From the sequence record OQ411014.1: a stretch of DNA of 64,000 nt; one strand, written 5' to 3'. The translations under genes and the position numbers were made by a program. This document shows, piece by piece, positions 1 to 64,000 of this stretch; positions within the stretch are counted from its first letter, which is position 1; every line of letters starts with the position of its first letter. Source of the DNA: Escherichia phage EJP2. The notes beneath the pieces are model-generated. The model was not told the DNA's origin. It saw nothing but the letters and a program-made list of their open reading frames with translations, and did no database searches.

Positions 1-57
1 GCACAGTACTGAAAAAGGCGTATAATGTTTTACATCGAGAGGGGGAATACTTCTCCC
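1..57 (+). promoter_or_regulatory. early promoter (5'-truncated by window; -10 TATAAT 21-26) plus leader hairpin 41-57
   Basis: Same cassette as 13 later copies; stem GGGGGAA/TTCTCCC with one G-U pair. Confidence 0.5.
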
Positions 58-78
58 TGGTACATTAAGGAATAAAAA

Positions 79-225
79 ATGAAAGCATCAAAAAAACGTA
101 ATACCAAGAAATCATCTTCAACGTTCGCAGGTGTATTCCCTTTGCGTTTTGTGGATGAAGTAGTTTCCTACCCGCCGGGTCTTACTCCTGAGATTGTAGA
201 AAGTTTGCGTAAATCTCAAAAATAG
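79..225 (+). CDS. small basic early protein (48 aa)
   Basis: ATG 79 after RBS AAGGAA; TAG 223-225; not in ORF track (<60 aa); read directly. Confidence 0.45.
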   Translation: MKASKKRNTKKSSSTFAGVFPLRFVDEVVSYPPGLTPEIVESLRKSQK

Positions 226-228
226 TAC

Positions 229-288
229 TTGCATAGTACTGAAAAAAGCGTATACTGTTTTACATAGGGGGAGAAACAACTTCCCCCA
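229..288 (+). promoter_or_regulatory. early promoter + leader hairpin
   Basis: -35 TTGCAT 229-234, 16-nt spacer, -10 TATACT 251-256; hairpin GGGGGAG..CTTCCCCC ~266-288. Confidence 0.6.
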
Positions 289-309
289 CTAATTAAGAGA
301 GAAATAAAA

Positions 310-603
310 ATGGCTAAGTATTGCAGAGAGTGCGGCGGTTTGTGTGTAGTTGATGTTTTCGGTATTTCTAACCACATTTACGAAAACGGCGAAATCCATT
401 ACGTGTTAGACGGTGATCATGTAGCTATTCCTGAGCATGAAGAAGTGTTGACAAATGAGGAAGTTTATGATTTTTGTTATGATTATTACACTGATCACGG
501 AGAGTACCCTATGGAGTGCGAATTGTCAAACGGTTATGTACTTTCTTTCGATGAAATCATGAAAGAACTAACCGAAGACCAAAAGAAAGAAATCGAAAAA
601 TAG
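310..603 (+). CDS. hypothetical early protein, Cys-containing (97 aa)
   Basis: ORF track; RBS AAGAGAGA upstream; promoter cassette upstream. Confidence 0.65.
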   Translation: MAKYCRECGGLCVVDVFGISNHIYENGEIHYVLDGDHVAIPEHEEVLTNEEVYDFCYDYYTDHGEYPMECELSNGYVLSFDEIMKELTEDQKKEIEK

Positions 604-606
604 TAC

Positions 607-669
607 TTGCATAGTACTGAAAAAAGCGTATACTGTTTTACATAGGGCGGGGGAATAGTTCTCCCGCCT
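607..669 (+). promoter_or_regulatory. early promoter + leader hairpin
   Basis: -35 TTGCAT 607-612, -10 TATACT 629-634; hairpin GGCGGGGGAA..TTCTCCCGCC. Confidence 0.6.
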
Positions 670-689
670 GGTTAAGAGGAAGTAAAAAA

Positions 690-947
690 ATGGAACAACA
701 TACTCAATATCGTTTTAATGAATACGCGTTCTCTTATGTTGAAGATCATAAAGAACTGCCTGTTAATACTCCTACCCGTGGTAAAGTATATCGCGGTTAT
801 TCCTGGAATCATAGCAAAGATGGTTACACTCATCAAGTAACCGCAATGTACATAGGGGATGGCAACTGGATCAATCCTGATAATCCTGAGTCAATCCAGG
901 ACGTGGAAGCAATGCAATGGTGCGATTATATTGAATGCGTACACTAA
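690..947 (+). CDS. hypothetical early protein (85 aa)
   Basis: ORF track; RBS AAGAGGAAG; promoter cassette upstream. Confidence 0.65.
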   Translation: MEQHTQYRFNEYAFSYVEDHKELPVNTPTRGKVYRGYSWNHSKDGYTHQVTAMYIGDGNWINPDNPESIQDVEAMQWCDYIECVH

Positions 948-956
948 AAAATTAGT

Positions 957-1017
957 TTGACAGTACTGAATAATAGCGTATAATGTTTTACATAGAGAGC
1001 GGGAATAGTTCCCGCCT
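957..1017 (+). promoter_or_regulatory. early promoter + leader hairpin
   Basis: -35 TTGACA 957-962, -10 TATAAT 979-984; hairpin GAGCGGGAA..TTCCCGCCTC. Confidence 0.6.
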
Positions 1018-1037
1018 CATATTAAGGAATTAAAAAA

Positions 1038-1295
1038 ATGAAAGTACAAATTAATGCAACCTCCTGGGTATTACGTCGTGATTCCGAACTGGTACAAGAT
1101 ACTCCTACTACCCGCCGCTTTTTCGATGATCATGGTGTTGTGTATGAGCAAAATAAAGATCAATTAGAATATCATGAATCTATGGCAGTGGTTGATATTC
1201 CTTGCGAGACTGTACAGGATATTCAACAGTACTGCAAGAAGTACAACGCAAAAATTGAAATCCAAAATGAAACGGCATTGATTAGTTTTTTCTAA
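1038..1295 (+). CDS. hypothetical early protein (85 aa)
   Basis: ORF track; RBS TAAGGAAT; promoter upstream. Confidence 0.65.
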   Translation: MKVQINATSWVLRRDSELVQDTPTTRRFFDDHGVVYEQNKDQLEYHESMAVVDIPCETVQDIQQYCKKYNAKIEIQNETALISFF

Positions 1296-1305
1296 TAAAA
1301 AGTAC

Positions 1306-1367
1306 TTGCAATTAGTTTCCAATAGCGTATAATGTTTTATATCGAGAGCGGGAATGGTTCCCGCCTC
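1306..1367 (+). promoter_or_regulatory. early promoter + leader hairpin
   Basis: -35 TTGCAA 1306-1311, -10 TATAAT 1328-1333; hairpin GAGCGGGAA..TTCCCGCCTC. Confidence 0.6.
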
Positions 1368-1386
1368 ATATTAAGGAATTAAAATC

Positions 1387-1743
1387 ATGACTATCTCTAT
1401 CGCTCAATCCAACTTTGAAAACGAAATCATCTCTACCGCCCTGCGTATGGATGACGGCATTGCTCGTATCAATTATGGTTTCAATTCAGGCGGTAATGAA
1501 GCGTATCAGTACTTTACAACTGCTGATGGCGGTGTCCTGGGTATCAATACCGTAATCGTTAATATTCAAAACATCAACTTCAATGATCCAGATGATAGCC
1601 AGTACTACATCACTGGCGTAGAAGTGAACTATGAAGATGATTCATTAACTGATGATCACACTGGCGAGACGTTAGAGAGTGCATACGCAGAAGAAGAAGA
1701 CGACGACCGCCAGGACTACTTCCCGAACGGTTTACAAGATTAA
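1387..1743 (+). CDS. hypothetical early protein, acidic C-terminus (118 aa)
   Basis: ORF track; RBS TAAGGAAT; promoter upstream. Confidence 0.65.
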   Translation: MTISIAQSNFENEIISTALRMDDGIARINYGFNSGGNEAYQYFTTADGGVLGINTVIVNIQNINFNDPDDSQYYITGVEVNYEDDSLTDDHTGETLESAYAEEEDDDRQDYFPNGLQD

Positions 1744-1748
1744 CATAG

Positions 1749-1774
1749 TGGGGGCAATAGCTCCCATTTTTTTA
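1749..1774 (+). terminator. rho-independent terminator
   Basis: Hairpin TGGGGGC..GCTCCCA followed by T7 tract. Confidence 0.55.
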
Positions 1775-1918
1775 TTCTCGTAGTACTGAATTATAGATAC
1801 AATCCCGCACCCTATGGGTTAGAGACTTTCTCGTCTTGATGTAGTAATTATACAGTACTGTAATACTATGTCAAGCGTTTAAAGTACATTTATTTTAAAA
1901 AGTATTTGTAGAAAGTAC

Positions 1919-1946
1919 TTGCACAGTACTGATAAAAGCGTATAAT
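1919..1946 (+). promoter_or_regulatory. early promoter
   Basis: -35 TTGCAC 1919-1924, -10 TATAAT 1941-1946; unusually long (~85 nt) leader before ATG 2050. Confidence 0.55.
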
Positions 1947-2049
1947 GTATTACATCAAGACGGGGAAGACAAGTAGACATCCTGTAAGTCGTACGAAAAC
2001 CAGGACACGGATTGATAAACCTAACTACTTTAATATAAGGAATACTATC

Positions 2050-2646
2050 ATGGCTAAAAATATTGTTACTCTGAAATCTGCTTTAGAATCTCATAACATC
2101 GAATCACTCGCGGCAAAACTCGCTGATATGGCTGACCGTGACGGGATCAAAAAGATGGGCTTAACGTTTTCCCTGGCTGTTAAACGTGCTCAAGATATTA
2201 GTAAGGAGCGTGCAGTACTGCAAGCCAAATTGAAAGAAGAAGCAGCAGAACGCCGCCGTCAATCTCTTATCAGTACTGTAGCAGCACGAAACGAAGCTCG
2301 CACCGCTGAGATGGAAAAGGAACTGCAAGCCCGTAAAGAAGAAGCTGAGGCGATGATCCAGAATATGATTGAGACTATGGGCTTTGATCTTGAAGTCGCC
2401 CAGGAGATGGTAAACGTCGCTATGCAGAAGAAATATAATGACAACAGCAAATCATTTACTTTCAACCGTACAGCAGTTCACTTCAACGGCAAAACATATA
2501 ACATGGGCGTAACTGGTAACATGCCGGACGTTCTCAAAGAAGCCGTAGCGAATTCTGGCCTGTCACGTGCAGACTTTATCAGAGAGTACGCCATTGATAA
2601 AGACGATGCGGAGCGTATCATTGCCCTTAAAAATGGTGTGAACTGA
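2050..2646 (+). CDS. hypothetical protein, predicted coiled-coil (198 aa)
   Basis: Internal ATG 2050 with RBS AAGGAAT preferred; listed ORF start 1945 lies inside the -10 box. Confidence 0.6.
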   Translation: MAKNIVTLKSALESHNIESLAAKLADMADRDGIKKMGLTFSLAVKRAQDISKERAVLQAKLKEEAAERRRQSLISTVAARNEARTAEMEKELQARKEEAEAMIQNMIETMGFDLEVAQEMVNVAMQKKYNDNSKSFTFNRTAVHFNGKTYNMGVTGNMPDVLKEAVANSGLSRADFIREYAIDKDDAERIIALKNGVN

Positions 2647-2846
2647 TGCAAGTCCTAAGCTCAATCATCGCCCCAGGTAGTGCAAAGCGTATCACTACCA
2701 ACAAGGGATTGCATACAGTGATTCAAACCGATTGGATAGCTGTAATGATTGATTCTATCAGTACTGAATTGTATATGTATCACAGTACTGAGGGGAATAG
2801 ATTTGTAATACACAAAGGTAAAAATTATTTGGTTGATGTACTATAA
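2646..2846 (+). CDS. hypothetical protein (66 aa)
   Basis: ORF track; ATGA start/stop overlap with upstream gene. Confidence 0.45.
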   Translation: MQVLSSIIAPGSAKRITTNKGLHTVIQTDWIAVMIDSISTELYMYHSTEGNRFVIHKGKNYLVDVL

Positions 2847-2851
2847 ACTAC

Positions 2852-2911
2852 TTGCCAGTACTAAAGAATAGTGTATAATGTTTTACATAGAGCGGGGGAA
2901 CAGTTCTCCCG
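2852..2911 (+). promoter_or_regulatory. early promoter + leader hairpin
   Basis: -35 TTGCCA 2852-2857, -10 TATAAT 2874-2879; hairpin GCGGGGGAA..TTCTCCCGC. Confidence 0.55.
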
Positions 2912-2931
2912 CAGTTTAAAGGAAACAAAAC

Positions 2932-3120
2932 ATGTTACAACTGTCCGAAGTACTGGTTAAAGATCAATGGGGCAATCCTGGTAGTAATATCATTGTACGC
3001 GATAATAAAGCAACGTTTATCACTAATGAAGGGGCGTTGACACGTAGCATAAAGAATAAAGCCGTTACTATCAACAACGTTCGCTATCGTCTCGATTCTC
3101 ACCTTGTAACAGTACTGTAA
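2932..3120 (+). CDS. hypothetical early protein (62 aa)
   Basis: ORF track; RBS AAAGGAAAC. Confidence 0.6.
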   Translation: MLQLSEVLVKDQWGNPGSNIIVRDNKATFITNEGALTRSIKNKAVTINNVRYRLDSHLVTVL

Positions 3121-3131
3121 GGAGTATTACA

Positions 3132-3308
3132 ATGATTCACGTAGAATTAAGCACTATTAAAGAACTATTCTATAAACTCGGTCAGGCGGGGGAGTACCCT
3201 ACTAATGACACCGCCCGTTTGTTTAACTCCTTAGACAACTGGCAAAAAGGCGAACTATCTGAAGCCTGGAGACAAGGAAAGGAAGATCAAAAAGCACTTG
3301 CAAAGTAA
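3132..3308 (+). CDS. hypothetical small protein (58 aa)
   Basis: ATG 3132 after RBS AAGGAG; TAA 3306-3308; not in ORF track; read directly. Confidence 0.4.
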   Translation: MIHVELSTIKELFYKLGQAGEYPTNDTARLFNSLDNWQKGELSEAWRQGKEDQKALAK

Positions 3309-3362
3309 TCTGATTAATGTATAATGTTTTGCATAGGGGGAAACAACTTCCCCCACTAATTA
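3299..3362 (+). promoter_or_regulatory. early promoter + leader hairpin
   Basis: -35 TTGCAA 3299-3304, -10 TATAAT 3320-3325; hairpin GGGGGAAAC..TTCCCCC; overlaps 3' end of upstream small ORF. Confidence 0.55.
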
Positions 3363-3373
3363 AGGAATAAAAA

Positions 3374-3661
3374 ATGAAAGCTCAAGCCAAATACTTTGAA
3401 AACGTTTTTGATGGTCGTGATGCAGAATGTACCCGCCTGATCGCTGGTGGACTGGTTAAAGGTGCGGTAGTACTGGCAACGGACTTAAACAAAGTAAACA
3501 AGAATAATCCATTCCGTGAATTGTGTAAAGAGATGGAAACGATCACAGTACTGGAATCTCCTTTCAACGATAAGCGTACTGGTATTCCGTCAATGGTCGT
3601 GTACCATAAAGAAACTAATCAACAACGTTTGGTTAGTGCCAGGAACTGGATTGCAATGTAA
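3374..3661 (+). CDS. hypothetical early protein (95 aa)
   Basis: ORF track; RBS TAAGGAAT. Confidence 0.65.
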   Translation: MKAQAKYFENVFDGRDAECTRLIAGGLVKGAVVLATDLNKVNKNNPFRELCKEMETITVLESPFNDKRTGIPSMVVYHKETNQQRLVSARNWIAM

Positions 3662-3668
3662 AAAAGTA

Positions 3669-3730
3669 CTTGCATTGTAATCTGATTAATGTATAATGTT
3701 TTGCATAGGGGGAAACATCTTCCCCCACTA
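3669..3730 (+). promoter_or_regulatory. early promoter + leader hairpin
   Basis: -35 TTGCAT 3669-3674, -10 TATAAT 3691-3696; hairpin GGGGGAAAC..TTCCCCC. Confidence 0.6.
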
Positions 3731-3745
3731 ATTAAGGAAAGTAAA

Positions 3746-3904
3746 ATGAATAATTCAGCACAGTATCAACCAACGGAAAACATCGTAATCGGTAACGGCC
3801 TGGGTATGCATCGATTCAGTACTAACCAATCATACACTGAAAGAGCATTACGGGCTATGTGTATCAGTGCAAAACAGATTGCAATGTACTTCAAAAAGAA
3901 ATAA
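3746..3904 (+). CDS. hypothetical small protein (52 aa)
   Basis: Internal ATG 3746 after RBS TAAGGAAAG; listed ORF start 3689 lies inside the promoter. Confidence 0.5.
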   Translation: MNNSAQYQPTENIVIGNGLGMHRFSTNQSYTERALRAMCISAKQIAMYFKKK

Positions 3905-3950
3905 GAAAATAGGGGTTGACTTAGGTTAGCCCCTTTGGTATTATGTATTC

Positions 3951-4045
3951 ATTGAAACAACATAGCCCACAGGGTGCAGAGAAGTAAGTGTTTAATAATT
4001 AATTTCCGTGAGTAACTATCTGTCCAGCCAGGGGTGAACTATTTT
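3951..4045 (+). ncRNA. candidate small RNA, copy 1 of a paralogous pair (promoter -35 TTGACT 3916-3921, -10 TATTAT 3939-3944)
   Basis: No ORF; 33-nt block GAAACAACATAGCCCACAGGGTGCAGAGAAGTA and CGTGAGTAACTATCTG shared with copy at 7482-7590. Confidence 0.35.
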
Positions 4046-4125
4046 ATAATTACTATTGACATAATCAAATCAGTACTGTAATCTATACATATATTAACGC
4101 AATACCTAACCTAAAGGGCAAGACC

Positions 4126-4269
4126 ATGAACAATGAGAACGTATACAACAAAGTGCAATCTAAAATCAATTCTGAGCTAACCATCGCCCAACTTGACTTG
4201 ATTGACGAAATGTTATTCTCAAACCGTTCTTTGAAAGATATCATCAAAGCAGTAAAGGCGGCAGCATGA
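4126..4269 (+). CDS. hypothetical small protein (47 aa)
   Basis: ATG 4126, TGA 4267-4269, ATGA overlap with next gene; read directly. Confidence 0.4.
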   Translation: MNNENVYNKVQSKINSELTIAQLDLIDEMLFSNRSLKDIIKAVKAAA

Positions 4270-4583
4270 AAAAGTTATTACTGTCTTTATTACTGGTTAG
4301 TACTTCCTCGATGGCTGAGAATAACATTACTAAAGCTCTCAAGGAAGATCCCTGGCCTGTTTACAAGTGCACTCTGTTAGTAAATGATAAGGAAGTACTG
4401 ACCACTACTAACAAGGAAGAATATAAATCCTATTCAATGCACCCGCGAAACATGCACGTTTATACTTATCCCATCAGTGAAGCGGCGGCCTTTCGCCTGG
4501 TGGTGTCAGATAATCAAGCCACTGGCATCATGTATCACAACAACGAGATAGTAAGCACATATAGCGGAACGTGCACTAAGTAA
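4266..4583 (+). CDS. putative secreted protein with N-terminal signal peptide (105 aa)
   Basis: N-terminus MKKLLLSLLLVSTSSMA is signal-peptide-like; ORF track. Confidence 0.6.
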   Translation: MKKLLLSLLLVSTSSMAENNITKALKEDPWPVYKCTLLVNDKEVLTTTNKEEYKSYSMHPRNMHVYTYPISEAAAFRLVVSDNQATGIMYHNNEIVSTYSGTCTK

Positions 4584-4588
4584 ATGTA

Positions 4589-4614
4589 AAGCCTCCAATG
4601 TTGGGGGCTTTTTT
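4589..4614 (+). terminator. rho-independent terminator
   Basis: Hairpin AAGCCTCCAA..TTGGGGGCTT followed by TTTTTT. Confidence 0.65.
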
Positions 4615-4666
4615 GTATGTATATCAGTACTATAAAAGTATTTTTAAAATACTTTGCAAAAAGTAC

Positions 4667-4730
4667 TTGCACTGTACTGATAAAAGCGTATAATGTTTTA
4701 CATCGAGAGGGGGAAACGGTTCAACCTCAG
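4667..4730 (+). promoter_or_regulatory. early promoter + leader hairpin
   Basis: -35 TTGCAC 4667-4672, -10 TATAAT 4689-4694; imperfect leader hairpin. Confidence 0.55.
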
Positions 4731-4747
4731 AAATTAAGGAAAACAAC

Positions 4748-4858
4748 ATGAAAGCTCAAGCGACCCTGAATAGTACTATCAAAGCTAACAAAATCAATCG
4801 TCTTTACCTTGGTCTGGCTGTTGTCCTGGTAATCGCATTAAGCCTGAATATCGGTTAA
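4748..4858 (+). CDS. small hydrophobic peptide, predicted single TM helix (36 aa)
   Basis: ATG 4748 after RBS TAAGGAAA; TAA 4856-4858; read directly. Confidence 0.35.
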   Translation: MKAQATLNSTIKANKINRLYLGLAVVLVIALSLNIG

Positions 4859-4879
4859 TAAAAAACTTTCGCAGTACTG

Positions 4880-4907
4880 TTGACAACCTCTCCAGTACTG
4901 CTATAAT
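4880..4907 (+). promoter_or_regulatory. sigma70-like promoter
   Basis: -35 TTGACA 4880-4885, 16-nt spacer, -10 TATAAT 4902-4907. Confidence 0.55.
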
Positions 4908-4943
4908 AAATGTACTTTCAAAACATATTAAGGAATTAAAATC

Positions 4944-5276
4944 ATGACTACTTCTAACATCGAAATCATCAACACCGTAGCAATCGAAACTGTTCTGTCC
5001 TTTGATGTTCAAGCAAAACGCTGGACCGATACTTATGGCAATACTTACTTCTCTGTTGTAGTATCGGCAGAACAAGAAAAAGAATATGTAGAACTTGGTG
5101 CGGTTAGTTTCGCGTACGGTTACGATGAAGCATACGCCTACAAAGCAGTTGAAATCATCAAGGAAACCGTAACAGGTATTACATCAGAAGAGTCATCCCT
5201 GTGGCGTTTAATGGATGACCTTAAGTTATCTTGTAACACTAAAGCGACTAATGTCAAGCGTAAAAAAGATTTGTAA
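4944..5276 (+). CDS. hypothetical protein (110 aa)
   Basis: ORF track; RBS TAAGGAAT. Confidence 0.65.
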   Translation: MTTSNIEIINTVAIETVLSFDVQAKRWTDTYGNTYFSVVVSAEQEKEYVELGAVSFAYGYDEAYAYKAVEIIKETVTGITSEESSLWRLMDDLKLSCNTKATNVKRKKDL

Positions 5277-5357
5277 TTGACTTGATTTATTGTGCTGGTG
5301 GTCCTATACTATCAGCACGCATTAAAACTAATTAAACAAACCGAAGGATATACCCAG

Positions 5358-5654
5358 ATGATCAAATATTTCAATACTCGTACCGAAGCCCGTGCTTTTG
5401 CTGCTGCTAACAACACCAAGGTAATTGATAACACCACCGCAGCGGAAAAGGGTAAACGCTGGGAAGTCCAAGTGATGGACGCGATGGACAAGGTAAACGA
5501 AGTACTAGAAATGGTTCAAGAAGAAGTCCCAGACCTCAAACCATTACCAGTACTGAAAGCTCCTGCGGTCATCGTACGCAACCATAAAGAGTACAAGAAA
5601 GATCGCAAAGGTAACACCGTCACAGTATACAGCAAACGTAAACAAGTACTATAA
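5358..5654 (+). CDS. hypothetical protein (98 aa)
   Basis: Internal ATG 5358 with RBS GAAGGA preferred over listed start 5292. Confidence 0.5.
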   Translation: MIKYFNTRTEARAFAAANNTKVIDNTTAAEKGKRWEVQVMDAMDKVNEVLEMVQEEVPDLKPLPVLKAPAVIVRNHKEYKKDRKGNTVTVYSKRKQVL

Positions 5655-5700
5655 CGAAAACTGGGGGGAGGATATCCCCCACTATTAAAGGAATGTAATC

Positions 5701-5940
5701 ATGGCAGCTAAAAAACCATTAGTGTATCATTCAGTTATTATTAATAACAAACGTTACAAAATGTCCGAAGGTCTAGCACAGGTAACTAATGTTCAATTGA
5801 TCTTGGACAAGTTAACCCCAGAAGAGGCCCAGATGACGGTAATACAAGCTAAGAAGATGCGTCCAGGGTATTCAAATCATCCAGTTATATCCATGCTGTT
5901 AAACCTTATCATAGTTGGAGCAAGTAAGAAGATATGCTAA
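5701..5940 (+). CDS. hypothetical protein (79 aa)
   Basis: ORF track; RBS AAAGGAAT; hairpin GGGGGGAGGATATCCCCCC upstream. Confidence 0.55.
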   Translation: MAAKKPLVYHSVIINNKRYKMSEGLAQVTNVQLILDKLTPEEAQMTVIQAKKMRPGYSNHPVISMLLNLIIVGASKKIC

Positions 5941-6104
5941 ACGTCTACCAGGAAACAGTAAAGACATTAAAGGGGTTGAATGCATCACGTGATGTTATCT
6001 ATTTTGTTTCACAAAACGCCTTTGAGTTGCAATCTATGCACGACACAGGAAAGACATTAGAGGAAATAGTACAGTACTGCGTAGATGAGGCTAACAAGCA
6101 TTAA
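5934..6104 (+). CDS. hypothetical small protein (56 aa)
   Basis: ATG 5934 overlapping upstream stop; TAA 6102-6104; read directly. Confidence 0.35.
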   Translation: MLNVYQETVKTLKGLNASRDVIYFVSQNAFELQSMHDTGKTLEEIVQYCVDEANKH

Positions 6105-6202
6105 AACGCTGCTGGTGGTGTGGTAGTACTATAAAGTGAATAACCTCGTTAGAGAGCGTTACAGGACGTTTTAGAGTACTATAAAAATATATCAAAAAGA
6201 TG

Positions 6203-6265
6203 TAGACATTAGAACTTAATAGCGTATAATGTTTTACATCGAGAGGGGGAATACTTCTTCCTCAG
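6203..6265 (+). promoter_or_regulatory. early promoter + leader hairpin
   Basis: -35 TAGACA 6203-6208, -10 TATAAT 6225-6230; hairpin AGGGGGAATACTTCTTCCTC. Confidence 0.5.
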
Positions 6266-6284
6266 TATTAAAAAGGTTTATAAC

Positions 6285-6512
6285 ATGACTACTCTTAACG
6301 CACTTCAAATCAGTACTGCCGCTAAAACTCTGGGCGAAATCATGCAAGCTCAATATGTTGTTACTCGTTTTAGTACTAAAGAATGCATTATGATGGTTTC
6401 TAAAGATAGCACCGCGAAACTGGTAATCGAGAATGGTATTGCGAAAGTATATTCTACGCGTGACAATACTGTGCAAAATACTGTTCAAGTACTTGTTGAC
6501 ATCGAAGCATAA
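6285..6512 (+). CDS. hypothetical early protein (75 aa)
   Basis: ORF track; promoter cassette upstream. Confidence 0.6.
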   Translation: MTTLNALQISTAAKTLGEIMQAQYVVTRFSTKECIMMVSKDSTAKLVIENGIAKVYSTRDNTVQNTVQVLVDIEA

Positions 6513-6560
6513 CAGTACTATAATCTCTTTTATCAACTACACGGAATAGGAAACATCATC

Positions 6561-7154
6561 ATGCGTTTTTACAATAAATTTTTACGTTCTCTGGATGGCC
6601 TGACTAATGACCAAATGATCCAGGCGTGCAAAGATGCAGGCTTAGAGATGGTAGGGCGTGGTTCTTCGCGTGTAGTGTATGCTATCAATGACAAGCTCGT
6701 TATTAAGATCGCATTAAACAGTGTAGGCATTACTCAGAACAAAAATGAAACAAAGATCCATTTTTGTATTAAAAACGAATTCATCGGCCTGTCAAAGTAC
6801 TTTGCACGTGTTTACCCTAACCTGGCTGACCGCAAAGATATTACATTAGTAATGGAACGAGTAGAAACCAAGTTTAAAGGCCGTATTAAGTATTCTACCG
6901 CGTTAACTGTCGTTCGCTTTTCTCCTGCCAGGGCGAAAGTATGTGATATTCATAAGGCCGCTTTAAAGCACTTACAGGCGGTTAGTACTCTGGACGAGTA
7001 TATGAATACTTGCAACGCTACCGACCTGCACGCAAAGAATATAGGCATTAACGACAAAGGACAAGTAAAGATCCTCGATTATGGTTTTAGTCCTGTACTG
7101 CGTAACAAGTATTTTCACGGTCGCATAAAAAATAAAAAAGAAGTACTTGCATAG
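6561..7154 (+). CDS. putative protein kinase-like protein (197 aa)
   Basis: Gly-rich loop GRGSSRVVY, VIKI lysine strand, catalytic-loop-like DLHAKNIGIN and DFG-like KILDYGF; by eye only. Confidence 0.5.
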   Translation: MRFYNKFLRSLDGLTNDQMIQACKDAGLEMVGRGSSRVVYAINDKLVIKIALNSVGITQNKNETKIHFCIKNEFIGLSKYFARVYPNLADRKDITLVMERVETKFKGRIKYSTALTVVRFSPARAKVCDIHKAALKHLQAVSTLDEYMNTCNATDLHAKNIGINDKGQVKILDYGFSPVLRNKYFHGRIKNKKEVLA

Positions 7155-7210
7155 TACTGAGATTCGCGTATAATGTTTTATATCGAGAGGGGGAATACTT
7201 CTCCCTCAGT
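7147..7210 (+). promoter_or_regulatory. early promoter + leader hairpin
   Basis: -35 TTGCAT 7147-7152, -10 TATAAT 7169-7174; hairpin GAGGGGGAATACTTCTCCCTC. Confidence 0.6.
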
Positions 7211-7226
7211 TAAGGAGTAAAACATT

Positions 7227-7427
7227 ATGTCTATTGCTATCGCACTGGTTGAAGTACTGAAAGAAGCTAAAGCCAACCTTATCGATGTACAGATTAAGGA
7301 ATTGCAAAATGGCTTAATCGGCTGCACTTGTAGTACTGGTTGCGGTTCTGATTATAGAGAATTCGAATCATTAGAATCATTGGTTCGTTATCTTACAATC
7401 ATAGTGGACGATTGGAAACTAATCTAA
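7227..7427 (+). CDS. hypothetical Cys-rich small protein (66 aa)
   Basis: ORF track; RBS TAAGGAGT; motif GCTCSTGCG. Confidence 0.6.
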   Translation: MSIAIALVEVLKEAKANLIDVQIKELQNGLIGCTCSTGCGSDYREFESLESLVRYLTIIVDDWKLI

Positions 7428-7481
7428 AAAAATATTAAAAAAGGAGTTGACTTCGGTTAGCTCCTTTAGTACTATATACGC

Positions 7482-7590
7482 ATCGAAACAATATAGCCCA
7501 CAGGGTGCAGAGAAGTATCTATAAGATAGTTAATAACGGTGAGTAACTATCTGCTGGTGGAAGTACTACCTGTACGCCAGGGAGTGAAAT
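7482..7590 (+). ncRNA. candidate small RNA, copy 2 of paralogous pair (promoter -35 TTGACT 7446-7451, -10 TACTAT 7470-7475)
   Basis: No ORF; shares conserved blocks with 3951-4045 (one mismatch in 33 nt). Confidence 0.35.
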
Positions 7591-7652
7591 ATATTTGCAA
7601 AACAATATCAGTACTGATATACTGCAAGCCTTAACTAATGAGGAATACTATC

Positions 7653-7925
7653 ATGGCTTATAACGATATGATGAAGGCACAACACTACAACTTAAAGCGT
7701 ACAGACAAAGCACCGAAACCACGTTGGACAATGAAAAAGAAAGCTCAGACTATCTTTGAAGAGGAAACAGTACTGCAAGCTATTGAACAAATCAAAGTAA
7801 ACAAAAAGTTAGTTCAAAAAGTATCTAATGTTATTTGTTCTACTCTCTTCAAGGACTACTCCAAGGAGTACCAGGAGAAGATCAAGAGTATTGCACAAGA
7901 AATAAGAATACAAAAACTTTATTAA
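7653..7925 (+). CDS. hypothetical basic protein (90 aa)
   Basis: ATG 7653 with RBS GAGGAA preferred over listed 7638. Confidence 0.6.
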   Translation: MAYNDMMKAQHYNLKRTDKAPKPRWTMKKKAQTIFEEETVLQAIEQIKVNKKLVQKVSNVICSTLFKDYSKEYQEKIKSIAQEIRIQKLY

Positions 7926-7930
7926 AGTAC

Positions 7931-7995
7931 TTGCATAGTACTGAAAAAAGCGTATACTGTTTTACATAGAGCGGGGGAATAGTTCTCCCGCATAG
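7931..7995 (+). promoter_or_regulatory. early promoter + leader hairpin
   Basis: -35 TTGCAT 7931-7936, -10 TATACT 7953-7958; hairpin GCGGGGGAA..TTCTCCCGC. Confidence 0.6.
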
Positions 7996-8011
7996 TTTAA
8001 GGAGTTCCACC

Positions 8012-8344
8012 ATGTCTACATCAATCGCTATCGTTAATGCTTCCATTCGTACCAATCATTCATCTGTATGTATTGGTGGCCTCGACCGTAAAGTGGAATA
8101 CTCTTTCATCATTGCCGAGACTATCAACGGTGCACGCTATATCTTAAATGATAGTGAAGCAAATCATTACTACGTTGCGAAAGATACTGGCTTTAAACGT
8201 ATCCCTGCCGATGTAGTATACGCAAAGATGAATAAGCTGGTAGACCGTATCAACGCGAAAGGTACTATAGATTTACTGTACTGGACTGAAACTACTCCGG
8301 CTTATGGTTCTCATCGTTACCTGAATCCAGGTATTAAAATGTAA
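8012..8344 (+). CDS. hypothetical early protein (110 aa)
   Basis: ORF track; RBS TAAGGAGT. Confidence 0.65.
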   Translation: MSTSIAIVNASIRTNHSSVCIGGLDRKVEYSFIIAETINGARYILNDSEANHYYVAKDTGFKRIPADVVYAKMNKLVDRINAKGTIDLLYWTETTPAYGSHRYLNPGIKM

Positions 8345-8351
8345 AAAGTAC

Positions 8352-8415
8352 TTGCATAGTACTGCGATTCAGGTATAATGTTTTACATAGAGCGGGGGAA
8401 TGGTTCTCCCGCCTA
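8352..8415 (+). promoter_or_regulatory. early promoter + leader hairpin
   Basis: -35 TTGCAT 8352-8357, -10 TATAAT 8374-8379; hairpin GCGGGGGAA..TTCTCCCGCC. Confidence 0.6.
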
Positions 8416-8433
8416 CTTTAAGGAGTACTGATT

Positions 8434-8832
8434 ATGTTCACTATCAATTCTTATGCTGATGTTCTGGTCCTGGCTAAAACTTTCGGCAACGCTGCCCTGG
8501 ATTATGCTTTACAAAATGGTACTATCCAACCGGAACAATGCCGCCTCATTGGTAGCTGTAAACGTTGGGCGGTGTCCAATACTATTGCACTGGAAAACTT
8601 CAACGATGGCAACAATGAATATTCTGTTGATGCAGTATTCGAAGCCGTTGATCTCGGCGGTATCTATAACACTAACCTGAATGATGTGCGTATCGTTCGC
8701 ACTGGGTTCGGTGCTTATGATTTATCTATCCGTGAAGCTATGGACACCGGATACATTAGCAAAGATGTACTGGCTCACATCATGCAGTTGTGTGTGGAAC
8801 GTAACGAAGCACGTACTATCTTAGGGCTGTAA
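8434..8832 (+). CDS. hypothetical early protein (132 aa)
   Basis: ORF track; RBS AAGGAGT. Confidence 0.65.
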   Translation: MFTINSYADVLVLAKTFGNAALDYALQNGTIQPEQCRLIGSCKRWAVSNTIALENFNDGNNEYSVDAVFEAVDLGGIYNTNLNDVRIVRTGFGAYDLSIREAMDTGYISKDVLAHIMQLCVERNEARTILGL

Positions 8833-8856
8833 GCACAACACATCACCAAACATCAT

Positions 8857-8876
8857 AGGCCGCTCTCTAGCGGCCT
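8857..8876 (+). terminator. GC hairpin, possible terminator or processing site
   Basis: AGGCCGCT-CTCT-AGCGGCCT perfect stem; no U-tract. Confidence 0.3.
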
Positions 8877-8895
8877 TAACTATAAGGGTAATACA

Positions 8896-9108
8896 ATGAC
8901 AGCGTATAGAGTAGAGGGTTGCTTAGGCGTGACTGTAGGGCGTGTCAGTACTGTACAGGATGCAACTGATGTAGTACTGAAGCAGATCCCTATTAGTCCT
9001 AAGACAGTAAAGTTATTAGCTGGTAGACTTGAACGGGCCAGGGTAGGGGCTAGGGTACACGTGGACTATGGGGGAACGGGCTGTACAGTTTACGTAGAAG
9101 AGGAATAG
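8896..9108 (+). CDS. hypothetical protein, GC-rich relative to neighbours (70 aa)
   Basis: ORF track; RBS TAAGGGTAA; Gly/Arg/Val-rich. Confidence 0.5.
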   Translation: MTAYRVEGCLGVTVGRVSTVQDATDVVLKQIPISPKTVKLLAGRLERARVGARVHVDYGGTGCTVYVEEE

Positions 9109-9298
9109 TTACGGGTGTAAATTATACCAAGCTCAGATTATAAGTACTGTAATAATAAAATGCAGTACTTTTAATTTGTACAGGTAATCCCTTAACATTT
9201 TCAAATAAAAAAATCAAGACCTATGCAAAATATTTTGTTGCACTAAAGGGTAGTAACCCTTAGCGGCTTTGAATACTCCCTATAAGAAAAAAAGGTAT

Positions 9299-9326
9299 TT
9301 GACTTTTTATCTGAATCGGATATAAT
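9299..9326 (+). promoter_or_regulatory. sigma70-like promoter heading the paralog array
   Basis: -35 TTGACT 9299-9304, 16-nt spacer, -10 TATAAT 9321-9326. Confidence 0.55.
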
Positions 9327-9372
9327 CTGTTCTATATTATATTTCACTTGTATTTTATCTCATGGAGTCCCT

Positions 9373-9858
9373 ATGAATAATGATTTGTCGTATATAGAAA
9401 CCTTAAACTTAGCCAATGACTTACTCTTAATTCTTAGGGCATTTGATGCGGGTAAGCTGGATGGTTATAAGGATATCACTAAGCAGCTTATAGGTGATAC
9501 TACAACGGAATACTTTCTTGCAGGTGAACGTGTATGTTACGTCACTAATAAAGCATCCAATATATGGTCAAACGTAAGTCTCACTTCTGGTCGGATTCGA
9601 TACAATCAATTATATCCTCACTACCCTATAAAGAACAACGGCGAGATTACTAAGTGCGTCCCTGGGGATAAAATCTTTGAAGTGTCCGAAGAACAATTTT
9701 TCTATAACACACTCACACTCGATACTAGCTTACCAACGAGTGCACTTATCTTTGGAGTACTGTCTGGACACAAGTTTGAACACAACGCTGTGGGATTATA
9801 CTTCGACCTAGAGTATGTGGATATACTGGTTCTGTATGCTAAAGAGGTGTTGGCATGA
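9373..9858 (+). CDS. FQ-motif paralog family protein
   Basis: Motif VSEEQFFYNTL; RBS GGAG. Confidence 0.7.
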   Translation: MNNDLSYIETLNLANDLLLILRAFDAGKLDGYKDITKQLIGDTTTEYFLAGERVCYVTNKASNIWSNVSLTSGRIRYNQLYPHYPIKNNGEITKCVPGDKIFEVSEEQFFYNTLTLDTSLPTSALIFGVLSGHKFEHNAVGLYFDLEYVDILVLYAKEVLA

Positions 9859-10358
9859 GACTACGAGTAGAAGATTACTCTTATGATGAAGTTCTAAAGT
9901 TAGCCCACGATATACGTTTGATGATGAGTGCCTTTGATACTGGTCGGCTAGATGGTTATAAAGATATTCGCAGAGAAGACGTTGATGAAAAGACTGTGGA
10001 GTACTATATTGGGAACGATAGGGTCGCACATCTAAACAGATATGAATCAACTCTATGGAGTATGCTTATGCAGAAACATGGAACTATCAAACATAACTCT
10101 TTCGCTGCACACACTATGTTTGTTATCGACGCTGTGGTTCATGAACGTAAGCTAGATGATCCCATGTTTACTGTTTCGGAAGAACAATTCTTTTACAACA
10201 CTTTACAATATCCCAACAACACTGTTCCCGCTAGAGGTATTATTTTTGGTGTACTGAATGAACATACGTTTGATTACAATGAAATTACATTGAAATTCAA
10301 ATTACACCTAGATAAGATGTTAGCTTACTCACAAGAGGTTATGCATAATGCAATGTAA
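9855..10358 (+). CDS. FQ-motif paralog family protein
   Basis: Motif TVSEEQFFYNTL; ATGA overlap with upstream stop. Confidence 0.7.
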   Translation: MRLRVEDYSYDEVLKLAHDIRLMMSAFDTGRLDGYKDIRREDVDEKTVEYYIGNDRVAHLNRYESTLWSMLMQKHGTIKHNSFAAHTMFVIDAVVHERKLDDPMFTVSEEQFFYNTLQYPNNTVPARGIIFGVLNEHTFDYNEITLKFKLHLDKMLAYSQEVMHNAM

Positions 10359-10680
10359 CGTTATTATAAACACGTATTGTGAATCATATACACATCTTGG
10401 TGTTATGCGTTTTTCTGAACCAATGACGAATTATCTTATTCGCTATAACCACCGCAAAAATGAATGGGAACTTCGATACTATAATCCAAAAACATTGGAT
10501 GTGGAACAGATTGATGATACTATTGCTGTACTGTTGGACATGACTGAAGAAGAACTGTTCCAACATTCGTGCATTACTGATTTCGATGTCTACATGGTTC
10601 ACGCTGGTATGCAAGAGTTGAAACATAACACTCCCACAAGCTATAATTCCGTAATAACTAAGAAAACATTGGAGTACTAA
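10348..10680 (+). CDS. FQ-motif paralog family protein (short, divergent)
   Basis: Motif TEEELFQHS; 11-nt overlap ATGCAATGTAA. Confidence 0.55.
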   Translation: MQCNVIINTYCESYTHLGVMRFSEPMTNYLIRYNHRKNEWELRYYNPKTLDVEQIDDTIAVLLDMTEEELFQHSCITDFDVYMVHAGMQELKHNTPTSYNSVITKKTLEY

Positions 10681-11180
10681 TGAACACATTTGAAGAAGAT
10701 TTACAATTTGCTAACAAGGTGTTACGAATCCGAAATGCTATGATTACTGGTGAATTAAAAACTCTTCCAGGAGTGCATGAGCAGACCAATCCATTTCTTA
10801 ATGAACTGGATTTTTTATTCTTTGGAAATGTTGATTTAAGATCAGCACCGCTTGGATGTTTGACTTTTGAAAAAGGCGTTTCACGTTCTATAATTTCTCA
10901 AAGACATATATCATATAACACCAACGATGATAAGATTGCAGTTTTCAATGATGACCTTGAGAAATACGTTGACGTTGATATTGTTGATTACGATGAAAGC
11001 CTTTACTTTCAACACAGCCTGTTGTATACTCCTTGTGACTTACGTTACTTGGTTACTGCTTCTGTACTGAAGGCAAATGAAATTCCAGATAGACCAAACA
11101 TCCATCGATTCAAGTTTCAGTTGGTGCACATTCCAACAATTCATAAACTCTTGAGGTATAGAGACTATGGCATCATTTGA
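10680..11180 (+). CDS. FQ-motif paralog family protein
   Basis: Motif DESLYFQHSLLY; TAATG overlap. Confidence 0.65.
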   Translation: MNTFEEDLQFANKVLRIRNAMITGELKTLPGVHEQTNPFLNELDFLFFGNVDLRSAPLGCLTFEKGVSRSIISQRHISYNTNDDKIAVFNDDLEKYVDVDIVDYDESLYFQHSLLYTPCDLRYLVTASVLKANEIPDRPNIHRFKFQLVHIPTIHKLLRYRDYGII

Positions 11181-11646
11181 AGAAGATTACGCAGAAGCAA
11201 AAGATATCTGTACTGTTATGAAAGCCTTAGACACCAATCTGTTTGACAACCATAAAGAGATTATGACATTTCATAATGAATTCGAAACGATATATCAATG
11301 TTGGAATACAAGGTTCGCAGCAGTAAGTAAACATACTATTGGATATAAAAATAGCATTGACATTACAGGTAAACTGATTGACTATAGACCACATTCAGAT
11401 TCGTTTCAATATTTCAATTATGAAGATATGAAAGGGTATCTACTAAAAAAACACGACGCTGTATTCACCCCGACTGAAGAACAATATTTTCAAAATTCTA
11501 TTCTGTACGATCCAATCAATGTGAGAAGGTTTCTCATTTACGGAATACTAAATCAAGAAACTTTTGAGAACGAATTTATTCACTTGGACTACAACGTACT
11601 GAATCGTCTTGTACATCTTGCTAACGAGGCTAGAAATGCAACGTAA
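11167..11646 (+). CDS. FQ-motif paralog family protein
   Basis: Motif TEEQYFQNSILYD. Confidence 0.7.
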   Translation: MASFEEDYAEAKDICTVMKALDTNLFDNHKEIMTFHNEFETIYQCWNTRFAAVSKHTIGYKNSIDITGKLIDYRPHSDSFQYFNYEDMKGYLLKKHDAVFTPTEEQYFQNSILYDPINVRRFLIYGILNQETFENEFIHLDYNVLNRLVHLANEARNAT

Positions 11647-12223
11647 TGAATACACTGAATATACTGAATATACCGAAGTAGATGATGCTATTGATGTACC
11701 AGAGTACTGTTATAGTGATGATTTAAAGTACTGCTATGATATACTCAAGATAAAACACAACATGGAAATCCAGAGTCTACTCAAATTAGATGCATTTGAA
11801 CTATCAAGAATACAACAAAAGTCTATACAGTACGTTATGAAAACAGCCTTCTATGAAGAGTCAGGTCATAAGATCGGTATTGGCTCAGTACATAAGAATC
11901 TAAGAGTAGAAATGAGTTCACATCTAAGTATAACTTACTGTGTATTCGATAGTAGAAGTACAGTCTTCTCAGTACGTGACTATAAAGGACGTTATCCTAT
12001 ATCAGATACAGTACTATCAGAAGAACAGTACTTTCAACTTAGTCTTATTCATGATCCTTATCTTCTAAGAGCAATGTTACTTTATTCTGTACTTAAAGCT
12101 AATTCTAATCTAGAATCATCATGTGAGTACTCTCAAATCAATTTAGCTTATAATAGTTCAGTACTGAAATATATTGATACCCTAGATACCCTAGATACTC
12201 TTGGGGCAGAAGAAACATTATAA
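11636..12223 (+). CDS. FQ-motif paralog family protein
   Basis: Motif SEEQYFQLSLIHD; ATG 11636 (11-nt overlap) preferred over listed 11609. Confidence 0.6.
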   Translation: MQRNEYTEYTEYTEVDDAIDVPEYCYSDDLKYCYDILKIKHNMEIQSLLKLDAFELSRIQQKSIQYVMKTAFYEESGHKIGIGSVHKNLRVEMSSHLSITYCVFDSRSTVFSVRDYKGRYPISDTVLSEEQYFQLSLIHDPYLLRAMLLYSVLKANSNLESSCEYSQINLAYNSSVLKYIDTLDTLDTLGAEETL

Positions 12224-12247
12224 TAACATTTATAACAATCATATAAC

Positions 12248-12814
12248 ATGGTGAGAAGTATGGTCATATCTACAGTAGATGCAAACAGATACAAGTTGGA
12301 GTCACTATTATTCGATGAAGTGAGTTACTCAAAGCACAAACGATTTTGTACTGCCATGTGTACAGTACTGAAGGTTATTGCTACAGGAGAGATAGAGAAG
12401 TACAAGGGTATTACTAAGACTAGGCATTTAGGAATGGGGTGTACATACTACTATAACGATTTTAACTTCTGTAGTGTTGATATGTTAACACCAGATGAAG
12501 AGGATTATTCTGTTGTGATGTTAGGTTCATGTAGGGTAGTACTGTTCAATGATTACAAGGATTTAATATCTGTAGATAACGATTATAAAGAGATTATCAT
12601 TCCTAGTACATCTAATTTACTGATACCTACAGAAGAGCAGTACTTCCAGAATTCATTACTCTATGACAGAGCGTATCATCTGTGTAAATTCTTATTATAT
12701 GGATCTATCTTGCAATTGAACTTACAGTACTGTAGTATAGACTTCAGATACAACCAAGTGTTTGAGCTTGAGGAACTAATACTCAAAGGTGATTATAGTG
12801 AACAATATCAATGA
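12248..12814 (+). CDS. FQ-motif paralog family protein
   Basis: Motif TEEQYFQNSLLYD. Confidence 0.7.
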   Translation: MVRSMVISTVDANRYKLESLLFDEVSYSKHKRFCTAMCTVLKVIATGEIEKYKGITKTRHLGMGCTYYYNDFNFCSVDMLTPDEEDYSVVMLGSCRVVLFNDYKDLISVDNDYKEIIIPSTSNLLIPTEEQYFQNSLLYDRAYHLCKFLLYGSILQLNLQYCSIDFRYNQVFELEELILKGDYSEQYQ

Positions 12815-13349
12815 TAATGAATCATATACTGAAGCTACACAATTAGTACAAGATGTGTTATTAGTAGTACAGTATCTTATGAATTCAGAGTTCAAGGATA
12901 GTGCATTGAAACACACTATCAATGAAAGGAGTTTCTCATCAAGAATGACATCATTTGTATTTGATGTGAATAGAGGATTGGGTCGTACTGTTTACGAGAA
13001 GACTGTTGCTACGTTAAGGTCAGCAGTAGGGGGGACCAATGAGTTGAGGATTACTGCTAACGCTATTCAGTACTGTACAAGTTCTAATACTGTATGTGTA
13101 TATAAAGATGAAGATTCAAGATATCAAAAGTACAGTCCTATTGATTTTGATGATTATTCAGAAGAGAGATATTTTCAGACCTTATTGATGTACGATGAAG
13201 TTTATGCTAAGAACATGCTTGTAGCTTCTGCGATACAGAAGTACATTCCAGAGATCATGCGTTCACGTAATTATAAGGAGTTAACACTTACTGTGTTCCT
13301 TGATGATTTGCTTGAATTAGCTAATATTATAAAGGAAACACAACAATGA
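12789..13349 (+). CDS. FQ-motif paralog family protein
   Basis: Motif SEERYFQTLLMYD; GTG start, exact start uncertain. Confidence 0.55.
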   Translation: MIIVNNINDNESYTEATQLVQDVLLVVQYLMNSEFKDSALKHTINERSFSSRMTSFVFDVNRGLGRTVYEKTVATLRSAVGGTNELRITANAIQYCTSSNTVCVYKDEDSRYQKYSPIDFDDYSEERYFQTLLMYDEVYAKNMLVASAIQKYIPEIMRSRNYKELTLTVFLDDLLELANIIKETQQ

Positions 13350-13936
13350 CGTATCGCTCATTAGCAGCTAAAGCCGAGCATGAATTATATCTAATGCAAA
13401 AGATGAAGAATCTCTTATACAAGTACGAAAACAACGAAGACATTTCTTCTTATCATTCAGTACAGCTTAGTAAGCATTTTAGTATTTTATATTTCAAGGA
13501 CGATGTTGGTATTTTGTCATTGTGTCACCTTCCTAGTGGTTCATTTAATACGGACACAACAACGCTTATACAAGTTTATTCACATTACAGTGATATAGAA
13601 AATATTAGCTCACCGAGAATCCTTGAGTCCTATTACAATCAATCATCGAGTAATATGGTCAGGAATGTGTATAATGATTTCTTGCGGTTTAGACCTTCAA
13701 TTGATGATGATGAGTTACGGGTTATCATTCCTACAGTACAGCAAATGGATTTGAGTACAGAAGAGGGGGAGTTTCAGTTCATTACGGCGAACGACGATTC
13801 AGTACTTGACGTTATGAAATATTTGCAGTACATTACAAGGAATAAGTTCGATAGAACATTCACAACGAGCTTTAGTGATTTAGTACCTGAAGCGATTGCA
13901 GCATGGGATGAGTATTATGAGCGATTTCAGTCCTGA
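13346..13936 (+). CDS. FQ-motif paralog family protein
   Basis: Motif LSTEEGEFQF; ATGA overlap. Confidence 0.65.
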   Translation: MTYRSLAAKAEHELYLMQKMKNLLYKYENNEDISSYHSVQLSKHFSILYFKDDVGILSLCHLPSGSFNTDTTTLIQVYSHYSDIENISSPRILESYYNQSSSNMVRNVYNDFLRFRPSIDDDELRVIIPTVQQMDLSTEEGEFQFITANDDSVLDVMKYLQYITRNKFDRTFTTSFSDLVPEAIAAWDEYYERFQS

Positions 13937-13968
13937 GATTATTCAAGCAGCTAAGGATATTGAGAGTT

Positions 13969-14535
13969 ATGAGCGACGATTTAGTACAGAAGATTAGTTC
14001 CACAGTTCATGTATTGAAGTTTATGCATAATTTACAAACACAGCTAATACAGGACAATATCATTCCTGGTATTTTTTCATTAGAATTGAATAAAGAATTC
14101 AAGATAACATATGTAGATTATGATAAGTCATGTACATTGAAATTAATGTACGCACCATCAGTGCATTCTGCGTTTGCTAATCAGCAACTTGATGTTGTTG
14201 TGTTAACAATATCGAAATCAGACACATCCCCAGAGTCATCTTATTCACCGCAGCATTACCTCATTTCGAATAAAGATACACAAAGAATCAAGACCACAGC
14301 ATACAAGAATGCACAGGAATGGATACCAATTATTCCTAAGAGCGAGCTTGATTTGAGTACAGAAGAGGCAGATTTTCAGTACAGGATGATTTACGACGAT
14401 GTAGTACTTGATATGTTGAAATTCGTTCAGGCAGTTCAAGATGAAGTGTACGTAGATTTTTGTACATTTTTATCTCCAGTAATATACAGAGCACATGAGG
14501 CAATTGTACGATATGAAAATAAAATTAGAATTTGA
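13969..14535 (+). CDS. FQ-motif paralog family protein
   Basis: Motif LSTEEADFQY; ATG 13969 preferred over TTG 13960. Confidence 0.6.
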   Translation: MSDDLVQKISSTVHVLKFMHNLQTQLIQDNIIPGIFSLELNKEFKITYVDYDKSCTLKLMYAPSVHSAFANQQLDVVVLTISKSDTSPESSYSPQHYLISNKDTQRIKTTAYKNAQEWIPIIPKSELDLSTEEADFQYRMIYDDVVLDMLKFVQAVQDEVYVDFCTFLSPVIYRAHEAIVRYENKIRI

Positions 14536-15139
14536 ATTCCTTCGTGAATTACAGTACAAGATACAGTGCATTGCTAATTTTCTTGACATGTATTCCGAGC
14601 AGAAAAAGAGTGTCCTAGTAGCTGAACGTCATTTTGATGCACAGCTTTTGTATACCATATACGGGATACAGTTAGTTGCTCATAGTCCTATTCGGTATCG
14701 TTTTCCTGCGGATTATCTAAACCTTGAAGCTAGCGTAAAAGGGACCGAAGACGCAACACGTTATTACCCACATTATAATGATTTTAGATTTCATCCAGAC
14801 ACGACCCATTTTGTAGTACTTGGTGAAATGAATGAACAAAAAACATATAGACCCTCCGAGATTGGAGTACAGCATAAGTTGCCAATTCGAAATATAGATT
14901 TAACACAAATACAAGAAGACGAATTTGATGCATATGCTTTCCAGTACAGCACATTTATGTCAGATGAAGAAGTGGCAATGTACATCCTAACGTGCAGTCT
15001 AGGGTGCAAGAACGGGTTATCCAATGGTATATCATTATGTGTATATAATATTGATAATATGTTGGAACATTTGAATACAGCTAAAGCATACACACAAGTA
15101 GAATATGATGCATACAGATACGGCAGTTACGACAGATAA
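14513..15139 (+). CDS. FQ-motif paralog family protein
   Basis: Motif FDAYAFQYSTF; start 14495 or 14513. Confidence 0.55.
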   Translation: MKIKLEFEFLRELQYKIQCIANFLDMYSEQKKSVLVAERHFDAQLLYTIYGIQLVAHSPIRYRFPADYLNLEASVKGTEDATRYYPHYNDFRFHPDTTHFVVLGEMNEQKTYRPSEIGVQHKLPIRNIDLTQIQEDEFDAYAFQYSTFMSDEEVAMYILTCSLGCKNGLSNGISLCVYNIDNMLEHLNTAKAYTQVEYDAYRYGSYDR

Positions 15140-15866
15140 AGCAAAAGTAATCCAGTACAGTCATGTTCACGCAGTGAAGTTGGCATTTGTATTGGCTGTT
15201 ACGGAGTACATATATCAGTACGGGGATTTTTCGTCAGATAGTGCATATAATGTTACGAAATATGATTATCCAGGAGCCAAAGGTGATGCATTACGATTCA
15301 GGGATGCATTTATCACATACGATTCATTGAATAATAAATCCGTATATGGTTTCAAGGCATTCATTGGAAATGACCTAAATGTCAAGAACAAGATGATAAT
15401 GTTCAAGGCGTACGTTCACAGTCCTGAAGATCCAAATGTACCAATGCGTAGTACAGCATTCAATGCACATCCAGATTGCGATTCAGTCCTGTACACACAG
15501 GATTCGATAGTATACAATTCATTATGTAATGAAATGCAAGTCCAGGGTGAAGAAATCAGTGTTCCAGTACGATTCAGTACGAAAGTTCTTGACGAGGCGA
15601 AATATTTCCAGTACAGTACATGTATGACGGATACACAAATTTACAGTGCATACATCAAGTCCTATCTTGATAAGTACGATTTGTGTAGTTTCACATGCAG
15701 ACACGAAGTACAGGATAAGTTATTTGATGTATATTTCGAGGACAATTTTGAGTTCGAGGATTACCCGTCGAAGGATGCCAGTACTGAGCAGATTGAAATG
15801 TACAATAAAGTCCTAGTGCTTTTAGATGAAGTTATTGCTTTAGGAGTTGACATACACAGGATGTGA
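15105..15866 (+). CDS. FQ-motif paralog family protein
   Basis: Motif EAKYFQYSTCM. Confidence 0.6.
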   Translation: MMHTDTAVTTDKAKVIQYSHVHAVKLAFVLAVTEYIYQYGDFSSDSAYNVTKYDYPGAKGDALRFRDAFITYDSLNNKSVYGFKAFIGNDLNVKNKMIMFKAYVHSPEDPNVPMRSTAFNAHPDCDSVLYTQDSIVYNSLCNEMQVQGEEISVPVRFSTKVLDEAKYFQYSTCMTDTQIYSAYIKSYLDKYDLCSFTCRHEVQDKLFDVYFEDNFEFEDYPSKDASTEQIEMYNKVLVLLDEVIALGVDIHRM

Positions 15867-15913
15867 TGTTATAATGCAAAAATATACCCCACGATATAAA
15901 GAGAGAATATATA

Positions 15914-16654
15914 ATGCTAAACATGCGTTCACGTAAGATTCAAAAGCACGTTCAGGTATTGATTCAGGCCCAGAACATTGCTAACATTTCAGATTTCATG
16001 CACAATACAGTACAGAAGGATGGACCAGAGGCGTTGGCTTCATATTTCGATCACAACCGAAATCAAGATCCAAGTTCATATGTACACACGAACAATGAGT
16101 CCTATTTGGATTGTACCTTTGCGTACAACCCGAATCCATCAGACACGTCAGAAGAGATCAAAGCTGATGGTGTAGAGGACGCAGTACCACAAGGTGTAGT
16201 ACCGATGGGATACACACGAGTAACCATTTTCCGCACACCAGAAGATGCGAAGTACATGCGTGATACGAATTACATTTGCATGGGTGGTAAGTTCAGTAAT
16301 CTTGTATTCAATCCGTACAATACGCAATATGAGTTCATAAATTTTCCGAAGAGCGGTAAGACACAGCAGATTCAAATGAAAGTACCGGATTTTGTTCAGT
16401 ACAGTACAGAGAAGCATTTGAACGAGCAGAGTTGGTTATTCCGTTCAATGAAAATTGATGTGCAGTTGATGATTTCGTATTTGAAGGTAGTGCAATGCAA
16501 GGGTATTGACATTGACCCGAATGATGTACAGTATTTCTTGGATTTATTTGGATTAGAATCTTGTACAGAAGAAGAAGTCCTAGCTAAAGTACAGAAGATT
16601 CGAGACGAATATGTCCCACCATCAGTACCAAAAGATTCCTCGGAATTGCCATAA
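15914..16654 (+). CDS. FQ-motif paralog family protein (divergent)
   Basis: Motif VPDFVQYSTE; RBS AAGAGAG. Confidence 0.6.
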   Translation: MLNMRSRKIQKHVQVLIQAQNIANISDFMHNTVQKDGPEALASYFDHNRNQDPSSYVHTNNESYLDCTFAYNPNPSDTSEEIKADGVEDAVPQGVVPMGYTRVTIFRTPEDAKYMRDTNYICMGGKFSNLVFNPYNTQYEFINFPKSGKTQQIQMKVPDFVQYSTEKHLNEQSWLFRSMKIDVQLMISYLKVVQCKGIDIDPNDVQYFLDLFGLESCTEEEVLAKVQKIRDEYVPPSVPKDSSELP

Positions 16655-16810
16655 TGTAATGTTATAATATAACATATATTGGCTTTTATTATGTAGTCCT
16701 GAGATCGGGGGATAGGGGTCAAAAAATTTTCCGCTCCGCAAAGTATATTAATAAGGTATAATACGCGGGGCGGCGGTGGCGGCGGCGAGATTGCGATTAG
16801 GGTGGATTTT

Positions 16811-17179
16811 ATGTTAGATCATGATTTTCGGTTGCACACACATATAGTCCAGGGTGTATATCATTTTTATTGTAACGTACATAAAGGTGATACCAGTCAT
16901 AGAAGGCACGTATATATTTCTTATCTTAATGGTGCGTTTTCGTTCATTAGTTATGAGAATTATAAGTACGGTTCTCGGACAGATCATCCTATGCAGGATT
17001 ATACAGTACTGGATGAGGGTGGGAGATTTCAGGCAGAATTAGTGCTTGATGCAAATTCTGTTCTTACATTAGATGAGATTATTTTCATTCAGAATCTAAT
17101 GAAAGAGTTCTCGGTGCGTGCACAAAATTCTGAAGAATTTGAACACGATTACTATTTCAATATAGGAATTCCATCATGA
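16811..17179 (+). CDS. FQ-motif paralog, 120-aa subfamily copy 1
   Basis: Motif EGGRFQAELV; ATG 16811 preferred over GTG 16802; GC-rich leader upstream. Confidence 0.6.
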   Translation: MLDHDFRLHTHIVQGVYHFYCNVHKGDTSHRRHVYISYLNGAFSFISYENYKYGSRTDHPMQDYTVLDEGGRFQAELVLDANSVLTLDEIIFIQNLMKEFSVRAQNSEEFEHDYYFNIGIPS

Positions 17180-17535
17180 CATATGATTTTTTCTTACATG
17201 CTTACAAAGGAAAAGGTATCTATCAGTACTATTGCAATGTCAATAAAAATGACATAAAATATAATCTGAACGAATTCATCTTTTACGTACAAGGTGTGTT
17301 TAAGTTTGTGGACTACAGTAAGGATATTCAACATGATAGAAGTGATATGTTAGATTATTCAGTACTGAATGAAGCTGAACTCTTCCAAGCAGAAGTAGCT
17401 TATAATTTGGAGTACATTCTTCCATTGCACGAAATTGCTGCTATCCAGAGAACAATAAAAGAGTTTGCCAGTACTGTAAATGTATCAGATGACACTAAAA
17501 AAGAGTACTATTTCAATATAGGAATTCCATCATGA
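17176..17535 (+). CDS. FQ-motif paralog, 120-aa subfamily copy 2
   Basis: Motif EAELFQAEVAYN; N-terminus MTYDFFLHA; ATGA overlap. Confidence 0.7.
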   Translation: MTYDFFLHAYKGKGIYQYYCNVNKNDIKYNLNEFIFYVQGVFKFVDYSKDIQHDRSDMLDYSVLNEAELFQAEVAYNLEYILPLHEIAAIQRTIKEFASTVNVSDDTKKEYYFNIGIPS

Positions 17536-17888
17536 CATATGATTTTTTCTTACACGCTCATAAACACAAAGGTTTTTATCAGTACTATTGTAATGTTCAT
17601 AAAAATGATACCATGCACAGTATGGACCATTATATCAATTACTCAGAAGGGAAGTTTCAATTTCTGGACTACGGTATTGTATCTAAACCATATCGTGATA
17701 TGATAGATTATTCAGTACTGACAGAGGCTGAACTATTCCAAGCAGAAGTAGCTTATAACAGTGAGTACATTCTTACGTTGGATGAAGTTGTTGCTATCCA
17801 GACTATAATGAAAGAATATGTCCAGAATGTACCTGATCCAGCGGAAACAAATGATCAGTACTTTTTCAATATAGGGAATCCAGAATGA
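17532..17888 (+). CDS. FQ-motif paralog, 120-aa subfamily copy 3
   Basis: Motif EAELFQAEVAYN; junction DNA identical to previous copy. Confidence 0.7.
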   Translation: MTYDFFLHAHKHKGFYQYYCNVHKNDTMHSMDHYINYSEGKFQFLDYGIVSKPYRDMIDYSVLTEAELFQAEVAYNSEYILTLDEVVAIQTIMKEYVQNVPDPAETNDQYFFNIGNPE

Positions 17889-18253
17889 CAGAGAATAGTT
17901 TTGATTTTTCATTGTTCGTATCAGTGTATGAAGAAATATATTGCAATCTCATCAAAGGTGATATTGAGCATAACAAGTCAACATTCATCAAGTACAAAAA
18001 ATCTACATCTACATCTGCATTTACATTTAGATTTGTAGATTACGATAATAATCAAAGAATGCAACCTATACAGGATTATACAGTACTGAATGAGGCTGAA
18101 AGATTTCAGGCAGCGTTGGTATATGAAGAAAAGTATCTCGTTACTATGGATGAAATGATTGCTATCCAACAAGAAATAAAAAATCACGTAAAAGAGTACG
18201 GTATGAGTTCAGTACTGGGTAAGAGATTACATTTCAATATAGATAAGGAATAA
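17885..18253 (+). CDS. FQ-motif paralog, 120-aa subfamily copy 4
   Basis: Motif EAERFQAALVY. Confidence 0.7.
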   Translation: MTENSFDFSLFVSVYEEIYCNLIKGDIEHNKSTFIKYKKSTSTSAFTFRFVDYDNNQRMQPIQDYTVLNEAERFQAALVYEEKYLVTMDEMIAIQQEIKNHVKEYGMSSVLGKRLHFNIDKE

Positions 18254-18256
18254 TAT

Positions 18257-18904
18257 ATGAAACAATTCAGTGCAGAAGAAGTAGGAGAAAGTGTAGCGTT
18301 CTTACTTTATGTTTTGCGTAATTTTGGGTTTCATAAGTTATTTGAATTTATTCCTGATGTTGTTGAACATGTTACATCTAAAATTCGAATTGTATATGAT
18401 TTTTCAGATACCTCTTGTATTGCAGTTAAATCAGCAGATTATAATTCTATCTTGGATGTGAATCGGATTGCATTACAAAATGGTGTAGTAGTACAGAGTG
18501 GTGATTATGTGAATGTATACTCAAGTTTTGGATACTTGTATAACATTTCTGGTGCAGGGCAGGATACGAATTGCAGAGTTAACGAACGTCAAGCTGCAAG
18601 ATATGCTCGGAATTTTGATTTGGATATTTCTTCCGAAGAAGATATGTTCCATTTAACTGTTGGCAATAGTAGCAATGAAACTATTAGGGGTGTAGAGATT
18701 TATCGCACCATAATGAACTCAAAGTTCAGTACTGATATGATTCGTGCTATGAGTGCTGATGATGTTAGTCGTATGCCTAAATCCAAAGAGTTAGCTGGTT
18801 CGTACTTCAGATTATATCATAGGAATTTCGAGACGTTTCTTAGTACTGATAACCATTACAACCTTATACTAAAGGGGATGACTTCAGATGAATTCAAAAT
18901 TTGA
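18257..18904 (+). CDS. FQ-motif paralog family protein (divergent)
   Basis: Motif SEEDMFHLTV. Confidence 0.6.
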   Translation: MKQFSAEEVGESVAFLLYVLRNFGFHKLFEFIPDVVEHVTSKIRIVYDFSDTSCIAVKSADYNSILDVNRIALQNGVVVQSGDYVNVYSSFGYLYNISGAGQDTNCRVNERQAARYARNFDLDISSEEDMFHLTVGNSSNETIRGVEIYRTIMNSKFSTDMIRAMSADDVSRMPKSKELAGSYFRLYHRNFETFLSTDNHYNLILKGMTSDEFKI

Positions 18905-19487
18905 TTCTTTCGGAGAAACTATAATTGATGCATTAGATACTGCTAGTCTTATTAATGCGTTATTCATTGATAAAGATGCAGTATCTGAAATTATAAAAAG
19001 TAATCCCAATTATAAAGTTTGCTGGAATAGTTCAATCCTGAATGAAGACAAAAGTGAAGGGGATACTATTTCATTGCGTCATTCTATGCGTCATTCAGAA
19101 TCCTTTGTGAGTGGGCGTGATTTATACCTCAATCCTTTTTATGATACGTTGATTGATTACTCTGGATTTGGTCAAGTAGGTGAATTTCCCATCCCTGAAG
19201 TACATACACTTACACCTGAACTATTCTTCCAGTACAGTACAATTTATACAGATATAAACATCAAAGCATTGACATATGCTTCAGTACTGCGAGAGATTGC
19301 AGCAGTGGACGTACCTGAAAGATATTGGTTACAAGGGGTATTGAACTGTACCGTAAGATTTGATAAACTACATAACTTATTGGTGTATCTTCGTAATGAG
19401 AAGCACAGAGAAGTCAGACATATGAGAGGATTATTGTTATGCCCAGAGACAATACAGAAGATTGTATCTATAGCTCATTTAAACTAA
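18888..19487 (+). CDS. FQ-motif paralog family protein
   Basis: Motif TPELFFQYSTIY. Confidence 0.65.
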   Translation: MNSKFDSFGETIIDALDTASLINALFIDKDAVSEIIKSNPNYKVCWNSSILNEDKSEGDTISLRHSMRHSESFVSGRDLYLNPFYDTLIDYSGFGQVGEFPIPEVHTLTPELFFQYSTIYTDINIKALTYASVLREIAAVDVPERYWLQGVLNCTVRFDKLHNLLVYLRNEKHREVRHMRGLLLCPETIQKIVSIAHLN

Positions 19488-20032
19488 ATGAGAACGACAA
19501 GTACACTTTTGTACAGTATAGTACTGCTCTAATCAATGCAGTACTGAAGAATCGCAAACAAGAGTACTATCTAGATCCTTTGTGTTTGATTGAAGGTCGT
19601 GGGCCTAGACATGATAACTTAGGTTTCATGAACGCTGATAGTAATTATATTATCTACTTCGGTGATGAAGAAGAGTCCAGTACTTGCAATCACATTTCGG
19701 AGGAAAGAATCTTCAACATTTCGTACGACTTCTATGATGATGAGTACGAGTACAGTTCGAACATGGGTCGTGATAATCCAGAAGAACTTGCGTCATTGCA
19801 GTGTTACACATTTGACCGTACGAATTGTAGTGATGAATATATTTTTCAACAAAGTACTTTACATTGTACTCCGTTTATTGATACAATGCGTATTATGCGT
19901 GATTATGTTCCTACGGACATTATCAATAACAAATACGGGTGTGCTAGGATTTACATGAAGAACTTCGATAAGTTCGTGCATGAACATATACAGCACATGG
20001 ATGAATTAGTACAGAAACAGTACAAGGTGTAA
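19439..20032 (+). CDS. FQ-motif paralog family protein
   Basis: Motif SDEYIFQQSTL; start uncertain (49-nt overlap). Confidence 0.55.
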   Translation: MPRDNTEDCIYSSFKLNENDKYTFVQYSTALINAVLKNRKQEYYLDPLCLIEGRGPRHDNLGFMNADSNYIIYFGDEEESSTCNHISEERIFNISYDFYDDEYEYSSNMGRDNPEELASLQCYTFDRTNCSDEYIFQQSTLHCTPFIDTMRIMRDYVPTDIINNKYGCARIYMKNFDKFVHEHIQHMDELVQKQYKV

Positions 20033-20033
20033 T

Positions 20034-21248
20034 ATGAGTGAATCAACAGCTAATGAAAATATTCAGGAATTATTGAGTAATATCCCTCGACTAAAAGAAG
20101 AGATTCAACTCATTAAGGACTGTATTGTTCTTTATTCGACCGTGCTTACAGAGCATGAAAACTTGCTGTGCTTACCATTTGATACTCCTTACATTACTCT
20201 AAATGAGTACATTCTGGAATTAGGGTTTAGTAATTCATTCTTACGTATAAAGGAATGTGACTTCTCCCCGACTAATGCTGCGTATTGCAGTTCTGAAATG
20301 GGTAAAGGTGAAGAAACATACATTATGTTGTGTGACGAAAGTGCATGTACTGAAAAAGTACTCTACACTACTCACCAATCAAGTTCACTCACAGCTACAC
20401 ATGAATTATCTCGATACGATTTCAGTACTGAAGCATCTCTAGAACACGCTGTATTCGATTCTATGCTACGTTTTGAATCACCCATAACAGTGTATACTAA
20501 CTTAGTTTATGCTGCTGTACGTGACGTTCTGGAGCATTCTAACCTATTTGCAGTGATTACTTCGGACGTTGGTTCGTTGTTCAGTACTGATAACTTACCG
20601 GAAATGCAGTTAGTCCAGGGTGAGATTGAAAAGATATCCAGACAAGTCAAAGCAGAGAATGTAACGTTCACAAGGGCGTGCAAGAATCGTGAAAAGTTAT
20701 ATCCGTTGATTGATAAAATTAGTCATCTCTATCATAATGAAGACGAAGAGACTGAACTCGAAACTATCAGAACTGAGTTGTACTTGGGTCATAAATTGCA
20801 TACACATTTCAAAGTAAAAGATAATCTTCTTACCTTGAATATTTCTGTTGATGATACTGAAGTACTGAAATATGTACTAGAAGAGCGACCTTCTCTTACT
20901 ACTAATGGTAGTACTAACAAATTGATTTGTACTGATGGTGAGAATTTTAGTGTTCACTCGGAACGTTCTATGAGTAGGAATGTATTTGATTTTTCTTATA
21001 CACACGATGATAAAACGTTCAGTACTAAAAAGTACAATTTAGAACATTTCGATGAAGAGCATTACAGTACTTTAGAAGATGTACCAGAAATGGATCAGGT
21101 ATTGCGTGTTCAGAATGAGTTCAGTAAGAGACTCTTCATGAAGCGTGGATACATTATGGACTTGTGTTTCTATGAAGTTCCTGCTGATATTGGTCAGAAT
21201 ACATTCCGAGAGATTTGTATGCGACTACGAGATTCTTTGACAATTTAG
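20034..21248 (+). CDS. hypothetical protein, enlarged possible family member (404 aa)
   Basis: ORF track; divergent HAVFDSMLRF...LVYAAV segment. Confidence 0.6.
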   Translation: MSESTANENIQELLSNIPRLKEEIQLIKDCIVLYSTVLTEHENLLCLPFDTPYITLNEYILELGFSNSFLRIKECDFSPTNAAYCSSEMGKGEETYIMLCDESACTEKVLYTTHQSSSLTATHELSRYDFSTEASLEHAVFDSMLRFESPITVYTNLVYAAVRDVLEHSNLFAVITSDVGSLFSTDNLPEMQLVQGEIEKISRQVKAENVTFTRACKNREKLYPLIDKISHLYHNEDEETELETIRTELYLGHKLHTHFKVKDNLLTLNISVDDTEVLKYVLEERPSLTTNGSTNKLICTDGENFSVHSERSMSRNVFDFSYTHDDKTFSTKKYNLEHFDEEHYSTLEDVPEMDQVLRVQNEFSKRLFMKRGYIMDLCFYEVPADIGQNTFREICMRLRDSLTI

Positions 21249-21258
21249 TAAAATACTA

Positions 21259-21287
21259 TTGACGGGTGTTGTGCTTTCGGGTACAAT
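21259..21287 (+). promoter_or_regulatory. sigma70-like promoter with palindromic spacer (operator-like)
   Basis: -35 TTGACG, 17 nt, -10 TACAAT; inverted repeat CGGGTGTTGT..ACAATACCCG spans -35 to -10. Confidence 0.5.
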
Positions 21288-21320
21288 ACCCGTTATTCGT
21301 TTATAGAGAGGAATAAAATC

Positions 21321-21944
21321 GTGAGCAATAAAAACATCAAGGCGTTATTGAATCTGTTACACTTCGCTAAGAAATTAAACACACAAGGTAATGAAGGTGA
21401 TGTAGTAAAAGTTGATACTGATGGTTTAGTTTTGACGTTCCGTAATTCCAATGTTGGTCATGTTACACTATCACTGTTTAGTATTGGGCGGGATATTTCG
21501 TTTTCTAGTACTGTATTCAAGATGTCAGTACTGCAAGGTGCTATGATATATCGTTCCGATGCTATGTTTTCTGATACGGTTGCGTGGGTCACAATCGCTG
21601 ATGACCCTGTAACTAAAATCGGTCTAGATAATCACATTGCATCAGTTCCGGTTCCTACTATCCGTGATATCAATTCAGAAGATGATTTGGAAGTACTGAA
21701 GTTCAATCTGGACTTGACTAATGATAATGCCATTGACCCGGACTTGGTAGCACTCGTTGCTGCGATGAATTCGAATGAAAACTTCTATTCAGTTGGGTAT
21801 ACACTGTATTATCCTTTCAGTGAAAATATGAAGTACGAACAGTACTGGGATTGTGTAGTCAAACACGTCCAACAATACAGCGATGATTCATTAGCTAAAC
21901 GTATTCTAAATGAAGTACTAGGGAGTTATCCAAATGTTATGTAA
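21321..21944 (+). CDS. hypothetical protein (207 aa)
   Basis: GTG start after RBS AGAGGAAT; ORF track. Confidence 0.6.
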   Translation: MSNKNIKALLNLLHFAKKLNTQGNEGDVVKVDTDGLVLTFRNSNVGHVTLSLFSIGRDISFSSTVFKMSVLQGAMIYRSDAMFSDTVAWVTIADDPVTKIGLDNHIASVPVPTIRDINSEDDLEVLKFNLDLTNDNAIDPDLVALVAAMNSNENFYSVGYTLYYPFSENMKYEQYWDCVVKHVQQYSDDSLAKRILNEVLGSYPNVM

Positions 21945-22521
21945 TAAGTTAGGGGTATTGATTGATATCCTACATCGTTCAATACTGAAGTCTAAGGGGT
22001 ATATAATCTTAGGACACTCTAAAGTACTGGATAAACGAATTGCTTTTCGTTATAGTAAAGTTCTAAATGACATAACTGTAGTGGCTGAAGATGTTGATCC
22101 AGATGATAGTTCTCTGGTACTGTCTAGGATTAAACTCATTGGTATTCCTATTGACAACAACACTGCTAGTTATCGTGGGATATATGCAACCGACCGCTTC
22201 ATCTCGTGGAGATCTCAAGAACAAAGTTGTGATGAATTCTACCACAGGAGTACTGATGAGTTCATGACTATGTATCCCAAGAGTGAAGTACTGAAGATTA
22301 TGACTGACACAGATTATGCGGAGTGTCATAAGTTCAGTGCTTTGTTGCAGATGGATGAACTCCTTTATATACAGCGTGTAGTACTGTCATGGTTAGGGTC
22401 TAAAGATAGAAACGAAGGATACGTCATCGCTGACAATTCCATTCTCAACGAAGATGTAGTTCAAGAGATAATTGGTCTATTTGATAAAGAACTGGAGAAG
22501 TACGATGAATATAACAAATGA
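21934..22521 (+). CDS. hypothetical protein (195 aa)
   Basis: ORF track; 11-nt overlap ATGTTATGTAA. Confidence 0.6.
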   Translation: MLCNKLGVLIDILHRSILKSKGYIILGHSKVLDKRIAFRYSKVLNDITVVAEDVDPDDSSLVLSRIKLIGIPIDNNTASYRGIYATDRFISWRSQEQSCDEFYHRSTDEFMTMYPKSEVLKIMTDTDYAECHKFSALLQMDELLYIQRVVLSWLGSKDRNEGYVIADNSILNEDVVQEIIGLFDKELEKYDEYNK

Positions 22522-23059
22522 AATCAAAGTACTGAAATTATTGGAGAAAGTACTGAAAAGTTCCAAGAGTACTGAAATTGAGTTCTGTACTTTTTCCAGG
22601 TCTTTTGTATGTCATGAACTCCCTGGTATGGAACTCCTGGTTACTAAAGGTTTAGTTCGTGTAGTACAAGATAAGATTACTGCGGTAGCTTGTATTGTGG
22701 AGAGTTCTTATTCCCCTCCTAGTACGATTGGTGATAACGGTACTTTTATTATTAGTTCAGCATACGAGAATGTACGAGATAATTCATTGAAGGATGTAGT
22801 TCTTCCCGCTTCTCTTGAAAATTTAGATTTCAATGCCGAAGAAGAACTACAAGGCGTATTCTTTCAGTACTGTACAGTAGTAGATGAAGTTACGGCACTG
22901 GGTGTTGTTGTACATAATTACTTCAAGCAGTATCATGTGTACAATCCTGATGAGTGTAATTGCTGTACTTATTCACGTTGGGTCACAAGAAATGATGGCT
23001 TTAGTGATGAGTTTGTGTTAGCATTACAGAAAATACAGGAGGAATTCTATGTTTGTTAG
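22505..23059 (+). CDS. FQ-motif paralog family protein
   Basis: Motif GVFFQYCTVVD; ATG 22505 preferred over 22472. Confidence 0.55.
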   Translation: MNITNEIKVLKLLEKVLKSSKSTEIEFCTFSRSFVCHELPGMELLVTKGLVRVVQDKITAVACIVESSYSPPSTIGDNGTFIISSAYENVRDNSLKDVVLPASLENLDFNAEEELQGVFFQYCTVVDEVTALGVVVHNYFKQYHVYNPDECNCCTYSRWVTRNDGFSDEFVLALQKIQEEFYVC

Positions 23060-23663
23060 AGATAATAGTCACAACATAGAAGAGGTTGAATTGCTGGATT
23101 TATTCGTAATGCTGGAAGCACTCTTCCAGTTCTGTGTAGATACATTACCATATAAACAGTCTTTGTCTCGACCAGTGATTTTTCCTTTAGGGCATTCTTA
23201 TAGTACTGAACTTGTGGTACAGGAGGAATTACTACGTCTTAGAGTAAGTGCTGGTTATGATGAAAGTGCTCTTACTATTATCATTACTCCTGATTACAGT
23301 GATAATGAAAGTCGTTGTGAGTTCGATTTCAATACTTCCAGATTTCGAATTCAGATGAGTGACAAGCACAGAACAGATTTGGCAGTACTAAGTATTGTTG
23401 ACCACACAGGAACTCGAAAAATTAGTAGGAATGTTGGTCTAACATGGGGTGAAGAAGAGTACTTTCAGAATATGCTTACACATGATTTCTTACATCCTCT
23501 TGATGTGATACAAGAAACCAATGCAGTATATAAGAACTTCAGTTCGCTTCCAAAAGGTCAGTCCTGTAAGGTTACTTTCATTGCTGGGGAACTATTTTCG
23601 AATCCTAAACTCTACAATGAACTACTTCGCAAACTACGTATCAGTATTGAACTATTCAAATAA
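23049..23663 (+). CDS. FQ-motif paralog family protein
   Basis: Motif GEEEYFQNMLTHD. Confidence 0.65.
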   Translation: MFVRDNSHNIEEVELLDLFVMLEALFQFCVDTLPYKQSLSRPVIFPLGHSYSTELVVQEELLRLRVSAGYDESALTIIITPDYSDNESRCEFDFNTSRFRIQMSDKHRTDLAVLSIVDHTGTRKISRNVGLTWGEEEYFQNMLTHDFLHPLDVIQETNAVYKNFSSLPKGQSCKVTFIAGELFSNPKLYNELLRKLRISIELFK

Positions 23664-23672
23664 GGGTATATA

Positions 23673-24299
23673 ATGTCTTATAGTAAGAATGTAGTATTTC
23701 AACGTTATGATATCATTAAAGAGATTTGTGATATCGCAGTGTACGTTCATGAGACGTACGTAAAGAGTTCTACTGTTTGTGGGTTGACACATATTCGTTT
23801 ACCATTGAATTCAATGAAAATTTTGTTCAGTGGTGGTCAAGGAAATGAAGATTACACCTTCCACATGGAGATTATCAGTACTGACAGTAATGAAAGTGTA
23901 AATCTTTCATTTGACAATATTGATTTGAGGGATGATAATACTCTTCCTATGTTTATGGAAATAGACACGACGAGTAACTCATTTAGTTTAGACTGTCGTG
24001 GTACTGCACAGATTATTCGTGTTCCAGTGCTGAAAGGTAATGACGATTATGATGTGATTGATATCCCTTATGCGATGGATGATATCAATACACTGGAGAG
24101 TGTTTTATTCCAGTACAGTACTTTGTATTCTAATGTCCCAGAAAGTACTGATTTCCTTCGGGCGTACACTTGTATGAAAGATATGGTACTCCAGAATAAC
24201 ATGCAATTTGGTAATATAACTAATACTACGAATGACAATAAGTATTTCAACGTAGAAAAACTGAAGAGTGCATATGAAGAACTACGAGCTATCCGCTAA
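23673..24299 (+). CDS. FQ-motif paralog family protein
   Basis: Motif LESVLFQYSTLY. Confidence 0.65.
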   Translation: MSYSKNVVFQRYDIIKEICDIAVYVHETYVKSSTVCGLTHIRLPLNSMKILFSGGQGNEDYTFHMEIISTDSNESVNLSFDNIDLRDDNTLPMFMEIDTTSNSFSLDCRGTAQIIRVPVLKGNDDYDVIDIPYAMDDINTLESVLFQYSTLYSNVPESTDFLRAYTCMKDMVLQNNMQFGNITNTTNDNKYFNVEKLKSAYEELRAIR

Positions 24300-24738
24300 G
24301 AAGTTTGCGAAGAAACTGTACGACATTTATGAAAGTACTAAGAACGTGCGAGAAGTAAAGTACGTACGTTCGTATTGTTTCCGGTATTACAAGGACGGTA
24401 CTATACTTGTGTATCGTAAAAATAGAAATGAAGTGTACGATCCAGTACTGCATTTTGTTCTTAGTGATCATACTAAGTACTTTCATTACTTCAAAAAGAA
24501 TGATGTAGTATATACTTTTGACAATCGTTTGGAGTTGGATTGTGACTTCTTTGATAATTTCACAGAAGAGAAGAAGTTTCAAATGTCTCTAATGTATACT
24601 GAACATGAAATGTTTTTGAAGTTCTTGGCTTATGAAATTCAAAATATCTTCAAAGATGCAGTAAAAGTTGTACGTATAAACTCAAGTGATATTAGATGTT
24701 ACACTCCAGTACTGAAAGCTGCTAAGGATATAAAATGA
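24268..24738 (+). CDS. FQ-motif paralog family protein
   Basis: Motif TEEKKFQMSLMY; start 24268 or 24274. Confidence 0.55.
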   Translation: MHMKNYELSAKKFAKKLYDIYESTKNVREVKYVRSYCFRYYKDGTILVYRKNRNEVYDPVLHFVLSDHTKYFHYFKKNDVVYTFDNRLELDCDFFDNFTEEKKFQMSLMYTEHEMFLKFLAYEIQNIFKDAVKVVRINSSDIRCYTPVLKAAKDIK

Positions 24739-25307
24739 AACGCTCAGGGTTATTCGAATTCATTCTAGATACTAAAAAGTACTTATCACTGTACAATCTA
24801 ATGGAGAGGATGAACAGGTACAATCTTGAATACACGTCATCACTCTTTGGTGAAATGCACGACACAGTACATAACATAAACTTCAGTACTAATGCTGTTT
24901 CTTTTACACTAGAAGAGTACGATACTAAGTTCATGTCTTATACACTAGATCGTACCAGTACTAAAGAATATCCATTTACTGGTAGGATTCATCCTTCGTA
25001 TATTAGTATGTACAAGTACATGAATTTCATTGACTGTACTCCGTGCTGGAACAACCCAGAAACGACTGAAGAAAAGAAAGCCCTTGACGAAGCATTCATC
25101 CAATTACCTGGTTTTAACTACGGTGATATCAGTGCTGAACTATTTCAGATAGCTATGCAACATGAAATTCTTTCTGAAAAAGAGTTGCAAGAGGTAGTGA
25201 ATCGTGTGTATAATCTACCTTATATGGGTAATACGATTTTGCACTTAACGAATAACATAAGTCAAATCGAACACACTGATTTAGACAAATTCCTACGAGG
25301 CTACTAA
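24735..25307 (+). CDS. FQ-motif paralog family protein
   Basis: Motif SAELFQIAMQHE; ATGA overlap. Confidence 0.65.
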   Translation: MKRSGLFEFILDTKKYLSLYNLMERMNRYNLEYTSSLFGEMHDTVHNINFSTNAVSFTLEEYDTKFMSYTLDRTSTKEYPFTGRIHPSYISMYKYMNFIDCTPCWNNPETTEEKKALDEAFIQLPGFNYGDISAELFQIAMQHEILSEKELQEVVNRVYNLPYMGNTILHLTNNISQIEHTDLDKFLRGY

Positions 25308-25958
25308 ATGTCATCTAAAGAAACAGTACCAGCTAAACTAAAAGACTTCTATGCAGTACTGAAGGCTATTCAGGATTACAGTACTGCAATGAATAAGTTC
25401 ATTGATAAAAACAAATCCAAATTCGAAATCTGTTTACCCAAGACTAAGGGTAAAATTTTGTTCGATTGTAATAATATCATGTTCAGGAATAAAGATAACT
25501 TCATGATCTTTCGTGTTTCTGATATGGTTGAGTTGGCTGGTGCATGGGGGACTTTGCAATTCGATTTGACTGGTGATTTCGAAGCATGTAGAGCTTGGGA
25601 TGAATACGTGATTTATCTCGACGAAGAGTGTTCTGTTGTTACTGACTACGATAGCAGTACTAAACTCTTACAGCTAAGTGCGTCCAACTCATATGGTGAT
25701 TCTCCTGACATTTCTTTGGAATGTGTAATCGAGTCCATTGAGGATGTTGAGAAATTCATCTTCCAACTGGAATTAGTATACGATGGTGAATTGTTACCAG
25801 TGCAGGACGTATATGCCGCCATCAAGGACGTACATGATTTCAAGAAATCAAAACTACCTAAGAATAGTGTATTACAGATTTATTCACAGTTAGATATGTC
25901 TTACATTCATGAAGCTATTGAGGTCTTAGAATGCATAAAACCAAACACCAAGCGGTAG
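25308..25958 (+). CDS. FQ-motif paralog family protein
   Basis: Motif VEKFIFQLELVYD. Confidence 0.65.
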   Translation: MSSKETVPAKLKDFYAVLKAIQDYSTAMNKFIDKNKSKFEICLPKTKGKILFDCNNIMFRNKDNFMIFRVSDMVELAGAWGTLQFDLTGDFEACRAWDEYVIYLDEECSVVTDYDSSTKLLQLSASNSYGDSPDISLECVIESIEDVEKFIFQLELVYDGELLPVQDVYAAIKDVHDFKKSKLPKNSVLQIYSQLDMSYIHEAIEVLECIKPNTKR

Positions 25959-26527
25959 ATTATACTCAAGTACTGAAAGAATACATCCCTAAGATGGTAG
26001 TACTGTATGAGCGTTTTGGTGCTAAGTATCCTCAAGGTACAAGCCTTGAAACACCCACTTCCGTTCACAATCCAAATGGTGAAAGAGTACGTTTACGTAT
26101 TCATACTGATGGTGTTAGTCTTATTACTGAATGTGATTCATACGGTATTATGTTGAAGGTTGGGGACAAGAAAGTACTGGATTATGATTATAATTCCAGA
26201 ATCTCCAAGAAGTTTATGTTCATTACTCCTATGAGTGAAACATGTGTACTCGACATTTGTGATTGGTCTTCTATTGGTTTTGTCATGGCTGGTGAGGGTT
26301 ACTACACACCAGAACGTCAGTACAGTGATTTTGATAGTTGTTACTTTCAAGAATCTTTATTGCACGACTGTTATGATTATGATACAGTACTGAAACAAGT
26401 TCAAACAGTGAAAGAATTGCACGCTGTGGTTGTGGGTACACAATATGAAATTGATGTTAGTTCGACTAATCTCAGTACTGAAAAATTACTCAAAGCCATG
26501 AAGATGGTTGATAAACTATTGGAGTGA
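25931..26527 (+). CDS. FQ-motif paralog family protein
   Basis: Motif DSCYFQESLLHD. Confidence 0.6.
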   Translation: MHKTKHQAVDYTQVLKEYIPKMVVLYERFGAKYPQGTSLETPTSVHNPNGERVRLRIHTDGVSLITECDSYGIMLKVGDKKVLDYDYNSRISKKFMFITPMSETCVLDICDWSSIGFVMAGEGYYTPERQYSDFDSCYFQESLLHDCYDYDTVLKQVQTVKELHAVVVGTQYEIDVSSTNLSTEKLLKAMKMVDKLLE

Positions 26528-26531
26528 AAGA

Positions 26532-27062
26532 ATGATTACCAAAGATACAGCATGGATGATTCGTGACATTTATCGTTACGCTAAACATATATTACAGACA
26601 CAAAATACCCCAAGCTGTTGTGATGGTATTGGAATTGATGGTGAATATCATAATGTATTTCGTTTACTCACATCCAAACATTTAGTTGATACGTATGAAA
26701 TAGCTATTCATGTTGGGTCTGTAAACCATTCTGGATTTATGGAGTTCGTTGATTATCGTACAACAACAAGACCAGATATGGTATTATGTAGTTATAATGA
26801 TGATTGGAAGAACATTCAGAAGCTATCTAACCCTCTAAAGGATTTGGATTTCTGTGCAGATTGGGAAGCGGCGAGTTTCCAGGCTGAATGTGTATGTGCT
26901 GATATGAACGAAACAGTACTGGACGCATTGATTATACATAGTTTTATCAAAGATTTATCAGAAGAGACTTATCGCTTTATTCTGGACACGACCGCTCTCT
27001 GTACTGACGGACGATTGGATGAAGCAAAAGTGAAGATAGTTCATTCATCTTTCTTTGATTAG
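26532..27062 (+). CDS. FQ-motif paralog family protein
   Basis: Motif EAASFQAECVC; ATG 26532 with RBS GGAG preferred over TTG 26508. Confidence 0.6.
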   Translation: MITKDTAWMIRDIYRYAKHILQTQNTPSCCDGIGIDGEYHNVFRLLTSKHLVDTYEIAIHVGSVNHSGFMEFVDYRTTTRPDMVLCSYNDDWKNIQKLSNPLKDLDFCADWEAASFQAECVCADMNETVLDALIIHSFIKDLSEETYRFILDTTALCTDGRLDEAKVKIVHSSFFD

Positions 27063-27065
27063 TAA

Positions 27066-27094
27066 TTGACAAGCATTGTATCTTCGGGTACAAT
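27066..27094 (+). promoter_or_regulatory. sigma70-like promoter with palindromic spacer (operator-like)
   Basis: -35 TTGACA, 17 nt, -10 TACAAT; perfect inverted repeat AAGCATTGTA..TACAATGCTT. Confidence 0.55.
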
Positions 27095-27117
27095 GCTTTT
27101 TTTATAGGAGAAATACT

Positions 27118-27756
27118 ATGATTTCGTATGAGTTTTTTGTAGGTGTTTCGAAGATTACTACTGAACTTCTAAATGTATATCGATACATGTTCGATAATAA
27201 TGATACGTTATTGTTTCAGGATTTTGACGCTGAGGATCATGATTCAGGATTTGTATTGGAGTTCTATCCACGACGCATATGCTTCTCGGATATTGTTGAA
27301 AGTTATAATACCTTACTGTCTATAACTCCATCAGAAAGTGCCCACGCGATATACAAAGGAACTATGTCCGATGAAAGGTCCATAATTACAGTTTCTGATG
27401 CAAGGTCGTGTGATTTTATACATTTATCCCACTACAGTGCTCTTACAAAAATCAATAAGAATACGCCTATTCCTTCTTTCAGTACTCCAAGTACAGCAGA
27501 AGAATTTGAGCAGACAGCGTTTCAGTTGATGATGTTATACGAAGAAGATGTAGTTGATTTATTTTTACTGAACAGTTATGTTGGGCCATTACTTGAAGGT
27601 ACTTCTATGAAATTCTTCAGTGCTACTAAGTTGTACTACCTTAGTCCAGTGGACTTGAATAACATGCTAGTGTTACTCCAAGAGCAATTCAAGAAAATAC
27701 TCCAATATAAAGAGGCGAAGAATGATTACTTACGACAAGTGCAAAGCTATCAGTGA
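27118..27756 (+). CDS. FQ-motif paralog, MISYEKC subfamily copy 1
   Basis: Motif EQTAFQLMMLYEED; ATG 27118 preferred over TTG 27076 which lies in the promoter. Confidence 0.65.
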   Translation: MISYEFFVGVSKITTELLNVYRYMFDNNDTLLFQDFDAEDHDSGFVLEFYPRRICFSDIVESYNTLLSITPSESAHAIYKGTMSDERSIITVSDARSCDFIHLSHYSALTKINKNTPIPSFSTPSTAEEFEQTAFQLMMLYEEDVVDLFLLNSYVGPLLEGTSMKFFSATKLYYLSPVDLNNMLVLLQEQFKKILQYKEAKNDYLRQVQSYQ

Positions 27757-28330
27757 ATTGTTTACAGTACTACTGGATGTGAAGAAGTACTTATTACAAA
27801 ATAACATATACATACTTCGGTCTAAGTATGATATTGAACATAAAGATTTCAGGATTGAATTCTTTTCATCTGGAAACTGTGAACTATTTCGAACATACCC
27901 AGTGTATACTAGACTTTGTACTATTGGAATGTGCACATCACTGCGGAGTGTTTTTAAAGAACCCAAAGAAAAAGAAGGGTATTTGTGTACATTTTCCGAT
28001 CATAGTGTGTTTATGCACAAAGATGAATTCGTTACAAGAACAGGTTATGATAATGTTTTTCAACCTTTATGGGTAAATGATTGCAAACACAATCAAGATG
28101 AAGTAGAGAGTGCTTTGTTCCAGATCAGTACTGTGTACAATGAAGAAGATGCGGATTTAGTAATATTGTATAACTTCATTCGCAATGCATTAGAAGGTTC
28201 TCGTTTGCGTTTATCGTTTACAGATCTTTTACTTGAGTGTACGATTTGTGAGGTTCATGTGTTGACTGAACTAACTAAAAGTCGATTTCAGAAAATCCAA
28301 GAAGATTATCCAGTAGGTGAATGTAAATGA
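27722..28330 (+). CDS. FQ-motif paralog, MISYEKC subfamily copy 2
   Basis: N-terminus MITYDKCKAIS; motif ESALFQISTVYNEED. Confidence 0.65.
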   Translation: MITYDKCKAISELFTVLLDVKKYLLQNNIYILRSKYDIEHKDFRIEFFSSGNCELFRTYPVYTRLCTIGMCTSLRSVFKEPKEKEGYLCTFSDHSVFMHKDEFVTRTGYDNVFQPLWVNDCKHNQDEVESALFQISTVYNEEDADLVILYNFIRNALEGSRLRLSFTDLLLECTICEVHVLTELTKSRFQKIQEDYPVGECK

Positions 28331-28926
28331 TTTCATATGAAAAATGTCAAGCTATTTCGAATTTAGTAGTTGAACTTGTAGCTACTAAGGATGCAATAAT
28401 GAATCGTAAATTTACAACTTCTCGTTACAGAGCATCTTTTGAGATTTTCAATGATGATATTAGAATTGAATTTTCTATAGCGGGGAATTGCGATATATAT
28501 CAAACATCCCAATCAACAGATCGATTGTGTTCAATAATGTCAGATCAATGCATGTTTAGTTTGTTCGAGAGAGAGTCCGTGTTAGTAGGTTCGAATACTT
28601 ATCAATTTTATGATCATAAAAATGCAGTGCATGACTATTACTGTAAATCATTCTCACTCAATCACATCAAACATCCAATATGGATAGGTGAGTGCACTGC
28701 TGATAATTATGATAGTGTTGTTTTTCAATTGAGTACTGTGTATAATGAAGATATGGCTGGTCTTATGTTATTGAATAATTTCATTCGACCAATTCTTGAG
28801 GGTACTGGTTTTAAATTTACCGCACATAGTTTGTTATTGCAGTTACCTGTTGAAACCATCGAGTGTGCTACTTTGTTATTACAGAAACAACATCAAAAAA
28901 TCTCCAGACAAGGTGAATGTAAATGA
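28327..28926 (+). CDS. FQ-motif paralog, MISYEKC subfamily copy 3
   Basis: N-terminus MISYEKCQAIS; motif DSVVFQLSTVYNED; ATGA overlap. Confidence 0.7.
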   Translation: MISYEKCQAISNLVVELVATKDAIMNRKFTTSRYRASFEIFNDDIRIEFSIAGNCDIYQTSQSTDRLCSIMSDQCMFSLFERESVLVGSNTYQFYDHKNAVHDYYCKSFSLNHIKHPIWIGECTADNYDSVVFQLSTVYNEDMAGLMLLNNFIRPILEGTGFKFTAHSLLLQLPVETIECATLLLQKQHQKISRQGECK

Positions 28927-29528
28927 TTTCATATGAGAAATGTTTAGTACTGAAAGAGTTAGCAACTACACTAATTGAGACATACCATTACATAGCCAAT
29001 AACCCACGTATCTCAGTTGGAATACTGGACGGCGAATACGACACTATGCGTAATGGATACATGGCGGTATTTTATCCGAAAGGAAACTGTTATATATATG
29101 ACAGTACTGATATATATCAGAAACCACTAATGAGTGTTCGTAAATGGCAATTGGGTATGTACACTCTATGTAAGACATTACATGACGGTTACATTACGTG
29201 TAATTTCTCAGATAATTTACTCGCTGAAGTTGATAATTATTTTACAAACACTCACGGTGCAAAAGTTACACACAATTTACCATCGATTTTGAAGTACTGT
29301 AACGCTAGTGAAGACGCTTTCAATAGTACTGTTTTTCAATTGAGTACTCTTTACGACGATGAAGACATTGAAACACTTTTGATATACTCTTTCTTGCGAG
29401 ACATGTTAGAAGGTTCTGGTATGTCCATCACAATATCATCTACAACACTAGAAGATTCAGTAGAGAAAATTATTGATGGCCTTGAATTGTTGAAATGTCA
29501 ATTAGAAAAAATGAAAAAATCAATTTGA
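28923..29528 (+). CDS. FQ-motif paralog, MISYEKC subfamily copy 4
   Basis: N-terminus MISYEKCLVLK; motif NSTVFQLSTLYDDED. Confidence 0.7.
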   Translation: MISYEKCLVLKELATTLIETYHYIANNPRISVGILDGEYDTMRNGYMAVFYPKGNCYIYDSTDIYQKPLMSVRKWQLGMYTLCKTLHDGYITCNFSDNLLAEVDNYFTNTHGAKVTHNLPSILKYCNASEDAFNSTVFQLSTLYDDEDIETLLIYSFLRDMLEGSGMSITISSTTLEDSVEKIIDGLELLKCQLEKMKKSI

Positions 29529-29529
29529 T

Positions 29530-29558
29530 TTGACAAGTGTTGTATCTTAGGGTACAAT
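29530..29558 (+). promoter_or_regulatory. sigma70-like promoter with palindromic spacer (operator-like)
   Basis: -35 TTGACA, 17 nt, -10 TACAAT; near-identical to 27066 promoter. Confidence 0.55.
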
Positions 29559-29592
29559 GCTTTTAATTAATAATTAACGAGGATTTCTTATA

Positions 29593-29985
29593 ATGATTTT
29601 GTATCATGCCAGTACTGTTAGGATTGAAAAGTTCTATATCCCATTTGGTGGCTTACACTTAGGTGGTCTGTACTCGTCCTTAGAAGCAGCCTTACGCAAG
29701 CTCAGGAGCGATTCTAACACTAATAACGATGAAACTGTGTACTTGCATAGGTGTGAAGTTGACCTCGGTAGAATCGTTTCTATGGATGATTTGGGTAGTG
29801 ATGACGAATGGCGAGCGGTTTTCAGTACTGACTATGATTCAGTTAAGTACGTAAATAAGTTCGAGCCGGATGTGCAAGCATCTTATATGCTATGGGATGC
29901 ATCTAGAGTACAAATTATTGATGTTGATCCTATTCATATGGATGACGCAGAGGATATGATAAATGAGTTTTTGGAAGAGCAATGA
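29593..29985 (+). CDS. hypothetical protein (130 aa)
   Basis: ORF track; RBS GAGGA. Confidence 0.6.
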   Translation: MILYHASTVRIEKFYIPFGGLHLGGLYSSLEAALRKLRSDSNTNNDETVYLHRCEVDLGRIVSMDDLGSDDEWRAVFSTDYDSVKYVNKFEPDVQASYMLWDASRVQIIDVDPIHMDDAEDMINEFLEEQ

Positions 29986-30535
29986 GCAACGACTTGAAGT
30001 AGTTAATACTTTCATTGATATTCTGCCAGTACTACACAAGTTCGTGGCTCGCGGGTGTGGTGAGAATAGCGTGTATAAATCTAATGTCGATGAGATATTT
30101 CTCCAAATCAATGCATATCAATCACACGTGATGTATTGTACATCAGAAAAAGTACTGAACTTGATTACCTTTGATCATGACCAAGAATATAAGTCCAATG
30201 GGGCGTTCTTTGATAGTGCAAGTTTCATTTCTGATCATTACTTGAACGCAATGAATATTCATCAGCGTAGAGATTACGTTGATGGCTTACGTGAAAGTAT
30301 TGATGCTATGAACAACACTTTCAGTACTGGGTATCTTTCAGAAGAAGAGCATTTCCAGTACAGTACTTTATTCGAAATGCCAGCATATGAAGATTTAAGT
30401 TCAATCCATGAAACTATGAATCGGTGTATTGGTGATTTTTGTTTTCAGATTCGGTTCACTAAGTTTGAAGACGTACTTATGCCACCAGAACAATTTATGG
30501 CAAAGCTAAAAGAAGGAACAGAGAAATTATGTTAG
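29963..30535 (+). CDS. FQ-motif paralog family protein
   Basis: Motif SEEEHFQYSTLFE. Confidence 0.65.
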   Translation: MSFWKSNEQRLEVVNTFIDILPVLHKFVARGCGENSVYKSNVDEIFLQINAYQSHVMYCTSEKVLNLITFDHDQEYKSNGAFFDSASFISDHYLNAMNIHQRRDYVDGLRESIDAMNNTFSTGYLSEEEHFQYSTLFEMPAYEDLSSIHETMNRCIGDFCFQIRFTKFEDVLMPPEQFMAKLKEGTEKLC

Positions 30536-30990
30536 ACGTATTAGGTAACATTGATGTAGTAAATGATATCGTTCAGGAAGGCATTCAGGGCGTTCTAGGA
30601 CGTTCTATTAGTGTAAGGAGTGGTTTGTACCAGGGTGATGGATATGCTGTTGACAGTACTAGTAAGGGGTCTGCTAGTATGACTTTTCGTGTACGCACGC
30701 AGAACTTACAGACTTTATGTACAATTTCATTGAGTCGTAAAGATATCATCATTCGTTACAATCATAAGTTCTGGTTCAAGGTGAATTTAAAAGATGGCTT
30801 AGTCAGTACTTCATTGTTCGATGAGCCGTTTATGCTACAGGAAATCAAGACAGCATTTGAGATTCAAAGCAACATTGGTTTGGGTTTACCATTGAAAGTT
30901 GAATTCGATTGTGATAAGCTGATTCAAACTATTCTTTTATGTGGGAGTTTACATGGTTCCTTTATATCGTATATTTCGATGCTTGAATAA
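30529..30990 (+). CDS. hypothetical protein (153 aa)
   Basis: ORF track; 7-nt overlap. Confidence 0.55.
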   Translation: MLDVLGNIDVVNDIVQEGIQGVLGRSISVRSGLYQGDGYAVDSTSKGSASMTFRVRTQNLQTLCTISLSRKDIIIRYNHKFWFKVNLKDGLVSTSLFDEPFMLQEIKTAFEIQSNIGLGLPLKVEFDCDKLIQTILLCGSLHGSFISYISMLE

Positions 30991-31486
30991 GAAAAAGAAA
31001 ACTACACTCAACGATGTACTACGTATCATTAGTTGTTCTAAAATGCTCAGTTCTGTGTGCTTATACAGTGGTCCAACTGTTTCACGTGCAGAACATAAAG
31101 ACGGTACTATCTATCGAATCGATGAGTCATACAAGACTGGTATTTCTTACAAGAACTTCAGAATACAGTTCGAAGAAACTCGTAGCCATTCTGGGTTTAC
31201 TATCAAGACTGCGAATTTATCTGAAGCAGCTAACAATCCGAACTTAGTGTATAACTTCCGAATCTCTAAGGATTTGAATACACTAGAAGTACTGAACATT
31301 GACAGAGGTCAACAGACTGACTTACCTGCATTTGATATCAGTAAAGAAATTACTGAAGATGTTGTATTTCAGTTCGAGTTAGTGTATCCTGAATTAGCTG
31401 TCAGTACTGATGTGCTGTTTGCATTCGTAAAGAAATTCCAACTACAAAACAAAGGTATATCAGAAGATGAGCATTTCCAGTATTGA
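30953..31486 (+). CDS. FQ-motif paralog family protein
   Basis: Motif TEDVVFQFELVYPE; second motif EDEHFQY at the stop; ATG 30953 with RBS GGGAG. Confidence 0.55.
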   Translation: MVPLYRIFRCLNKKKKTTLNDVLRIISCSKMLSSVCLYSGPTVSRAEHKDGTIYRIDESYKTGISYKNFRIQFEETRSHSGFTIKTANLSEAANNPNLVYNFRISKDLNTLEVLNIDRGQQTDLPAFDISKEITEDVVFQFELVYPELAVSTDVLFAFVKKFQLQNKGISEDEHFQY

Positions 31487-31928
31487 TGGAATATTTGATG
31501 ATTTGATGCTAGTAATCGCAGAGGAAGGTATCAACAGGACTGTAAATGAAAGGGGTTACTTCCTTCATAACACAGAAGACGGTATGATTTTTCTTCGGGA
31601 TAATTTATCTATATTAGTAGCAACTCATAACGCATCGAATTTGCAGTTAGTATTCAGTACGAAGCCCGATGACGTGTACGTTCGTGTAATGCGTTATGGC
31701 AACAAAGAAGTTCAGCAGGACTATCGTTATGAAGGTATGTTTATTTCACAGTTTGATGTATTCCAGACTATGACAGCTAATGACATTGATTTGGGATTTG
31801 TCGAAGATTGTGCACGTAAATATCTGAAACTACTATGTATTATTCAGGACAAGTGCGATGATAGTTTACGTTATGAGAATACTATCAGTACTGTTCAGAA
31901 GTACGTACAAATGTACAATACACAATAA
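31467..31928 (+). CDS. hypothetical protein (153 aa)
   Basis: ORF track; 20-nt overlap with upstream ORF. Confidence 0.5.
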   Translation: MSISSIDGIFDDLMLVIAEEGINRTVNERGYFLHNTEDGMIFLRDNLSILVATHNASNLQLVFSTKPDDVYVRVMRYGNKEVQQDYRYEGMFISQFDVFQTMTANDIDLGFVEDCARKYLKLLCIIQDKCDDSLRYENTISTVQKYVQMYNTQ

Positions 31929-31970
31929 AAAACAACACATGGATGTGTTATCAGTTCAAGGAGTGATACT

Positions 31971-32447
31971 ATGAACGTAATTACAACTGAAAGCGGAGAC
32001 GTACAGGATGTACTAACTCGTGACGCTTTCAAAATTCACAATATGATGTTCAATATAAAAGAAGTCGTACAGTGCTTATTTTATTGTTCAAAGACTATGC
32101 ATGACTTCTTTCATTCGGACATGTGTGATATGTTTGTGTGCACTGTAAATCGGGATGAGTCCTTTATTATGGGTATGCCAATGTCCGTGAATGCAGAGTA
32201 CAATGAGTGCGTACTTCGTAATAACCCAGGTTCCTCACCACAACGCGATTTGCACGTGAAGAAGAATACGTACTGCATCAAGGGTGATGATATCGTTATA
32301 ATGTTCTTGACAAAAGGTTTCATTCTTGATAACTTTACTGTCAAAGAGAGTTATCATGATTTCAGAGTTCAAGAAGATAATCCAACCGTTATGATCTATG
32401 CATCTGATATAGAGAGTTTAGCGATGGATAATCCAGGAGTGATGTAG
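31971..32447 (+). CDS. hypothetical protein (158 aa)
   Basis: ORF track; RBS AAGGAGTG. Confidence 0.65.
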   Translation: MNVITTESGDVQDVLTRDAFKIHNMMFNIKEVVQCLFYCSKTMHDFFHSDMCDMFVCTVNRDESFIMGMPMSVNAEYNECVLRNNPGSSPQRDLHVKKNTYCIKGDDIVIMFLTKGFILDNFTVKESYHDFRVQEDNPTVMIYASDIESLAMDNPGVM

Positions 32448-32593
32448 TGAAAAAGAAAAGCCAAACTAATGTACCGGATGTTCGTAACTTCGTACACAAA
32501 CATATGGAAACATTCAGTAAAGCACAGACATTCGTTGACCGTAAAAAAGACCAACGCAATGGCAAAAGAAAACATAAAGGGCAAGACTGGTAA
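32447..32593 (+). CDS. possible small basic protein (48 aa)
   Basis: GTG start overlapping upstream stop; Lys/Arg-rich; stop sits in terminator-like hairpin; speculative. Confidence 0.25.
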   Translation: MKKKSQTNVPDVRNFVHKHMETFSKAQTFVDRKKDQRNGKRKHKGQDW

Positions 32594-32608
32594 GTCTGCC
32601 CTCTTTAA
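32578..32608 (+). terminator. putative terminator hairpin
   Basis: AGGGCAAGACT-GGTA-AGTCTGCCCT with weak U-tract. Confidence 0.4.
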
Positions 32609-32627
32609 TTAACAACGTGAGGTTATC

Positions 32628-33524
32628 ATGTTTCTGAATTTCAAAGAGTACAGCCTTAAAGAATACATTGAAATGTTCAGGGCGTTCTTTAAAGACCAAA
32701 GTACAGTACTGCCCTTTGAATACTCAATTGATCGGGATTATGCCAGGACTCTTGGGTATATTATCATGCACGTAGGTGGCATGACGTTCTTGACTATTAA
32801 AGATAATGGTCAGTTCTACGTTACTGAAGATGATAATATAACTTATAGTTACAATCCGAGTAAAAATTCTGAAAAAATCGTTACTCCACGTATAGACGTC
32901 AATAAGTTCATTTGTCCTAAGACTCTAAAATCAGAAATCACTCACAAAGTTATAGTACTGAAGAATCGTACGCACGCTAATACCGGAAACTCTATAACTG
33001 TAATGGTCAAAGACAAATACGATTATACACGTTCAGCATATAAAAATAGTCCAATAAGTAATAAGTACAGTAGTGGAGTACATAAAACATTATGTATTGC
33101 ATCTAGAATGACTATTTCTGAATACTACGATGAAAGCGAAAGTACATGCATCCAAAGTTCTATTAATATTTGGAGTGATACTCTAGCGAATTGTTATAGT
33201 ATAACATTACATGAAAATCAAGGAAAATCTGTTGGTAAGATCGGTATGAGTACTTTGCATCCAAAAAACACCAGTCGCTTTACTATTGCAGATGATATTG
33301 TACAGTCTTTGCCTGATTTATCTTTGAGTCATCTCTTTAGTAATGAAGAAATTTATTTCAAATTACTATTGACACTAGAGCCTGAAGCGTGTAGACTATT
33401 CGAATTGATTCATACTGAAAGTATTGCACTTCTGAATGAAACAATAAATGACTGTACTCCATCGGAACGGAGTCCAGTACTGAGAGATGTAATAAGAAAC
33501 TTATCTATCAAGGAAGAGGGATAA
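32628..33524 (+). CDS. hypothetical protein (298 aa)
   Basis: ORF track; RBS GTGAGGT. Confidence 0.65.
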   Translation: MFLNFKEYSLKEYIEMFRAFFKDQSTVLPFEYSIDRDYARTLGYIIMHVGGMTFLTIKDNGQFYVTEDDNITYSYNPSKNSEKIVTPRIDVNKFICPKTLKSEITHKVIVLKNRTHANTGNSITVMVKDKYDYTRSAYKNSPISNKYSSGVHKTLCIASRMTISEYYDESESTCIQSSINIWSDTLANCYSITLHENQGKSVGKIGMSTLHPKNTSRFTIADDIVQSLPDLSLSHLFSNEEIYFKLLLTLEPEACRLFELIHTESIALLNETINDCTPSERSPVLRDVIRNLSIKEEG

Positions 33525-33525
33525 T

Positions 33526-33828
33526 ATGTATAAACTTGCGTTCAAGGATGGAATTGCAAAATACGCAACAATGGGCAATCGTCGAGTTCCAAGGAATGCT
33601 GAAACGATAACTCACCCAGATGGGACTACTATCTACATTGTTACTGCTACTAATGAACGAATGGCTACTGAACAGATAGTACTCCAAAGTAAGTTCGACC
33701 AGTCCAAAGTAAGTGCTCCGTACTTGCATTATGCGTACACACAGGAGATACTGGATATGGAGAACCCTGATATGTTCATGTTAGTACTGTTTGAATATGA
33801 CGAATGGCATAAACAAATTTTGTATTAA
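33526..33828 (+). CDS. hypothetical protein (100 aa)
   Basis: ORF track. Confidence 0.55.
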   Translation: MYKLAFKDGIAKYATMGNRRVPRNAETITHPDGTTIYIVTATNERMATEQIVLQSKFDQSKVSAPYLHYAYTQEILDMENPDMFMLVLFEYDEWHKQILY

Positions 33829-33845
33829 CAATCCAAAAGATTTAC

Positions 33846-33874
33846 TTGACATTGTATCTGCACTTTGATATAAT
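33846..33874 (+). promoter_or_regulatory. sigma70-like promoter
   Basis: -35 TTGACA 33846-33851, 17 nt, -10 TATAAT 33869-33874. Confidence 0.55.
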
Positions 33875-33905
33875 AGATGCACTTTACTAATAAGAGGTTT
33901 TATAA

Positions 33906-34286
33906 ATGAGTACACCTTCCGCTATTCTAAAATCAATCACTGGCGTTCTACTAATTGAGAAGAACGGTGAAGACAAGTTAGTGTGTATTGAGGACTTACG
34001 TTCTTCCAAGCACTTCAGCATCGGTCAACTATTCAATGCCATTCGCGTACTAAACAACAAGACTGTTCAACAGTACGGTGCAAAGTGGCCTCGTTCTGAT
34101 GTAGGTACTGAATGTAGTAATGATTGGCTCGCACTGAAAGCAGCGTACAAGAATTCCAATTCAGATTATGAGTTCTTGATTGAAGTATGTAATCAACTAC
34201 AAGAAACAGTACCTGAAGTTGTTGAACGTGAAAAAGTACTGAAACAATTAGAGAAGTTTCGTCACGGTACTCTAGTACTAGAATAA
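33906..34286 (+). CDS. hypothetical protein (126 aa)
   Basis: ORF track; RBS AAGAGG. Confidence 0.65.
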   Translation: MSTPSAILKSITGVLLIEKNGEDKLVCIEDLRSSKHFSIGQLFNAIRVLNNKTVQQYGAKWPRSDVGTECSNDWLALKAAYKNSNSDYEFLIEVCNQLQETVPEVVEREKVLKQLEKFRHGTLVLE

Positions 34287-34356
34287 TATAAAATCTTTTG
34301 TTATAAACTAATCAATTCAAATCAAAAAAAATTATACGGATATAAGGAATACTAAA

Positions 34357-34683
34357 ATGGAAAATACTAAATTTGATATGTTTGCATCCCTAGAAGAACG
34401 CGAATTCGAAGTAGAAGAAGTACAAACTCTAGATGAGTCTGATATTGAACTACTAACCGCATCTGAAGATGAAGCAGAAGAAGTTGAAAAGAAACGTCCT
34501 GGTATGAACCGCATTTCTCGCAGTACTGAAGAGTACAATGAAATGATTGAAAGTTCACACTACGAAACTCTAACTCATCCTGTAAGTGGTGTTGAGTACT
34601 CTGTGAAAGTAACTGTCTTCAAACCTGAAGTGAACCCACAAGAGAATATGCGTCCTGCATACGCTTACAGTACTAACCACTAA
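34357..34683 (+). CDS. hypothetical acidic protein (108 aa)
   Basis: ORF track; RBS AAGGAAT; Glu/Asp-rich. Confidence 0.65.
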   Translation: MENTKFDMFASLEEREFEVEEVQTLDESDIELLTASEDEAEEVEKKRPGMNRISRSTEEYNEMIESSHYETLTHPVSGVEYSVKVTVFKPEVNPQENMRPAYAYSTNH

Positions 34684-34692
34684 GGGTATAAA

Positions 34693-35010
34693 ATGATTTA
34701 TGAAAGTGAAATAATTTATTTCGGAATTGGGATTCTTATTGCAGTAGTAGTGTACATTATGGTTATAGTTGCAGTGTTTCGATATGCATTTGCATTGAGT
34801 ACACGCAATAATGTTGATATCGATAACTATAATGTTGCACCTGGGCTACCGTTACTAGGGTCAGAAGACTTTCCGTGGATACTGACAGCGTTACTAAGTT
34901 TAGGTGGGTATTTTTTAGGACTTCAGTTAGTCATTATCGCATGGCCTCTAATGATATTCGTAATAATTCAGGTAATTATTTCATATTCTAGAAAGAAAAA
35001 CTTTTCATAA
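34693..35010 (+). CDS. predicted integral membrane protein (105 aa)
   Basis: Hydrophobic segments ILIAVVVYIMVIVAVF and LVIIAWPLMIFVIIQVII. Confidence 0.6.
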   Translation: MIYESEIIYFGIGILIAVVVYIMVIVAVFRYAFALSTRNNVDIDNYNVAPGLPLLGSEDFPWILTALLSLGGYFLGLQLVIIAWPLMIFVIIQVIISYSRKKNFS

Positions 35011-35016
35011 TCAAAT

Positions 35017-35048
35017 TAGCACGGTACAATGTATCGTGCTATTTTTTT
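35017..35048 (+). terminator. rho-independent terminator
   Basis: Stem TAGCACG..CGTGCTA followed by T7 tract. Confidence 0.6.
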
Positions 35049-35068
35049 AACTAAACGAAGGAGAAGCA

Positions 35069-35866
35069 ATGAGAATCAAAGATATCAAAGATTACTCTCA
35101 TGCGACGAGAGCAGAAATCATCAGTATAGCCAAAAGCATACATCCACAATTACTGAACATCATCCAGTACCGAAGCCTTCAGGACGAATCCCTGTGTGAT
35201 AATCGTCTTACTGATATGTTCAATGAACAATTGCGTTCTAAAATCGATGCATATAAAATGCAGATGAAAGCAATGCGTACTCAGTACTTAGTAGAGTTCT
35301 TCGAGGATTATCTTCTTCTCGATGAAGGTTCTCCGTACGAGCACGACATGTACTATGGAATCGATTTGAACACAGGTAAGAAGCTCTCTAAGGCTTCGGA
35401 CTTCACTAACCCTACGTACGATGTGATTTATGTTCCAGAGGTTCAGAACGTCGTTGAGTGCGTTAATGCTATGCATACGTCTCATACTGACATTCGTCCG
35501 TTCTGGAATAAGAATTCATACACGATGTACAGTACTACAGAGCAGCATCACATCTATCCGTGCAAGAACGCAGAAGAGTTCATCAAGAGTGCACGTAAAC
35601 AATTCAGTACTTTACCTCATGAAAATGCTATCATGGATTTAGTTAGTACTGCTGCTAAGGTTCGGGACTTTGATTACCCACTACACTTCGCTGCGTTATC
35701 GTCTGGTGATGAGCGTTCGGTATATAGCAGTACTGTAATGAAATCCATTCAACGTCATCAAATCTTACGTGACTTCTTAGAAAGTGTTTACAGTCCTGAT
35801 GAAGTGTACTATACTAGTTCAGTTACAGAAGATGGGACATACAAGTTCTTTCCAAGCAATTACTAA
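35069..35866 (+). CDS. hypothetical protein (265 aa)
   Basis: ORF track; RBS AAGGAGAAG. Confidence 0.65.
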   Translation: MRIKDIKDYSHATRAEIISIAKSIHPQLLNIIQYRSLQDESLCDNRLTDMFNEQLRSKIDAYKMQMKAMRTQYLVEFFEDYLLLDEGSPYEHDMYYGIDLNTGKKLSKASDFTNPTYDVIYVPEVQNVVECVNAMHTSHTDIRPFWNKNSYTMYSTTEQHHIYPCKNAEEFIKSARKQFSTLPHENAIMDLVSTAAKVRDFDYPLHFAALSSGDERSVYSSTVMKSIQRHQILRDFLESVYSPDEVYYTSSVTEDGTYKFFPSNY

Positions 35867-35878
35867 CGAGGATATATA

Positions 35879-36736
35879 ATGCGTTTGAGATTGGTTATTT
35901 CCAGTGCAGATGATCAGTTGTGGGTTAGGCCAGCGGACAGTACTAGACGTGTTCGTCTACCATCAGTTCATGGTCATACCTTTATTGTTGAGAACAAACA
36001 ATCAACATTAGAAGAAGCCTTTCGTCTATTCATTGGTGATTATGAATGTAAGCCATTCAATGACTATCATTGCACTTATGAAGTTGTTGATATTCCTGAT
36101 GAGTACATGTTCCAGTTGGCACTATTAGGCGTTCATGAGATGGACTTCCTTGTGTACAATAACGTCACTAAGAAAATGGCAATTTGTTCAGCAGTACATT
36201 TGGCTGTTGAATATACAATGGCAACTAATTCCAAGGTAGGTTATAACCAATCTTCTTATCGTAATAGTACTGCTACTACTAACGATGTTGTATTCCAGTG
36301 GGAGTACAAAAGTGACGAGTGGAAGACTAAGAACGATGATGTTACTGTTCATACAGTACTGGATAGTACTTATGATAATATCTATCAGTACATTGAGCCT
36401 AACCTAATGGAATGGGCTTGTAGGATGTACAGTAACATTGCTGATACTTTACGTCCTAGAGTTTATGGGTTCAAGAACTGGAAAAGTAAGATTGATACAT
36501 CTGATGAACCAGTAGCGTATGAAAAGTCCTACCCGTACTATAACTTCAGTGATTTATATTTCCTGTTCAATCAGTACTGCAACGATGAAGCGATGTTTTT
36601 GTACGCACAGGATGTAATCTCCGATTCAGCAATTGAGATATTGCGTGAACTGTACTGTCATTGTCAGTTTATCAGTACTAACATTCAGGTCGGCAAGGAT
36701 TACATAAAATTCTGTGATGAAAGAAGATCACGATAA
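35879..36736 (+). CDS. FQ-motif-like hypothetical protein (285 aa)
   Basis: Motif DEYMFQLALLGVHE; RBS GAGGAT. Confidence 0.6.
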   Translation: MRLRLVISSADDQLWVRPADSTRRVRLPSVHGHTFIVENKQSTLEEAFRLFIGDYECKPFNDYHCTYEVVDIPDEYMFQLALLGVHEMDFLVYNNVTKKMAICSAVHLAVEYTMATNSKVGYNQSSYRNSTATTNDVVFQWEYKSDEWKTKNDDVTVHTVLDSTYDNIYQYIEPNLMEWACRMYSNIADTLRPRVYGFKNWKSKIDTSDEPVAYEKSYPYYNFSDLYFLFNQYCNDEAMFLYAQDVISDSAIEILRELYCHCQFISTNIQVGKDYIKFCDERRSR

Positions 36737-37476
36737 TTTGAGCATTCATAAAAAAATGTGATATAATTAGTACTACGGATGGTTAGCTATCCGTATTTTA
36801 AATTTGAATGACCAGTACTACATACTGGTACGTTTTAACCCTGATTCACTCGAAAATGTAGAGGACAGTTGAGTACGCATTCAAGTACGTTCAGCAGAAG
36901 AAACCCGTTAGGTGTAGGCATAGTTTGTACCTCCCACGGCAATGTGGCTGATTAAACCATGAAGAGTAATACGATGACTCATGGCTTGCTTATGGCATGA
37001 TAGACATATAAGGATCGCTCCTTACCAAAATGTATAAGGGAATCTTATAAATTTTTGTAGGACTGATTAGAGGCTTACCCTTGATCCGTCCAAAATTTGA
37101 AGATACAGTACAGTACTGTTTATGTGGTAATGTATTGATGCGTGCTAAGACCACGACCGTTGCATAGAAACGCGATAGGAAGAAACAGGGCAACCCGCTT
37201 CCGTTCTTAATAGAAATTCGTAACATAAAATGATGACACATACCAGCGTCAAACTTTGTTCTTCCCTCCCTGTGGGGGGATGAAAATGAATCTACAAAAC
37301 CTCGTCAAATAATAATAAGAAAGTACTAAATCAATTAGAACGAACGCTAGTGAGTGATAATTGATTTAGTAACAGTAACGCTTCGCTAGAAGTGTTACTC
37401 GTTGTTTAAGAATAAAATAACTTAGTGAGTTTTGGTTCTTTTGTTGTTCACTAAGTCCCTATAGAGAGAATATTAG

Positions 37477-37998
37477 ATGCCAGTGAAATATAAATCCCTT
37501 GATGGTGTTGTGAAGTACAAAGATCAAATGACTGAACAGGAATTACAAGAGTTCAGTGGGTACAAAATCGAGGGCAGTGCGGCACGTATTTCATACATTG
37601 AAGAGTACAAAGACGGAGATTTACTAGGGAAAATTATCCTTAGAATGACAAAAGCCCCAATCATATTTCGGGTAGTATACAAGGGATATAATGAAATTCG
37701 GTACAATACTGGAAGTGTTTCATCTAGATATTGCAGTAATGGTGATGTTTTTTGTGGTGAAATGCTGAGATATGATATGAATGGGAAGCTACAGGTTCGG
37801 GACTTTTTGAATCTAGGCAAGAACGTAACTGATGATATTGTTACTGAATTTGGTATCTCTGATATACTACAGCATGAATTTACAGAAGAAGAGTTATTCC
37901 GACTCTATATGAAATACGATTCAGGATTTAGATTCGTATCGGAATATAATAGAACTCCTGAACACTTCGATTCAGTACTGAAGGCGTGTTTGGAATAA
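37477..37998 (+). CDS. FQ-motif-like hypothetical protein (173 aa)
   Basis: Motif TEEELFRLYMKYD; RBS AGAGAGAAT. Confidence 0.6.
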   Translation: MPVKYKSLDGVVKYKDQMTEQELQEFSGYKIEGSAARISYIEEYKDGDLLGKIILRMTKAPIIFRVVYKGYNEIRYNTGSVSSRYCSNGDVFCGEMLRYDMNGKLQVRDFLNLGKNVTDDIVTEFGISDILQHEFTEEELFRLYMKYDSGFRFVSEYNRTPEHFDSVLKACLE

Positions 37999-38013
37999 TA
38001 GGATATACAATTC

Positions 38014-38532
38014 ATGGATGATAAAAAATCAAAGATGGATATACACTTTTCATCTAAAGCTCAAACTTGGAATACTCCAAGAGATTTATGGAATAAAATA
38101 AATGCAGTATGGAAGTTCACTCTAGATGCTGCGTGTTTAGAAAATAGTGCCTTGTGCGAAAAGTACTTCACTCCTGAAGACGATTCATTAGAACAGGACT
38201 GGGGTGATAACATAGTATGGCTTAACCCACCCTATAACGACCTCAAGACTTGGCTATCGAAGGCAGTACAGGAATATAAGAAAGGCTCTACAGTTGTCAT
38301 TCTGGTCCCTTCTAGGACGGATACAAAGGCATTCCAGGACTATGCTTCTAAAGAATGTTCGTGTATTTGTTTTATTAAGGGAAGACTCAAGTTCTTTGAT
38401 CCAGCTAGACCACCTGATGCGAGGGCAGACCCAGCACCATTCCCTAGCTGTTTGATAGTACTGGATGATGATCTTACACAAGAGAAAATCGATTTTCTAA
38501 AAACTCTAGGTCAGGTAATGAAGAATGTCTAA
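38014..38532 (+). CDS. dam: DNA N6-adenine methyltransferase, small phage Dam family
   Basis: Catalytic NPPY in WLNPPYNDL; N-terminal HFSS..WNTP and C-terminal PFPS motifs typical of the ~170-aa phage Dam family. Confidence 0.8.
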   Translation: MDDKKSKMDIHFSSKAQTWNTPRDLWNKINAVWKFTLDAACLENSALCEKYFTPEDDSLEQDWGDNIVWLNPPYNDLKTWLSKAVQEYKKGSTVVILVPSRTDTKAFQDYASKECSCICFIKGRLKFFDPARPPDARADPAPFPSCLIVLDDDLTQEKIDFLKTLGQVMKNV

Positions 38533-39064
38533 ACGCTGTGTCTTTATGTTCGGCAGAATGAACCCGTGCCACCTCGGACACGGGAAAGTATTTGAAAAAG
38601 CACTACAACTAAAGGATAATGAAACTGATGTGAAGTTGTTCCTTAGTGCTTCGTTTGATCCTAAAAAGAATCCACTACCAAGAGAAGTTCGTCAGTACTA
38701 CATATCTGAGTTCTTCCCTGAAATAAAAGATTCTATACAAGATACAAACATAAACAATTTATTTGATATAATGAAATCACTTGATACTTATTATAGTGAT
38801 GTAATATTCGTAGGTGGTTCAGACAGGGCGAGTTCCTTCCAAGAACTACTACTGAAGTACAATAACAAACAGTACTCATTCGATTCTATCAGTACTGTAC
38901 TAGCTGGAACATCAAGAGAAGAATCTATGTTCAGTTCTACTCTAATGCGTAATGCAGTACAGAAGGACGATTTCAGTACTTTCAAGATATGTCTCCCTGG
39001 GGATAATGAATACTTGAAGTACGATATGTTCGCTGGTGTAAAGAAGTACATGAAAAATATTTGA
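38525..39064 (+). CDS. nucleotidyltransferase with HxGH motif (cytidylyltransferase-like superfamily)
   Basis: N-terminal FGRMNPCHLGHGKVF (HxGH signature); substrate not assignable. Confidence 0.55.
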   Translation: MSKRCVFMFGRMNPCHLGHGKVFEKALQLKDNETDVKLFLSASFDPKKNPLPREVRQYYISEFFPEIKDSIQDTNINNLFDIMKSLDTYYSDVIFVGGSDRASSFQELLLKYNNKQYSFDSISTVLAGTSREESMFSSTLMRNAVQKDDFSTFKICLPGDNEYLKYDMFAGVKKYMKNI

Positions 39065-39123
39065 CACCTATCTATAGCCATGATACTATATGTACATGGC
39101 TATTTCTATATGAAGGTACTATA

Positions 39124-39678
39124 ATGAAAGCAAAAGATCTGTTTGATATGGTTCACTCCAATCGTAAGCACCAATTGAATATTAATAGATCATTCAAGTT
39201 TGGTCACATGGATGTTACATATATAAAGTCATTTGGTTCTGATTTATTCTTGGTTGAGCTTGCTCAAGCTGGTAAATCTAAACGAGTATGTGAAATAATC
39301 TATTGTCCTCTCGAAGAAGAAAATGATACTTATGTTCCAGTTAAAGTATTTGATACTAAAGTCAAATTATCCAAGACTGAAATTGAGTTTGGTTTTCCGG
39401 TGGATGAAAAATTGAAGGATACAATTCGGTTTGTTCCGACTGATTTCAAAACTCCAGCATTTGATATAGACTTCAGTACTGAAGAATCGGCTTCACAAGC
39501 TATGTTCATTCATGATTTCGACCCCAAGAACTGTGAGTACCTAATGGCGGCTACACGTGCATTACAAGAAGTGTACCACCAGCCTGGATATGGGTACATG
39601 ATTATTTCGAGTACTTCTCCGGCATTACTGTGTGATGTACTAGGGATTGAAGTCCAAGTAGGAGTATACAATGCGTGA
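39124..39678 (+). CDS. FQ-motif paralog, VHDFD subfamily
   Basis: Motif SASQAMFIHDFD; ATG 39124 preferred over TTG 39061. Confidence 0.55.
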   Translation: MKAKDLFDMVHSNRKHQLNINRSFKFGHMDVTYIKSFGSDLFLVELAQAGKSKRVCEIIYCPLEEENDTYVPVKVFDTKVKLSKTEIEFGFPVDEKLKDTIRFVPTDFKTPAFDIDFSTEESASQAMFIHDFDPKNCEYLMAATRALQEVYHQPGYGYMIISSTSPALLCDVLGIEVQVGVYNA

Positions 39679-40222
39679 TAAAGTTCAACACATATTGAAT
39701 TGTATGCAGAAGAAAGTTCACGTTCAGAATGATGTACTTGATATGCAAGTATATACAATTCTATCTTCAGAAGATGGCGTGTTTAGTTCAACTATTCGAT
39801 GCCGCAATAAAAATAGCGGTTCCTTTACTATTATGCTAAGGAAGAAGACTGAAATGATTACTGCTCCTAGTTCAGTACTGGGACAAAACGACACATACAA
39901 TACAGTTTACACTTCTCTTGCAATGAAGATGGCAATCTTCTGTACGCATGGTAATCCCCTACACATTGTTCGTGGGGATAGTACAATAGGTGATGATGTC
40001 GTTCAGGATTTGAGTGACGAAGGTTTCTTTCGCTTGTTATTGGCAGTTGACCCGAAGTATAATATCGATATAGATGGGTACAAGCAGGTTCTTGAAATGA
40101 TTTATGCATTCGAAGAAGTAGTACCTGAAGATTGGACTATTGTTATTAGCTCACCATTAGATAATTTACATTCAATAGATGTTGATTCTATCTATTCAGT
40201 ACTGAAGGATGTCGTAGTATGA
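39671..40222 (+). CDS. FQ-motif paralog, VHDFD subfamily
   Basis: Motif DEGFFRLLLAVD. Confidence 0.6.
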   Translation: MRDKVQHILNCMQKKVHVQNDVLDMQVYTILSSEDGVFSSTIRCRNKNSGSFTIMLRKKTEMITAPSSVLGQNDTYNTVYTSLAMKMAIFCTHGNPLHIVRGDSTIGDDVVQDLSDEGFFRLLLAVDPKYNIDIDGYKQVLEMIYAFEEVVPEDWTIVISSPLDNLHSIDVDSIYSVLKDVVV

Positions 40223-40788
40223 ATGCCGCAGAGTTTGTTAGAGCACTTGTTGGTTTAGCTAAAGTGAAAACTTATAGAGGAAATATCACTAAATCAAATT
40301 CGCATTTTGTTCCACGTAATGGTCGTGAACATCTATTCGTTGATTCATTACTCATCAAGGGTATCGATGCATATGAAGAAATATACATTTCTATAGATAT
40401 GTGTGATGGATTCTTGAATTCCATTGCAGTTCATACAAGAAATAGATATACTCATTTCTCTATGTACAGAAAAACGGCATACACAGAGTATGATAAGTAC
40501 GCAATGGAAGAAACCTCCCCAGGGCGTTTCCTTATGCTTTTTCACAATGAAATTACCGAGCGTGATTTAATCATGAATCACAAGGGTGAATTTATTGTGC
40601 ACATGGACAATGAAAGTGAAGTGTTCAGTACTTTATTAGTACATAACTTCGATATAGAAAAGTACAGAGAAATTCATGAAACCTATAAGTGCATTGATGA
40701 ACTTAAAACTGACCTCTCATTCAGTACATATGATACTAATTGTGGTCTGAATTTCGCAGCACTATATCAAATTATATGGAAGGCATAA
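40219..40788 (+). CDS. FQ-motif paralog, VHDFD subfamily
   Basis: Motif ESEVFSTLLVHNFD; ATGA overlap. Confidence 0.65.
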   Translation: MNAAEFVRALVGLAKVKTYRGNITKSNSHFVPRNGREHLFVDSLLIKGIDAYEEIYISIDMCDGFLNSIAVHTRNRYTHFSMYRKTAYTEYDKYAMEETSPGRFLMLFHNEITERDLIMNHKGEFIVHMDNESEVFSTLLVHNFDIEKYREIHETYKCIDELKTDLSFSTYDTNCGLNFAALYQIIWKA

Positions 40789-41309
40789 TGACTGCACTAA
40801 ATGATTTCATGACTCTCAGTACTGAAATAGTATCTTCTACAAAGGGAGAAATCACAATCCCCCGTGATGATGTATATATTATACTAACACCAGGAATAGC
40901 AGAGTCCATAAAAGTATACGAAAATAATGATTCTTTACAAGTACTGTACATGCCACAAGATTATCTTTTTGTAAATTCTGATTTTACTTTACATCAATTT
41001 CCTACGTATAGTAATTTTCAACAACGTTTCCCAAGTGATAAAACAAAAGAAATAAAATACGTACAGTACGATAATAGTTTTAAAAGTCGTACTCATTTTA
41101 TCGCTTTAGAAACTGAAGAAGATATATTCAATGCTATGATAGTACATTCATTTGATATAAACGCAGCACTAGAATTGATGAGTGTATTGACTGAAGTACC
41201 GGAAGATGTAACAGGTATTATTACTATAAGAACTAAGTACAATGAAGAATTGTTACTAAAGTGCAACAGTATGATGCGAGATTATATTAGTAATAAGGAA
41301 AACACATGA
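40788..41309 (+). CDS. FQ-motif paralog, VHDFD subfamily
   Basis: Motif EEDIFNAMIVHSFD; ATG 40788 (TAATG overlap) preferred over TTG 40740. Confidence 0.6.
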   Translation: MTALNDFMTLSTEIVSSTKGEITIPRDDVYIILTPGIAESIKVYENNDSLQVLYMPQDYLFVNSDFTLHQFPTYSNFQQRFPSDKTKEIKYVQYDNSFKSRTHFIALETEEDIFNAMIVHSFDINAALELMSVLTEVPEDVTGIITIRTKYNEELLLKCNSMMRDYISNKENT

Positions 41310-41836
41310 CAGTACTGAATGATTTTCTTAGAGATAGTAAGTACATTATTGATAATATTGCTGAAGAAATATCTATACCATCAATGGATGAGTTGATGAT
41401 GATATCAATGGACCCTGATGGTGGGTTGGTAAAAGTATATTACGATTTTGAACTGCACGTAATGTTCATGAAAAATCATTATGAACACGCTTCTGATATG
41501 TTGACACTTTATGATTTTGGGACGCATAAAAATTACCAACAACGTTTACCAGCAAACAAATCAAAGGATATGAAACTAAGTGTTTACAATTCTGCTGGTG
41601 TTACTATTCCGACTAAGATTTCTCTTGGTTCTGAAGAGGGAATCTTTTCTGCGGAATTAGTACATGATTCCAGTACTGAAGAAGCACTTGAAGTTATGCA
41701 AGTAATTTCTGAAGTACCTGACAGTACCAAAGGAATACTTACTATAAGAAATAAGTACAACGAACGATTACTTATAAAATGTAATGTGTTATTAGAACAA
41801 TATATACATGGAGTACTGAATGCAAATATGGTATAA
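41306..41836 (+). CDS. FQ-motif paralog, VHDFD subfamily
   Basis: Motif EEGIFSAELVHDS; ATGA overlap. Confidence 0.65.
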   Translation: MTVLNDFLRDSKYIIDNIAEEISIPSMDELMMISMDPDGGLVKVYYDFELHVMFMKNHYEHASDMLTLYDFGTHKNYQQRLPANKSKDMKLSVYNSAGVTIPTKISLGSEEGIFSAELVHDSSTEEALEVMQVISEVPDSTKGILTIRNKYNERLLIKCNVLLEQYIHGVLNANMV

Positions 41837-42113
41837 TGTAGTACAGAAGGATTGGGATGATAATGAAAAGACAGGGATGCGTTTCATTTCTGTTATCATT
41901 TCGAATGAAACTCGTTATGTTCTACGAGCGGATAAGAATGATGGCGTATGGGAATCATCTTTGTATCCAATGGGTTACAAATATTCTTTAGATGATGTTG
42001 CAAGTCTAGCTGATTCTATGATAGACTCAGTAAAGATTATGAAGTTCCTTGAACGTCCAGAGCTAACAACGGCTGATGATGTACAGGAATTTTTGGCGAC
42101 TTTACAAGGGTAA
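41820..42113 (+). CDS. hypothetical protein (97 aa)
   Basis: ORF track; 17-nt overlap. Confidence 0.5.
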   Translation: MQIWYNVVQKDWDDNEKTGMRFISVIISNETRYVLRADKNDGVWESSLYPMGYKYSLDDVASLADSMIDSVKIMKFLERPELTTADDVQEFLATLQG

Positions 42114-42115
42114 TT

Positions 42116-42634
42116 ATGAAACTTTCTGACTTCATTGCACGCAAAGATTCGTTCAAAAATGGCGTTTTTCATCAAGTAGAAGGTACTGACTTTACATATA
42201 TCAGTACTAGTATTGGATTGGGAGAAGCATCGAGTATCGTATCTTTTTATACAAAAGAAACACTTGCTATATGTGATTTTGTATTTTCAACTAAACATTA
42301 TAATACCACAGACAATGCAATTATGTTCGATGCAAACTCAGTGAATGATGCTTGGTGTGTATATTTTTCTTATCCAAATACAAATGAAAATATAGTATTA
42401 TTCTTGGATGATTCAGAAGATAACGAGCCACCAGTACTGGTAGATATCTCATCAGAAGCGGATATCTTCACTAAAGCAGTAGCATTCGATATAAATTGTG
42501 ATGGTATTGAAGAGTACATTTCGATTTCCAAAGCAATCGAAAAAATTGCCAAGGATTTGGGATTACCGGAATTTACTCTAGAACTTCGTCACAATAAACT
42601 GAAGGAATTTCTTGAGATATTTGAACTATGCTAA
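42116..42634 (+). CDS. FQ-motif paralog family protein
   Basis: Motif EADIFTKAVAFD. Confidence 0.6.
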   Translation: MKLSDFIARKDSFKNGVFHQVEGTDFTYISTSIGLGEASSIVSFYTKETLAICDFVFSTKHYNTTDNAIMFDANSVNDAWCVYFSYPNTNENIVLFLDDSEDNEPPVLVDISSEADIFTKAVAFDINCDGIEEYISISKAIEKIAKDLGLPEFTLELRHNKLKEFLEIFELC

Positions 42635-42873
42635 TAATTGACAATTTAGACATACCTGGTGAATTCGAAGTACTCGAAGGGATTAGTATGAGTACGTTCG
42701 TAATAAAAAGTACTGAAGCGTGGGTGAAAAAACACTTGACTGAATTAGGGTTATCCGATACACTACACTTCTTTAGTTACAGTACTGGAGATTTAGTTTT
42801 AGAATCGACAAGAGCGAGGATTACGAGTTTAAGTTCTAAGCGATTTTATGTTGAATTTATGGAAGGAGAATGA
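42628..42873 (+). CDS. hypothetical protein (81 aa)
   Basis: ORF track; 7-nt overlap. Confidence 0.5.
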   Translation: MLIIDNLDIPGEFEVLEGISMSTFVIKSTEAWVKKHLTELGLSDTLHFFSYSTGDLVLESTRARITSLSSKRFYVEFMEGE

Positions 42874-43442
42874 CAATGATCAATAGTAATACTTATATGC
42901 GTTACCTACGTATGGGCGTTTCTTTAGTTCCAGTTCGTGGAAAAGATTCAGTAGACCAAGAGTTCGCATATGCGATGCCTATTGATGGTGTACAGTACGT
43001 ACTGAACGATGGTGGTATGTACGAAGATACAAATGAGTCCGAAGACATGTCTGATATGCTTCAGAACTTATTAGCAGTAGTCAATAGTGACCGTCATGAT
43101 AAAGTAAAACGCGTTACTACGTTCCTGGAAAAGAATCTACACAAAACTGTTTGGTGTGAGATTGCTTCTGGACCACAACTGGGTTTGCTATTCGGGAACG
43201 CAGATGGTACAATTTGTCAATTAGCGATGGATTTCCGTTCTCCAGAGCAGTTCCAAGAGTACCGTGCATCTATCATCGAACACTTTGCAGCACTCGGTCT
43301 TGACGAATCTAAGATTCCAGAAATTAGTCCAATGGATACATTTGTACTGATTCCTGAGAGTCCAGCATTCGAAGCACTATTCAGTACTTTCCAGTGCTTA
43401 GGGATTGAAGTAAGTCCAGCAGATGTAGATGATGAAGAATAA
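42870..43442 (+). CDS. hypothetical protein (190 aa)
   Basis: ORF track; ATGA overlap. Confidence 0.6.
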   Translation: MTMINSNTYMRYLRMGVSLVPVRGKDSVDQEFAYAMPIDGVQYVLNDGGMYEDTNESEDMSDMLQNLLAVVNSDRHDKVKRVTTFLEKNLHKTVWCEIASGPQLGLLFGNADGTICQLAMDFRSPEQFQEYRASIIEHFAALGLDESKIPEISPMDTFVLIPESPAFEALFSTFQCLGIEVSPADVDDEE

Positions 43443-43520
43443 TTAGTACTGTATATGTATACACCTTTACGATAAAGTCTTAAATATCTGAAGGTGTATA
43501 TTGTCATAGGAGGAAAAGTT

Positions 43521-43724
43521 ATGAAATATTCATTGATTCGTTTAGGATTATTTGTTACAGTAGTCTTAATGGTTGTGATTGGTTCAGTACTGACACAGTT
43601 ATACCCTGCGTTTATTTTACTCGCTGGGATTTTTGGTTCAGTACTGATTGGGCTGGTGGGTTGGGCTTTGCAGCTTACCATCGATGCGGAATTAGAAAAG
43701 AGGATTAAAGATAAAGATGAATGA
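43521..43724 (+). CDS. small membrane protein, two predicted TM helices (67 aa)
   Basis: ATG 43521 after RBS AGGAGGAAAAG; listed ORF begins at GTG 43494. Confidence 0.55.
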   Translation: MKYSLIRLGLFVTVVLMVVIGSVLTQLYPAFILLAGIFGSVLIGLVGWALQLTIDAELEKRIKDKDE

Positions 43725-43890
43725 TAAAGGTGAAGAGGAAGTCTTCTGTACTGCGTGCAATCTGTACGTACAACCTGAATACAGTTCGTACTCATGTATT
43801 TCACAGTACGGTTCATCAGTGTTCTGTAAAGAACTCTGTCCTATTTGTTATAAACAATTTCGGGAATTTTTAGTCGATGCAGACATTTGA
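43717..43890 (+). CDS. small Cys-rich zinc-ribbon-like protein (57 aa)
   Basis: ATG 43717 overlapping upstream stop; CxxC...CxxC (CTAC, CPIC); read directly. Confidence 0.4.
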   Translation: MNDKGEEEVFCTACNLYVQPEYSSYSCISQYGSSVFCKELCPICYKQFREFLVDADI

Positions 43891-44566
43891 TAATTCAATC
43901 AACATCAGTACTGAACTATTAAAAGTACTAAAAGTGATTTATAGTTTCAGTACTGAAGAGTTGTTGAAAGTACTACCAGAGAGTGTATCTAAACGAGAAA
44001 ACGAATATAAGTGCGTTTTTGATATACAACAAGATGTACAATTTCAAGTTCAAATTAACTACAAAGACGATTTGAATTATCGCAGTACTAATATTTCCAT
44101 TCTTGATGTGCGTCGCGGCGTAACAATGAATGGGACAATTCCATGTATCTTAGCTTTAGGTACATACGCAGCGAATAAATCAGAACCATCTATCATTTGT
44201 AACTACTCCCAAAGTAAAGAATTTATGGTTCGATATCATTCATTGACCGAAAATCCTGCTTATACAAATGTCAGTACTGATGGCAATTCACTTAGAATGA
44301 ATCGAATCAAGTACTACGAGATTGATGATATTTTTGATGAAGGTGCAGTATTCCAACATTCAATTATGCATGAGTTCGACCCTAATAGTATTCTGTTATT
44401 ACAGAAGATGGTCACTGTTGGGGATTACATCAGTACTAAATGTAATTCCAATAAAATCCTTGTCTCGGCTGATGAAGATAAGTTAGATGGTCTGTTGGAT
44501 TCACTTCTAAAGATTGATGTTGTTAGTAAATTCATTTCCTTATATGAAGGTACAGAATGGTCATAG
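43877..44566 (+). CDS. FQ-motif paralog family protein
   Basis: Motif DEGAVFQHSIMHEFD. Confidence 0.65.
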   Translation: MQTFDNSINISTELLKVLKVIYSFSTEELLKVLPESVSKRENEYKCVFDIQQDVQFQVQINYKDDLNYRSTNISILDVRRGVTMNGTIPCILALGTYAANKSEPSIICNYSQSKEFMVRYHSLTENPAYTNVSTDGNSLRMNRIKYYEIDDIFDEGAVFQHSIMHEFDPNSILLLQKMVTVGDYISTKCNSNKILVSADEDKLDGLLDSLLKIDVVSKFISLYEGTEWS

Positions 44567-45180
44567 CCAATAAAGGTTTAGAAATCATTGAAATTGCACC
44601 GGATGAAGTTCAAATGGAAGTTGAAGTAATGTATCCGTGCAACATTGAACAGTACTGCAAACAGGGATTACAGTACTTAGAAGAAATGCAAGTACTACTT
44701 GATTCTCCTGATTGTATCGATAATTATACCAAATACACAACTGTAACCAGAACTACACCAGAATTGGAATTGATTGGTATTCGATATTGCAACACACGTC
44801 TCCCATCAATTATTACTACAGTTAAATTTACTGAAGTAATGTTGCTGGAAACATTTAGATGGCCTAAAACGTTACAAAGTCATTTCAATTCAATACGTTT
44901 TGGTGAAGATGAATACATTATCATGTGTGAAGATCCTAAGTCCTACAAATATGTAGTGATGGTCGAGCAAGATGAAGTATGCACAATTGAAGATATCAGA
45001 GACGAAAGTTCTTTATTTCAGGCTTCATTAGTTTCTGAATTAGATCCGTGTATACAGGAGTATCTCATCAAACATCACGAACTGTACTTGCGTGCAATTA
45101 GTAATGAGAACAAAGAGATTACTACTCTATGTACTACTCTGGCAGGTGGTGATTACTACGCAGAGAGGCAGTACTTATGA
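44557..45180 (+). CDS. FQ-motif paralog family protein
   Basis: Motif DESSLFQASLVSELD. Confidence 0.65.
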   Translation: MVIANKGLEIIEIAPDEVQMEVEVMYPCNIEQYCKQGLQYLEEMQVLLDSPDCIDNYTKYTTVTRTTPELELIGIRYCNTRLPSIITTVKFTEVMLLETFRWPKTLQSHFNSIRFGEDEYIIMCEDPKSYKYVVMVEQDEVCTIEDIRDESSLFQASLVSELDPCIQEYLIKHHELYLRAISNENKEITTLCTTLAGGDYYAERQYL

Positions 45181-45716
45181 ATGCCTTAGAACATATTGTA
45201 AAATACTTCAGTACTGCACAACCTAATGGGTATGCGTTGTTTCATGCAATGTTTCATTATGAACGAGAACCACTAGCAATTGAGCGTTATTATCAAAACG
45301 AGAAAACGCACTTCTTGATTCATGTTCGGGTCGGTTCAAAGATTGAAACTCTAAAAATGTACTATAATCACAAAGAATATCCGAAGAAAATTATAATGAT
45401 TCAATCGTCACCTACAAATAGTTTTATACATTTGATGAGTAATTATAAGACACAATTTTTAGATGATGCCAATAGTAATGTGTGTATTATGGGCGTTGAG
45501 GGAAAGGAATATAACTTCAATGCATTTGATGAATGTGCATTATTCCAGGCCAGTACTGTATGTGATATTGATGTGGATTTCATTTCAAAATCTATGTTGA
45601 CATTACAGAATATTTCGGATAGTATTAGTAGTGTTGTTACCTTACAAGGAACCAAAGGTGTAATCGATGAACTTTGTAATCTCAGGATTGATTCGATTAT
45701 GCGATTAGCTTCATAG
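45177..45716 (+). CDS. FQ-motif paralog family protein
   Basis: Motif DECALFQASTVCDID; ATGA overlap. Confidence 0.65.
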   Translation: MNALEHIVKYFSTAQPNGYALFHAMFHYEREPLAIERYYQNEKTHFLIHVRVGSKIETLKMYYNHKEYPKKIIMIQSSPTNSFIHLMSNYKTQFLDDANSNVCIMGVEGKEYNFNAFDECALFQASTVCDIDVDFISKSMLTLQNISDSISSVVTLQGTKGVIDELCNLRIDSIMRLAS

Positions 45717-45771
45717 TAATAGATTCAAAAAAATTTATAAAAGTGCAAATAATCACAAGGAGTGTGAATAT

Positions 45772-46506
45772 ATGTTAGATCGTATAAAATTTGCCCAGGA
45801 GATGGCGAATGAGCTAAACAAATCAAATTTCCAAACTGTATCACCTATTATGGCTGAGTATGCTACTGCATATGCAACAGATGGAGTTCAGTGTGGACAG
45901 GCGAATATGTTAGCGGACGTGTACAGTACTGTGCAGAGTAAGCAATTCTCTGTTAAGACGTACAAAGATAAATTCGTATCTTCATTCATGAAGGGTGAGA
46001 TTGCAGAAGATCGTGAGTTCACAGATCCTATCATTGAGCGTAGGATTTCTGGGGTGGCGAATCCGAATGCTGATCCATCGTTAGTCTTTGAGGAAGTACT
46101 GAATGATATTCGAGACAATGAACGCAGAAGTCTAAACCACTACGGTATTAATTCCACTGGAACAGTACTGTTAGGATTCAGCGAAGATGATGATTATTTT
46201 TACTTTCGTCTAACTGAATATGATTATGTGTATGATGCTCCCGCTTCAGTACAAGAGAAGACCTTCACAGAACGTAGTAAAAACTACCTAAAACATACAG
46301 GAAATCGTTGCGGAATCGAATGCTACAACACTGAAGGTGTTATGGTGTACGAATGGGTTCACCCGAACAATCAGGCTTATACACGCTGTCTGAAGAAGCG
46401 GTACGACCTACGTGATGCTGATTCTATGTATTTCAAAATCAAGAAGCAGAAGTACACCAGACCTGATGATAATGCATTGTTGGATATGGTTAGTATTCAC
46501 TTCTAA
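45772..46506 (+). CDS. hypothetical protein (244 aa)
   Basis: ORF track; RBS AAGGAGTG. Confidence 0.65.
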   Translation: MLDRIKFAQEMANELNKSNFQTVSPIMAEYATAYATDGVQCGQANMLADVYSTVQSKQFSVKTYKDKFVSSFMKGEIAEDREFTDPIIERRISGVANPNADPSLVFEEVLNDIRDNERRSLNHYGINSTGTVLLGFSEDDDYFYFRLTEYDYVYDAPASVQEKTFTERSKNYLKHTGNRCGIECYNTEGVMVYEWVHPNNQAYTRCLKKRYDLRDADSMYFKIKKQKYTRPDDNALLDMVSIHF

Positions 46507-46515
46507 ATCAATTAT

Positions 46516-46545
46516 GCAGTACTGCGATTGTAGTACTGCTTTTTT
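46516..46545 (+). terminator. rho-independent terminator
   Basis: Stem GCAGTACT..AGTACTGC followed by TTTTTT; stem built from the AGTACT palindrome. Confidence 0.6.
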
Positions 46546-46556
46546 CTGGAGATGCT

Positions 46557-47111
46557 ATGAATAATCTTGAGTTCGTTAAACACTTGGCTAATAAAGTTGA
46601 TACAATCGCACAGAAACATATTGACACTCAAAGTTCAATACCTATAAAATTAGCGATTCCTCATGATAATATGGAACTGTTCGATAGATTCTTTTCTGTT
46701 CGAGGCCGCCACGATAAAGATAGATATCTTTTACTCGACACTGACCGGAATGCTTTTCAGTACTCAACACCTACGTTTCCTGGAATTTTCATGAAAGTGT
46801 CTGATGGATTGTACCTTACGTACTCACCACCAGATATATCACAGACTATGATTGGATTGGATTCTAGGGTATTACTATTTCAGCCACGCAATCCAAGTGA
46901 TGTATATGATCCGTATGAATTCTTGACTGAAGAAATGCACTTCCAGGCATCTACAGTACTGGATATTCCGAGCATAGAAACTCTAAGAGAAATGCTTGAT
47001 ATTGTTGAGTTTTTGATTGAAAGTGAATTCAAATTTAGATGTTCAATGGACTACGATGATTACCAGAGTATTCAGATTGGTCGTTTTTATAATTACGCAA
47101 TGCAGGAATAA
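46557..47111 (+). CDS. FQ-motif paralog family protein
   Basis: Motif TEEMHFQASTVLD; RBS GGAGATG. Confidence 0.65.
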   Translation: MNNLEFVKHLANKVDTIAQKHIDTQSSIPIKLAIPHDNMELFDRFFSVRGRHDKDRYLLLDTDRNAFQYSTPTFPGIFMKVSDGLYLTYSPPDISQTMIGLDSRVLLFQPRNPSDVYDPYEFLTEEMHFQASTVLDIPSIETLREMLDIVEFLIESEFKFRCSMDYDDYQSIQIGRFYNYAMQE

Positions 47112-47115
47112 CCAA

Positions 47116-47727
47116 ATGAAGAATCTAGATAAATTTGAAGACCTTATCAGTACTGCAAAAGCGTTCGGGTATTATAATTTCATCCAACGCTTTGGCCTCA
47201 AAGAAGAAAGTAACCGTTTCTGTAAAGTATATCGTGGTATCTGTACTGAAGATTCGGAGTATCAGTTCTTGATTGGAACTATGCGTTCTAGTGGTGGGAT
47301 TACATACATCGTTGAAGATAATAAAACAGGTGAGTACTTGAACATGTTCGCTCTTCGGGCAGAAGGTGAATCTGAACTTACTGCGATGTTTAAAGACTGG
47401 ACACGACTATCATACAAATACGATAAGTTCAACATCTACAACTACGAAACCAAGAAGATGGAAGTTGTACCGAACATTGACATGTCTGAAGATGAACATT
47501 TTCAGTTCATGCTATTGCATGATATTCCAGATTATGATACAGTACAGTCAGTACTGAAATATCATAAAGAAGTTTCACCAATGCTCAAAGAACATAAGCT
47601 ATTCAATATCATCACGTACACGATGCCTGATTTTGATTTCACAAAGATGAAAATCAAACCTGAAGTAATTGACACGTGTATGGATTTGATACCTGAATCA
47701 TCTTTATACAAACACAAGGATATATAA
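47116..47727 (+). CDS. FQ-motif paralog family protein
   Basis: Motif SEDEHFQFMLLHD; ATG 47116 with RBS AGGAAT preferred over listed 47017. Confidence 0.6.
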   Translation: MKNLDKFEDLISTAKAFGYYNFIQRFGLKEESNRFCKVYRGICTEDSEYQFLIGTMRSSGGITYIVEDNKTGEYLNMFALRAEGESELTAMFKDWTRLSYKYDKFNIYNYETKKMEVVPNIDMSEDEHFQFMLLHDIPDYDTVQSVLKYHKEVSPMLKEHKLFNIITYTMPDFDFTKMKIKPEVIDTCMDLIPESSLYKHKDI

Positions 47728-48866
47728 TGACTACAATGCGTGAACTATATGACGATTTGAATGCATTAGTATCTGATGCTTTCTATCACAAAGATTTCGT
47801 TAGTAAAGGCTCTGGTACGTACCGGATTTTCTCGTACCGTCTAGCGAGTGCTGCTGACTTCGAAGAACGTAATGCCCTTGAGTCACGTGGTATTATGTTC
47901 GAGATTGATGCAGATACTAAAGAGCCAATTCGTATTGCTTCTCGGACTATGAAGAAGTTTTTCAATGCAGGGGAAACCCAAGAATTACAGTTCAAGAAGG
48001 ACGTACCATTCAGTACTATCAAGTGCGTAATGCCTAAGTTGGATGGTTCTGTTATTGCAACCTTCATGGACAATGATGGAATTATTCGTACTAAATCAAA
48101 CTCTTCGTTGGAGTCTGAGCACGCGTATTACAGTACTGAAATGATTCACGCCAATGATAAGTTACACGATGCAATCATTTGTGCTGAAGCTGCTGGTTAT
48201 ACTGTAATTATGGAATTTACTTCACCTGAGTACCGGATTATTCTTCCTTACCAGAAAGATGAACTAACTGTATTGCGTATCATTCATCGTGAAAGTGGTG
48301 AAAGCATTATGGGTTCTGACTTGAAGGAGAAGTTCCCAGTACTGTATGAGTTTTCGGTATTTGGTGATAAAGACATTCATGAATCATTCCCTGTTCGCAG
48401 TACTTTAGTACAGAGTATTGCTGCTGTTCGTGAAATGGAAGAGATTGAGGGATATGTTGTAGTACTACAAGATGGCACTACATTCAAGCTCAAGACGGAT
48501 TGGTATTGCAATTTACATTTTACCAAAGATAGTATTATCATTGATTCTCGACTATTCAAGGCAGTACTGGATGGTAGTTCAGATGATTTACGTCAATTGT
48601 TTGAAAATGATGAATATGCACTAAAAAAAGTCGAAAAAATGGAAAATTTGATTTTTTTGTGCTATAATAAGTTAGAAGAGGATGTGACTACTTTTTACGA
48701 AAAGTACAAGCACCTTGATCAAAAAACGTATGCTATGAAGGTGTTGGGTGAATTATCGAAAGATATGAACCGACAAGGACTTGCATTCAACTTGTACAAT
48801 GGTAAACCTGTTGATTACAAAGAAGTACTACTAAAGTACATGAAGAACGTGTTAGAAGGATTCTGA
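47727..48866 (+). CDS. rnlA: RNA ligase 1 (T4 RnlA-like)
   Basis: Nucleotidyltransferase motif I KxDG in MPKLDGS; N-terminal YRIFSY, RGIMFE, RIASRTMKKFFN recalled as matching T4 Rnl1; 379 aa. Confidence 0.85.
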   Translation: MTTMRELYDDLNALVSDAFYHKDFVSKGSGTYRIFSYRLASAADFEERNALESRGIMFEIDADTKEPIRIASRTMKKFFNAGETQELQFKKDVPFSTIKCVMPKLDGSVIATFMDNDGIIRTKSNSSLESEHAYYSTEMIHANDKLHDAIICAEAAGYTVIMEFTSPEYRIILPYQKDELTVLRIIHRESGESIMGSDLKEKFPVLYEFSVFGDKDIHESFPVRSTLVQSIAAVREMEEIEGYVVVLQDGTTFKLKTDWYCNLHFTKDSIIIDSRLFKAVLDGSSDDLRQLFENDEYALKKVEKMENLIFLCYNKLEEDVTTFYEKYKHLDQKTYAMKVLGELSKDMNRQGLAFNLYNGKPVDYKEVLLKYMKNVLEGF

Positions 48867-48895
48867 CATAGTAATAGCTGAACAGGGAGTAGTTC

Positions 48896-49135
48896 ATGGC
48901 TAACAAACCGAAGTACCAATTGAAGAAGGGTGAAGTACGTACACCGGAAGAGCAGAGAAGGATTTTAGAAGAAATCGATTCTTTACAGCATGAACGCTCC
49001 CGCAAAGGAGTTAAGAAAAGTGCTAAGAGGATTGCAAACACATTTGGAGTCTCAAGTACTGCATATAAAAAGGAACGTAAGCCCAAAAAGAAAAGAGACA
49101 GAATATACGATATAGGAAGATATGCTCGTGAATGA
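48896..49135 (+). CDS. hypothetical basic protein (79 aa)
   Basis: ORF track; RBS CAGGGAG; Lys/Arg-rich. Confidence 0.6.
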   Translation: MANKPKYQLKKGEVRTPEEQRRILEEIDSLQHERSRKGVKKSAKRIANTFGVSSTAYKKERKPKKKRDRIYDIGRYARE

Positions 49136-49343
49136 TACAGTTATTCTTGAAACAGTAATGTATAAAGATAAAACTTATTATGCGGTGACTAACATATCCA
49201 GTGCTCAACGCACTAAGTACGTTCAACAACTAAAGGCAGTAGGTGATACTGTCTTTGTTATTGACAATTTGTTATTCATTGATGAAATGGGTTTATTCAA
49301 TATTAGTTTATTCGACACAGAAACAGCATTTTCAATTCGCTAA
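49122..49343 (+). CDS. hypothetical protein (73 aa)
   Basis: ORF track. Confidence 0.5.
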   Translation: MLVNDTVILETVMYKDKTYYAVTNISSAQRTKYVQQLKAVGDTVFVIDNLLFIDEMGLFNISLFDTETAFSIR

Positions 49344-49360
49344 CAACTAGGAGATATATC

Positions 49361-49582
49361 ATGAAAGTTCAAATTATGCATAGTGTTGTCCAGGACATGT
49401 CTGTGGTGAAGTTTAGTACTCTAAGTGATTATTTCCGTTGTATCGAATTTATGGATACTAACGGTATACTGTGGGAACCAGTGAAGTACAGTTCCAGAAA
49501 CGATACCGCTAGTATTCGCGTTGATGAGGTAGCGTTGAATAAAATTTGTAAACGATATGGAGTTCAGAAATGCCTAAACTAG
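49361..49582 (+). CDS. hypothetical protein (73 aa)
   Basis: ORF track; RBS AGGAGAT. Confidence 0.6.
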   Translation: MKVQIMHSVVQDMSVVKFSTLSDYFRCIEFMDTNGILWEPVKYSSRNDTASIRVDEVALNKICKRYGVQKCLN

Positions 49583-50499
49583 TACTGACAGTTGGATTGC
49601 CTGGGTGCGGGAAAAGTACTTGGGCTACAGAAGAAGTAAAGAAATCCAAACGCAAAACTGTCATTCTAAATCGTGATGATATTCGTGAAACGATGTTCGG
49701 TGGTAACTGGGAATATCGTTATAGTAACGAGAACGAAAAATACGTCCAGAATACTCTCGCTTTTCAAGCCCAAGAAGCAGTGAAAAATGGCTGGGATATT
49801 ATCGTTGCAAATACTAATCTCAACCCAAAAGAACAAAACATGTGGAGTACTTTTGCAAAGGAGAATTCATATACCTTAGTACATCAGGACTTCTTCAAGG
49901 AGTTCAAGAAAGGTAAATCCTTTGTGCATGATTACTTCGCAATCAATGCTTTCGTGAAACATTGTAAAGAACGTAACCTAAAACGTTTGAAGTCTGTTCA
50001 AGAAAGTGTAATTGACCAAATGGCAACTTCGTACTATTACAGTACTGTTACGCCTCCACCAGTGATTGAAGGTGATGGTCTAAAATATTACATCGTAGAT
50101 ATTGACGGAACTCTAGCACATATGTTAGATTATCGTTCACCCTATGATGAAACAAAAGTTCATCTTGATGTACCTGATGAGTTCGTAATTTCAGTACTGC
50201 ACGCTCTTGTAAAAGACCCGTCAGTACGTATTATCCTCATGAGTGGTCGTCACGTCACCTGTAAAGAGCTAACACAAGAATGGTTAGCGAAGCATTCAGT
50301 ACCGTATCATGAGCTTCATATGCGTGCTGCGGACGATGTACGAGGGGACGATGTGGTGAAATATGAGTTGTATATGCAAGAAGTATACAACAAAAACAAA
50401 CGAGTCCAAGTTGTGTTCGATGACCGTCAAAAAGTTGTGAACACATGGCGTGAGTTGCTTGGCCTCAAAACCTTCCAGGTACAGCCTGGAAATTTCTAG
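49570..50499 (+). CDS. pseT: polynucleotide 5'-kinase/3'-phosphatase (T4 Pnk-like)
   Basis: Walker A GLPGCGKST at N-terminus; HAD phosphatase motif DIDGT; length and C-terminus like T4 Pnk. Confidence 0.9.
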   Translation: MPKLVLTVGLPGCGKSTWATEEVKKSKRKTVILNRDDIRETMFGGNWEYRYSNENEKYVQNTLAFQAQEAVKNGWDIIVANTNLNPKEQNMWSTFAKENSYTLVHQDFFKEFKKGKSFVHDYFAINAFVKHCKERNLKRLKSVQESVIDQMATSYYYSTVTPPPVIEGDGLKYYIVDIDGTLAHMLDYRSPYDETKVHLDVPDEFVISVLHALVKDPSVRIILMSGRHVTCKELTQEWLAKHSVPYHELHMRAADDVRGDDVVKYELYMQEVYNKNKRVQVVFDDRQKVVNTWRELLGLKTFQVQPGNF

Positions 50500-50508
50500 G
50501 AGTGATAT

Positions 50509-50895
50509 ATGCTCGTAATTCGAATCGGCAACGAAGAACGTGAAATCCGACTTGTGGAAACAATTGATAGTACTCAATATTTCGTACTCAAGAATGAAGT
50601 TAGTTCTGTTTCTCTAGTTGAAGCAGTTGACGACCTTTGCATTTCTCTGTATAGTGGTGGTATTGACACACTTGAAGAAGCAATCTGGATTGAAGCTGCA
50701 TACCTATCAGAAACATATGGCGTGTGGACATTTGATGAAGTTGATACAACTAAAGAAGCTACACGCTTGACGGAGTTCATGAACGATCTGATTGATGGTG
50801 TAGAGGAAGATGATCCTTTATATCAGCACGCACATTATACGGTTCAAGAAATCCAAGAAATAATCTCAACAAATCTAAAATATAAGGAAGAATAA
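50509..50895 (+). CDS. hypothetical acidic protein (128 aa)
   Basis: ORF track; RBS AGGAGTG. Confidence 0.65.
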   Translation: MLVIRIGNEEREIRLVETIDSTQYFVLKNEVSSVSLVEAVDDLCISLYSGGIDTLEEAIWIEAAYLSETYGVWTFDEVDTTKEATRLTEFMNDLIDGVEEDDPLYQHAHYTVQEIQEIISTNLKYKEE

Positions 50896-50896
50896 T

Positions 50897-51253
50897 ATGA
50901 GCATTACAGTACTATTTGGTCTAGACAACGTTGACATTTTCGATGCAGTTGCAAAAGCACAAGACGTTGATGTTGCTGGGATGGTGGTTTCTTATGGTAA
51001 CGTCCAAGGTGAAACTATCGAGATTTATGGTGAACAAACAGTACTGAAAGTTGCTAGATTAGCAGAATTCAACGGTACTGCATTGACTGTCTATACTGAC
51101 GGTACTAAAGAGTTCATCGATGTTGCTAAGTTCATTCCTGTGTGTGAGCCTGTTGCAGCAGATAAGATTGGTGAACTAGTATTTGATCAAACTGAACTAC
51201 CATTTGCTGTAGCATTAGTTCGTGGTGTTCATCGTTTAGTTCACGTAATCTAA
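50897..51253 (+). CDS. hypothetical protein (118 aa)
   Basis: ORF track; RBS AAGGAAG. Confidence 0.65.
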   Translation: MSITVLFGLDNVDIFDAVAKAQDVDVAGMVVSYGNVQGETIEIYGEQTVLKVARLAEFNGTALTVYTDGTKEFIDVAKFIPVCEPVAADKIGELVFDQTELPFAVALVRGVHRLVHVI

Positions 51254-51263
51254 TTTCAAATAC

Positions 51264-51293
51264 AGTACTGCTATTGTGGCAGTACTTTTTTTG
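51264..51293 (+). terminator. rho-independent terminator
   Basis: Stem AGTACTGC..GCAGTACT followed by T7 tract. Confidence 0.65.
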
Positions 51294-51301
51294 AGGTATA
51301 T

Positions 51302-51544
51302 ATGAGTAGTATTCAAAAGTTCCAAATGCTTGAAGGTACTCTAAAGAGCTTCACTGAAGTTGCTAATGATATGCGTACTGCATTACTCGGAACTAAAATT
51401 CAGTTACACGATGATACTCGTGTATATGAAGTACAAAGTATTTCATGGGATTATTCTGGTTCATTGACTATTGCAATTGAAGAATTACCGCGTGCATATT
51501 CAGTGAAGCGTGTTAGTCTAAATGAAATCTCTCGTGTTCTATAA
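51302..51544 (+). CDS. hypothetical protein (80 aa)
   Basis: ORF track; RBS GAGGTAT. Confidence 0.6.
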   Translation: MSSIQKFQMLEGTLKSFTEVANDMRTALLGTKIQLHDDTRVYEVQSISWDYSGSLTIAIEELPRAYSVKRVSLNEISRVL

Positions 51545-51555
51545 AGGATAATCAA

Positions 51556-51723
51556 ATGTTTACAGCAATTCTAGGTTTTGTATTCTGGTTGGCAATGGTT
51601 GGTGCAGTAGTGTTTCAGGCACAAACACAAAATCGTAAAATCGCATTTTGGGTAGTGTGTGCACTAATTGTAACTCCAGTAATCCCAGCGAGTATACTCT
51701 ACTTCTTAGGTCGAAGGAAGTGA
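51556..51723 (+). CDS. small membrane protein (55 aa)
   Basis: ATG 51556 after RBS AAGGAT; two hydrophobic helices; not in ORF track; read directly. Confidence 0.45.
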   Translation: MFTAILGFVFWLAMVGAVVFQAQTQNRKIAFWVVCALIVTPVIPASILYFLGRRK

Positions 51724-51737
51724 CACTACTATTACTG

Positions 51738-51917
51738 ATGTATATATGTGGATTCACTTCATCAGTACTAATATCTGAGTTTGAATATCATTTATACAAT
51801 GTTGAATGTACCAGAGTGGATTATTGTTATATAATAGTGTATTCACTCCTTGGTTGGTACGTTATGATACCTTGGATTGTCATTGACAATCTTTGGAAAT
51901 ATAAAAGAAAGGGTTAA
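51738..51917 (+). CDS. small hydrophobic protein (59 aa)
   Basis: Internal ATG of listed ORF 51648-51917. Confidence 0.35.
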   Translation: MYICGFTSSVLISEFEYHLYNVECTRVDYCYIIVYSLLGWYVMIPWIVIDNLWKYKRKG

Positions 51918-51947
51918 TACCCTTTATTAATTACATAAGGAATTATC

Positions 51948-52298
51948 ATGAACAATGCACAAGCCCAGTCTGCATTAGGTAGTATTGAGACGTTCATAGA
52001 GTCATTGGTTCAAATAAAACAACGTGAACTTGACCGCATAACTGAGAAAGTATCTAACTTGGAAGTACAAGTAACTCCAGAAATTATGTTAGAACTTGCG
52101 TGTGTCTTTTATCACAAAGACTATGATCTTACTGATTGTAAAGTTACTAGTGTTAAAGTACATCAAGTCTTGTACACTGAAGAAGAATGTATTGGTTTTA
52201 TCTTAGTAGTACTGGTAGAAATGCCGGACGAAACTATTGACAAATATTATTTGTGTCCAGATGATATTCATAAATTGAAGTTTATTGATGAGGAATAA
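51948..52298 (+). CDS. hypothetical protein (116 aa)
   Basis: ORF track; RBS AAGGAAT. Confidence 0.65.
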   Translation: MNNAQAQSALGSIETFIESLVQIKQRELDRITEKVSNLEVQVTPEIMLELACVFYHKDYDLTDCKVTSVKVHQVLYTEEECIGFILVVLVEMPDETIDKYYLCPDDIHKLKFIDEE

Positions 52299-52300
52299 AA

Positions 52301-52729
52301 ATGAAGCTATATTGCTTAGTGAACGTAAAATGTTGTGCAATACAAGCAGGTATTCAGGCATTACACAGTACTGCAAGAATGATGCACAAGTATCACATGA
52401 ATGGTCAAGCATGGGCTAATCTTATGATTGACACTTGGATGACTCACAACGAAACTGTAGTACTCTTACAGGGTGGTGTGCACAAAACTCTACGTGATAA
52501 AGTCAATCTCCTAAATGGACAAGAAGTTATGCCATTTGATTTCTTCACTGAAGAAGATATCAATGATGCATATACTAGTATCTCCATCCTTTGCAGTACT
52601 GAAATGGTTGAGGATATGAAACGTCTTCGTGAAGAAGAAGTTACTAAAGAAGACTTAGCACAAAAATACAGTTCGTGGTCTGCTGCTGAGATTTTGGAAT
52701 TTATGGCATTTGCGAGGACAATCTCCTAA
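52301..52729 (+). CDS. hypothetical protein (142 aa)
   Basis: ORF track; RBS GAGGAAT. Confidence 0.65.
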   Translation: MKLYCLVNVKCCAIQAGIQALHSTARMMHKYHMNGQAWANLMIDTWMTHNETVVLLQGGVHKTLRDKVNLLNGQEVMPFDFFTEEDINDAYTSISILCSTEMVEDMKRLREEEVTKEDLAQKYSSWSAAEILEFMAFARTIS

Positions 52730-53955
52730 TGAAATTACCTACAGAGTGGTATGTTGCTCGAAGCATGAACAGTACTGAAGAGATTTTAGGCTTTTTGGTT
52801 GATGCATCGAGTAAAACATCAAAAACGTTTGAAAGTAAGAAAGAAAAGGCTGATTACTGGGCGAGAAACCGTACTAGTAATGGTAAGCTAGAAGGGATTT
52901 ATGTTAGTAATGAACCCCAAGAAGGTTTTCAGATTGTAACCAACGTTGGTCGTTATCGTACCAAGAACGTTCTATGGCGTGTATGGCATCCAGAAGGTTT
53001 TGAGTTCGAAATCACTTCTGACAACTTCTGTGATTTACTCCAGACTAACACTATCATTGATGGTGAAATTCAGGGTAAATTATTCTTGACTTCAGATAAG
53101 AAGTTAGTGAATGAGAAAACCAAACTCTTTGCAGATCGTATTGCTAAAGAAGAAAAAGCCAATAATATCAATGCTTCAGTAAAAGAATTGAAAATTGGTC
53201 AAGGCATTCGTATTGAAACTGTATCCAAAAGTACATCACCTGATTTTATCTATATGGGTAAAGTGCACTGTATCAGTACTCATGCTAATTACAAATACCG
53301 TATCAAAGATAAGAGTTCCTTAGTACACGTACTGAAACGTGTAATTGATGGTGCGTACTTCTTGACTGCAAAGATTACTCACGACTTTATTCGTGTTGAT
53401 CAGTACGATGTAAAAATCACACCAGCAGAAGTGTGCAAAGAAGTGAATGCATATTTCAAAGATGTATTTGACTATAACAATGCAGCTATGACACATCTAT
53501 GTCCGGTGTATACCTATGTTACTCCGTTGTGTGTGAGTCCAAAGCCATTCAAGAAAGATGACATGCACATTGAATTCACACAAGTTCCTGGTAATAGTAT
53601 TACCCGTTTCGATGGTTCTACACAGATTCGTTATGAACAAGACGGTGAACAGTACTGGGTATTTGGATATCTACGTCCATCCAAAAACACTTCATACGAT
53701 TCACACGTTTATAATATTGTGTTGACAACTAGTACTGGTGCAACTAAAATCTTCATGCGTAAATGCACAGTGAACGAACATGGTGTACTCAACCCCAATG
53801 CTGAATTGGGTAACATGTATAACTTCACGTACTGCACCGAATTTTATTCACCATGCAGTCGGCATATGCCAACATCTGAACTCGATGGCAAGAAGTGTTT
53901 AGTTCGGATTGATATTCCAGAATTTCTTGAAGTTGGACATTACACACTAAAATAA
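52729..53955 (+). CDS. hypothetical protein (408 aa)
   Basis: ORF track; TAATG overlap; no motif recognised. Confidence 0.65.
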   Translation: MKLPTEWYVARSMNSTEEILGFLVDASSKTSKTFESKKEKADYWARNRTSNGKLEGIYVSNEPQEGFQIVTNVGRYRTKNVLWRVWHPEGFEFEITSDNFCDLLQTNTIIDGEIQGKLFLTSDKKLVNEKTKLFADRIAKEEKANNINASVKELKIGQGIRIETVSKSTSPDFIYMGKVHCISTHANYKYRIKDKSSLVHVLKRVIDGAYFLTAKITHDFIRVDQYDVKITPAEVCKEVNAYFKDVFDYNNAAMTHLCPVYTYVTPLCVSPKPFKKDDMHIEFTQVPGNSITRFDGSTQIRYEQDGEQYWVFGYLRPSKNTSYDSHVYNIVLTTSTGATKIFMRKCTVNEHGVLNPNAELGNMYNFTYCTEFYSPCSRHMPTSELDGKKCLVRIDIPEFLEVGHYTLK

Positions 53956-53965
53956 GGATATTACT

Positions 53966-55381
53966 ATGAGCGTACTTTCTATTTTGACTGAACTAAAAGA
54001 CAATGCATCTATTCTGGTCAAAAAAGACATTCTCAATAAAAACAAGGACGATGCAGTACTGCAACGTGTTCTCAAACTAGCTTTAGACCCAGGAATTGTA
54101 AGTGGTTATAAGAAGCTACCGAATCCCTTCGTTAGTGAAACTAAGTACACACTCAACGAAGCACTAAATCAGCTTGATGATATCTACACTCGTAAGTACA
54201 CTGGTCATGCTGGACGTGACCACATTGCACAAATCCTAGGTTCAGTCACTGAAGATGACCGTGAAGTTATCCGTCGAGTACTGACTAAGGACTTAGAGTG
54301 TGGTGCTAGTGATAAGATTGTGAACGATGTATTTGGTAAAGGTTTTGTCAAAGATGAACCGTATATGCGTTGTTCATTGATTGATCATAAAACTGCAAAA
54401 AACATCAACTTCGATGGTTATGGTTATGCTGTCTCTGAAGTAAAAATGGACGGCACTTACCTGAACCACGTAGTCATCAACAATGCACTAACATCCTCAT
54501 CCAGAAATGGTAAACTATATGATTTTCTTGGTTGTCGTGACTTAGAAATGAGTGGGGTTGCTGGAATCATTCAGAAAAATGATCCACGTTTCAGTTCTGG
54601 TGTAGTTTTCATGGGAGAAGGTTTAGTACTAGACACTGATGGCACTATTCTTCCACGAACAACTGGTAATGGGATCATCCAAAAAGCGGGTAAAGATTCC
54701 ATAACATCGTTCGAAGCTATGCGGGTAGTCTTTGTATTATGGGACGTTGTTCCATATGATGCATTCTGTAATGGTTTTTGGGATGTGAAACGCAAAGAGC
54801 GTCGTGAAATACTTGAAAGTGCAATCAACGAATTCGATAGTGAATTTGTACGTATGGTTGAGTACCGTAAAGTAAAAAATCTAAAAGAAGCATTTGATTA
54901 TAACACTGAACTCATGAACAAGGGTGAAGAAGGTTCAGTACTGAAATGTGAAGATGGTGTTTGGAAATCACACACTTCTCCTAAGCAATTGAAAATGAAA
55001 CTGAAAATGCAAATTGATTTACGCATTGTAGGATTCAATGAAGGGGATAAGAAACGTAAAGGCTGTTTGGGTTCTTTACAACTTGAAAGTGATTGTGGTA
55101 CATTGAAAGTGAATGTAGGTACTGGTATCAAAGAGAAAGATGCCGAATGGACATTCAAAAGTATCTGGGAAAAACGTTTTGAACTATTGAATAAGATTGT
55201 CACTGTTGAGGCAAATGAAATCGTAGTTGATAAACGTACTGGAGAACCATCACTATTTTTGCCAGTGTTTGTTGAATTTAGATTTGACAAGGACACATGT
55301 GACACGTATACTCGTATCTTAGAAATTCGAGAAAGTGCTGTTGAGGTATTTGCAAACAGTATTGTTAGTTCTTTATTGTAA
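53966..55381 (+). CDS. ATP-dependent DNA ligase (T4 gp30-like)
   Basis: Adenylation motif KxDG in SEVKMDGTY; LTKDLECGAS and C-terminal LKVNVGTGIKEKD / LFLPVFVEFRFDKD recalled as matching T4 DNA ligase; 471 aa. Confidence 0.9.
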   Translation: MSVLSILTELKDNASILVKKDILNKNKDDAVLQRVLKLALDPGIVSGYKKLPNPFVSETKYTLNEALNQLDDIYTRKYTGHAGRDHIAQILGSVTEDDREVIRRVLTKDLECGASDKIVNDVFGKGFVKDEPYMRCSLIDHKTAKNINFDGYGYAVSEVKMDGTYLNHVVINNALTSSSRNGKLYDFLGCRDLEMSGVAGIIQKNDPRFSSGVVFMGEGLVLDTDGTILPRTTGNGIIQKAGKDSITSFEAMRVVFVLWDVVPYDAFCNGFWDVKRKERREILESAINEFDSEFVRMVEYRKVKNLKEAFDYNTELMNKGEEGSVLKCEDGVWKSHTSPKQLKMKLKMQIDLRIVGFNEGDKKRKGCLGSLQLESDCGTLKVNVGTGIKEKDAEWTFKSIWEKRFELLNKIVTVEANEIVVDKRTGEPSLFLPVFVEFRFDKDTCDTYTRILEIRESAVEVFANSIVSSLL

Positions 55382-55451
55382 GATAACATTCGTTCCAGTA
55401 CTGAATACGTTATAAAATTTCTAAAATGTTTACCTAATATTAGAAGGGCAA

Positions 55452-55856
55452 ATGAAACCAATATCTAAGGCGACGTTGATGATGTACAAGGATGTACTGT
55501 ACATCACAGCCAAATCAACAAGCATTCAATCTCCAGGGATGGGTCTGTTCTCGGTGCAACGAAGATCAATTTTGTATTATGATTTTTTTGCAGAATTTGA
55601 TTTTGTTGATGCGTCGCTGACGATACATAAAACACGACACGGTTCAGTAAACGATACATTTGATAATTGTCTTGACAACTGCCAGATTGATGGTGTAAAG
55701 TATGTCCTATCAAACGGACTAAGAGCACCATCTCTTGCAGATTTCAGATGTTCTCAAGTTTTCTATGCAGAAGTGCTTGACGAGAACAATAAGTTGAATT
55801 ACAATACTCTTCTTGGTGCACTTCTGGTTGAACAGAATCGCTGGAAAGATATCTAA
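55452..55856 (+). CDS. hypothetical protein (134 aa)
   Basis: ORF track; RBS AGAAGGG. Confidence 0.6.
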   Translation: MKPISKATLMMYKDVLYITAKSTSIQSPGMGLFSVQRRSILYYDFFAEFDFVDASLTIHKTRHGSVNDTFDNCLDNCQIDGVKYVLSNGLRAPSLADFRCSQVFYAEVLDENNKLNYNTLLGALLVEQNRWKDI

Positions 55857-55863
55857 AAAATGC

Positions 55864-55891
55864 TTGACAATCTAGAATAATGTGGTATAAT
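55864..55891 (+). promoter_or_regulatory. sigma70-like promoter
   Basis: -35 TTGACA 55864-55869, 16 nt, -10 TATAAT 55886-55891. Confidence 0.55.
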
Positions 55892-55941
55892 AGTTGCACT
55901 TAGTACGAAATTCTAATTGATAATCGAAAAGGAAATAAAAT

Positions 55942-56634
55942 ATGTTTCATAACTCTATCAAAGCCAATGCATACGAAGAACCAACCAACATGACTATTCC
56001 AATCGTTGTTGAACAGACTCATAATGGTGAGCGTTCTTATGATTTACCATCTCGTTTGATGAACTCTCGTATCATCATGGTTGATACTGATTTCAACGAC
56101 CAGATGGCATATGTAATCAAAATGCAGTTGCTGTGGCTTGATAGTCAAAGTGCAGACCCAATCACTATGTACATCAACTCCCCTGGTGGTTCAGTACATG
56201 CTGGTTTAGGTATTGCTGATGTAGTTGCGAACCTTCGCTCTCCAGTACGCACTATCGTTATGGGTATGGCTGCATCGATGGGTTGTTACATGCAAAGTAC
56301 TATGGGTACTCCTGGTCTGCGTCTAGCAGGTAAACGTGCACAAATCATGGCACACCAAGTATCTTCTGGTACACAAGGTCTGATTCTAGACCAAGAGATT
56401 TCTCTGAATCATAGTAAGCGTTTGAACAAACTCTTGACTGAAGAGATTGCTGAAGCAGTAGGTATGCCGATTGAACAATTCCTTATTGACTGTAACCGCG
56501 ATTTGTGGTTAAATGCTGAAGAAGCATTGAACTACGGCACTAAAGGTTTCATCGATGGTATCTATCTGGGTAAACAAAACGAACAAGGCCAACTACTTGT
56601 CCAACGTCGTGGTGGTGTTGAGGAATGGGTGTAA
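55942..56634 (+). CDS. clpP: ClpP-like serine protease
   Basis: ClpP signatures INSPGGSVHAGLGI and active-site Ser context GMAASMG; His in MAHQ. Confidence 0.8.
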   Translation: MFHNSIKANAYEEPTNMTIPIVVEQTHNGERSYDLPSRLMNSRIIMVDTDFNDQMAYVIKMQLLWLDSQSADPITMYINSPGGSVHAGLGIADVVANLRSPVRTIVMGMAASMGCYMQSTMGTPGLRLAGKRAQIMAHQVSSGTQGLILDQEISLNHSKRLNKLLTEEIAEAVGMPIEQFLIDCNRDLWLNAEEALNYGTKGFIDGIYLGKQNEQGQLLVQRRGGVEEWV

Positions 56635-56921
56635 TGAGTAAAGTTCTAGTAAGGGGTGGCAACGCCCCTGATAATGCAGAAGTGCTGGATGATGCAGAAT
56701 TCATTCGTCTATGTTACAGTACTATCAAAGATAAGACTGTAGAGCTAGAGAACAGTACTGAAAGTTCTCAAGTCCTAGATGCATTATCAGATATTCTCGA
56801 ATTGAGTATGTCTATCATTCAAAAAGAAAACATTACTGCACAGAATTTATTTGCACACGCAATGAATCGTCGTAATGTTGAAGGTAGTTTTCTGGATAAA
56901 AAAGCAATCACTAAGGAGTAA
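56625..56921 (+). CDS. hypothetical protein (98 aa)
   Basis: ORF track; overlaps upstream stop. Confidence 0.55.
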   Translation: MGVMSKVLVRGGNAPDNAEVLDDAEFIRLCYSTIKDKTVELENSTESSQVLDALSDILELSMSIIQKENITAQNLFAHAMNRRNVEGSFLDKKAITKE

Positions 56922-56927
56922 TTTACT

Positions 56928-57371
56928 ATGAACGAACAACAACAGCGACAACAAGGTTACGATTTCTACTTCACCAACCAGTCCCTAACTGTAGAACAAC
57001 TAAAGCAACAGAGTACGTTCTTCCGTTTAGGTTATCGTGCAGCACAAGCTGATGTAGCGAAGAAAGCTAACAAAGCATTCCCAACTACCCTATATGATGT
57101 TCCACAGCGTGCAGAGCGTTTCAACGCTACATGGAACGACATTCTAGCAGCTACACGTAAACCACGTATGCGTAAGCTCCACGCTGACCATATGGCTCCA
57201 GTACTGTATACTCTAATCAAACACGTAGAGCTACAGAAAGATGAAATCTATCGCTATGCTGATGTTGTACGTCTAGTCGAAGAAGGTTTCGATAAGATTC
57301 TTCAAATCGGTGTTGATGAAGGTATCTTGACAGCACACGATTGTAAGCAGTATAATTACGTTCCTAAGTGA
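56928..57371 (+). CDS. hypothetical protein (147 aa)
   Basis: ORF track; RBS AAGGAGTAA. Confidence 0.65.
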   Translation: MNEQQQRQQGYDFYFTNQSLTVEQLKQQSTFFRLGYRAAQADVAKKANKAFPTTLYDVPQRAERFNATWNDILAATRKPRMRKLHADHMAPVLYTLIKHVELQKDEIYRYADVVRLVEEGFDKILQIGVDEGILTAHDCKQYNYVPK

Positions 57372-57378
57372 ATACCAC

Positions 57379-57403
57379 AGGCCACTTAATTGTGGCCTTT
57401 TTA
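57379..57403 (+). terminator. rho-independent terminator
   Basis: Stem AGGCCAC..GTGGCCT followed by TTTTT. Confidence 0.65.
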
Positions 57404-57420
57404 ATATAAGGAGAATCAAT

Positions 57421-58212
57421 ATGAAATTTATGATTATGTCCGACACACACGGTTCCAACGATTTCATTCCAGAGGGTGATTACAGCGATGTAGTACTGAT
57501 TATTCCTGGTGACTTCGATGAAGCTAAACGACCACGTTTCCGTACTAAGATTGAATCTCTGTGTAAGCAGTTTAAGGAAGTAGTACTGGTTCCTGGCAAT
57601 CATGAGTACTACGGTTCTAATATTCACAAAGTACATAAGATTTTGAAAGAAATGAATTTTGAGATTCCCAATTTCTCATTCCTGCAAAACGACTACATTT
57701 ACATTGGTGATGTATTGATTGTCGGTGCTACACTGTGGACTGATTACGACAGAAGTAATGCCCTAGTGAAGTTCGATGCAAAGATGAAGATGAATGATTA
57801 CAAACACATTCGTCATGGTACTGAAGCTGAACCGTGGAAGACTAAACTCACAGTAGAAGATGTAGAGTACATGCATCACATTTCGAAGAAATATATCAAG
57901 ATGCTGATTGACACAGAGCGTGAACTCGTACATAATGATATCAAGGTTGTGGTAGTAACACATCACGCACCAAGTTATCAGAGTGTTTCTCCACGTTACA
58001 AGAATGATTCACTGAATGGTTGTTACTGTTCTGATATGGATCAGTACGTAGCTGATACAAAAGCGGACTTCTGGATTCATGGACACGTACATGATAACTT
58101 CGATTATTATATCGATAAGACTCGTGTTCTGTGCAACCCAAGAGGCTATGCGTCATCTATTGGAGTTCATGAAAATAAAAACTTCAATGCAAACTATATT
58201 TTTGAGGTATAA
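57421..58212 (+). CDS. calcineurin-like metallophosphoesterase
   Basis: Motifs MIMSDTHGS, PGDFDE, GNHEYY, HHAP and GHVH typical of the metallophosphatase fold. Confidence 0.75.
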   Translation: MKFMIMSDTHGSNDFIPEGDYSDVVLIIPGDFDEAKRPRFRTKIESLCKQFKEVVLVPGNHEYYGSNIHKVHKILKEMNFEIPNFSFLQNDYIYIGDVLIVGATLWTDYDRSNALVKFDAKMKMNDYKHIRHGTEAEPWKTKLTVEDVEYMHHISKKYIKMLIDTERELVHNDIKVVVVTHHAPSYQSVSPRYKNDSLNGCYCSDMDQYVADTKADFWIHGHVHDNFDYYIDKTRVLCNPRGYASSIGVHENKNFNANYIFEV

Positions 58213-58214
58213 TA

Positions 58215-58808
58215 ATGAAGATTCGTGAGTTCACAGAACAAGAACAAGCTGCAATGCGTTTTGTGTTGCAGGATCGAGTACTGATCTGTAAAGGCATCTT
58301 TGATAAGATGGAAGAACGTCTACGTGAAGCATATGCTAACTACGTTCGTGATTTCAAATATTCATTCTGGAATCCATTCACTTTCAAACCAGTGAAAGAA
58401 TATAATTTCAGGCGAATGCTGATGGGTGATCTGTACTACAAATGGGCTAACCATCGTTATAGTATAGAGGATACTCTTATGGAGTACTTCCCGAAAGGTA
58501 CAGTACTGAATATTATGTACACTGATTCGTTTACACCGCCACATAATTTTGTACTGGATGTAGATAATCGTCTACGTAAAGTTGTGGAATGGGCTTACTG
58601 GTATGTAATTCGTTCTCCAGAAGATTTGGACTTCGGGCGTTTAGTACTGTCCTATGCGAAAGAGCCGTATGAGTTCTCACCAGAAGATGTACTGCGTTAT
58701 CGCAATCTGGAACGTTCGTACAAAGCTATCAGTAAAGAATGGGAAGAAATTCAGGGCATTTACGAGGGTTTCAAAGATGCAGTACACACTGTCGATTCAG
58801 AAAAGTAA
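58215..58808 (+). CDS. hypothetical protein (197 aa)
   Basis: ORF track; RBS GAGGTAT. Confidence 0.65.
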   Translation: MKIREFTEQEQAAMRFVLQDRVLICKGIFDKMEERLREAYANYVRDFKYSFWNPFTFKPVKEYNFRRMLMGDLYYKWANHRYSIEDTLMEYFPKGTVLNIMYTDSFTPPHNFVLDVDNRLRKVVEWAYWYVIRSPEDLDFGRLVLSYAKEPYEFSPEDVLRYRNLERSYKAISKEWEEIQGIYEGFKDAVHTVDSEK

Positions 58809-59310
58809 AGAAGTACTTTATGATTTCCAGAACTTTATGATTCTGGCTGCTAAAGTACATACTCTTGCTATTCGCCGTTTGGATGATATGTACAACAAGT
58901 ACTTGAAGAGTGGGTACAATCATTGGTTCCGTGACAAGTACACATATGAAGAGTTCTTGAATGCGATTACGTTCAATACTACAATTGAAGTATTTGAACA
59001 CACAATGCATAATTTACCATTCAAACATATCAAACCAAAGAATTGGTCGTACTTTCTAAAAACCAGAACTATCAAGAAACTCACAAAGATGAGTGATGAG
59101 TCAATCGTGGAAGGTGTTTATGTAGTGACTAATGCGTGTGCAATCATGCAATACATGACACTAATCACTGACGTTACTGGTTTCTTGCGTAGGATTGAGT
59201 TGTATTCTAATTCAATGCCATATACAATTGACGACAACGATGTTCGACTGTACAATAAAGTTGTTGCAATGAACTGCAAGATGGCTACTGTTGTGGGGAA
59301 ATATAAATGA
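58777..59310 (+). CDS. hypothetical protein (177 aa)
   Basis: Internal ATG 58777 preferred; listed ORF 58654 overlaps upstream gene by 155 nt. Confidence 0.5.
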   Translation: MQYTLSIQKSKEVLYDFQNFMILAAKVHTLAIRRLDDMYNKYLKSGYNHWFRDKYTYEEFLNAITFNTTIEVFEHTMHNLPFKHIKPKNWSYFLKTRTIKKLTKMSDESIVEGVYVVTNACAIMQYMTLITDVTGFLRRIELYSNSMPYTIDDNDVRLYNKVVAMNCKMATVVGKYK

Positions 59311-59819
59311 AACTAAAAGAACTCGACGTTGCCAGTACTCTAATTTGGATTTCAAATTTAGATAAGGTAGCTAAGGTATATAACTTAGCACTTGCTTATC
59401 ATAAAGAAATCACAGATAAAGCTGAACGTGAATTCGAAGAACATTATAGTAGTAAGTGGTTTTATCGTACCTTCACCAATGCGAATGATTATAAGAACGC
59501 ATGGTATGAAGATGATGGTAAGCACTATACTTTTGGGTGGATATTGGGTATCTTTGAATTGAGCAAGATGACAGTACTACCAGATGAGTTTCCAGAGTTA
59601 GCTAATCAATTGGCTGCTGATTGGGCTACTGGTTATCCAACTAAGTTGGAGCGTACAATCACTGCTTGGTCTAAATATGCAAAGCGACCCTTTGAAATTA
59701 CTACAGAAGATTTGACTTTGTATTTTGAATTCAAAGCGTGGCACTCTCTACTAAAAGAACTAACTACAGCTTTGGGGATTTATGATGAAGCACTCGACTT
59801 GGATGAAGATTGCATGTGA
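59307..59819 (+). CDS. hypothetical protein (170 aa)
   Basis: ORF track; ATGA overlap. Confidence 0.6.
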   Translation: MKLKELDVASTLIWISNLDKVAKVYNLALAYHKEITDKAEREFEEHYSSKWFYRTFTNANDYKNAWYEDDGKHYTFGWILGIFELSKMTVLPDEFPELANQLAADWATGYPTKLERTITAWSKYAKRPFEITTEDLTLYFEFKAWHSLLKELTTALGIYDEALDLDEDCM

Positions 59820-60258
59820 CGTAGCAGATGAGAGTAAGTGTATCTCTCATCACGTTGGTGCAGTTATAGTAAACAATGACAGGATTGTCAGTACTGGATA
59901 CAATGGCACACCACCTAAGCAGCCTAATTGCTGTGATGTGAATGCTCATCTGGTACACGACAAGACCTTACAACAATGGGTATCTGATGATGCTAAGGTA
60001 GAGCATCATCACTGGAGTCAATTACATGAGATTCATGCTGAGATGAATGCGTTATTGTATTCTTCTCCGAAGGATCGTATTGGGGCAACTCTTTACAGTA
60101 CTCTACAGCCGTGCTATACTTGCTCTTTATTGATTGCTGCTAGTGGTATCACTAAAGTGATTTATGAGAAGGGATATCCACGAACTCCACCTGAAGCTAC
60201 TTCAGTACTGGAACAGGCGGGTATTGAAATTATCAAGTTTTCTGACTTAGGGGAATAA
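59782..60258 (+). CDS. cd: dCMP deaminase (T4 Cd-like)
   Basis: Zinc-binding HAEMNA and PCYTCS motifs; N-terminus MKHSTWMKIA..ESKC recalled as matching T4 Cd; start 59782/59785/59803 uncertain. Confidence 0.85.
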   Translation: MMKHSTWMKIACDVADESKCISHHVGAVIVNNDRIVSTGYNGTPPKQPNCCDVNAHLVHDKTLQQWVSDDAKVEHHHWSQLHEIHAEMNALLYSSPKDRIGATLYSTLQPCYTCSLLIAASGITKVIYEKGYPRTPPEATSVLEQAGIEIIKFSDLGE

Positions 60259-60260
60259 GT

Positions 60261-60527
60261 ATGATTTACATTATCCTTGGTGTCATCACTATGGCTATCA
60301 CAATTCTTCTTCTTATTGTTGGTGATAAGGTTGGTGTAGTAGAAGAGCCTCCTGGATTGGTTCGGAATTATGAAGTGCGATTTGAACCATCCAATAACAA
60401 GTACTATCTTGTGAATGTACTACCTAAGAAAGAAGTACCTGTAACGAATTGGTACGGGAAGAGAATCATGTATAAGGATATGATCCTAGCGGATTATGTT
60501 CGTGAAAAAATGAATTCTGTGAAATGA
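60261..60527 (+). CDS. small membrane protein with N-terminal TM helix (88 aa)
   Basis: N-terminus MIYIILGVITMAITILLLIV; RBS GGGGAAT. Confidence 0.6.
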   Translation: MIYIILGVITMAITILLLIVGDKVGVVEEPPGLVRNYEVRFEPSNNKYYLVNVLPKKEVPVTNWYGKRIMYKDMILADYVREKMNSVK

Positions 60528-60530
60528 AAA

Positions 60531-60557
60531 AAGGAGCCATATGGCTCCTTTTCTTTT
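60531..60557 (+). terminator. rho-independent terminator
   Basis: Perfect palindrome AAGGAGCCAT/ATGGCTCCTT followed by T-rich tract. Confidence 0.65.
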
Positions 60558-60661
60558 AGAAAACAATTTAATATCTGGATAATCATTTCAGTCCTTTAAC
60601 ATAATCCCACTGCGGCGGGATATTGGTTTGACATATCAAATTATCCCTAAATGTATTAATT

Positions 60662-61081
60662 TTATTCGTCATCTTTGTTGACAAAATCCAAATCTAGTAC
60701 ACTAGGTGGTGGTACATTACAAAAATATAAATCCCACGGTTTGTAGATTGATTCACCTGAACTTAACTTAATTTTGTGCGTTTGAAATGAAGTAACAAAT
60801 GCTTGATCTATTCGCATAAAAAATGTATTCTTACCAAGCAATGTAGACAGTACTGAATCAGATGCACTTGTGTCCAAGTACTGACCATCTTTATCAGTAT
60901 ATGTCAATCTGATAAAGCTGAAAATATTACCATCAGTGTCAACTAAATCAAAGGTGTTATCAGAGCGTTGTCTGAAAATATTGATGTTGTTTTTGATTAC
61001 ACCATTAATGTTTGCAACTGGGACACAGAATCCACCAATACTAAAAGGTAGTTCACCTCTACCTGCAATCACTTTTGCCAT
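60662..61081 (-). CDS. hypothetical protein, paralog of N-terminal domain of 61920-62576 (139 aa)
   Basis: Minus-strand ORF with RBS AAGGAT; shared N-terminal pattern RG-LPF-I-G...QRS..FDL. Confidence 0.6.
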   Translation of the reverse strand: MAKVIAGRGELPFSIGGFCVPVANINGVIKNNINIFRQRSDNTFDLVDTDGNIFSFIRLTYTDKDGQYLDTSASDSVLSTLLGKNTFFMRIDQAFVTSFQTHKIKLSSGESIYKPWDLYFCNVPPPSVLDLDFVNKDDE

Positions 61082-61238
61082 ACTATATCCTTTTATAAAA
61101 AACTGGTCATAAAATGACCTACATAATATTTATGTTACTTGTTCATTTTTTGTACAGCTAATGCTAAATAAATTTATATTGACACTGATAAGCAAACATG
61201 CTAGAGTAATCATCTTACACATTCATTGTAGAGGGTAT

Positions 61239-61853
61239 ATGAAAAAAATTCCATTAGAATTGTTACAGATATTTCTTATCTGGTTGCTATGTACTGTTCC
61301 CAGTTCAGCAGAAAGTTTGTCCAGTACTATCTTTAGAGATAAAGAGAATATTGTTCATTTTGGTGCTCCAGTTTCATTCGAGGCATATAGCAAATTACTG
61401 AAAATGTATAAGATAAAACCATTTTCTGAAATTAGACTCACCAGTAATGGTGGAGAATATGATGCTGGTATGAAGATTGCTCACTTAGTTTACACCAATG
61501 ACATATCAGTCTTTGTTCCAAAGTACTGTGCAAGTGCATGTACATTTATATTTTTTGGAGCTAGGGTTGAGCACCGTGACATTGCACCAACGGCAATGTT
61601 GGGATTACATAATGTGTCGTTTGGTATGAACAACTCAACGGGTGAAGACGCGAATAACTCGTCGATAACAGTCAAGGAGGCACTTGATTTTGCACAAGAA
61701 GCAGTTGTAAGATCAGGAATGATGATTTCATTCTATTCTGCGAATGGGATACCAAGTGATGTACTACTTCAAGTATCACAAACATATGGTCAAGGTATCA
61801 TAAATGTGCAACGGGCTGACTTAGTTCGTTGGGGTGCAATACAAGCGAAATAA
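61239..61853 (+). CDS. putative secreted ClpP/S49-like peptidase-fold protein
   Basis: Signal-peptide-like N-terminus MKKIPLELLQIFLIWLLCTVPSSAES; TSNGGEYDAGMKIA and CASACTF loosely resemble ClpP motifs; ATG 61239 with RBS GAGGGT. Confidence 0.45.
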   Translation: MKKIPLELLQIFLIWLLCTVPSSAESLSSTIFRDKENIVHFGAPVSFEAYSKLLKMYKIKPFSEIRLTSNGGEYDAGMKIAHLVYTNDISVFVPKYCASACTFIFFGARVEHRDIAPTAMLGLHNVSFGMNNSTGEDANNSSITVKEALDFAQEAVVRSGMMISFYSANGIPSDVLLQVSQTYGQGIINVQRADLVRWGAIQAK

Positions 61854-61879
61854 AAAAGGAGCCTAAAGGCTCCTTTTTG
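61853..61879. terminator. bidirectional terminator between convergent genes
   Basis: Stem GGAGCC..GGCTCC flanked by A-tract and T-tract. Confidence 0.6.
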
Positions 61880-61919
61880 AATGTTTAATATCAAACCACA
61901 ATAAAAAAGTGGTTAACTT

Positions 61920-62576
61920 TTACGCCCCCAAAATAGTAACATTACATTGTGCAGTAAAATTACCATCAACACTAGTTGCTGTTATAATAGCATTCCCAGC
62001 CAACAAACCAGTGACCAGACCAGAATCAGAAACTGAAGCTACTGTTGGTTCGGAAGATTCCCACAGTACTGATTGGTTTGTAGCATCCTCTGGTGTGAAA
62101 ATTGGCGTGAGTTGGTCAGTTTCACCTGTCTGAATAGAAGATGTTACTTTATTCAATGCAAGACCAGTAACATACACTGAACGATCACGTTGACTTGCAT
62201 AAGAATTAAGATAAAATGATGAACCATCGCCTAGGATGATTTTATTTAAGAATAGTTTTATTGCAAAACCGACCAGTTCATCTTTTTCTGGATCATATAC
62301 CTTAATACAAAATTTACCAGGGTCAAGTTTAGCAGCAAGTTCTTCATCGGTATCACTTAGCAATAACGGTTGTTTGTTCTTATCCAAAGCTGTTATTTGA
62401 AGAAATTCATATAGTGAATCACCAGTTTTGGATTGCAAGTCAAACATGATAGTACTTCTCTGTTTTGATATATTAATAGTAGTTAGTTCTGTACCATCTT
62501 TCAATACGGCAGCGTTGACATTTATACCCGAAATATCGAACGGAAATTGGTCGCGGCGAGCAATTGGTTTACCCAT
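61920..62576 (-). CDS. hypothetical protein with C-terminal bacterial Ig-like (Big_2-like) domain (218 aa)
   Basis: Strong RBS AAGGAGG; C-terminal TGLALN...VLWESSEP..ATSVDGNF pattern typical of Ig-like group 2 domains. Confidence 0.65.
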   Translation of the reverse strand: MGKPIARRDQFPFDISGINVNAAVLKDGTELTTINISKQRSTIMFDLQSKTGDSLYEFLQITALDKNKQPLLLSDTDEELAAKLDPGKFCIKVYDPEKDELVGFAIKLFLNKIILGDGSSFYLNSYASQRDRSVYVTGLALNKVTSSIQTGETDQLTPIFTPEDATNQSVLWESSEPTVASVSDSGLVTGLLAGNAIITATSVDGNFTAQCNVTILGA

Positions 62577-62633
62577 TGTAACCTCCTTATAGTTTACAAT
62601 TTTAAATATTTATCCATAATGTGCTAAAAAAAC

Positions 62634-62663
62634 TTGCACATTCCAAGATAATACTGATATAAT
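62634..62663 (+). promoter_or_regulatory. sigma70-like promoter
   Basis: -35 TTGCAC 62634-62639, 18 nt, -10 TATAAT 62658-62663. Confidence 0.45.
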
Positions 62664-62716
62664 AGACTCATCCAACGCGAAGTTGGTGTAAACAAACTAC
62701 TAAGAGGACTTAGACA

Positions 62717-63790
62717 ATGAAAAACGAAAACGTATATGTATACATCGGACGCTTCCAGCCAGCACATAAAGGCCACGAAGCAGTACTTGAAAATGCAATC
62801 AAAAAAGCTGACCGTGTTGTTATTCTAGTGGGTAGTGCTGAACAAGCTCGTTCCCCTAAGAACCCGTTCACCTTTGAAGAACGCCAAAAAGTACTGGACG
62901 GTATCACAACTCGTCTTGCACAAGATGAATGGGCGAAAGGTCGCCGTGTGATGATCGACATCCTACCTGTACATGACTTCGTATACAACAACCAGAAATG
63001 GCTCATGGAAGTTCAAGAACAAGTTCGTTCCTGCACTAAAAGTGAAAACATTACTCTAACTGGTTGTCGTAAACATGGCGATGATAGTACTTTCTATCTT
63101 GAGTTCTTCCCTCAGTGGAATCAAGATTTCATTACAGAAACTACACAAGAAGATGTTGGTATCAATGCCACTCAACTACGTAACCAATTCTTCAGTACTA
63201 AACAAGTACCTGAACAAAATGTACTTACTCCTGAAACTGTAGAGTTCCTTGAGAAGTTCAGCGTAGAAAAGAAAGATGTACTAGATTACCTAGTGAAAGA
63301 ACATGCTTTTACTACAAAATATAAAGCAGACATGAAGAAACAACTACCATTTGACACAATCCCATTCCTGACTGGTGATAGTCTGATTGTCTGTGCAGGT
63401 CATGTTCTTGTAGGTATTCGTCGCTCTGAACCAGGCAAAGGTCAGTACTGTCTACCTGGTGGGTTCTTCGATGCATGGAAAGATAAAGATCAAGTTGATA
63501 CTGCTTTACGTGAACTCAAAGAAGAAACCAAAATTGATGTACCAATGAATAAACTACGCGGTTCTATTGAACGTGTAGAAGAGTTTGGTGACTTTGACCG
63601 TGACCCACGCTGGCGTGTAATCACTAAGTGCATCTACATCAAACTTGACGGTACTAAACTACCTAAAGTAAAAGGCTCAGATGATCTCAAAGGTTGCTTC
63701 TGGATGCCTATGACTGAAATTGCTAAAAATCGTGCTAACTTCTTTGTTGATCACGTTTCCATCATTGACACGTTCTTAGGAATCCTGTAA
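62717..63790 (+). CDS. natV: bifunctional NMN adenylyltransferase / Nudix hydrolase (NadM-Nudix type)
   Basis: N-terminal HxGH motif in IGRFQPAHKGHEAV; C-terminal Nudix-box-like GGFFDAW..ALRELKEETKI; 357 aa; symbol by analogy with vibriophage KVP40 NatV. Confidence 0.8.
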   Translation: MKNENVYVYIGRFQPAHKGHEAVLENAIKKADRVVILVGSAEQARSPKNPFTFEERQKVLDGITTRLAQDEWAKGRRVMIDILPVHDFVYNNQKWLMEVQEQVRSCTKSENITLTGCRKHGDDSTFYLEFFPQWNQDFITETTQEDVGINATQLRNQFFSTKQVPEQNVLTPETVEFLEKFSVEKKDVLDYLVKEHAFTTKYKADMKKQLPFDTIPFLTGDSLIVCAGHVLVGIRRSEPGKGQYCLPGGFFDAWKDKDQVDTALRELKEETKIDVPMNKLRGSIERVEEFGDFDRDPRWRVITKCIYIKLDGTKLPKVKGSDDLKGCFWMPMTEIAKNRANFFVDHVSIIDTFLGIL

Positions 63791-63791
63791 T

Positions 63792-64000
63792 ATGAATGTA
63801 ATTTCTCTGACTCCAGGTTTGAAAGCAGACTTGGATGCAGTAAAGGAAAGTAAGTACAATAAGATAACTAGCTGTACTGAACTAATCTTGAGTACTGATG
63901 GTTATTCTGAATGTAATCAATTGTTCGTTGATGCACTTCAACACATTGATAAAAAACTGTATCTAACCGATTTTCTTTATCTTATTCAGAGAACGTGGAT
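63792..64000 (+). CDS. hypothetical protein, 3'-truncated by window end
   Basis: ATG 63792 immediately after upstream stop; open to end of window. Confidence 0.45.
   Translation, partial: MNVISLTPGLKADLDAVKESKYNKITSCTELILSTDGYSECNQLFVDALQHIDKKLYLTDFLYLIQRTW

Follow-up and report, generated by a model that had tools for sequence, protein, structure and literature searches.

The palindrome AGTACT is hyper-abundant across the clade of Escherichia phage EJP2 and may be read by a phage-encoded protein

AGTACT in the EJP2 window

The window analysed here, 64,000 bases of Escherichia phage EJP2 (OQ411014.1), a RaK2/121Q-like jumbo myovirus, holds 118 open reading frames (ORFs) and the following features:

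224..256, + strand: early promoter of the sigma70 type; the 5' edge of the -35 lies within one AGTACT (AGTAC-TTGCAT), a second lies directly 3' of the -35; -10 TATACT
602..634, + strand: early promoter, two AGTACT arranged as at 224
1914..1946, + strand: early promoter, two AGTACT, TTGCAC variant
4873..4907, + strand: promoter-like site, AGTACTG-TTGACA ... CAGTACTGC-TATAAT; sites flank the -35 and abut the -10
6488..6524, + strand: promoter-like site, AGTACT-TG-TTGACA ... CAGTAC-TATAAT; second site overlaps the -10
7142..7174, + strand: early promoter, two-site AGTACT arrangement
7926..7958, + strand: early promoter, two-site AGTACT arrangement
8347..8379, + strand: early promoter, two-site AGTACT arrangement
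38014..38532, + strand: orphan PF05869 Dam-family N6-adenine DNA methyltransferase (Pfam E = 1.4e-28)
46516..46545, + strand: intrinsic terminator, arms GCAGTACTGC / GTAGTACTGC, two motif copies 14 bp apart, then a T-run
51262..51293, + strand: intrinsic terminator, two motif copies 17 bp apart, then a T-run

AGTACT occurs 301 times in the window (4.70 per kb) and ranks first by count among the 4096 hexamers; the top octamer is CAGTACTG, with 107 copies. The first-pass annotation had put the density at roughly 2-7 per kb by eye, and the over-representation proved stronger than that estimate implied. Against the 301 copies observed, a mononucleotide model expects 21.3, Markov-1 23.5 and Markov-2 65, and a Markov-3 simulation, which the annotation had suggested, gives 138 +/- 12 with a maximum of 164. 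The unmasked Markov-3 expectation is too high because the 4-mers of AGTACT itself feed the model; with the sites masked, the expectation is 35 (Markov-2) or 43 (Markov-3). The motif stands ~13-fold over chance and the octamer ~95-fold over Markov-1. A sample of E. coli K-12 contains 3 copies in 50 kb, a density ~80 times lower than that of the phage. The enrichment had been taken to point to a DNA-level function on the grounds that phages normally deplete palindromic restriction sites, and EJP2 does otherwise avoid palindromes strongly, with 26 of the 64 palindromic hexamers absent from the window and no copy of GCGC.

It is conceivable that the excess merely reflects codon usage, amino-acid composition or repeated sequence, given that the codons AGT, ACT, GTA and TAC are all frequent. 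However, codon-aware shuffles, dipeptide bias and the spread over genes refute this with near certainty. A synonymous-codon shuffle inside genes yields 70.5 +/- 7.3 copies against 259 observed (z = 26) and a codon permutation null yields 31, so that the count is not reproduced by the codon-aware null that had been proposed. The codon bias is itself largely motif-driven: proteins of the window contain 169 Ser-Thr dipeptides against 90 expected, 108 of which are encoded as AGT-ACT against 28 expected, the order Thr-Ser is not enriched, and Val-Leu reaches 214 against 119 expected. Pressure for AGTACT overrides protein sequence. The peptides attributed to the motif in the annotation were right in part, in that Ser-Thr and Val-Leu are nearly doubled; with CAGTACTG flanks, however, frame 1 encodes Gln-Tyr-Cys/Trp and not Gln-Tyr-Ser.

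As the annotation had noted, the motif falls in all three frames (100/43/98 on + strand genes), and it is denser in non-coding DNA (7.1 per kb) than in coding DNA (4.5 per kb). The possibility that it is confined to one gene family does not hold, since it occurs in 101 of the 118 ORFs with Poisson-like counts per gene (chi2/df 0.91). Sites are single, with a mean spacing of 213 bp that is roughly exponential (Poisson-like), and the metagene profile is flat, with no positional preference. Within the window there is no clustering or helical phasing, except that promoter pairs lie 11 bp apart and spacings of 20-21 bp are slightly over-represented, and therefore no sign of cooperative arrays; pairs 20-25 nt apart are also in small excess.

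The claim that AGTACT flanks the -35 of early promoters was confirmed by a two-site arrangement at six of them: AGTACTTGCATAGTACTG starts at 224, 602, 7142, 7926 and 8347, a TGCAC version starts at 1914, and TATAAT or TATACT lies downstream of each. The slots taken at early sigma70-type promoters (-40..-35, -29..-24 and -19..-14) are one helical turn apart, and the motif occupies the same slots at 14 promoter-like sites of the EJP2 window and in the early region of PBECO4, where 21 of 23 such sites carry it. These copies lie in untranscribed DNA. The slots could be a by-product of a general motif pressure that fills free positions beside fixed bases. The terminator stems reported at 46516 and 51264 were confirmed as hairpins, of -16.0 kcal/mol (z = -4.3) and -16.4 kcal/mol (z = -4.6) respectively.

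Flank symmetry and conservation across the clade

The extended dyad consensus is TTnC-AGTACT-GnAA, and the same flank pattern is present in 11 of 11 clade lineages compared. At positions 1-4 the flanks show two-fold symmetry (asymmetry p > 0.08) though 92% of genes share one strand; positions 1, 3 and 4 are informative and position 2 is not. Such symmetry is what a dimer bound to duplex DNA typically gives, and RNA self-pairing is hard to square with the flanks, since a longer duplex would be interrupted at the unconstrained position 2. In the window CAGTAC is followed by T in 76% of cases, GTAC is nested inside AGTACT inside CAGTACTG, and one-letter deviations fall mostly at outer positions. 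No one-letter neighbour of AGTACT is depleted, all being at or above expectation with outer-position variants highest, which fits mutation-selection balance rather than repair drive.

AGTACT is enriched in every relative sampled (121Q, PBECO4, Munch, Hallingskeid, RaK2, BF, GAP32, CBB, XaC1 and metagenomic contigs), in all of which it is also the commonest hexamer, at about one per 200-350 bp. The observed/expected ratio is 6-14 in all ~25 clade loci, independent of host genus, the hosts being Escherichia, Klebsiella, Salmonella, Erwinia, Serratia, Cronobacter, Pectobacterium and Xanthomonas; in XaC1, recorded on Xanthomonas, the density is 3.7 per kb (observed/expected 10) and core and flanks are retained. 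No AGTACT occurs in 25 kb of the PA5oct-like outgroup, jumbo phage Ettore, and 12 kb of a contig from outside the clade contain a single copy. No earlier description of AGTACT hyper-abundance was found in the literature.

Across five independent genome pairs of 81-96% identity, 77% of 612 AGTACT sites are conserved, whereas the figure for 11,245 composition-matched hexamers is 48% (odds ratio 3.7, p = 2e-47). At ~50% protein identity, 26% of sites coincide against a baseline of 9%, and the remainder have turned over with density kept. Among close relatives, gains and losses number 7 and 5, and the most frequent one-letter partners in alignments are AGTATT and AATACT (27 of 77). Conservation above controls would also come from site-restoring repair. 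Taken together, the flank symmetry, the untranscribed promoter slots, the conservation and the avoidance of other palindromes support the core of the original inference, a DNA-level function.

Candidate reader and competing explanations

The Dam-family methyltransferase noted at 38014 was confirmed by its PF05869 match, and its product is 100% identical to an EJP2 protein. In 72 records, orthologues occur in every clade genus at 43-75% identity and none was found among Pseudomonas phage relatives. Matches outside the clade span only residues 19-126 of 172, because of which the C-terminal quarter may be clade-specific. No other sequence-specific DNA enzyme turned up in the window, and this one is the only candidate reader or modifier of AGTACT seen; Pfam and PHROGs scans of 118 of 118 ORFs gave no DNA-binding domain, helix-turn-helix included, and no restriction enzyme gene was seen in the window. 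The characterised PF05869 members known to us are GATC-specific or non-specific. The association between enzyme and motif rests on a single phylogenetic node, and C/G flank strength does not follow methyltransferase similarity, Munch having the closest enzyme (75%) yet weak C/G flanks.

The explanation towards which we lean, at somewhat less than even confidence, is that AGTACT is a selection-maintained dsDNA recognition site of a phage-encoded two-fold-symmetric protein, clade-wide, with the preference TTnC-AGTACT-GnAA. Given that the trait tracks the phage clade across many host genera, the reader is more likely to be encoded by the phage than by the host. This dyad-symmetric reader would prefer TTTCAGTACTGAAA over scrambled sequence, and AGTACT would label phage DNA as self for it, which the density relative to the 50-kb E. 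coli K-12 sample could allow. Site occupancy or modification at early promoters would also switch early transcription, because the slots interleave with RNA polymerase contacts. The orphan methyltransferase could write AGT(m6A)CT, and this would explain the tolerance of ~1,600 (extrapolated) ScaI/Eco255I-type sites in a palindrome-avoiding genome. The annotation's list of partners can thus be ranked without being settled: besides the preference for a phage-encoded reader, a packaging signal is unlikely because the ~1,600 copies, if the window density holds genome-wide, are evenly scattered, and a Chi-like recombination signal is possible, although the motif is unoriented. The Chi sequence of E. 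coli, GCTGGTGG, is a different word that is enriched in its own right: the early region has 5 copies on the + strand where 0.33 are expected.

It is unlikely that the motif is functionless and merely made from near-matches and restored after mutation by biased repair or gene conversion, for example methylation-dependent very-short-patch repair such as has been proposed for the HIP1 palindrome of cyanobacteria. Such a neutral drive would be consistent with the clade-conserved methyltransferase, with sites that fall in all frames and non-coding DNA alike and override amino-acid sequence, with the similar numbers of gains and losses, and with the AGTATT/AATACT partners, which are the C-to-T changes expected from deamination at the sole C:G pair. 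However, a drive should thin near-matches, and no neighbour hexamer is depleted, AGTATT and AATACT standing at 1.1-1.5 times expectation; furthermore, the window yielded no Vsr-like or mismatch-repair nuclease domain, and short-patch repair would not be expected to give the weaker but conserved preferences at flank positions 3-4. The 13-fold and ~95-fold enrichments also seem far above the Vsr/Dcm effect in E. coli. Reading of a single strand, either as a template site for a T4-type (gp61-like) primase or as an mRNA element (copy pairing, RNase/stability or terminator parts), is judged improbable. A palindrome would serve a primase on both strands at once, and the replisome of the clade is T4-like and includes a distant homologue of the gp61 primase (PMC3622015). 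The uniform Poisson spacing and flat metagene profile are compatible with a signal for priming at any point of the genome, and the terminator hairpins formed by AGTACT pairs and the slight excess of pairs 20-25 nt apart also suit single-strand reading. Nevertheless, such reading does not need the full palindrome, yet T completes CAGTAC in most cases and the flanks are dyad-symmetric, and the fixed slots lie upstream of transcription starts. T4 primase sites are trinucleotides, and we know of no hexamer-specific T4-type primase.

A host nucleoid-associated protein or repressor, recruited or titrated by the phage through AGTACT, is very unlikely to be the reader. The overlap with host RNA polymerase promoter elements, the mostly Enterobacterales hosts and the likeness of CAGTA/TACTG to the half-sites of LexA and TrpR would speak for it; however, core and flanks are kept in XaC1 and across seven enterobacterial genera, pair-spacing peaks are at 11 and 20-21 bp rather than the 18 bp of the LexA box, and the E. 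coli K-12 sample is poor in the motif. There is a similarly low probability that a physical property is selected, with three flexible pyrimidine-purine steps (CA, TA and TG) aiding bending, packaging or ejection of the 350-kb genome, or topoisomerase II. The 4-bp stagger of A^GTAC^T would suit a type II enzyme, a T4-type topoisomerase II is encoded by the clade (annotation), and even spacing without positional preference and symmetric A/T-rich flanks agree with such a role, but the similarly flexible TGTACA and CATATG are near expectation, Ettore, the other jumbo phage sampled, has no AGTACT in 25 kb, and exact hexamer identity is held across the clade.

Comparison with known systems

If the proposed phage-encoded reader exists, AGTACT would be the viral equivalent of HIP1, the cyanobacterial palindrome on which Elhai reportedly published a study in 2015. 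HIP1 (GCGATCGC) is a highly iterated palindrome of cyanobacterial chromosomes, 15-300 fold enriched (Xu, Lawrence & Durand 2018, PMC5861425). Both are hyper-abundant short palindromes found in coding DNA (all frames) and non-coding DNA, conserved above control motifs and without gene-level positional pattern; both are nested (GATC in CGATCG in GCGATCGC, as GTAC is in AGTACT), with deviations at outer positions, and both share the genome with an orphan DNA methyltransferase. Unlike HIP1, AGTACT is carried by a virus and not a cellular chromosome, is different in sequence and AT-rich, is several times denser (4.7 against an estimated 1 per kb or so) and is embedded at fixed early-promoter slots, and its methyltransferase is only a candidate cognate. 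A periodicity of 10-90 kb is reported for HIP1, a range to be set against an AGTACT window of just 64 kb.

AGTACT is also the recognition site of ScaI and, in E. coli, of Eco255I, and the phage orphan methyltransferase could protect this same 6-bp palindrome from such type II restriction-modification systems. Phages usually deplete restriction sites, however, whereas AGTACT is the commonest hexamer, and M.ScaI is an N4-cytosine enzyme whereas the EJP2 methyltransferase is of the adenine-modifying Dam family. Chi, DNA uptake sequences (USS/DUS) and KOPS are likewise short genome-wide words, genic and intergenic, that are kept because a protein reads them, but they are asymmetric and orientation-biased. 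Also comparable with the proposal are phage proteins that bind their own genome widely, repress early promoters and tell phage DNA from host DNA: TF1 of SPO1, which prefers hydroxymethyluracil DNA, p6 of phi29, which uses bendability, and the stoperator system of cluster A mycobacteriophages, with ~30 asymmetric, oriented, intergenic sites per genome. In contrast to these, AGTACT is a simple palindrome of ~1,600 copies (extrapolated), mostly intragenic, with a putative reader protein.

Abundance and placement of AGTACT

The palindromic hexamer AGTACT (the motif) occurs 301 times in the 64 kb window, or 4.70 per kb, and ranks first of the 4096 hexamers; the exact count bears out the strong over-representation that the first-pass annotation had estimated by eye. 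The commonest octamer, CAGTACTG, motif included, is present in 107 copies against 1.1 expected. Against composition-aware nulls the excess is at least an order of magnitude, as in a HIP-like palindrome, HIP1 being the highly iterated palindrome of cyanobacterial chromosomes.

Expected number of AGTACT under each null model
Base composition: 21
Markov-1: 24
Markov-2: 65; with sites masked, 35
Markov-3 simulation: 138 ± 12 unmasked, which contains the motif's own 4-mers; with sites masked, 43
Synonymous-codon shuffle, in genes: 70.5 ± 7.3, against 259 observed (z = 26)
Codon permutation: 31

The synonymous-codon shuffle preserves all proteins and the codon usage of each gene, and the enrichment stands well beyond this codon-aware null, a check that had been put forward with the original observation. 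A maximal-order Markov expectation (256) was discarded as a null, being built out of the motif's own 5-mers. Within genes all three reading frames are used (100/43/98), and 101 of the 118 window ORFs carry the motif with Poisson-like counts per gene; the earlier claim that it lies in all frames and is not limited to one gene family therefore holds. Non-coding DNA is the richer in sites, at 7.1 per kb against 4.5 per kb for coding DNA, and the motif is spread genome-wide, as a HIP-like palindrome is, with neither a repeat nor a gene family as its carrier. The abundance as an artefact of codons or repeats is refuted. Metagene profiling across start and stop codons gave a flat line, with no gene-level pattern. 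Spacing is near exponential (mean 213 bp, CV 0.88), and a search of these 301 sites, then of 1,052 sites in 289 kb, found no clustering, periodicity or helical phasing; the sole exceptions were the pairs 11 bp apart in promoters and a slight surplus of spacings of 20-21 bp, and the 18-bp spacing of LexA boxes was not enriched. One trough was observed at window 9300-16700, where 7.3 kb contain about 9 sites and the window mean predicts about 32. It covers about 12 genes of tandem arrays encoding proteins of 160-250 aa, and this block could be a more recent acquisition or faster-evolving.

The flanks of the motif are two-fold symmetric (asymmetry p > 0.08 at positions 1-4). Flank position 1 is informative (C on the left, G on the right, with G avoided on the left), as are positions 3 and 4 (T left, A right), while position 2 is uninformative; core and flanks together form a 14-bp dyad, TTnC-AGTACT-GnAA. 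The pattern is alike in all 11 clade lineages, the clade being the RaK2/121Q-like jumbo phages, and only the strength of the C/G flank differs, being highest in EJP2 and Hallingskeid. The proteins encoded by the window are affected as well: Ser-Thr dipeptides number 169 against 90 expected (the reverse, Thr-Ser, 75), 108 of them spelled AGT-ACT against 28 expected, Val-Leu dipeptides number 214 against 119 expected (Leu-Val, 121), and NAG-TAC-TNN codon strings occur 46 times against 6 expected. The pressure on the motif is strong enough to alter protein sequences.

The early sigma70-type promoters of EJP2 and PBECO4 carry the motif in three slots, whose centre-to-centre distances are 11 and 10 bp.

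Motif slots of early promoters
Slot 1: across the 5' edge of the -35 (AAAAAGTAC-TTGCA)
Slot 2: directly 3' of the -35
Slot 3: adjoining the -10

Dual-site promoters at 224, 602, 1914, 7142, 7926 and 8347 confirm that the motif flanks the -35 of early promoters, as had been noted, and 21 of the 23 promoter-like sites in PBECO4's early region bear it too. The terminators at 46516 and 51264 are likewise built on the motif as described, each pairing two copies at a distance of 14-17 bp ahead of a T-run.

An early-gene cassette was also observed to recur across window 21-8440, with fourteen -10 elements (21, 251, 629, 979, 1328, 1941, 2874, 3320, 3692, 4689, 6225, 7169, 7953 and 8374). Its order is TATAAT/TATACT, GTTTTACAT, in most copies a GC-rich 5' hairpin (GGGGGAA...TTCCCCC or GCGGGGGAA...TCCCGC), TTAAGGA and ATG; GGGGGA is among the most over-represented window hexamers outside the motif family.

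Conservation across the clade and avoidance of other palindromes

Erwinia phage Hallingskeid and Salmonella phage Munch share synteny with the window, whose early region matches PBECO4/121Q-type Asteriusviruses at about 82% identity. Relatives were sampled from Hallingskeid (the early region, and a replication/structural region with its genes on the opposite strand), Munch, PBECO4, 121Q, RaK2, Serratia phage BF, GAP32, CBB, Xanthomonas phage XaC1 and ten metagenomic contigs. In every one the top over-represented hexamer is AGTACT or the overlapping CAGTAC, except in one short contig (L023), and the observed/expected ratio of AGTACT is 6-14 across them; the Hallingskeid replication/structural region has 3.4 per kb. 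AGTACT is absent from 25 kb of the PA5oct-like outgroup, Pseudomonas phage Ettore, and occurs once in 12 kb of a non-clade contig; 50 kb sampled from E. coli K-12 contain 3 copies (0.06 per kb), which makes the phage DNA about 80 times richer than this host sample. Given this clade-wide enrichment and the paucity in outgroup and host, the enrichment is a trait of the phage lineage and not of the host, and an old one. In Ettore, the nearest sampled relative outside the clade, none of 41 Ser-Thr pairs in the 25 kb is spelled AGT-ACT and GTA-CTN occurs 3 times against 11 expected; there the pressure on AGTACT is the opposite, avoidance.

Across five independent genome pairs of 81-96% identity, AGTACT is kept at 77% of positions (n = 612) and same-composition hexamers at 48% (n = 11,245; odds ratio 3.7, p = 2e-47), a conservation above controls of the kind looked for in a HIP-like palindrome. 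Between EJP2 and genomes at about 50% protein identity 26% of AGTACT sites coincide, against a baseline of 9%, and therefore most sites have turned over while density has been retained; in the PBECO4-G17 pair gains and losses are balanced. The palindrome has been retained through divergence to about 60% ligase and 43% methyltransferase identity, with rewritten proteins as the cost.

Restriction-type palindromes would be expected to disappear from phage genomes. Of the 64 palindromic hexamers, 26 are absent from the window (summed expectation 165), including AAGCTT, CTGCAG, GCATGC, GTCGAC and GGTACC. GCGC occurs 0 times against 73 expected from base composition, and is also absent from all clade loci sampled (L001-L004, L006-L008 and L011-L027, more than 500 kb), compared with 23 in 25 kb of Ettore and 342 in 50 kb of E. 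coli K-12. The clade purges palindromes strongly, yet one palindrome is its commonest hexamer, and the k-mer signature of high AGTACT with zero GCGC picks out the clade in metagenomes.

Other word biases were seen in the window. Under-represented are GATC (106 against a trinucleotide-based expectation of 255) and TTAA (169 against 328), and Shine-Dalgarno-like G-rich words are depleted throughout (GGAGG 6 against 35 expected; GAGGAG, GGAGGT and TGGAGG all 0). The E. coli Chi sequence GCTGGTGG is enriched and oriented: the + strand has five copies where 0.33 are expected, and four of the five lie in the early region.

Chi sites (GCTGGTGG) in the window
3443, 5294, 6111, 7553 and 43652 (+)
39576 (-)

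The PBECO4 early region has 7 Chi sites against 0.11 expected, and in phage G17 this region stands at the start of the deposited record. If the record start is the physical genome end, the orientation of Chi would stop RecBCD entering there.

The methyltransferase and its neighbourhood

Features near the methyltransferase gene
About 36860-37290 (+): non-coding stretch of about 430 nt
37477-37995: conserved gene just upstream of the methyltransferase
38014-38532 (+): orphan adenine methyltransferase

The Dam-family methyltransferase reported at 38014 was verified as a PF05869 protein, and is 100% identical to an Escherichia phage EJP2 protein (349-kb contig). No other sequence-specific DNA enzyme was found in the window; this one is conserved in every clade genus, and none was found in Pseudomonas relatives. 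Matches outside the clade span only residues 19-126 of 172, and from this alignment the C-terminal quarter may be clade-specific. Clues to its specificity were sought among solved relatives (none), the names of 6,699 homologues (none informative) and papers citing PF05869 (nothing useful), and methyltransferase similarity does not covary with flank preference. A C5 methyltransferase is also present in the clade, and CpG methylation has been reported for RaK2 (PMC3622015); CpG is not contained in AGTACT. Pfam and PHROGs scans of all 118 window ORFs found no DNA-binding domain that could serve as a reader of the motif. The gene at 37477-37995 appears, by eye from the alignment, to encode a MORN-like repeat protein, with no nuclease motifs evident in its product.

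Invariably two genes upstream of the methyltransferase, the non-coding stretch exceeds all other DNA of window 30,000-38,000 in conservation, with 77-88% identity across the genera matched, and it can be aligned in six genera, with RaK2, BF and XaC1 among them. It is served by a promoter of its own (near 36757), with a terminator-like CCCTCCCTGTGGGGGG around 37266, and its predicted consensus fold contains 64 pairs, 16 with compensatory changes, and one long-range helix. No Rfam match was obtained even at E <= 1, nor any tRNA or tmRNA, and the stretch is a candidate for an undescribed structured RNA of the clade.

The window holds no tRNA genes matching the codons of the motif. In Hallingskeid, a tRNA-Ser with anticodon ACT and anticodon loop CTACTAA was observed at 14574-14664 (-) of locus L006; it would decode exactly AGU, the motif-inflated serine codon (AGT makes up 34% of those for Ser). 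Bacterial anticodons seldom have A in first position.

Possible roles of AGTACT and known systems

The dyad symmetry, the unconstrained inner position, the untranscribed promoter slots and the clade-constant core and flanks point to a two-fold symmetric reader of duplex DNA, and the spread of AGTACT over host genera suggests that this reader would be phage-encoded. Palindrome avoidance, together with a methyltransferase as the sole sequence-specific DNA enzyme found in the window, leads us to propose that the motif is a dense self-mark. A phage protein would read and perhaps methylate it, and at early promoters it would also serve as a switch. From the observed enrichment, symmetry, distribution, conservation, proteome effect and promoter slots we infer such a reader, its methylated target and a downstream function tentatively, with somewhat less than even confidence. 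A broader reading is possible but doubtful: a clade 'barcode', in which selection would maintain a hyper-iterated palindrome for a phage protein to dock on or methylate. That protein would separate phage from host DNA by an about 80-fold density contrast without modified bases, and would use this difference to set the timing of early transcription, and perhaps also of replication, repair or protection. The clade consists of nucleus-less jumbo phages and, if true, the barcode would give viruses their first HIP-like element, its reader would be findable experimentally (the motif-bearing TTTCAGTACTGAAA is named as a probe for binding work), and light might be shed on the function of HIP1.

It is conceivable that a neutral repair drive makes and keeps AGTACT. 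This is unlikely given the effect size and the neighbour spectrum: a depletion of one-letter neighbours, the signature of Vsr/Dcm-type repair, was sought and none is depleted, all being at or above expectation with outer-position variants highest. Such a spectrum is that of many selected sites in mutation-selection balance, not of a repair drive that consumes near-matches. Reading of AGTACT in a single strand, by a primase or in RNA, is improbable too, as the full palindrome is required, the flanks are symmetric and the promoter slots are occupied. Binding by a host protein would have to extend over a host range that includes Xanthomonas, and is highly improbable. Retention for DNA mechanics or as topoisomerase sites is just as improbable, given that one exact hexamer is conserved and that the motif is absent in the other jumbo phage sampled.

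The enrichment has practical consequences. At the window density, extrapolated to the whole genome, about 1,600 ScaI-type sites would be a liability unless protected, and ScaI-type restriction systems or AGTACT-binding tools would be either extremely potent or fully blocked against the clade, depending on methylation state. Synthetic recoding of clade genomes must respect AGTACT. An unrecognised DNA-level system is implied in widely isolated therapeutic-candidate phages (EJP2, PBECO4, 121Q, RaK2, GAP32 and CBB), suggesting a route of self-DNA marking for phages without modified bases or a phage nucleus, and offering a tractable viral model for hyper-abundant palindromes, whose cyanobacterial role has been open for decades.

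AGTACT enrichment is a real, strong, clade-wide feature, ordinary neither among phages nor among palindromes, and appears to be undescribed so far: the literature search found no report of it for EJP2, RaK2, CBB, Sharanji or jumbo phages generally, no iterated palindromes described in phages, and no ScaI digestion or AGTACT methylation data for virion DNA. The hexamer is the ScaI/Eco255I Type II recognition site; the sequence is that of a restriction target, but its behaviour is the opposite. Chi and uptake sequences are asymmetric and oriented, whereas AGTACT and its flanks are two-fold symmetric. Stoperators are asymmetric, oriented with transcription, number in the tens and are mainly intergenic, in contrast to a palindrome with 301 copies in 64 kb, 259 of them in genes. 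According to Elhai, HIP palindromes reportedly correlate with a methyltransferase of the same genome that targets the motif or its inner core. Of known phenomena HIP1 (PMC5861425) comes closest, and the likeness extends to hyper-abundance, spread over all frames, conservation above controls, a nested core, the lack of a gene-level pattern and an orphan methyltransferase alongside. The carrier, however, is viral, and sequence, density and integration into promoters differ; HIP1 belongs to cyanobacterial chromosomes, with GCGATCGC or a GC-rich alternative, neither of which describes AGTACT of EJP2. AGTACT is HIP-like in behaviour and not a member of HIP1.

Follow-up and report, generated by a model that had tools for sequence, protein, structure and literature searches.

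The left end of the jumbo phage genome bears a long series of tiny genes, each with a unit of promoter, hairpin and ribosome-binding site upstream, and the hairpin in the leader of this unit is conserved as a structure. On balance, we read the units as modular early-expression cassettes akin to the promoter-early stem-loops (PeSLs) of T4-type phages, in which the leader hairpin most likely caps and stabilises the early mRNA. In the window, the whole 64-kb stretch of DNA analysed, the core GTATAATGTTTTACAT with at most one mismatch occurs 14 times, always on the + strand and always within 1-8430. The G of GTATAAT lies at 20, 250, 628, 978, 1327, 1940, 2873, 3319, 3691, 4688, 6224, 7168, 7952 and 8373. 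Elsewhere in the 64 kb only two further matches were found, each with three mismatches and unrelated, giving 16 observed matches at three mismatches against 2.55 expected. A covariance model search of the window recovered the same 14 units and none past 8436. The fourteen cassettes upstream of small ORFs described in an earlier note are thus present, whereas its term "near-identical" was too strong, as the identity between promoter halves spans 50% to 100%.

Each cassette begins with an A-rich stretch, followed by AGTAC-TTGCAT, a 16-nt spacer and TATAAT or TATACT, and continues with GTTTTAC-A-T, the hairpin, 6-12 nt, AAGGA or AAGAG and the ATG. The -35 element also occurs as TTGCAA, TTGACA, TTGCCA and TAGACA; that of cassette 1 is missing because the window edge cuts this copy. 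Both the sigma-70-type promoter and the AAGGA(G) ribosome-binding site proposed earlier are consistent with the sequence. The cassettes and two related modules, all on the + strand, are as follows.

1-81 (+): cassette 1, cut by the window edge; -10 TATAAT 21-26, predicted +1 A34, SD AAGGA, ATG 79; hairpin 40-58, 8 bp, loop UAC, -10.4 kcal/mol
221-312 (+): cassette 2; -35 TTGCAT 229-234, -10 TATACT 251-256, predicted +1 near 264, ATG 310; type-B hairpin 267-287, -12.2 kcal/mol
599-692 (+): cassette 3; -35 607-612, -10 TATACT 629-634, predicted +1 near 642, ATG 690; 11-bp hairpin 645-669, -18.8 kcal/mol, z -4.2
949-1040 (+): cassette 4; -35 TTGACA 957-962, -10 TATAAT 979-984, predicted +1 near 992, ATG 1038; hairpin GAG-A-GCGGGAA/UUCCCGCCUC 995-1018, -15.3 kcal/mol, z -4.1
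1298-1389 (+): cassette 5; -35 TTGCAA 1306-1311, -10 1328-1333, predicted +1 near 1341, hairpin 1344-1367, ATG 1387
1911-2052 (+): cassette 6; -35 1919-1924, -10 1941-1946, 97-nt leader, ATG 2050
2844-2934 (+): cassette 7; -35 TTGCCA 2852-2857, -10 2874-2879, predicted +1 near 2887, ATG 2932; hairpin 2892-2912, -15.2 kcal/mol, z -4.2
3290-3376 (+): cassette 8; -35 TTGCAA 3298-3303, -10 3320-3325, predicted +1 near 3333, ATG 3374; type-B hairpin 3336-3354, -12.8 kcal/mol
3662-3748 (+): cassette 9, 87% identical to cassette 8 (repeat family D11); -35 TTGCAT 3670-3675, -10 3692-3697, predicted +1 near 3705, ATG 3746; type-B hairpin 3708-3726, -12.8 kcal/mol
4659-4750 (+): cassette 10; -35 TTGCAC 4667-4672, -10 4689-4694, predicted +1 near 4702, ATG 4748; degenerate hairpin 4707-4728, 3' arm UUCAACC, internal loops, -9.0 kcal/mol
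6195-6287 (+): cassette 11; -35 TAGACA 6203-6208, -10 6225-6230, predicted +1 near 6238, ATG 6285; hairpin 6243-6263, -10.8 kcal/mol
7139-7229 (+): cassette 12; -35 TTGCAT 7147-7152, -10 7169-7174, predicted +1 near 7182, SD AAGGAG, ATG 7227; hairpin 7187-7207, -13.6 kcal/mol
7923-8014 (+): cassette 13; -35 7931-7936, -10 TATACT 7953-7958, predicted +1 near 7966, SD AAGGAG, ATG 8012; hairpin 7971-7991, -15.6 kcal/mol
8344-8436 (+): cassette 14; -35 8352-8357, -10 8374-8379, predicted +1 near 8387, SD AAGGAG, ATG 8434; hairpin 8392-8412, extended pairing 8388-8415, -16.4 kcal/mol
5662-5703 (+): promoterless module of hairpin, SD and ATG; hairpin 5662-5681, -12.5 kcal/mol, ATG 5701
8857-8898 (+): second promoterless module of this kind; hairpin 8857-8876, -14.4 kcal/mol, z -3.4, ATG 8896

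A clean G/C-rich hairpin of 7-11 bp was found in 12 of the 14 cassettes, with folding energies of -10.4 to -18.8 kcal/mol; relative to dinucleotide shuffles, the z values lie between -1.1 and -4.2. The earlier claim of a hairpin in every cassette therefore holds for these 12 and fails for two: the copy at 4688 has a broken 3' arm, and the copy at 1940 lacks the short hairpin (leader fold z +1.06). The long leader of the latter belongs to a separate conserved class with homologues in G17, in 121Q and at three sites in the metagenome contig L075. Ten copies, including 4688, are of the type GGGAA-NNN-UUCYCC with a 3-nt loop, and three are of the type GGGGGAA-ACAAC-UUCCCCC.

The same unit is found well beyond the window. 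At 99.4% identity to the window, contig L075 holds at least 33 units within 18 kb, which shows that the array extends upstream of the window. The unit is also present in Asteriusvirus and other RaK2-like jumbo phages, within annotated direct terminal repeats, and in the unrelated Phapecoctavirus phages. Near-identical cassettes are common to both groups; from the -10 through the hairpin, cassette 5 matches a cassette of Phapecoctavirus UP17 (at 12095) at 43 of 45 nt. A distant BLAST search found no sequence-level similarity to RB49-type phages.

The window and its relatives allowed the pairing to be compared with a null model. Covariation within the window alone is modest: double changes were seen at two of nine stem pairs (A-U/C-G/G-C and G-C/C-G), pairing holds in 85.6% of cells as compared with 79.2% under shuffling, and none of 500 shuffles reached the covariation score. 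With the relatives added, it becomes strong. Across the resulting 121 cassettes, compensatory changes occur at all nine stem pairs, 86.9% of cells are paired as compared with 74.5% after shuffling and 52-79% in slid-partner controls, and doubly changed cells number 97 against 25; these shuffle statistics overstate independence because the cassettes are paralogues, many of them inherited copies. The A2 alignment was itself fitted to structure. In an alignment-free arm-swap test, native hairpins folded at -11.7 kcal/mol and chimeras at -7.9, a loss of 3.8 kcal/mol, and none of 200 permutations came close to the native value. For promoters detected without the use of hairpin information, the first 42 transcribed nt fold at -8 kcal/mol or lower in 94% of cases, as compared with 16% of the background. 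Pairing is kept even in highly divergent stems (GGGUAAGC/GCUUACCC, GACAGGAGA/UCUCUUGUC and GGCGGCA/UGCCGCC). The compensatory changes across the stem pairs indicate that the hairpin is under selection as a structure, as the earlier note had argued from the window.

The position of the hairpin is also constrained: its distances to the promoter and to the ATG are both fixed. About 8 nt past the -10 lies a conserved pyrimidine-purine-T context, the predicted start, whose -2 to +2 positions read ACAT, GCAT or ATAT in 115 of the 121 cassettes. In this set the predicted 5' tail before the hairpin is 0-7 nt, with modes at 3 and 5, and the distance from the stem end to the ATG is 16-22 nt, with a mode at 19. 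Some consensus promoters of the same region (4880-4907 and 6496-6524) have no hairpin, and therefore the hairpin is not required for expression.

Is the structure selected in the RNA or in the DNA? In a strand-symmetric count, internal G·U pairs outnumber A·C by 36 to 11. This ratio of about 3:1 favours sense RNA as the level of selection, and the wobble excess points to the sense strand. The mean fold energy is -11.7 kcal/mol for sense and -10.3 for antisense. On the A2 alignment columns no asymmetry is seen (G·U 63, A·C 69), probably owing to a register shift of the type-B hairpins. A DNA-level element, whether a cruciform or recombination hot spot or an N4-type hairpin promoter for a phage polymerase with its start downstream of the hairpin, seems very improbable. 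The stems of 7-9 bp with 3-nt loops do resemble the early promoter hairpins of N4, and recombination junctions fall in or near cassettes. However, a G·T on the coding strand is an A·C mismatch on the template strand, which the count disfavours, and a good sigma-70 promoter lies at a fixed distance upstream of the hairpin. Moreover, the clearest indel between the related phages G17 and 121Q has its crossover within the promoter spacer, not in the hairpin, and PA5oct, a related phage, depends on the RNA polymerase of its host (PMC7318152).

The early, host-polymerase context is supported indirectly, by PA5oct, by the homologous arrays within the terminal repeats of relatives, which also bear out the label "early" used before, and by the RaK2-like phage CBB, for which RpoD-like early promoters were predicted upstream of short ORFs and within the terminal repeat, as in GAP32 (PMC5259590). 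CBB belongs to the same clade and shares the placement of early genes in or close to the direct terminal repeat, the sigma-70 consensus and an A/T-rich upstream element. In contrast, the CBB paper (PMC5259590) does not mention a leader hairpin ("stem-loop" and "hairpin" each occur 0 times), nor does it describe mosaic cassettes or their occurrence in other phage genera.

In the mechanism we propose for this RaK2/Asteriusvirus-like jumbo phage, each small ORF would have its own host sigma-70-type promoter. Host RNA polymerase would initiate at the conserved purine of the predicted start, which would place the hairpin at the extreme 5' end of the primary transcript. A stable hairpin with a G-rich and a C-rich arm would thus stand near the 5' end, beginning 1-6 nt past the predicted start, followed by an A/U-rich linker, SD and ATG. 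The hairpin would most likely act as a 5'-terminal stabiliser that makes the 5' end less accessible to RppH and to the 5' sensor of RNase E, would leave the downstream ribosome-binding site single-stranded, and in read-through transcripts may serve as a barrier to 3' exonucleases. Such stem-loops, of the ompA 5' UTR type, were reportedly described in E. coli mRNAs by Emory, Bouvet and Belasco in 1992. The likeness lies in a stable hairpin predicted to be a few nt from the 5' end, with single-stranded A/U-rich sequence and the ribosome-binding site after it; unlike them, the element here is repeated dozens of times within a promoter cassette, and its distance of 1-7 unpaired nt from the 5' end is a predicted one. 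About half of the cassettes have 4-7 unpaired 5' nucleotides from the predicted start, which the ompA work is said to place at or past the limit for classic stabilisers. Simple stem-loops are readily scanned past by RNase E (PMC9943677), and internal sites would therefore be left unprotected by the hairpin.

The two promoterless modules, in one of which the upstream ORF stops at 5654, keep the hairpin-to-ATG spacing of about 19 nt, which argues that the hairpin is tied to the ribosome-binding site and not to the 5' end. It might then be a part of the ribosome-binding site that insulates or enhances initiation: its end would coincide with the 5' edge of the 30S footprint, and G/C-rich sequence would be sequestered, leaving the A/U-rich linker and the SD accessible in own-promoter and read-through transcripts alike. 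Promoterless examples in UP17 and 121Q, the tight ATG distance across the 121 cassettes and an SD that is unpaired in every minimum-free-energy fold all fit this account. Yet the promoter distance is just as constrained, similar SDs occur in hairpin-less leaders of the same arrays, and the account is compatible with a stabiliser rather than exclusive of it; we regard it as unlikely. The tight ATG spacing would be left unexplained by the terminator or attenuator role suggested for the stem-loops of PeSLs, in which upstream transcription is stopped or damped so that each gene depends mainly on its own promoter. Such a function is rather improbable here, even though a cloned RB49/phi1 PeSL stem-loop cut downstream lacZ as strongly as rrnB T1 (PMC2839356), most ORFs have no other terminator between them, and some equivalent G17 hairpins were labelled terminators in an ARNold-based annotation. 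The hairpins share with intrinsic (rho-independent) terminators an intergenic G/C-rich stem of 7-11 bp and a loop of 3-5 nt, but none of the 12 is followed by a U-tract, whereas true T-tailed terminators are used in the same region (1747-1768 and 4588-4611). The hairpins also differ from intrinsic terminators in lying downstream of a promoter and 19 nt ahead of the next ATG, and a terminator at that place would end the promoter's own transcripts after about 30 nt.

Slightly less probable again is an RNA operator, in which the hairpin with its 5' AUAG/AUCGAG, or the GAA-NNN-UUC apex, is bound by a putative phage or host RNA-binding protein or nuclease that switches an early regulon on or off post-transcriptionally, as T4 RegA or RegB do on early messages. 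One common leader on dozens of co-regulated genes would suit such a reader, as would the conservation of GGGAA-NNN-UUCCC and AUAG/AUCGAG beyond pairing needs and the strong purine/pyrimidine polarity of the arms (GC 465, CG 33). The polarity may equally stem from descent through G·U intermediates, however, and the wide variation of stems, loops (3-7 nt) and apex sequences between lineages argues against a sequence-specific reader.

The cassettes closely parallel the PeSLs known from RB49/phi1, PST/T4 and nt-1/KVP40 (Arbiol et al. 2010, PMC2839356; Comeau et al. 2014, PMC4122927). Both are composite repeats of about 70-100 bp that cluster in plastic regions ahead of small ORFans. In each, a stop codon within A/T-rich DNA lies upstream, and the unit further comprises a sigma-70-like early promoter, a G(n)-loop-C(n) stem-loop containing G-T pairs, an SD and a start codon. 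Unlike in PeSLs, every stem-loop here follows the -10 and the predicted start, and hence is part of the transcript, and its end is about 19 nt from the ATG. In RB49/phi1 it lies mostly between or over the promoter hexamers, and in PST and nt-1 upstream of the promoter, where it is read as a terminator. The present cassettes also lack a U-tract, and they are carried by RaK2-like jumbo phages and by Phapecoctavirus rather than by T4-like phages sensu stricto.

A further likeness to PeSLs is that indel and replacement junctions fall in the repeats, with a single chimeric cassette where a relative has an ORF between two. The cassettes are mosaic. Identities of promoter and leader halves are uncorrelated between cassettes (r = 0.04), that is, the halves assort independently; the promoter half of cassette 2 is 100% identical to those of cassettes 3 and 13, whereas its leader half is only about 50% identical. 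Homology blocks with G17 start or end within cassettes. One begins at 7987, inside the hairpin of cassette 13, and before the ORF orthologous to that of cassette 13, G17 carries a different, Phapecoctavirus-type cassette. In two indels, G17 has an ORF between two cassettes and 121Q a single chimeric cassette; in a third event, the ORF between cassettes was replaced. No cassette-flanked indels were found among strains about 97.5% identical. PeSLs have been proposed as homologous recombination sites that shuffle early ORFans (PMC2839356; PMC4122927). As units of about 90 bp repeated dozens of times, the cassettes may likewise act as sites of homologous recombination, and would thereby redistribute early ORFans inside a phage lineage as well as among lineages that co-infect.

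The core GTATAATGTTTTACAT occurs 14 times in the window at one mismatch or fewer, always on the plus strand and confined to 20-8388; when three mismatches are allowed, 16 matches are found as compared with 2.55 expected. The unit around this core, named here by the G of its GTATAAT, starts with an A-rich stretch and AGTAC-TTGCAT, and this A-rich/AGTACT stretch overlaps the stop codon of the preceding ORF. The -35 hexamer also appears as TTGCAA, TTGACA, TTGCCA or TAGACA. A 16-nt spacer, TATAAT or TATACT, GTTTTACAT and then the hairpin follow, and the layout of TTGCAT/TTGACA, 16 nt and TATAAT/TATACT is kept across the 14 copies. On the 3' side of the hairpin lie an A/U-rich linker of 6-12 nt, a Shine-Dalgarno (SD) sequence, AAGGA(G) or AAGAG, and an ATG, with the SD placed 5-9 nt upstream of the ATG in every copy. 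A clean hairpin of 7-11 bp is present in 12 of the 14 units, with folding energies from -10.4 to -18.8 kcal/mol and z-scores from -1.1 to -4.2 against dinucleotide shuffles. Most stems of type A (GGGAA-NNN-UUCYCC, 3-nt loop) contain a G·U pair, and the SD is single-stranded in all predicted folds of the window units. The earlier note had described 14 near-identical cassettes with hairpins. The count of copies stands, but the promoter halves are 50-100% identical and "near-identical" does not hold. The units that stand apart are the following.

Unit 4688, plus strand: 3' arm of the hairpin damaged
Unit 1940, plus strand: same promoter, 97-nt leader of another conserved class, outside the hairpin class
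Unit 1, plus strand: truncated by the window edge

Our own promoter scorer under-called the window cassettes. It missed the TTGCAT-type -35 because this hexamer matches three of the six consensus positions. A loose promoter scan found 28 promoters as compared with 25.4 expected in shuffles, which is no enrichment. The promoter case therefore draws on how the repeat is conserved and positioned instead of on counts of consensus matches. Two perfect-consensus sigma-70 promoters (TTGACA, 16/17 nt, TATAAT) at 4880-4907 and 6496-6524 carry short leaders without a hairpin, and a hairpin-less leader class of this type, AUCAACUAC..., recurs in phages G17 and fENko-Kae01. An Rfam cmscan of 1-9000 at E ≤ 1 returned just a sub-threshold Phe_leader on the opposite strand (4582-4704) and nothing relevant.

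A covariance model built on the 13 hairpin-bearing window units found zero units past 8436, which leaves the other 55 kb free of cassettes, and the intergenic hairpins beyond the array are ordinary T-tailed terminators. The ENA contig ERZ28599204 scaffold_463 is 99.4% identical to window 1-10124 and has 9.7 kb more upstream; public metagenome assemblies thus contain this phage as well. Over 18 kb of the contig the model found 33 units, 19 of them 5' of the window start, and the array reaches beyond 1-8430, the extent that the earlier note had given it. Nine of ten array ORFs tested have no Pfam match. The sole domain match in the array is a 197-aa protein-kinase-like ORF at 6561-7154 (Pkinase, E = 5.7e-6, under the gathering score). 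An ORF of fENko-Kae01 (16233-16823) has the same length and bears the annotation of a putative protein kinase. On the metagenome contig, the array ORF at 9279-9539 (about 150-400 nt 5' of the window start) encodes a DksA/TraR-type zinc-finger protein (PF01258), possibly an early modulator of host RNA polymerase.

E. coli RNA polymerase usually starts at a purine after a pyrimidine, 7-8 nt past the -10. A pyrimidine-purine-T context is found 7-9 nt 3' of the -10 in the cassettes, as ACAT, GCAT or ATAT in 115 of the 121 collected from the window and relatives. Its position fits the usual start preference, and its purine was taken as the predicted start site. The stem begins 0-7 nt past this purine, with modes at 3 and 5. 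Of 96 cassettes, 51 have a predicted 5' tail of at most 3 nt and 45 have one of 4-7 nt. In the geometry set the stems are 7-10 bp and the loops 3-5 nt. The stem-loop always lies 13-20 nt downstream of the -10, and the distance from the stem end to the ATG is 16-22 nt (mode 19). The same spacing to the ATG is kept in two modules that have no promoter.

5662-5703: hairpin-SD-ATG module without promoter
8857-8898: hairpin-SD-ATG module without promoter

The earlier note had argued from compensatory changes that the hairpin is selected, and had proposed covariation statistics against a null. Within the window units alone the signal is modest, with double changes at 2 of 9 pairs and 85.6% of cells paired as compared with 79.2% after shuffling. 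The covariance-model alignment of the 121 cassettes shows compensatory changes at all 9 stem pairs. Doubly changed cells number 97 against 25.4 in shuffles, and 86.9% of cells are paired against 74.5% in shuffles and 52-79% for slid partners. This alignment is fitted to the structure and its cassettes are paralogues; alignment-free tests were therefore added. An HMM of the promoter half found 68 promoters, 94% of which fold to -8 kcal/mol or below over the first 42 transcribed nt (counted from the predicted start); for 42-mers drawn at random from these loci the share is 16%. Swapping the 3' arms among 73 distinct hairpins weakened the fold from -11.7 to -7.9 kcal/mol, and the best of 200 permutations reached -8.45. 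Pairing is kept in stems as divergent as GGGUAAGC/GCUUACCC, GACAGGAGA/UCUCUUGUC, AGCUAG/CUAGCU, GGCGGCA/UGCCGCC and GGGGCG/CGCCCC. Selection on the hairpin is thus modestly supported by the window and strongly over the 121 cassettes, and the promoter-only HMM and the arm swap agree; the interpretation of the earlier note stands.

A strand-symmetric, energy-free zipper count of transition mismatches in the stems gave 36 G·U versus 11 A·C, and the mean fold is -11.7 kcal/mol for the sense and -10.3 kcal/mol for the antisense strand. The G·U excess and the stronger sense folds favor selection on the sense transcript. On model-fitted alignment columns the count was 63 G·U versus 69 A·C, with no asymmetry, which we attribute to stems of the second type (GGGGGAA-ACAAC-UUCCCCC) and shifted stems being out of register. 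The wobble asymmetry is supportive rather than decisive. The same zipper count, together with loops of 3-7 nt, sets the cassettes apart from N4-type hairpin promoters. There a perfect short hairpin forms on the template strand, on which a G·T pair of the coding strand becomes an A·C mismatch, and a virion RNA polymerase of the phage reads it.

Megablast of 1-8430 against deposited phages gave patchy matches, with coverage of at most 12% and about 84% identity, to Asteriusvirus jumbo phages that infect Escherichia (PBECO4, 121Q, G17, phAPEC6 and others) and Salmonella relatives. The rest of the window gave even weaker matches to RaK2-like jumbo phages of Erwinia, Salmonella, Cronobacter and Serratia, and the source is therefore a RaK2/Asteriusvirus-like jumbo phage. 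Distant blastn with one cassette identified 436 places in 74 phage records, comprising Asteriusvirus (6-20 places per genome), the Salmonella Munch/Klebsiella fENko-Kae01 group and, unexpectedly, the phAPEC8-like Phapecoctavirus of about 150 kb; no RB49-type phage was among the matches. In G17 and the Phapecoctavirus UP17, most gaps of about 90 nt between small hypothetical ORFs contain a sigma-70-type promoter, a G/C-rich hairpin and an SD. Four 'Campylobacter phage' records of 146-151 kb (MG065645, MG065650, MG065656 and MG065689) have the same cassette and match pattern as E. coli Phapecoctavirus, and could be coliphages that were mislabelled or came in as contaminants. When IMG/VR was scanned for the exact pattern of the 16-mer, 71 loci came up, mostly chance matches in A/T-rich contigs, and the scan was set aside apart from the contigs of about 350 kb, which alone were useful. 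The array of fENko-Kae01 lies within an annotated 19.7-kb direct terminal repeat, and the cassette-region match of vB_Ec-M-J lies within 'Direct Terminal Repeats'. The label 'early' is used because of this terminal-repeat position, the RpoD-like promoters predicted in the RaK2-like phage CBB (PMC5259590) and the fact that a related phage, PA5oct, depends on host RNA polymerase (PMC7318152). The leader hairpin is absent from the text of both papers.

The two halves of the cassette vary independently, as the identity of the promoter half and that of the leader half are uncorrelated (r = 0.04, 13 units). Units 250, 628 and 7952 have promoter halves that are 100% identical, and yet the hairpin of 250 is of the other type. 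The window and G17 share homology blocks that have a start or an end inside a cassette, at 20, 233, 1296, 7168 and 7987. The ORF at 8012 is preceded by unit 7952 in the window and by a Phapecoctavirus-type cassette in G17, and over the 45 nt that run from its -10 to the end of its hairpin, unit 1327 agrees with a UP17 cassette at 43 (hand count). Two indels were identified between the close relatives G17 and 121Q, in which a small ORF between two cassettes in G17 corresponds to a single chimeric cassette in 121Q; the crossover of the clearer one falls between spacer and -10. A third event replaced an ORF between two cassettes. Among strains 97.5-99.4% identical (the metagenome contig and three others, L075-L078), no cassette-flanked indels were found, and cassettes are not enriched in differences (42 of 285 in 21% of the length). 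Taken together, the cassette and its selected hairpin are real and well supported: the analysis shows a sense-strand RNA hairpin under selection, at a fixed place between promoter and ribosome-binding site (RBS), in a repeated, recombining cassette.

To our knowledge, promoter-early stem-loop (PeSL) cassettes have been described in T4-like phages only. Each combines a sigma-70 early promoter with a G(n)-loop-C(n) stem-loop that includes G-T pairs, and with an SD and an ATG (PMC2839356). They lie beside ORFans in hyperplastic regions and mediate the shuffling of modules (PMC2839356, PMC4122927), and recombination between them can form encapsidated mini-circles. The window cassettes resemble them in the sigma-70-like early promoter, A/T-rich upstream and placed directly after the stop of the previous ORF; in the adjoining stable G(n)-loop-C(n) stem-loop with G·U pairs (12 of 14 copies); in the SD and start codon at the 3' end (14 of 14); in their concentration in a plastic, ORFan-rich region (1-8430); and in indel or replacement junctions that fall in cassettes and leave a single chimeric one (G17 versus 121Q). 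The differences lie in the stem-loop. In RB49/phi1 it is mostly between or over the hexamers and was interpreted as a terminator, with a minor subclass 'downstream of the -10' (PMC2839356), and in PST/T4 and nt-1/KVP40 it is upstream of the promoter (PMC4122927). In the window it is always within the predicted leader, at fixed distances to the predicted start and the ATG, and no T-tract follows it. Sequence similarity to RB49-type phages is not detectable, and the host phages also differ. Since stem-loop position, T-tract, sequence and host phages differ while most defining features are shared, we file the cassettes as an unreported variant of this known but obscure class, PeSL-like by features and not a member by homology. 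A separate repeat in the window places its stem-loop between the hexamers, as in a classic PeSL; this hairpin of 12-16 bp spans the spacer and the -10, and a T-run, then an SD and a start codon come after it.

21259-21295: TTGACA-(hairpin)-TACAAT repeat
27066-27100: TTGACA-(hairpin)-TACAAT repeat
29530-29564: TTGACA-(hairpin)-TACAAT repeat

Other repeated elements accompany the array. The leader of unit 1940 shows no excess stability alone (z +1.06) but is conserved in relatives. It belongs to a second leader class behind the same promoter, a structured RNA of some 65-75 nt that is closed by the stem AUCAR/YUGAU; AAGUAG and ACGAAAA are conserved in it, and CCUG/CAGG covaries against CCAG/CUGG. 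Since it is directly followed by another promoter in G17/121Q, it may be a small RNA and not a leader. A 128-nt element, with two copies 81% identical, has the promoter TTGACT-N17-TATTAT/TACTAT inside a hairpin of 10-12 bp, followed by a conserved AUAGCCCACAGGGUGCAGAGAAGUA. It is conserved in an ORF-free gap of G17 (21267-21456) and is a candidate non-coding RNA gene.

Window 1954-2049; metagenome contig near 938-1040, 4657-4760 and 7171-7270; G17 near 5434, 8451 and 15424: second leader class
Window 3895-4022 and 7426-7553: 128-nt element
Window 16985-18181: tandem array of four units, each about 355 nt (families D3/D4/D6), 60-76% mutual identity, probably small genes that arose by tandem duplication

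The palindrome AGTACT, usually as C-AGTACT-G, has 301 sites in the window as compared with 23.6 expected, and most cassettes hold two copies that overlap the -35 and the spacer. It is over-represented 13-23 times, in coding and non-coding sequence, in the window phage and RaK2-like relatives (L072, L074, L067, L022, L001, L002 and L075), and under-represented in UP17 (0.5 times expected); it looks like a clade-specific genome-wide motif. AAGCTT has 0 sites in the 64 kb against 21 expected, and CCATGG, CAGCTG, AGGCCT, AGCGCT and ACCGGT are also absent, which suggests restriction-site avoidance.

What, then, may the hairpin do? Hairpins at the 5' terminus reportedly protect E. coli mRNAs from 5'-end-dependent decay, as in work on ompA, and such a stabilizer lies about 2-4 nt or less from the transcript 5' end and extends mRNA half-life in a manner that depends on RppH and RNase E. 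As the predicted 5' tail is short and hairpins of the ompA type are protective, we prefer the reading that the hairpin is a 5'-terminal stabilizer that also keeps the RBS open. There are real caveats: half of the units would leave 4-7 free 5' nt, and the promoterless modules at 5662-5703 and 8857-8898 tie the hairpin to the RBS. A further caveat is that RNase E scans past simple stem-loops; it readily bypasses those orthogonal to its path (PMC9943677), and blocking of RNase E scanning from the 5' end was dropped as a mechanism for this reason. A role in translation context is the main rival, and it does not exclude stabilization. The stems of 7-11 bp are too short for an RNase III site.

A terminator, the interpretation given to the RB49/phi1 stem-loop, is less likely. 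ARNold annotation of G17 labels some equivalent hairpins as terminators, but none of 12 leader hairpins passes a T-tail scan (at least 5 T in 8 nt), and canonical T-tailed terminators are used in the same region.

1747-1768: canonical T-tailed terminator
4588-4611: canonical T-tailed terminator

We think that the G17 labels are wrong for the promoter-proximal hairpins. Also less likely than stabilization are a protein operator in the leader and a role of the inverted repeat at the DNA level, the latter to be set beside the sense-strand signal of the stems. A lambda-type nut/boxB site was rejected, as boxA is missing and the loops differ from GNRA-like pentaloops. A wider proposal, which we regard as improbable, joins two ideas: that the hairpin is more than a passive stabilizer and forms the handle of a portable post-transcriptional regulon, and that the cassette is mobile between unrelated coliphage lineages. 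A structure-specific phage or host factor would read the hairpin and time or protect at least 33 terminal-repeat early genes, and in co-infection a PeSL-type exchange of mini-circles would carry the promoter-hairpin-RBS unit between RaK2-like jumbo phages and Phapecoctavirus.

The covariance model can be used to flag the early regions and the terminal repeats of newly assembled jumbo phages and to correct terminator annotations of these hairpins, and the cassettes are candidate compact, strong, insulated expression parts for E. coli. The function of the early genes of RaK2-like jumbo phages is almost entirely unknown, and their expression has so far been guessed from promoter motifs. The present results extend the PeSL idea to jumbo phages and phAPEC8-like phages, with direct evidence in cassette-bounded gene gain and loss and in near-identical cassettes in unrelated genera. 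Dozens of jumbo-phage early genes share one self-contained expression unit whose hairpin is under clear structural selection, which gives a testable hypothesis for how early phage mRNAs may survive while the RNA decay machinery of the cell is still intact.

Follow-up and report, generated by a model that had tools for sequence, protein, structure and literature searches.

Two look-alike stretches of noncoding DNA lie in the window analyzed here, a stretch of 64,000 nucleotides from Escherichia phage EJP2 (sequence record OQ411014.1), and they raise the question of what sort of RNA, if any, is made from them. The source of the window is a RaK2/121Q-like jumbo phage, and both elements are members of an RNA motif, not described before, that stands at the very start of early transcripts. 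The reading we favor, to which we give an even chance, is that the two are copies of a clade-specific promoter-plus-leader cassette of the RaK2/121Q-like enterobacterial jumbo phages, with the cassette serving as the 5′ leader or tag of immediate-early mRNAs. Throughout, transcription starts, RNA ends, and RNA stability are predicted, and what is said of the function of the motif is what we infer.

The first-pass annotation had described two such elements, each with a sigma-70-like promoter embedded in a hairpin, a 33-nt block, and a second shared block, and all of these are present. The 33-nt block, GAAACAAYATAGCCCACAGGGTGCAGAGAAGTA, is found at 3954-3986 and 7485-7517 (zero matches in 100 shuffles; 0 expected by chance), the second block, GTGAGTAACTATCTG, at 4008-4022 and 7539-7553, and GTTGACTTNGGTTAGC at 3915-3930 and 7446-7461; in repeat-finder output the two loci form a single 128-nt direct repeat of 81% identity (3895-4022 and 7426-7553). 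The promoter scan places TTGACT-17-TATTAT at 3916-3944 and TTGACT-17-TACTAT at 7447-7475, and one compensatory change, G-C to A-T, separates the stems of the surrounding hairpins (GGGG/CCCC versus GGAG/CTCC). As had also been claimed, neither region has a credible open reading frame, just TTG/GTG frames of 20-31 amino acids, none common to both copies. Two of the descriptions have to be narrowed. The 33-nt block is a real repeat, but its GAAACAA part is the usual first transcribed sequence of the early promoters of the clade, motif-less promoters included; and the second block, though in both copies, is limited to this window and the 121Q-like phages rather than family-wide.

Neither element is private to this genome, a point missed in the first pass. 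The covariance-model search proposed there collected 62 copies of the motif from the window and from loci of nine related phage genomes, exactly 3 of them in the window. By BLAST, the motif occurs in 56 of 50,697 phage records, every one of them a 310-386-kb enterobacterial jumbo phage, with a copy number of at least 10 per genome; no Rfam family matches it. The order of the leader module is SL1, a UAR linker, CCC-N3-GGG (SL2), UGC, and the tail RGAR.UGUAUCUAU. SL1 is a 4-bp stem, variable but compensating in sequence, with an A-rich loop of 6-8 nt. In a fixed-geometry test, a perfect 4-bp stem was scored in 37 of 60 copies, whereas 500 trials with chimeric sequences averaged 8.3 and never exceeded 15, and the covariation check, likewise proposed in the first pass, gave 16 distinct compensating stem sequences. 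SL2 is paired in 98% of cells, with one double compensatory change only (CCU/AGG) and with 29 A-U and 27 G-U outer pairs among the copies. GGGUGC, invariant whatever the context, can pair backward with CCC (SL2) or forward with the tail GUAUCU (SL3); the two helices are mutually exclusive and similar in stability, SL2 averaging -3.6 kcal/mol and SL3 about -5 kcal/mol where the canonical tail is present. SL3 is paired in 88% of cells, versus 31-54% with the partner slid; an invariant 5′ arm leaves it next to no two-sided covariation, and nearly all of the variation in its tail is from G-U to G-C or from U-A to U-G. Since three of its pairs are G-U by consensus, the SL3 helix is possible in the sense RNA only. 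That the conserved blocks are selected as RNA and are not spacer, as the first-pass annotation had suggested, is supported by 62 copies past a sigma-70-type -10 box, 16 versions of the SL1 stem, and sense-only G-U pairs. Folded singly, the two reported leaders do not outdo shuffled sequences (z = +0.8 and -1.3).

Both reported copies are degenerate, with no real SL1 in either. The first (plus strand, 3911-4084) opens 7 nt past the stop codon of ORF 3689-3904 with a terminator-like hairpin, AGGGGTTGAC-TTAG-GTTAGCCCCT (3911-3934), called by the terminator/promoter scan and by family covariation and flanked by an A-rich tract upstream and a T-rich tract downstream. Within it lies the -35 box TTGACT (3916-3921), followed after a 17-bp spacer by the -10 box TATTAT (3939-3944) and a predicted transcription start at A3951. 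The leader RNA (3951-3986; covariance-model match 3936-4001, 49.3 bits, E=1e-7) has an A-rich start, AUUGAAACAACAUAG, a degenerate SL1 in which 2 of 4 stem pairs form in the fixed-geometry test; SL2, G-CCC-ACA-GGG-U, is at 3965-3975, followed by UGCAGAGAAGUA. The SL3 tail is absent, and the SL3 energy is +2.9 kcal/mol. The block at 4008-4022, common to the second copy and 121Q, has no pairing partner. Further on, a candidate weak second promoter, TTGACA-17-TAATCT with AGTACTG in its spacer (4056-4084), precedes a Shine-Dalgarno (SD) sequence and an ATG at 4126; it was read directly from the sequence and falls below the pass mark in the consensus scan.

The second copy (plus strand, 7440-7925) has the same layout. 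Its terminator-like hairpin, AAAGGAGTTGAC-TTCG-GTTAGCTCCTTT with a cUUCGg loop (7440-7467; scan and family covariation), is 13 nt past the stop codon of ORF 7227-7427 and encloses the -35 box TTGACT (7447-7452); the -10 box TACTAT (7470-7475; promoter scan) and a predicted start at A7482 follow. In the leader RNA (7482-7522; match 7467-7532, 63.8 bits, E=4e-11), SL1 is degenerate (AUCGAAACAAUAUAG), SL2 is at 7496-7506, and the invariant GGGUGC (7503-7508) has the alternative partner GUAUCU at 7515-7520; minimum free energy (MFE) folding of the 33-nt core chooses SL3. A lineage-specific 9-bp hairpin, AGATAGTTA-N11-TAACTATCT (7524-7552), is found only here and in the 121Q orthologue, and directly past it is a Chi site, GCTGGTGG (7553-7560), conserved in 121Q; the two phages are near-identical from SL2 through the Chi site, and their flanks diverge. 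A second promoter, TTGCAA-17-TATACT with CAGTACTG in its spacer (7595-7623; promoter scan), is followed by an SD sequence and a gene (ATG at 7653, ORF to 7925).

The count of two copies, both real, was incomplete: the minus strand carries a third, with its promoter at 1874-1847 and the motif at 1846-1783. Here a consensus promoter, TTGACA-16-TATAAT (1874-1847; 12/12 matches in the scan), with a predicted start at about 1840, precedes a canonical motif at 1840-1795 (match 1846-1783, 53 bits). SL1 is AGAC-GAGAAA-GUCU (1836-1823), followed by the linker CUAA; SL2 is CCC-AUA-GGG (1818-1810); and SL3 is GGGUGCG/UGUAUCU (1812-1806 with 1801-1795). The 3′ part (1794-1740; z = -2.3) consists of UUCAGUACU, an A run, and a hairpin, UGGGAGC-UAUU-GCCCCCA (1766-1749), a terminator that also serves the plus-strand gene 1387-1743. 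An RNA of about 100 nt is predicted. Five other phages have orthologous units whose terminator stems carry compensating changes, and the terminated version, kept in at least four lineages, varies in both SL1 and the terminator stem by changes that compensate; in all such copies, a strong canonical terminator comes 46-51 nt past SL2 and nothing coding lies behind. Promoter, motif, terminator, and cross-genus conservation together make this third copy probably a small-RNA gene. It and its orthologues (1874-1740 in the window) resemble the terminator-bounded small RNAs of bacteria and phages, with a promoter, about 100 nt, and an intrinsic terminator, whereas the two reported copies have no terminator; the small-RNA idea fits the copy that was overlooked and is not supported for the two that prompted it. 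No target or chaperone site was identified.

Across the family, the order in the cassette is a strong host-type sigma-70 promoter and then, from about +2, the conserved 45-50-nt RNA leader. The early promoter consensus is TTGAC[A/T], a 17-bp spacer, and TATtAT. Among 61 distinct copies, the -10 box is 20-29 nt upstream of the motif in all 61, the -35 box is TTGACA or TTGACT in 42, the spacer is 17 bp in 41, and 39 have the -35 box within a hairpin of 6 bp or more. In about two-thirds of copies, that box sits in a GC-rich hairpin with a T run directly past the preceding stop codon, so that the hairpin resembles at once the terminator of the upstream unit and the promoter of the next; the stems of these promoter hairpins covary across the family with TTGAC retained. 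In about 40 copies, a second promoter comes 50-100 nt past SL2, with a gene at +105 to +230 and no terminator between. The second promoter before the next gene, also missed in the first pass, comes about 100 nt past SL2 in both reported copies, with the gene behind it, and no terminator-like hairpin with a U run was found between motif and second promoter in either of them or in the roughly 40 similar copies. Since the two run without a terminator into a second promoter and gene, we take them to be mRNA leaders rather than the free-standing small-RNA genes that the first-pass annotation had suggested; that the blocks might be the 5′ UTR of the downstream mRNA, which it had raised against its own proposal, is the outcome from the sequence context of both loci. 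The strict coupling of promoter and leader may have a plainer cause, since a promoter and leader copied as one unit would explain it without any 5′-end-dependent function.

On the favored reading, transcription from the upstream promoter of a tandem pair would give immediate-early mRNAs that have the two reported copies as their 5′ leaders, with the module acting as a 5′-terminal tag. ompA-type 5′ stem-loops block 5′-end-dependent attack by RNase E/RppH. An intact SL1 would be placed as such shielding hairpins are, starting 2-3 nt from the predicted 5′ end in copies with a full SL1, and its sequence is free if paired, as expected of a purely structural protector. Unlike those hairpins, the motif also carries a conserved tail and the invariant GGGUGC, neither of them needed by a simple protector, and the two reported copies lack a proper SL1, so that the protection argument fits precisely these two poorly. 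SL2/SL3 would be a binding or switching site for a trans-acting factor (RNA polymerase itself, or a protein of the phage or the host) that decides what becomes of immediate-early RNAs. A stable RNA of about 100 nt with the same tag would come from terminated copies such as 1874-1740 and could serve as a decoy or regulatory RNA. No binding factor or RNA target came out of the searches of the window and of E. coli genomes.

A different view of the two reported loci is that they do make free-standing, trans-acting small RNAs, with 3′ ends set ahead of the second promoter by processing or a weak terminator, and acting by base-pairing or protein titration. The same 5′ module does occur in promoter-motif-terminator units of about 100 nt, conserved across genera, one of them in the window, and the word AGTAC, enriched 30-39 nt past the SL2 start in leader-type and terminated copies alike, could mark a common 3′ boundary or processing site. 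Moreover, PA5oct, a related jumbo phage in the same broad clade, yields abundant ORF-less transcripts, ncRNA001 and ncRNA002, from its early/terminal-repeat region (PMC7318152). However, these are longer (236 and 451 nt) and contain no match to the motif, a terminator-like hairpin with a U run is absent from the reported copies and their roughly 40 counterparts alike, the folds are not unusually stable, and the antisense search that the first pass had suggested found no complementary target within the window, and E. coli genomes have nothing similar to the motif; we consider this view unlikely. Doubtful as well, if slightly less so, is processive antitermination or anti-pausing, in which the nascent two-hairpin RNA, like HK022 put or like nut with an unknown protein, would bind the transcribing RNA polymerase and carry it through early-region terminators. 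HK022 putL begins at +2/+3 of its transcript, and the put RNA, of about 70 nt, folds into long bulged stems and a triplex (PMC9378689). Like putL and putR, which are cis-acting antiterminator RNAs, the motif lies close to the promoter in early phage transcripts that host sigma-70 RNA polymerase makes, has two adjacent stem-loops and a predicted start near +2, and is present more than once in a genome; the early region offers many terminator-like hairpins to be read through, and -10-like hexamers in many tails might induce the kind of sigma-dependent pausing that has been proposed for putL. In contrast, the motif is 45-50 nt, with stems of 3-5 bp and a two-state GGGUGC segment, shows no sequence or model similarity to the HK022 put sites, and reaches at least 10 copies per genome, some directly before strong terminators with nothing coding behind, where antitermination makes little sense. 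With lambda-type nut (boxA plus boxB) it shares short early-leader hairpins, purine-rich loops, and an adjoining conserved single-stranded segment, but only one copy in 60 has a boxA-like core, the SL1 loops are 6-8 nt rather than the 5-nt GNRA-like loop of nut, and no N-like protein was identified.

Two further ideas carry far less weight. A DNA-level element, either a downstream promoter element or an operator or roadblock site whose hairpins are palindromic protein sites, would fit the strictly fixed position relative to the promoter, the GGGTGC that is invariant regardless of context, and the palindromic AGTACT in neighboring promoter spacers and just past the motif. It is nonetheless highly improbable, since a sequence-specific DNA site would not allow 16 versions of the SL1 stem that keep complementarity, and the G-U pairs (most of SL3, half of the SL2 outer pairs, and UGGC/GCCG in SL1) would become A-C mismatches in duplex DNA or on the opposite strand. 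We find it scarcely credible that the tail, often NUG-UAU-CUA-stop, is translated as a 3-codon peptide or minigene. Of 60 copies, 59 start the tail with A, G, or U, the next base is U in 50 and the one after it G in 36, UAU CUA and UAA/UAG are common after NUG, and GGGUG 5 nt upstream could be a weak SD sequence; yet the start codon is absent from about 40% of copies, the reading length is not conserved, and chance stop codons are frequent in AT-rich DNA. Both reported copies have AAG at the tail start and thus no start codon there.

The surroundings of the leaders are themselves rich in short signals. Terminator-like hairpins abound in the early region, for example at 4588-4611, downstream of the first copy, and in the promoter hairpins themselves. 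AGTACT is abundant genome-wide, in the spacers of many neighboring promoters as well as just past the motif, and by eye a -10-like hexamer (TATAAT, TATAGT, or TATTAT) can be seen in many of the tails.

The two plus-strand non-coding stretches of the EJP2 window (copy 1, about 3916-4045; copy 2, about 7446-7590), which the first-pass annotation had put forward as paralogous promoter-driven elements and candidate small RNAs, are present where it placed them, and neither contains a credible ORF. The 33-nt block said to be shared by them is real (3954-3986 and 7485-7517, with 0 matches in 100 shuffles), as are the 15-nt block and the hairpin/-35 block, each with exactly 2 occurrences, and a repeat finder unites the shared blocks into a single 128-nt repeat (3895-4022 and 7426-7553, 81% identity). 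The first 9 kb of the window is a typical early region, rich in small plus-strand genes and repeated promoters. The closest sequences are those of the Asteriusvirus jumbo phages 121Q, PBECO4 and slurp01, with a similarity of only ~84%, and the window thus belongs to a relative of the RaK2-like giant enterobacterial phages.

BLAST with either element finds 60-74 phage records and 2-8 sites in each genome, often within direct terminal repeats; conservation in these matches covers the promoter and the first 45-50 bases of the transcript. A profile scan followed by a covariance model, applied to the window and to stretches of 121Q, Yersinia phage fHe-Yen9-03, CBB, RaK2, GAP32, Munch, fENko-Kae01 and Hallingskeid, yielded 62 copies of a motif, which are kin by duplication and descent, such that counts among them are not counts of independent events. 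Exactly 3 copies are found in the window with filters off, at 7467-7532 (+), 3936-4001 (+) and 1783-1846 (-), the last of which (copy 3) is absent from the first-pass annotation. The bare RNA motif occurs in 56 of 50,697 phage records, all from phages of 310-386 kb, with hosts in Escherichia, Klebsiella, Salmonella, Erwinia, Yersinia, Pectobacterium, Cronobacter and Serratia. No sequence like it was found in E. coli genomes, the stretches of PA5oct and Serratia BF that were scanned lack it, and pattern scans of IMG/VR and metagenomes returned only 121Q and one K64-1-like contig, with no added diversity. Nor is there a prior description of the motif in Rfam, the literature searched or the genome annotation, which at motif sites carries only "terminator," "stem_loop" or -35/-10 signals. 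The CBB genome paper describes RpoD-like promoters with UP elements and no leader motif; our literature search found no transcriptome for a RaK2-like enterobacterial phage and, on early gene control in RaK2/121Q-like phages, promoter predictions only.

Both elements begin, as had been proposed, with a sigma-70-like promoter (TTGACT-17-TATTAT at 3916-3944 for copy 1; TTGACT-17-TACTAT at 7447-7475 for copy 2), and in each the -35 box lies within a GC-rich hairpin, the two stems differing by a compensatory change. A promoter stands ahead of every distinct copy (61/61), with the -10 box 20-29 nt upstream of the motif; the -35 is TTGACA or TTGACT in 42 of the 61, 41 have a 17-bp spacer, and most have TATTAT, TATACT or TATAAT as the -10. 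The distance from the -10 to SL2, the second stem-loop of the motif, is bimodal, at 20-22 nt and 26-29 nt. In 39 of the 61 copies, the -35 sits inside a hairpin whose stem has 6 bp or more, with a T run behind it and the stop codon of the upstream gene immediately ahead (3904 for copy 1, 7427 for copy 2). A GC-rich stem-loop with a T/U run just past a stop codon is the layout of an intrinsic terminator, and the hairpin at 3911-3934 was flagged by the terminator scan; the U runs are short, with 3 U and then mixed sequence. The outer stems vary (GGGG/CCCC, GGAG/CTCC, AGTAC/GTACT, AGAGG/CCTCT and others), whereas TTGAC is retained, and many of the loops are the highly stable cUUCGg. The promoter hairpin thus looks like a terminator of the upstream unit that also bears the next promoter.

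What these promoters have in common downstream is a clade-specific RNA module of 45-50 nt, fixed to the 5′ end of RNAs made from strong early promoters of the host type (the starts being predicted) and made up of one strongly covarying stem and a two-state segment. We hold the anatomy described here with high confidence. The first covariance-model alignment misregisters the 5′ stem-loop, SL1, in some rows (57% paired), and SL1 was therefore tested separately, with a fixed geometry (4-bp stem, 6-8-nt loop, 3-5-nt linker) and chimeric controls. By this script, pairing is perfect in 37 of 60 copies, against 8.3 on average and at most 15 in 500 control trials, and is achieved with 16 distinct stem sequences around A-rich loops (AGAUAA, AGAACAA, GAGAAA or GCGAAA). 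Twelve copies have no more than 2 pairs, including two in 121Q and both of the originally reported ones, which form just 1-2 of the 4. The SL1 site in these 12 is filled by CAU(N)GAAACAA, which is also the usual first transcribed sequence at early promoters lacking the motif. SL1 is predicted to lie near the 5′ end where the -10-to-SL2 distance is 26-29 nt, as in copy 3; here, too, the starts are predicted.

Beyond a UAR linker comes SL2 (R-CCC-N3-GGG-U), which is 98% paired, with one double compensatory change and an outer pair that is mostly A-U (29 copies) or G-U (27), and then an invariant GGGUGC and the tail RGAR.UGUAUCUAU. The tail can pair with GGGUGC to form an alternative helix, SL3, and SL2 and SL3 exclude each other. 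SL3 is 88% paired, against 31-54% with the partner slid by 1-3 columns; its variation is almost exclusively G-U to G-C or U-A to U-G, and its support is one-sided covariation. The helix energies are comparable, with a mean of -3.6 kcal/mol for SL2 and about -5 for SL3 where the tail is canonical. Mutual information among the tail columns gave no further helix, and single-sequence folding of the two reported leaders was not significant. Several other notions were set aside: a pseudoknot of the SL1 loop with the tail, on inspection, the loops and tails being without covariation; a CsrA-type GGA loop or RegB-type GGAG site, GGA/GGAG occurring in only about one copy in two and missing from both reported ones; and a DnaA box, an ops element and CRISPR-repeat mimicry, whose critical bases are apparently not conserved.

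The module is used both in mRNA leaders and in a short terminated unit. The leader context comprises about 40 copies, including both reported ones, in which a second promoter (TTGCAA, TTGCAT or TTGACA with a TATAAT-like -10, often with AGTACT in or beside it) lies 50-100 nt past SL2 and a gene begins at +105 to +230, with no intervening terminator. For copy 2, the promoter scan finds this second promoter at 7595-7623 (+; TTGCAA-17-TATACT); for copy 1, a weaker candidate is read from the sequence at 4056-4084 (+; TTGACA-17-TAATCT). The orthologue of copy 2 is at position 153831 of 121Q and is near-identical from SL2 to a Chi site, with diverged flanks. The second shared block claimed for the pair is indeed present in both copies, but only in copy 2 is it a hairpin arm, the 3′ arm of a 9-bp hairpin (AGATAGTTA/TAACTATCT). 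Copy 1 retains the block without its pairing partner and is also without the SL3 tail, and thus looks like a decayed or diverged paralogue.

The terminated context consists of copies in intergenic gaps, oriented opposite to the genes, with a strong hairpin and U run 46-51 nt past SL2. The minus-strand copy of the window (1874-1740) is of this kind. In its orthologues in slurp01, phAPEC6, K64-1, Munch and RaK2, promoter and module are retained, as are an invariant UUCAGUACU, an A run and a terminator in whose stem the changes compensate one another, and copy 3 is a credible candidate for a conserved gene encoding an RNA of ~100 nt. In relatives, some copies lie opposite one another in convergent pairs, 70-90 bp apart and close to where the terminal repeat starts, as seen in the related-phage loci L004 (978-1107 and 3788-3917), L005 (1884-2036), L006 (3759-3888), L008 (2374-2513) and L009 (1249-1388). 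Since the promoters converge, each transcript would enter the antisense of the other motif, with a perfect duplex of at least 16 bp.

This structured module of 5′ leaders or small RNAs is closest, among known elements, to the put RNAs, to nut sites, to hairpins that stabilise 5′ ends and to small RNAs bounded by terminators. Rfam 15 gave no match at gathering score in the whole window and, at E<=5 over 1700-7700, none on any motif copy. Phe_leader matched 4582-4704 (-) below threshold (34 bits, gathering score 55; E=0.007); the match overlaps with the strong terminator at 4588-4611 and with the promoter after it, is probably spurious and was dismissed. A tRNA/tmRNA scan found none. One feature of put is factor-independent suppression of terminators via the beta′ zinc-binding domain, and lambda-type boxB has a 5-bp stem and a 5-nt GNRA-like loop. 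SL1 has a 4-bp stem and an A-rich loop of 6-8 nt, and some of these loops contain a G-N-R-N-A core. The boxA consensus (CGCTCTTA / GCTCTTTA), which in lambda-type nut sites lies upstream of the hairpin, is matched within one mismatch in only 1 of 60 copies, and there downstream of the motif. Like put, the motif is located just downstream of early sigma-70 promoters (61/61 copies). However, the put RNA of HK022 is ~70 nt, with two long stem-loops with bulges and a triplex (PMC9378689), whereas the motif has stems of 3-5 bp in a module of 45-50 nt, and a search of the whole HK022 genome with the motif's covariance model (R1), filters off, gave one match (E=9.4) at 32576-32650, away from the put sites. 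Judged by sequence and overall structure for put, and by boxA for nut, the motif fails as either.

What the module does can be addressed with much less assurance. The reading we take as likeliest, and hold only tentatively, is that it tags and protects early RNA: SL1, 2-3 nt from the predicted 5′ end, would be in the arrangement that guards RNA against 5′-end-dependent decay, and the invariant GGGUGC with its SL2/SL3 alternative has the look of a site for a trans-acting factor. In a more far-reaching and speculative scheme, the module would be a two-state 5′ tag on RaK2-like immediate-early transcripts, read by RNA polymerase or by a phage RNA-binding protein, with the ~100-nt minus-strand RNA serving as decoy or regulator. 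Reading by the polymerase would amount to factor-independent elongation control unrelated to put in sequence; reading by a dedicated phage RNA-binding protein would time the shut-off or stabilisation of early RNA. The main rival, put-like action on RNA polymerase, would suit the position of the motif and the many terminators, but with no similarity to put, boxA absent, and copies that have strong terminators directly behind them, we consider it unlikely.

That the two reported loci are free-standing small RNAs, as the first-pass annotation suggested, is quite doubtful: they do have their own promoters, and motif loci lack a conserved ORF, but in neither does an intrinsic terminator precede the gene or promoter that follows, and a 3′ end defined in this way is found only for copy 3. 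A DNA-level site is highly improbable. Three SL3 pairs are G-U by consensus, which means that the structure exists only in the sense RNA, and this counts against it. We give almost no credence to a translated mini-ORF (M-Y-L-stop), which is not conserved and is missing from the reported copies. Two anonymous repeats can now be described as an RNA motif supported by covariation and known from over 60 examples, set in a clear promoter context and with two alternative helices, and a candidate for a conserved small-RNA gene carries the same module; coordinates and a covariance model are provided. RaK2/121Q-like jumbo phages are isolated widely, including as therapy candidates. Should the module prove to act on RNA polymerase or to be recognised by a phage protein, it would represent a new class of regulatory RNA.

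The two abundant terminal-repeat non-coding RNAs reported for the related phage PA5oct (8263-8498 and 21951-22401) show no trace of the motif, and hence terminal-repeat non-coding RNA output may be a trait shared across this clade but built on unrelated sequences. In the window, Chi sites (GCTGGTGG) form a cluster in the early region, at 3443, 5294, 6111 and 7553 (+), four in 4.1 kb and all along transcription, where 0.3 would be expected per whole window; others are at 43652 (+) and 39576 (-). The early or terminal-repeat regions of 121Q, fHe-Yen9-03, CBB, RaK2, GAP32, Munch, fENko-Kae01 and Hallingskeid have 4-9 co-oriented Chi each, and the cluster may protect the genome end from RecBCD. 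A second, more numerous promoter family (repeat families D1/D2) has 12 copies in 1-8430, for example, at 600-681, 7140-7221, 7924-8005 and 8345-8426, and is built of AGTACTTGCA..AGTACTG..TATAAT, ACAU(A/C)GAG, a variable GC-rich 5′ hairpin, an SD and a gene start. This family provides many of the second promoters that follow the motif in relatives such as 121Q and CBB, and its -35 (TTGCA/TTGCTT) presumably resembles the MotA box of T4 middle promoters.

The 8-bp palindrome CAGTACTG occurs 107 times in the 64 kb, against 0.7 expected (for example, at 1856-1863, 4072-4079 and 7610-7617), and AGTACT 301 times, against 21 expected. The palindrome is a genome-wide DNA word, evenly spread, with ~90% of its copies intragenic and in all reading frames; it is also found in the spacers of many early promoters, and within the motif AGTAC is enriched 30-39 nt past the start of SL2. 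A different overlap of terminator and promoter is seen at 21259-21293, 27066-27100 and 29530-29564, where the spacer and -10 of TTGACA-17-TACAAT form a hairpin (AAGCATTGTA/TACAATGCTT), followed by a T run, an SD and an ATG. Finally, 16985-18181 holds 3-4 tandem units of ~355 bp (families D3-D5, 60-76% identity), probably a run of paralogous small genes.
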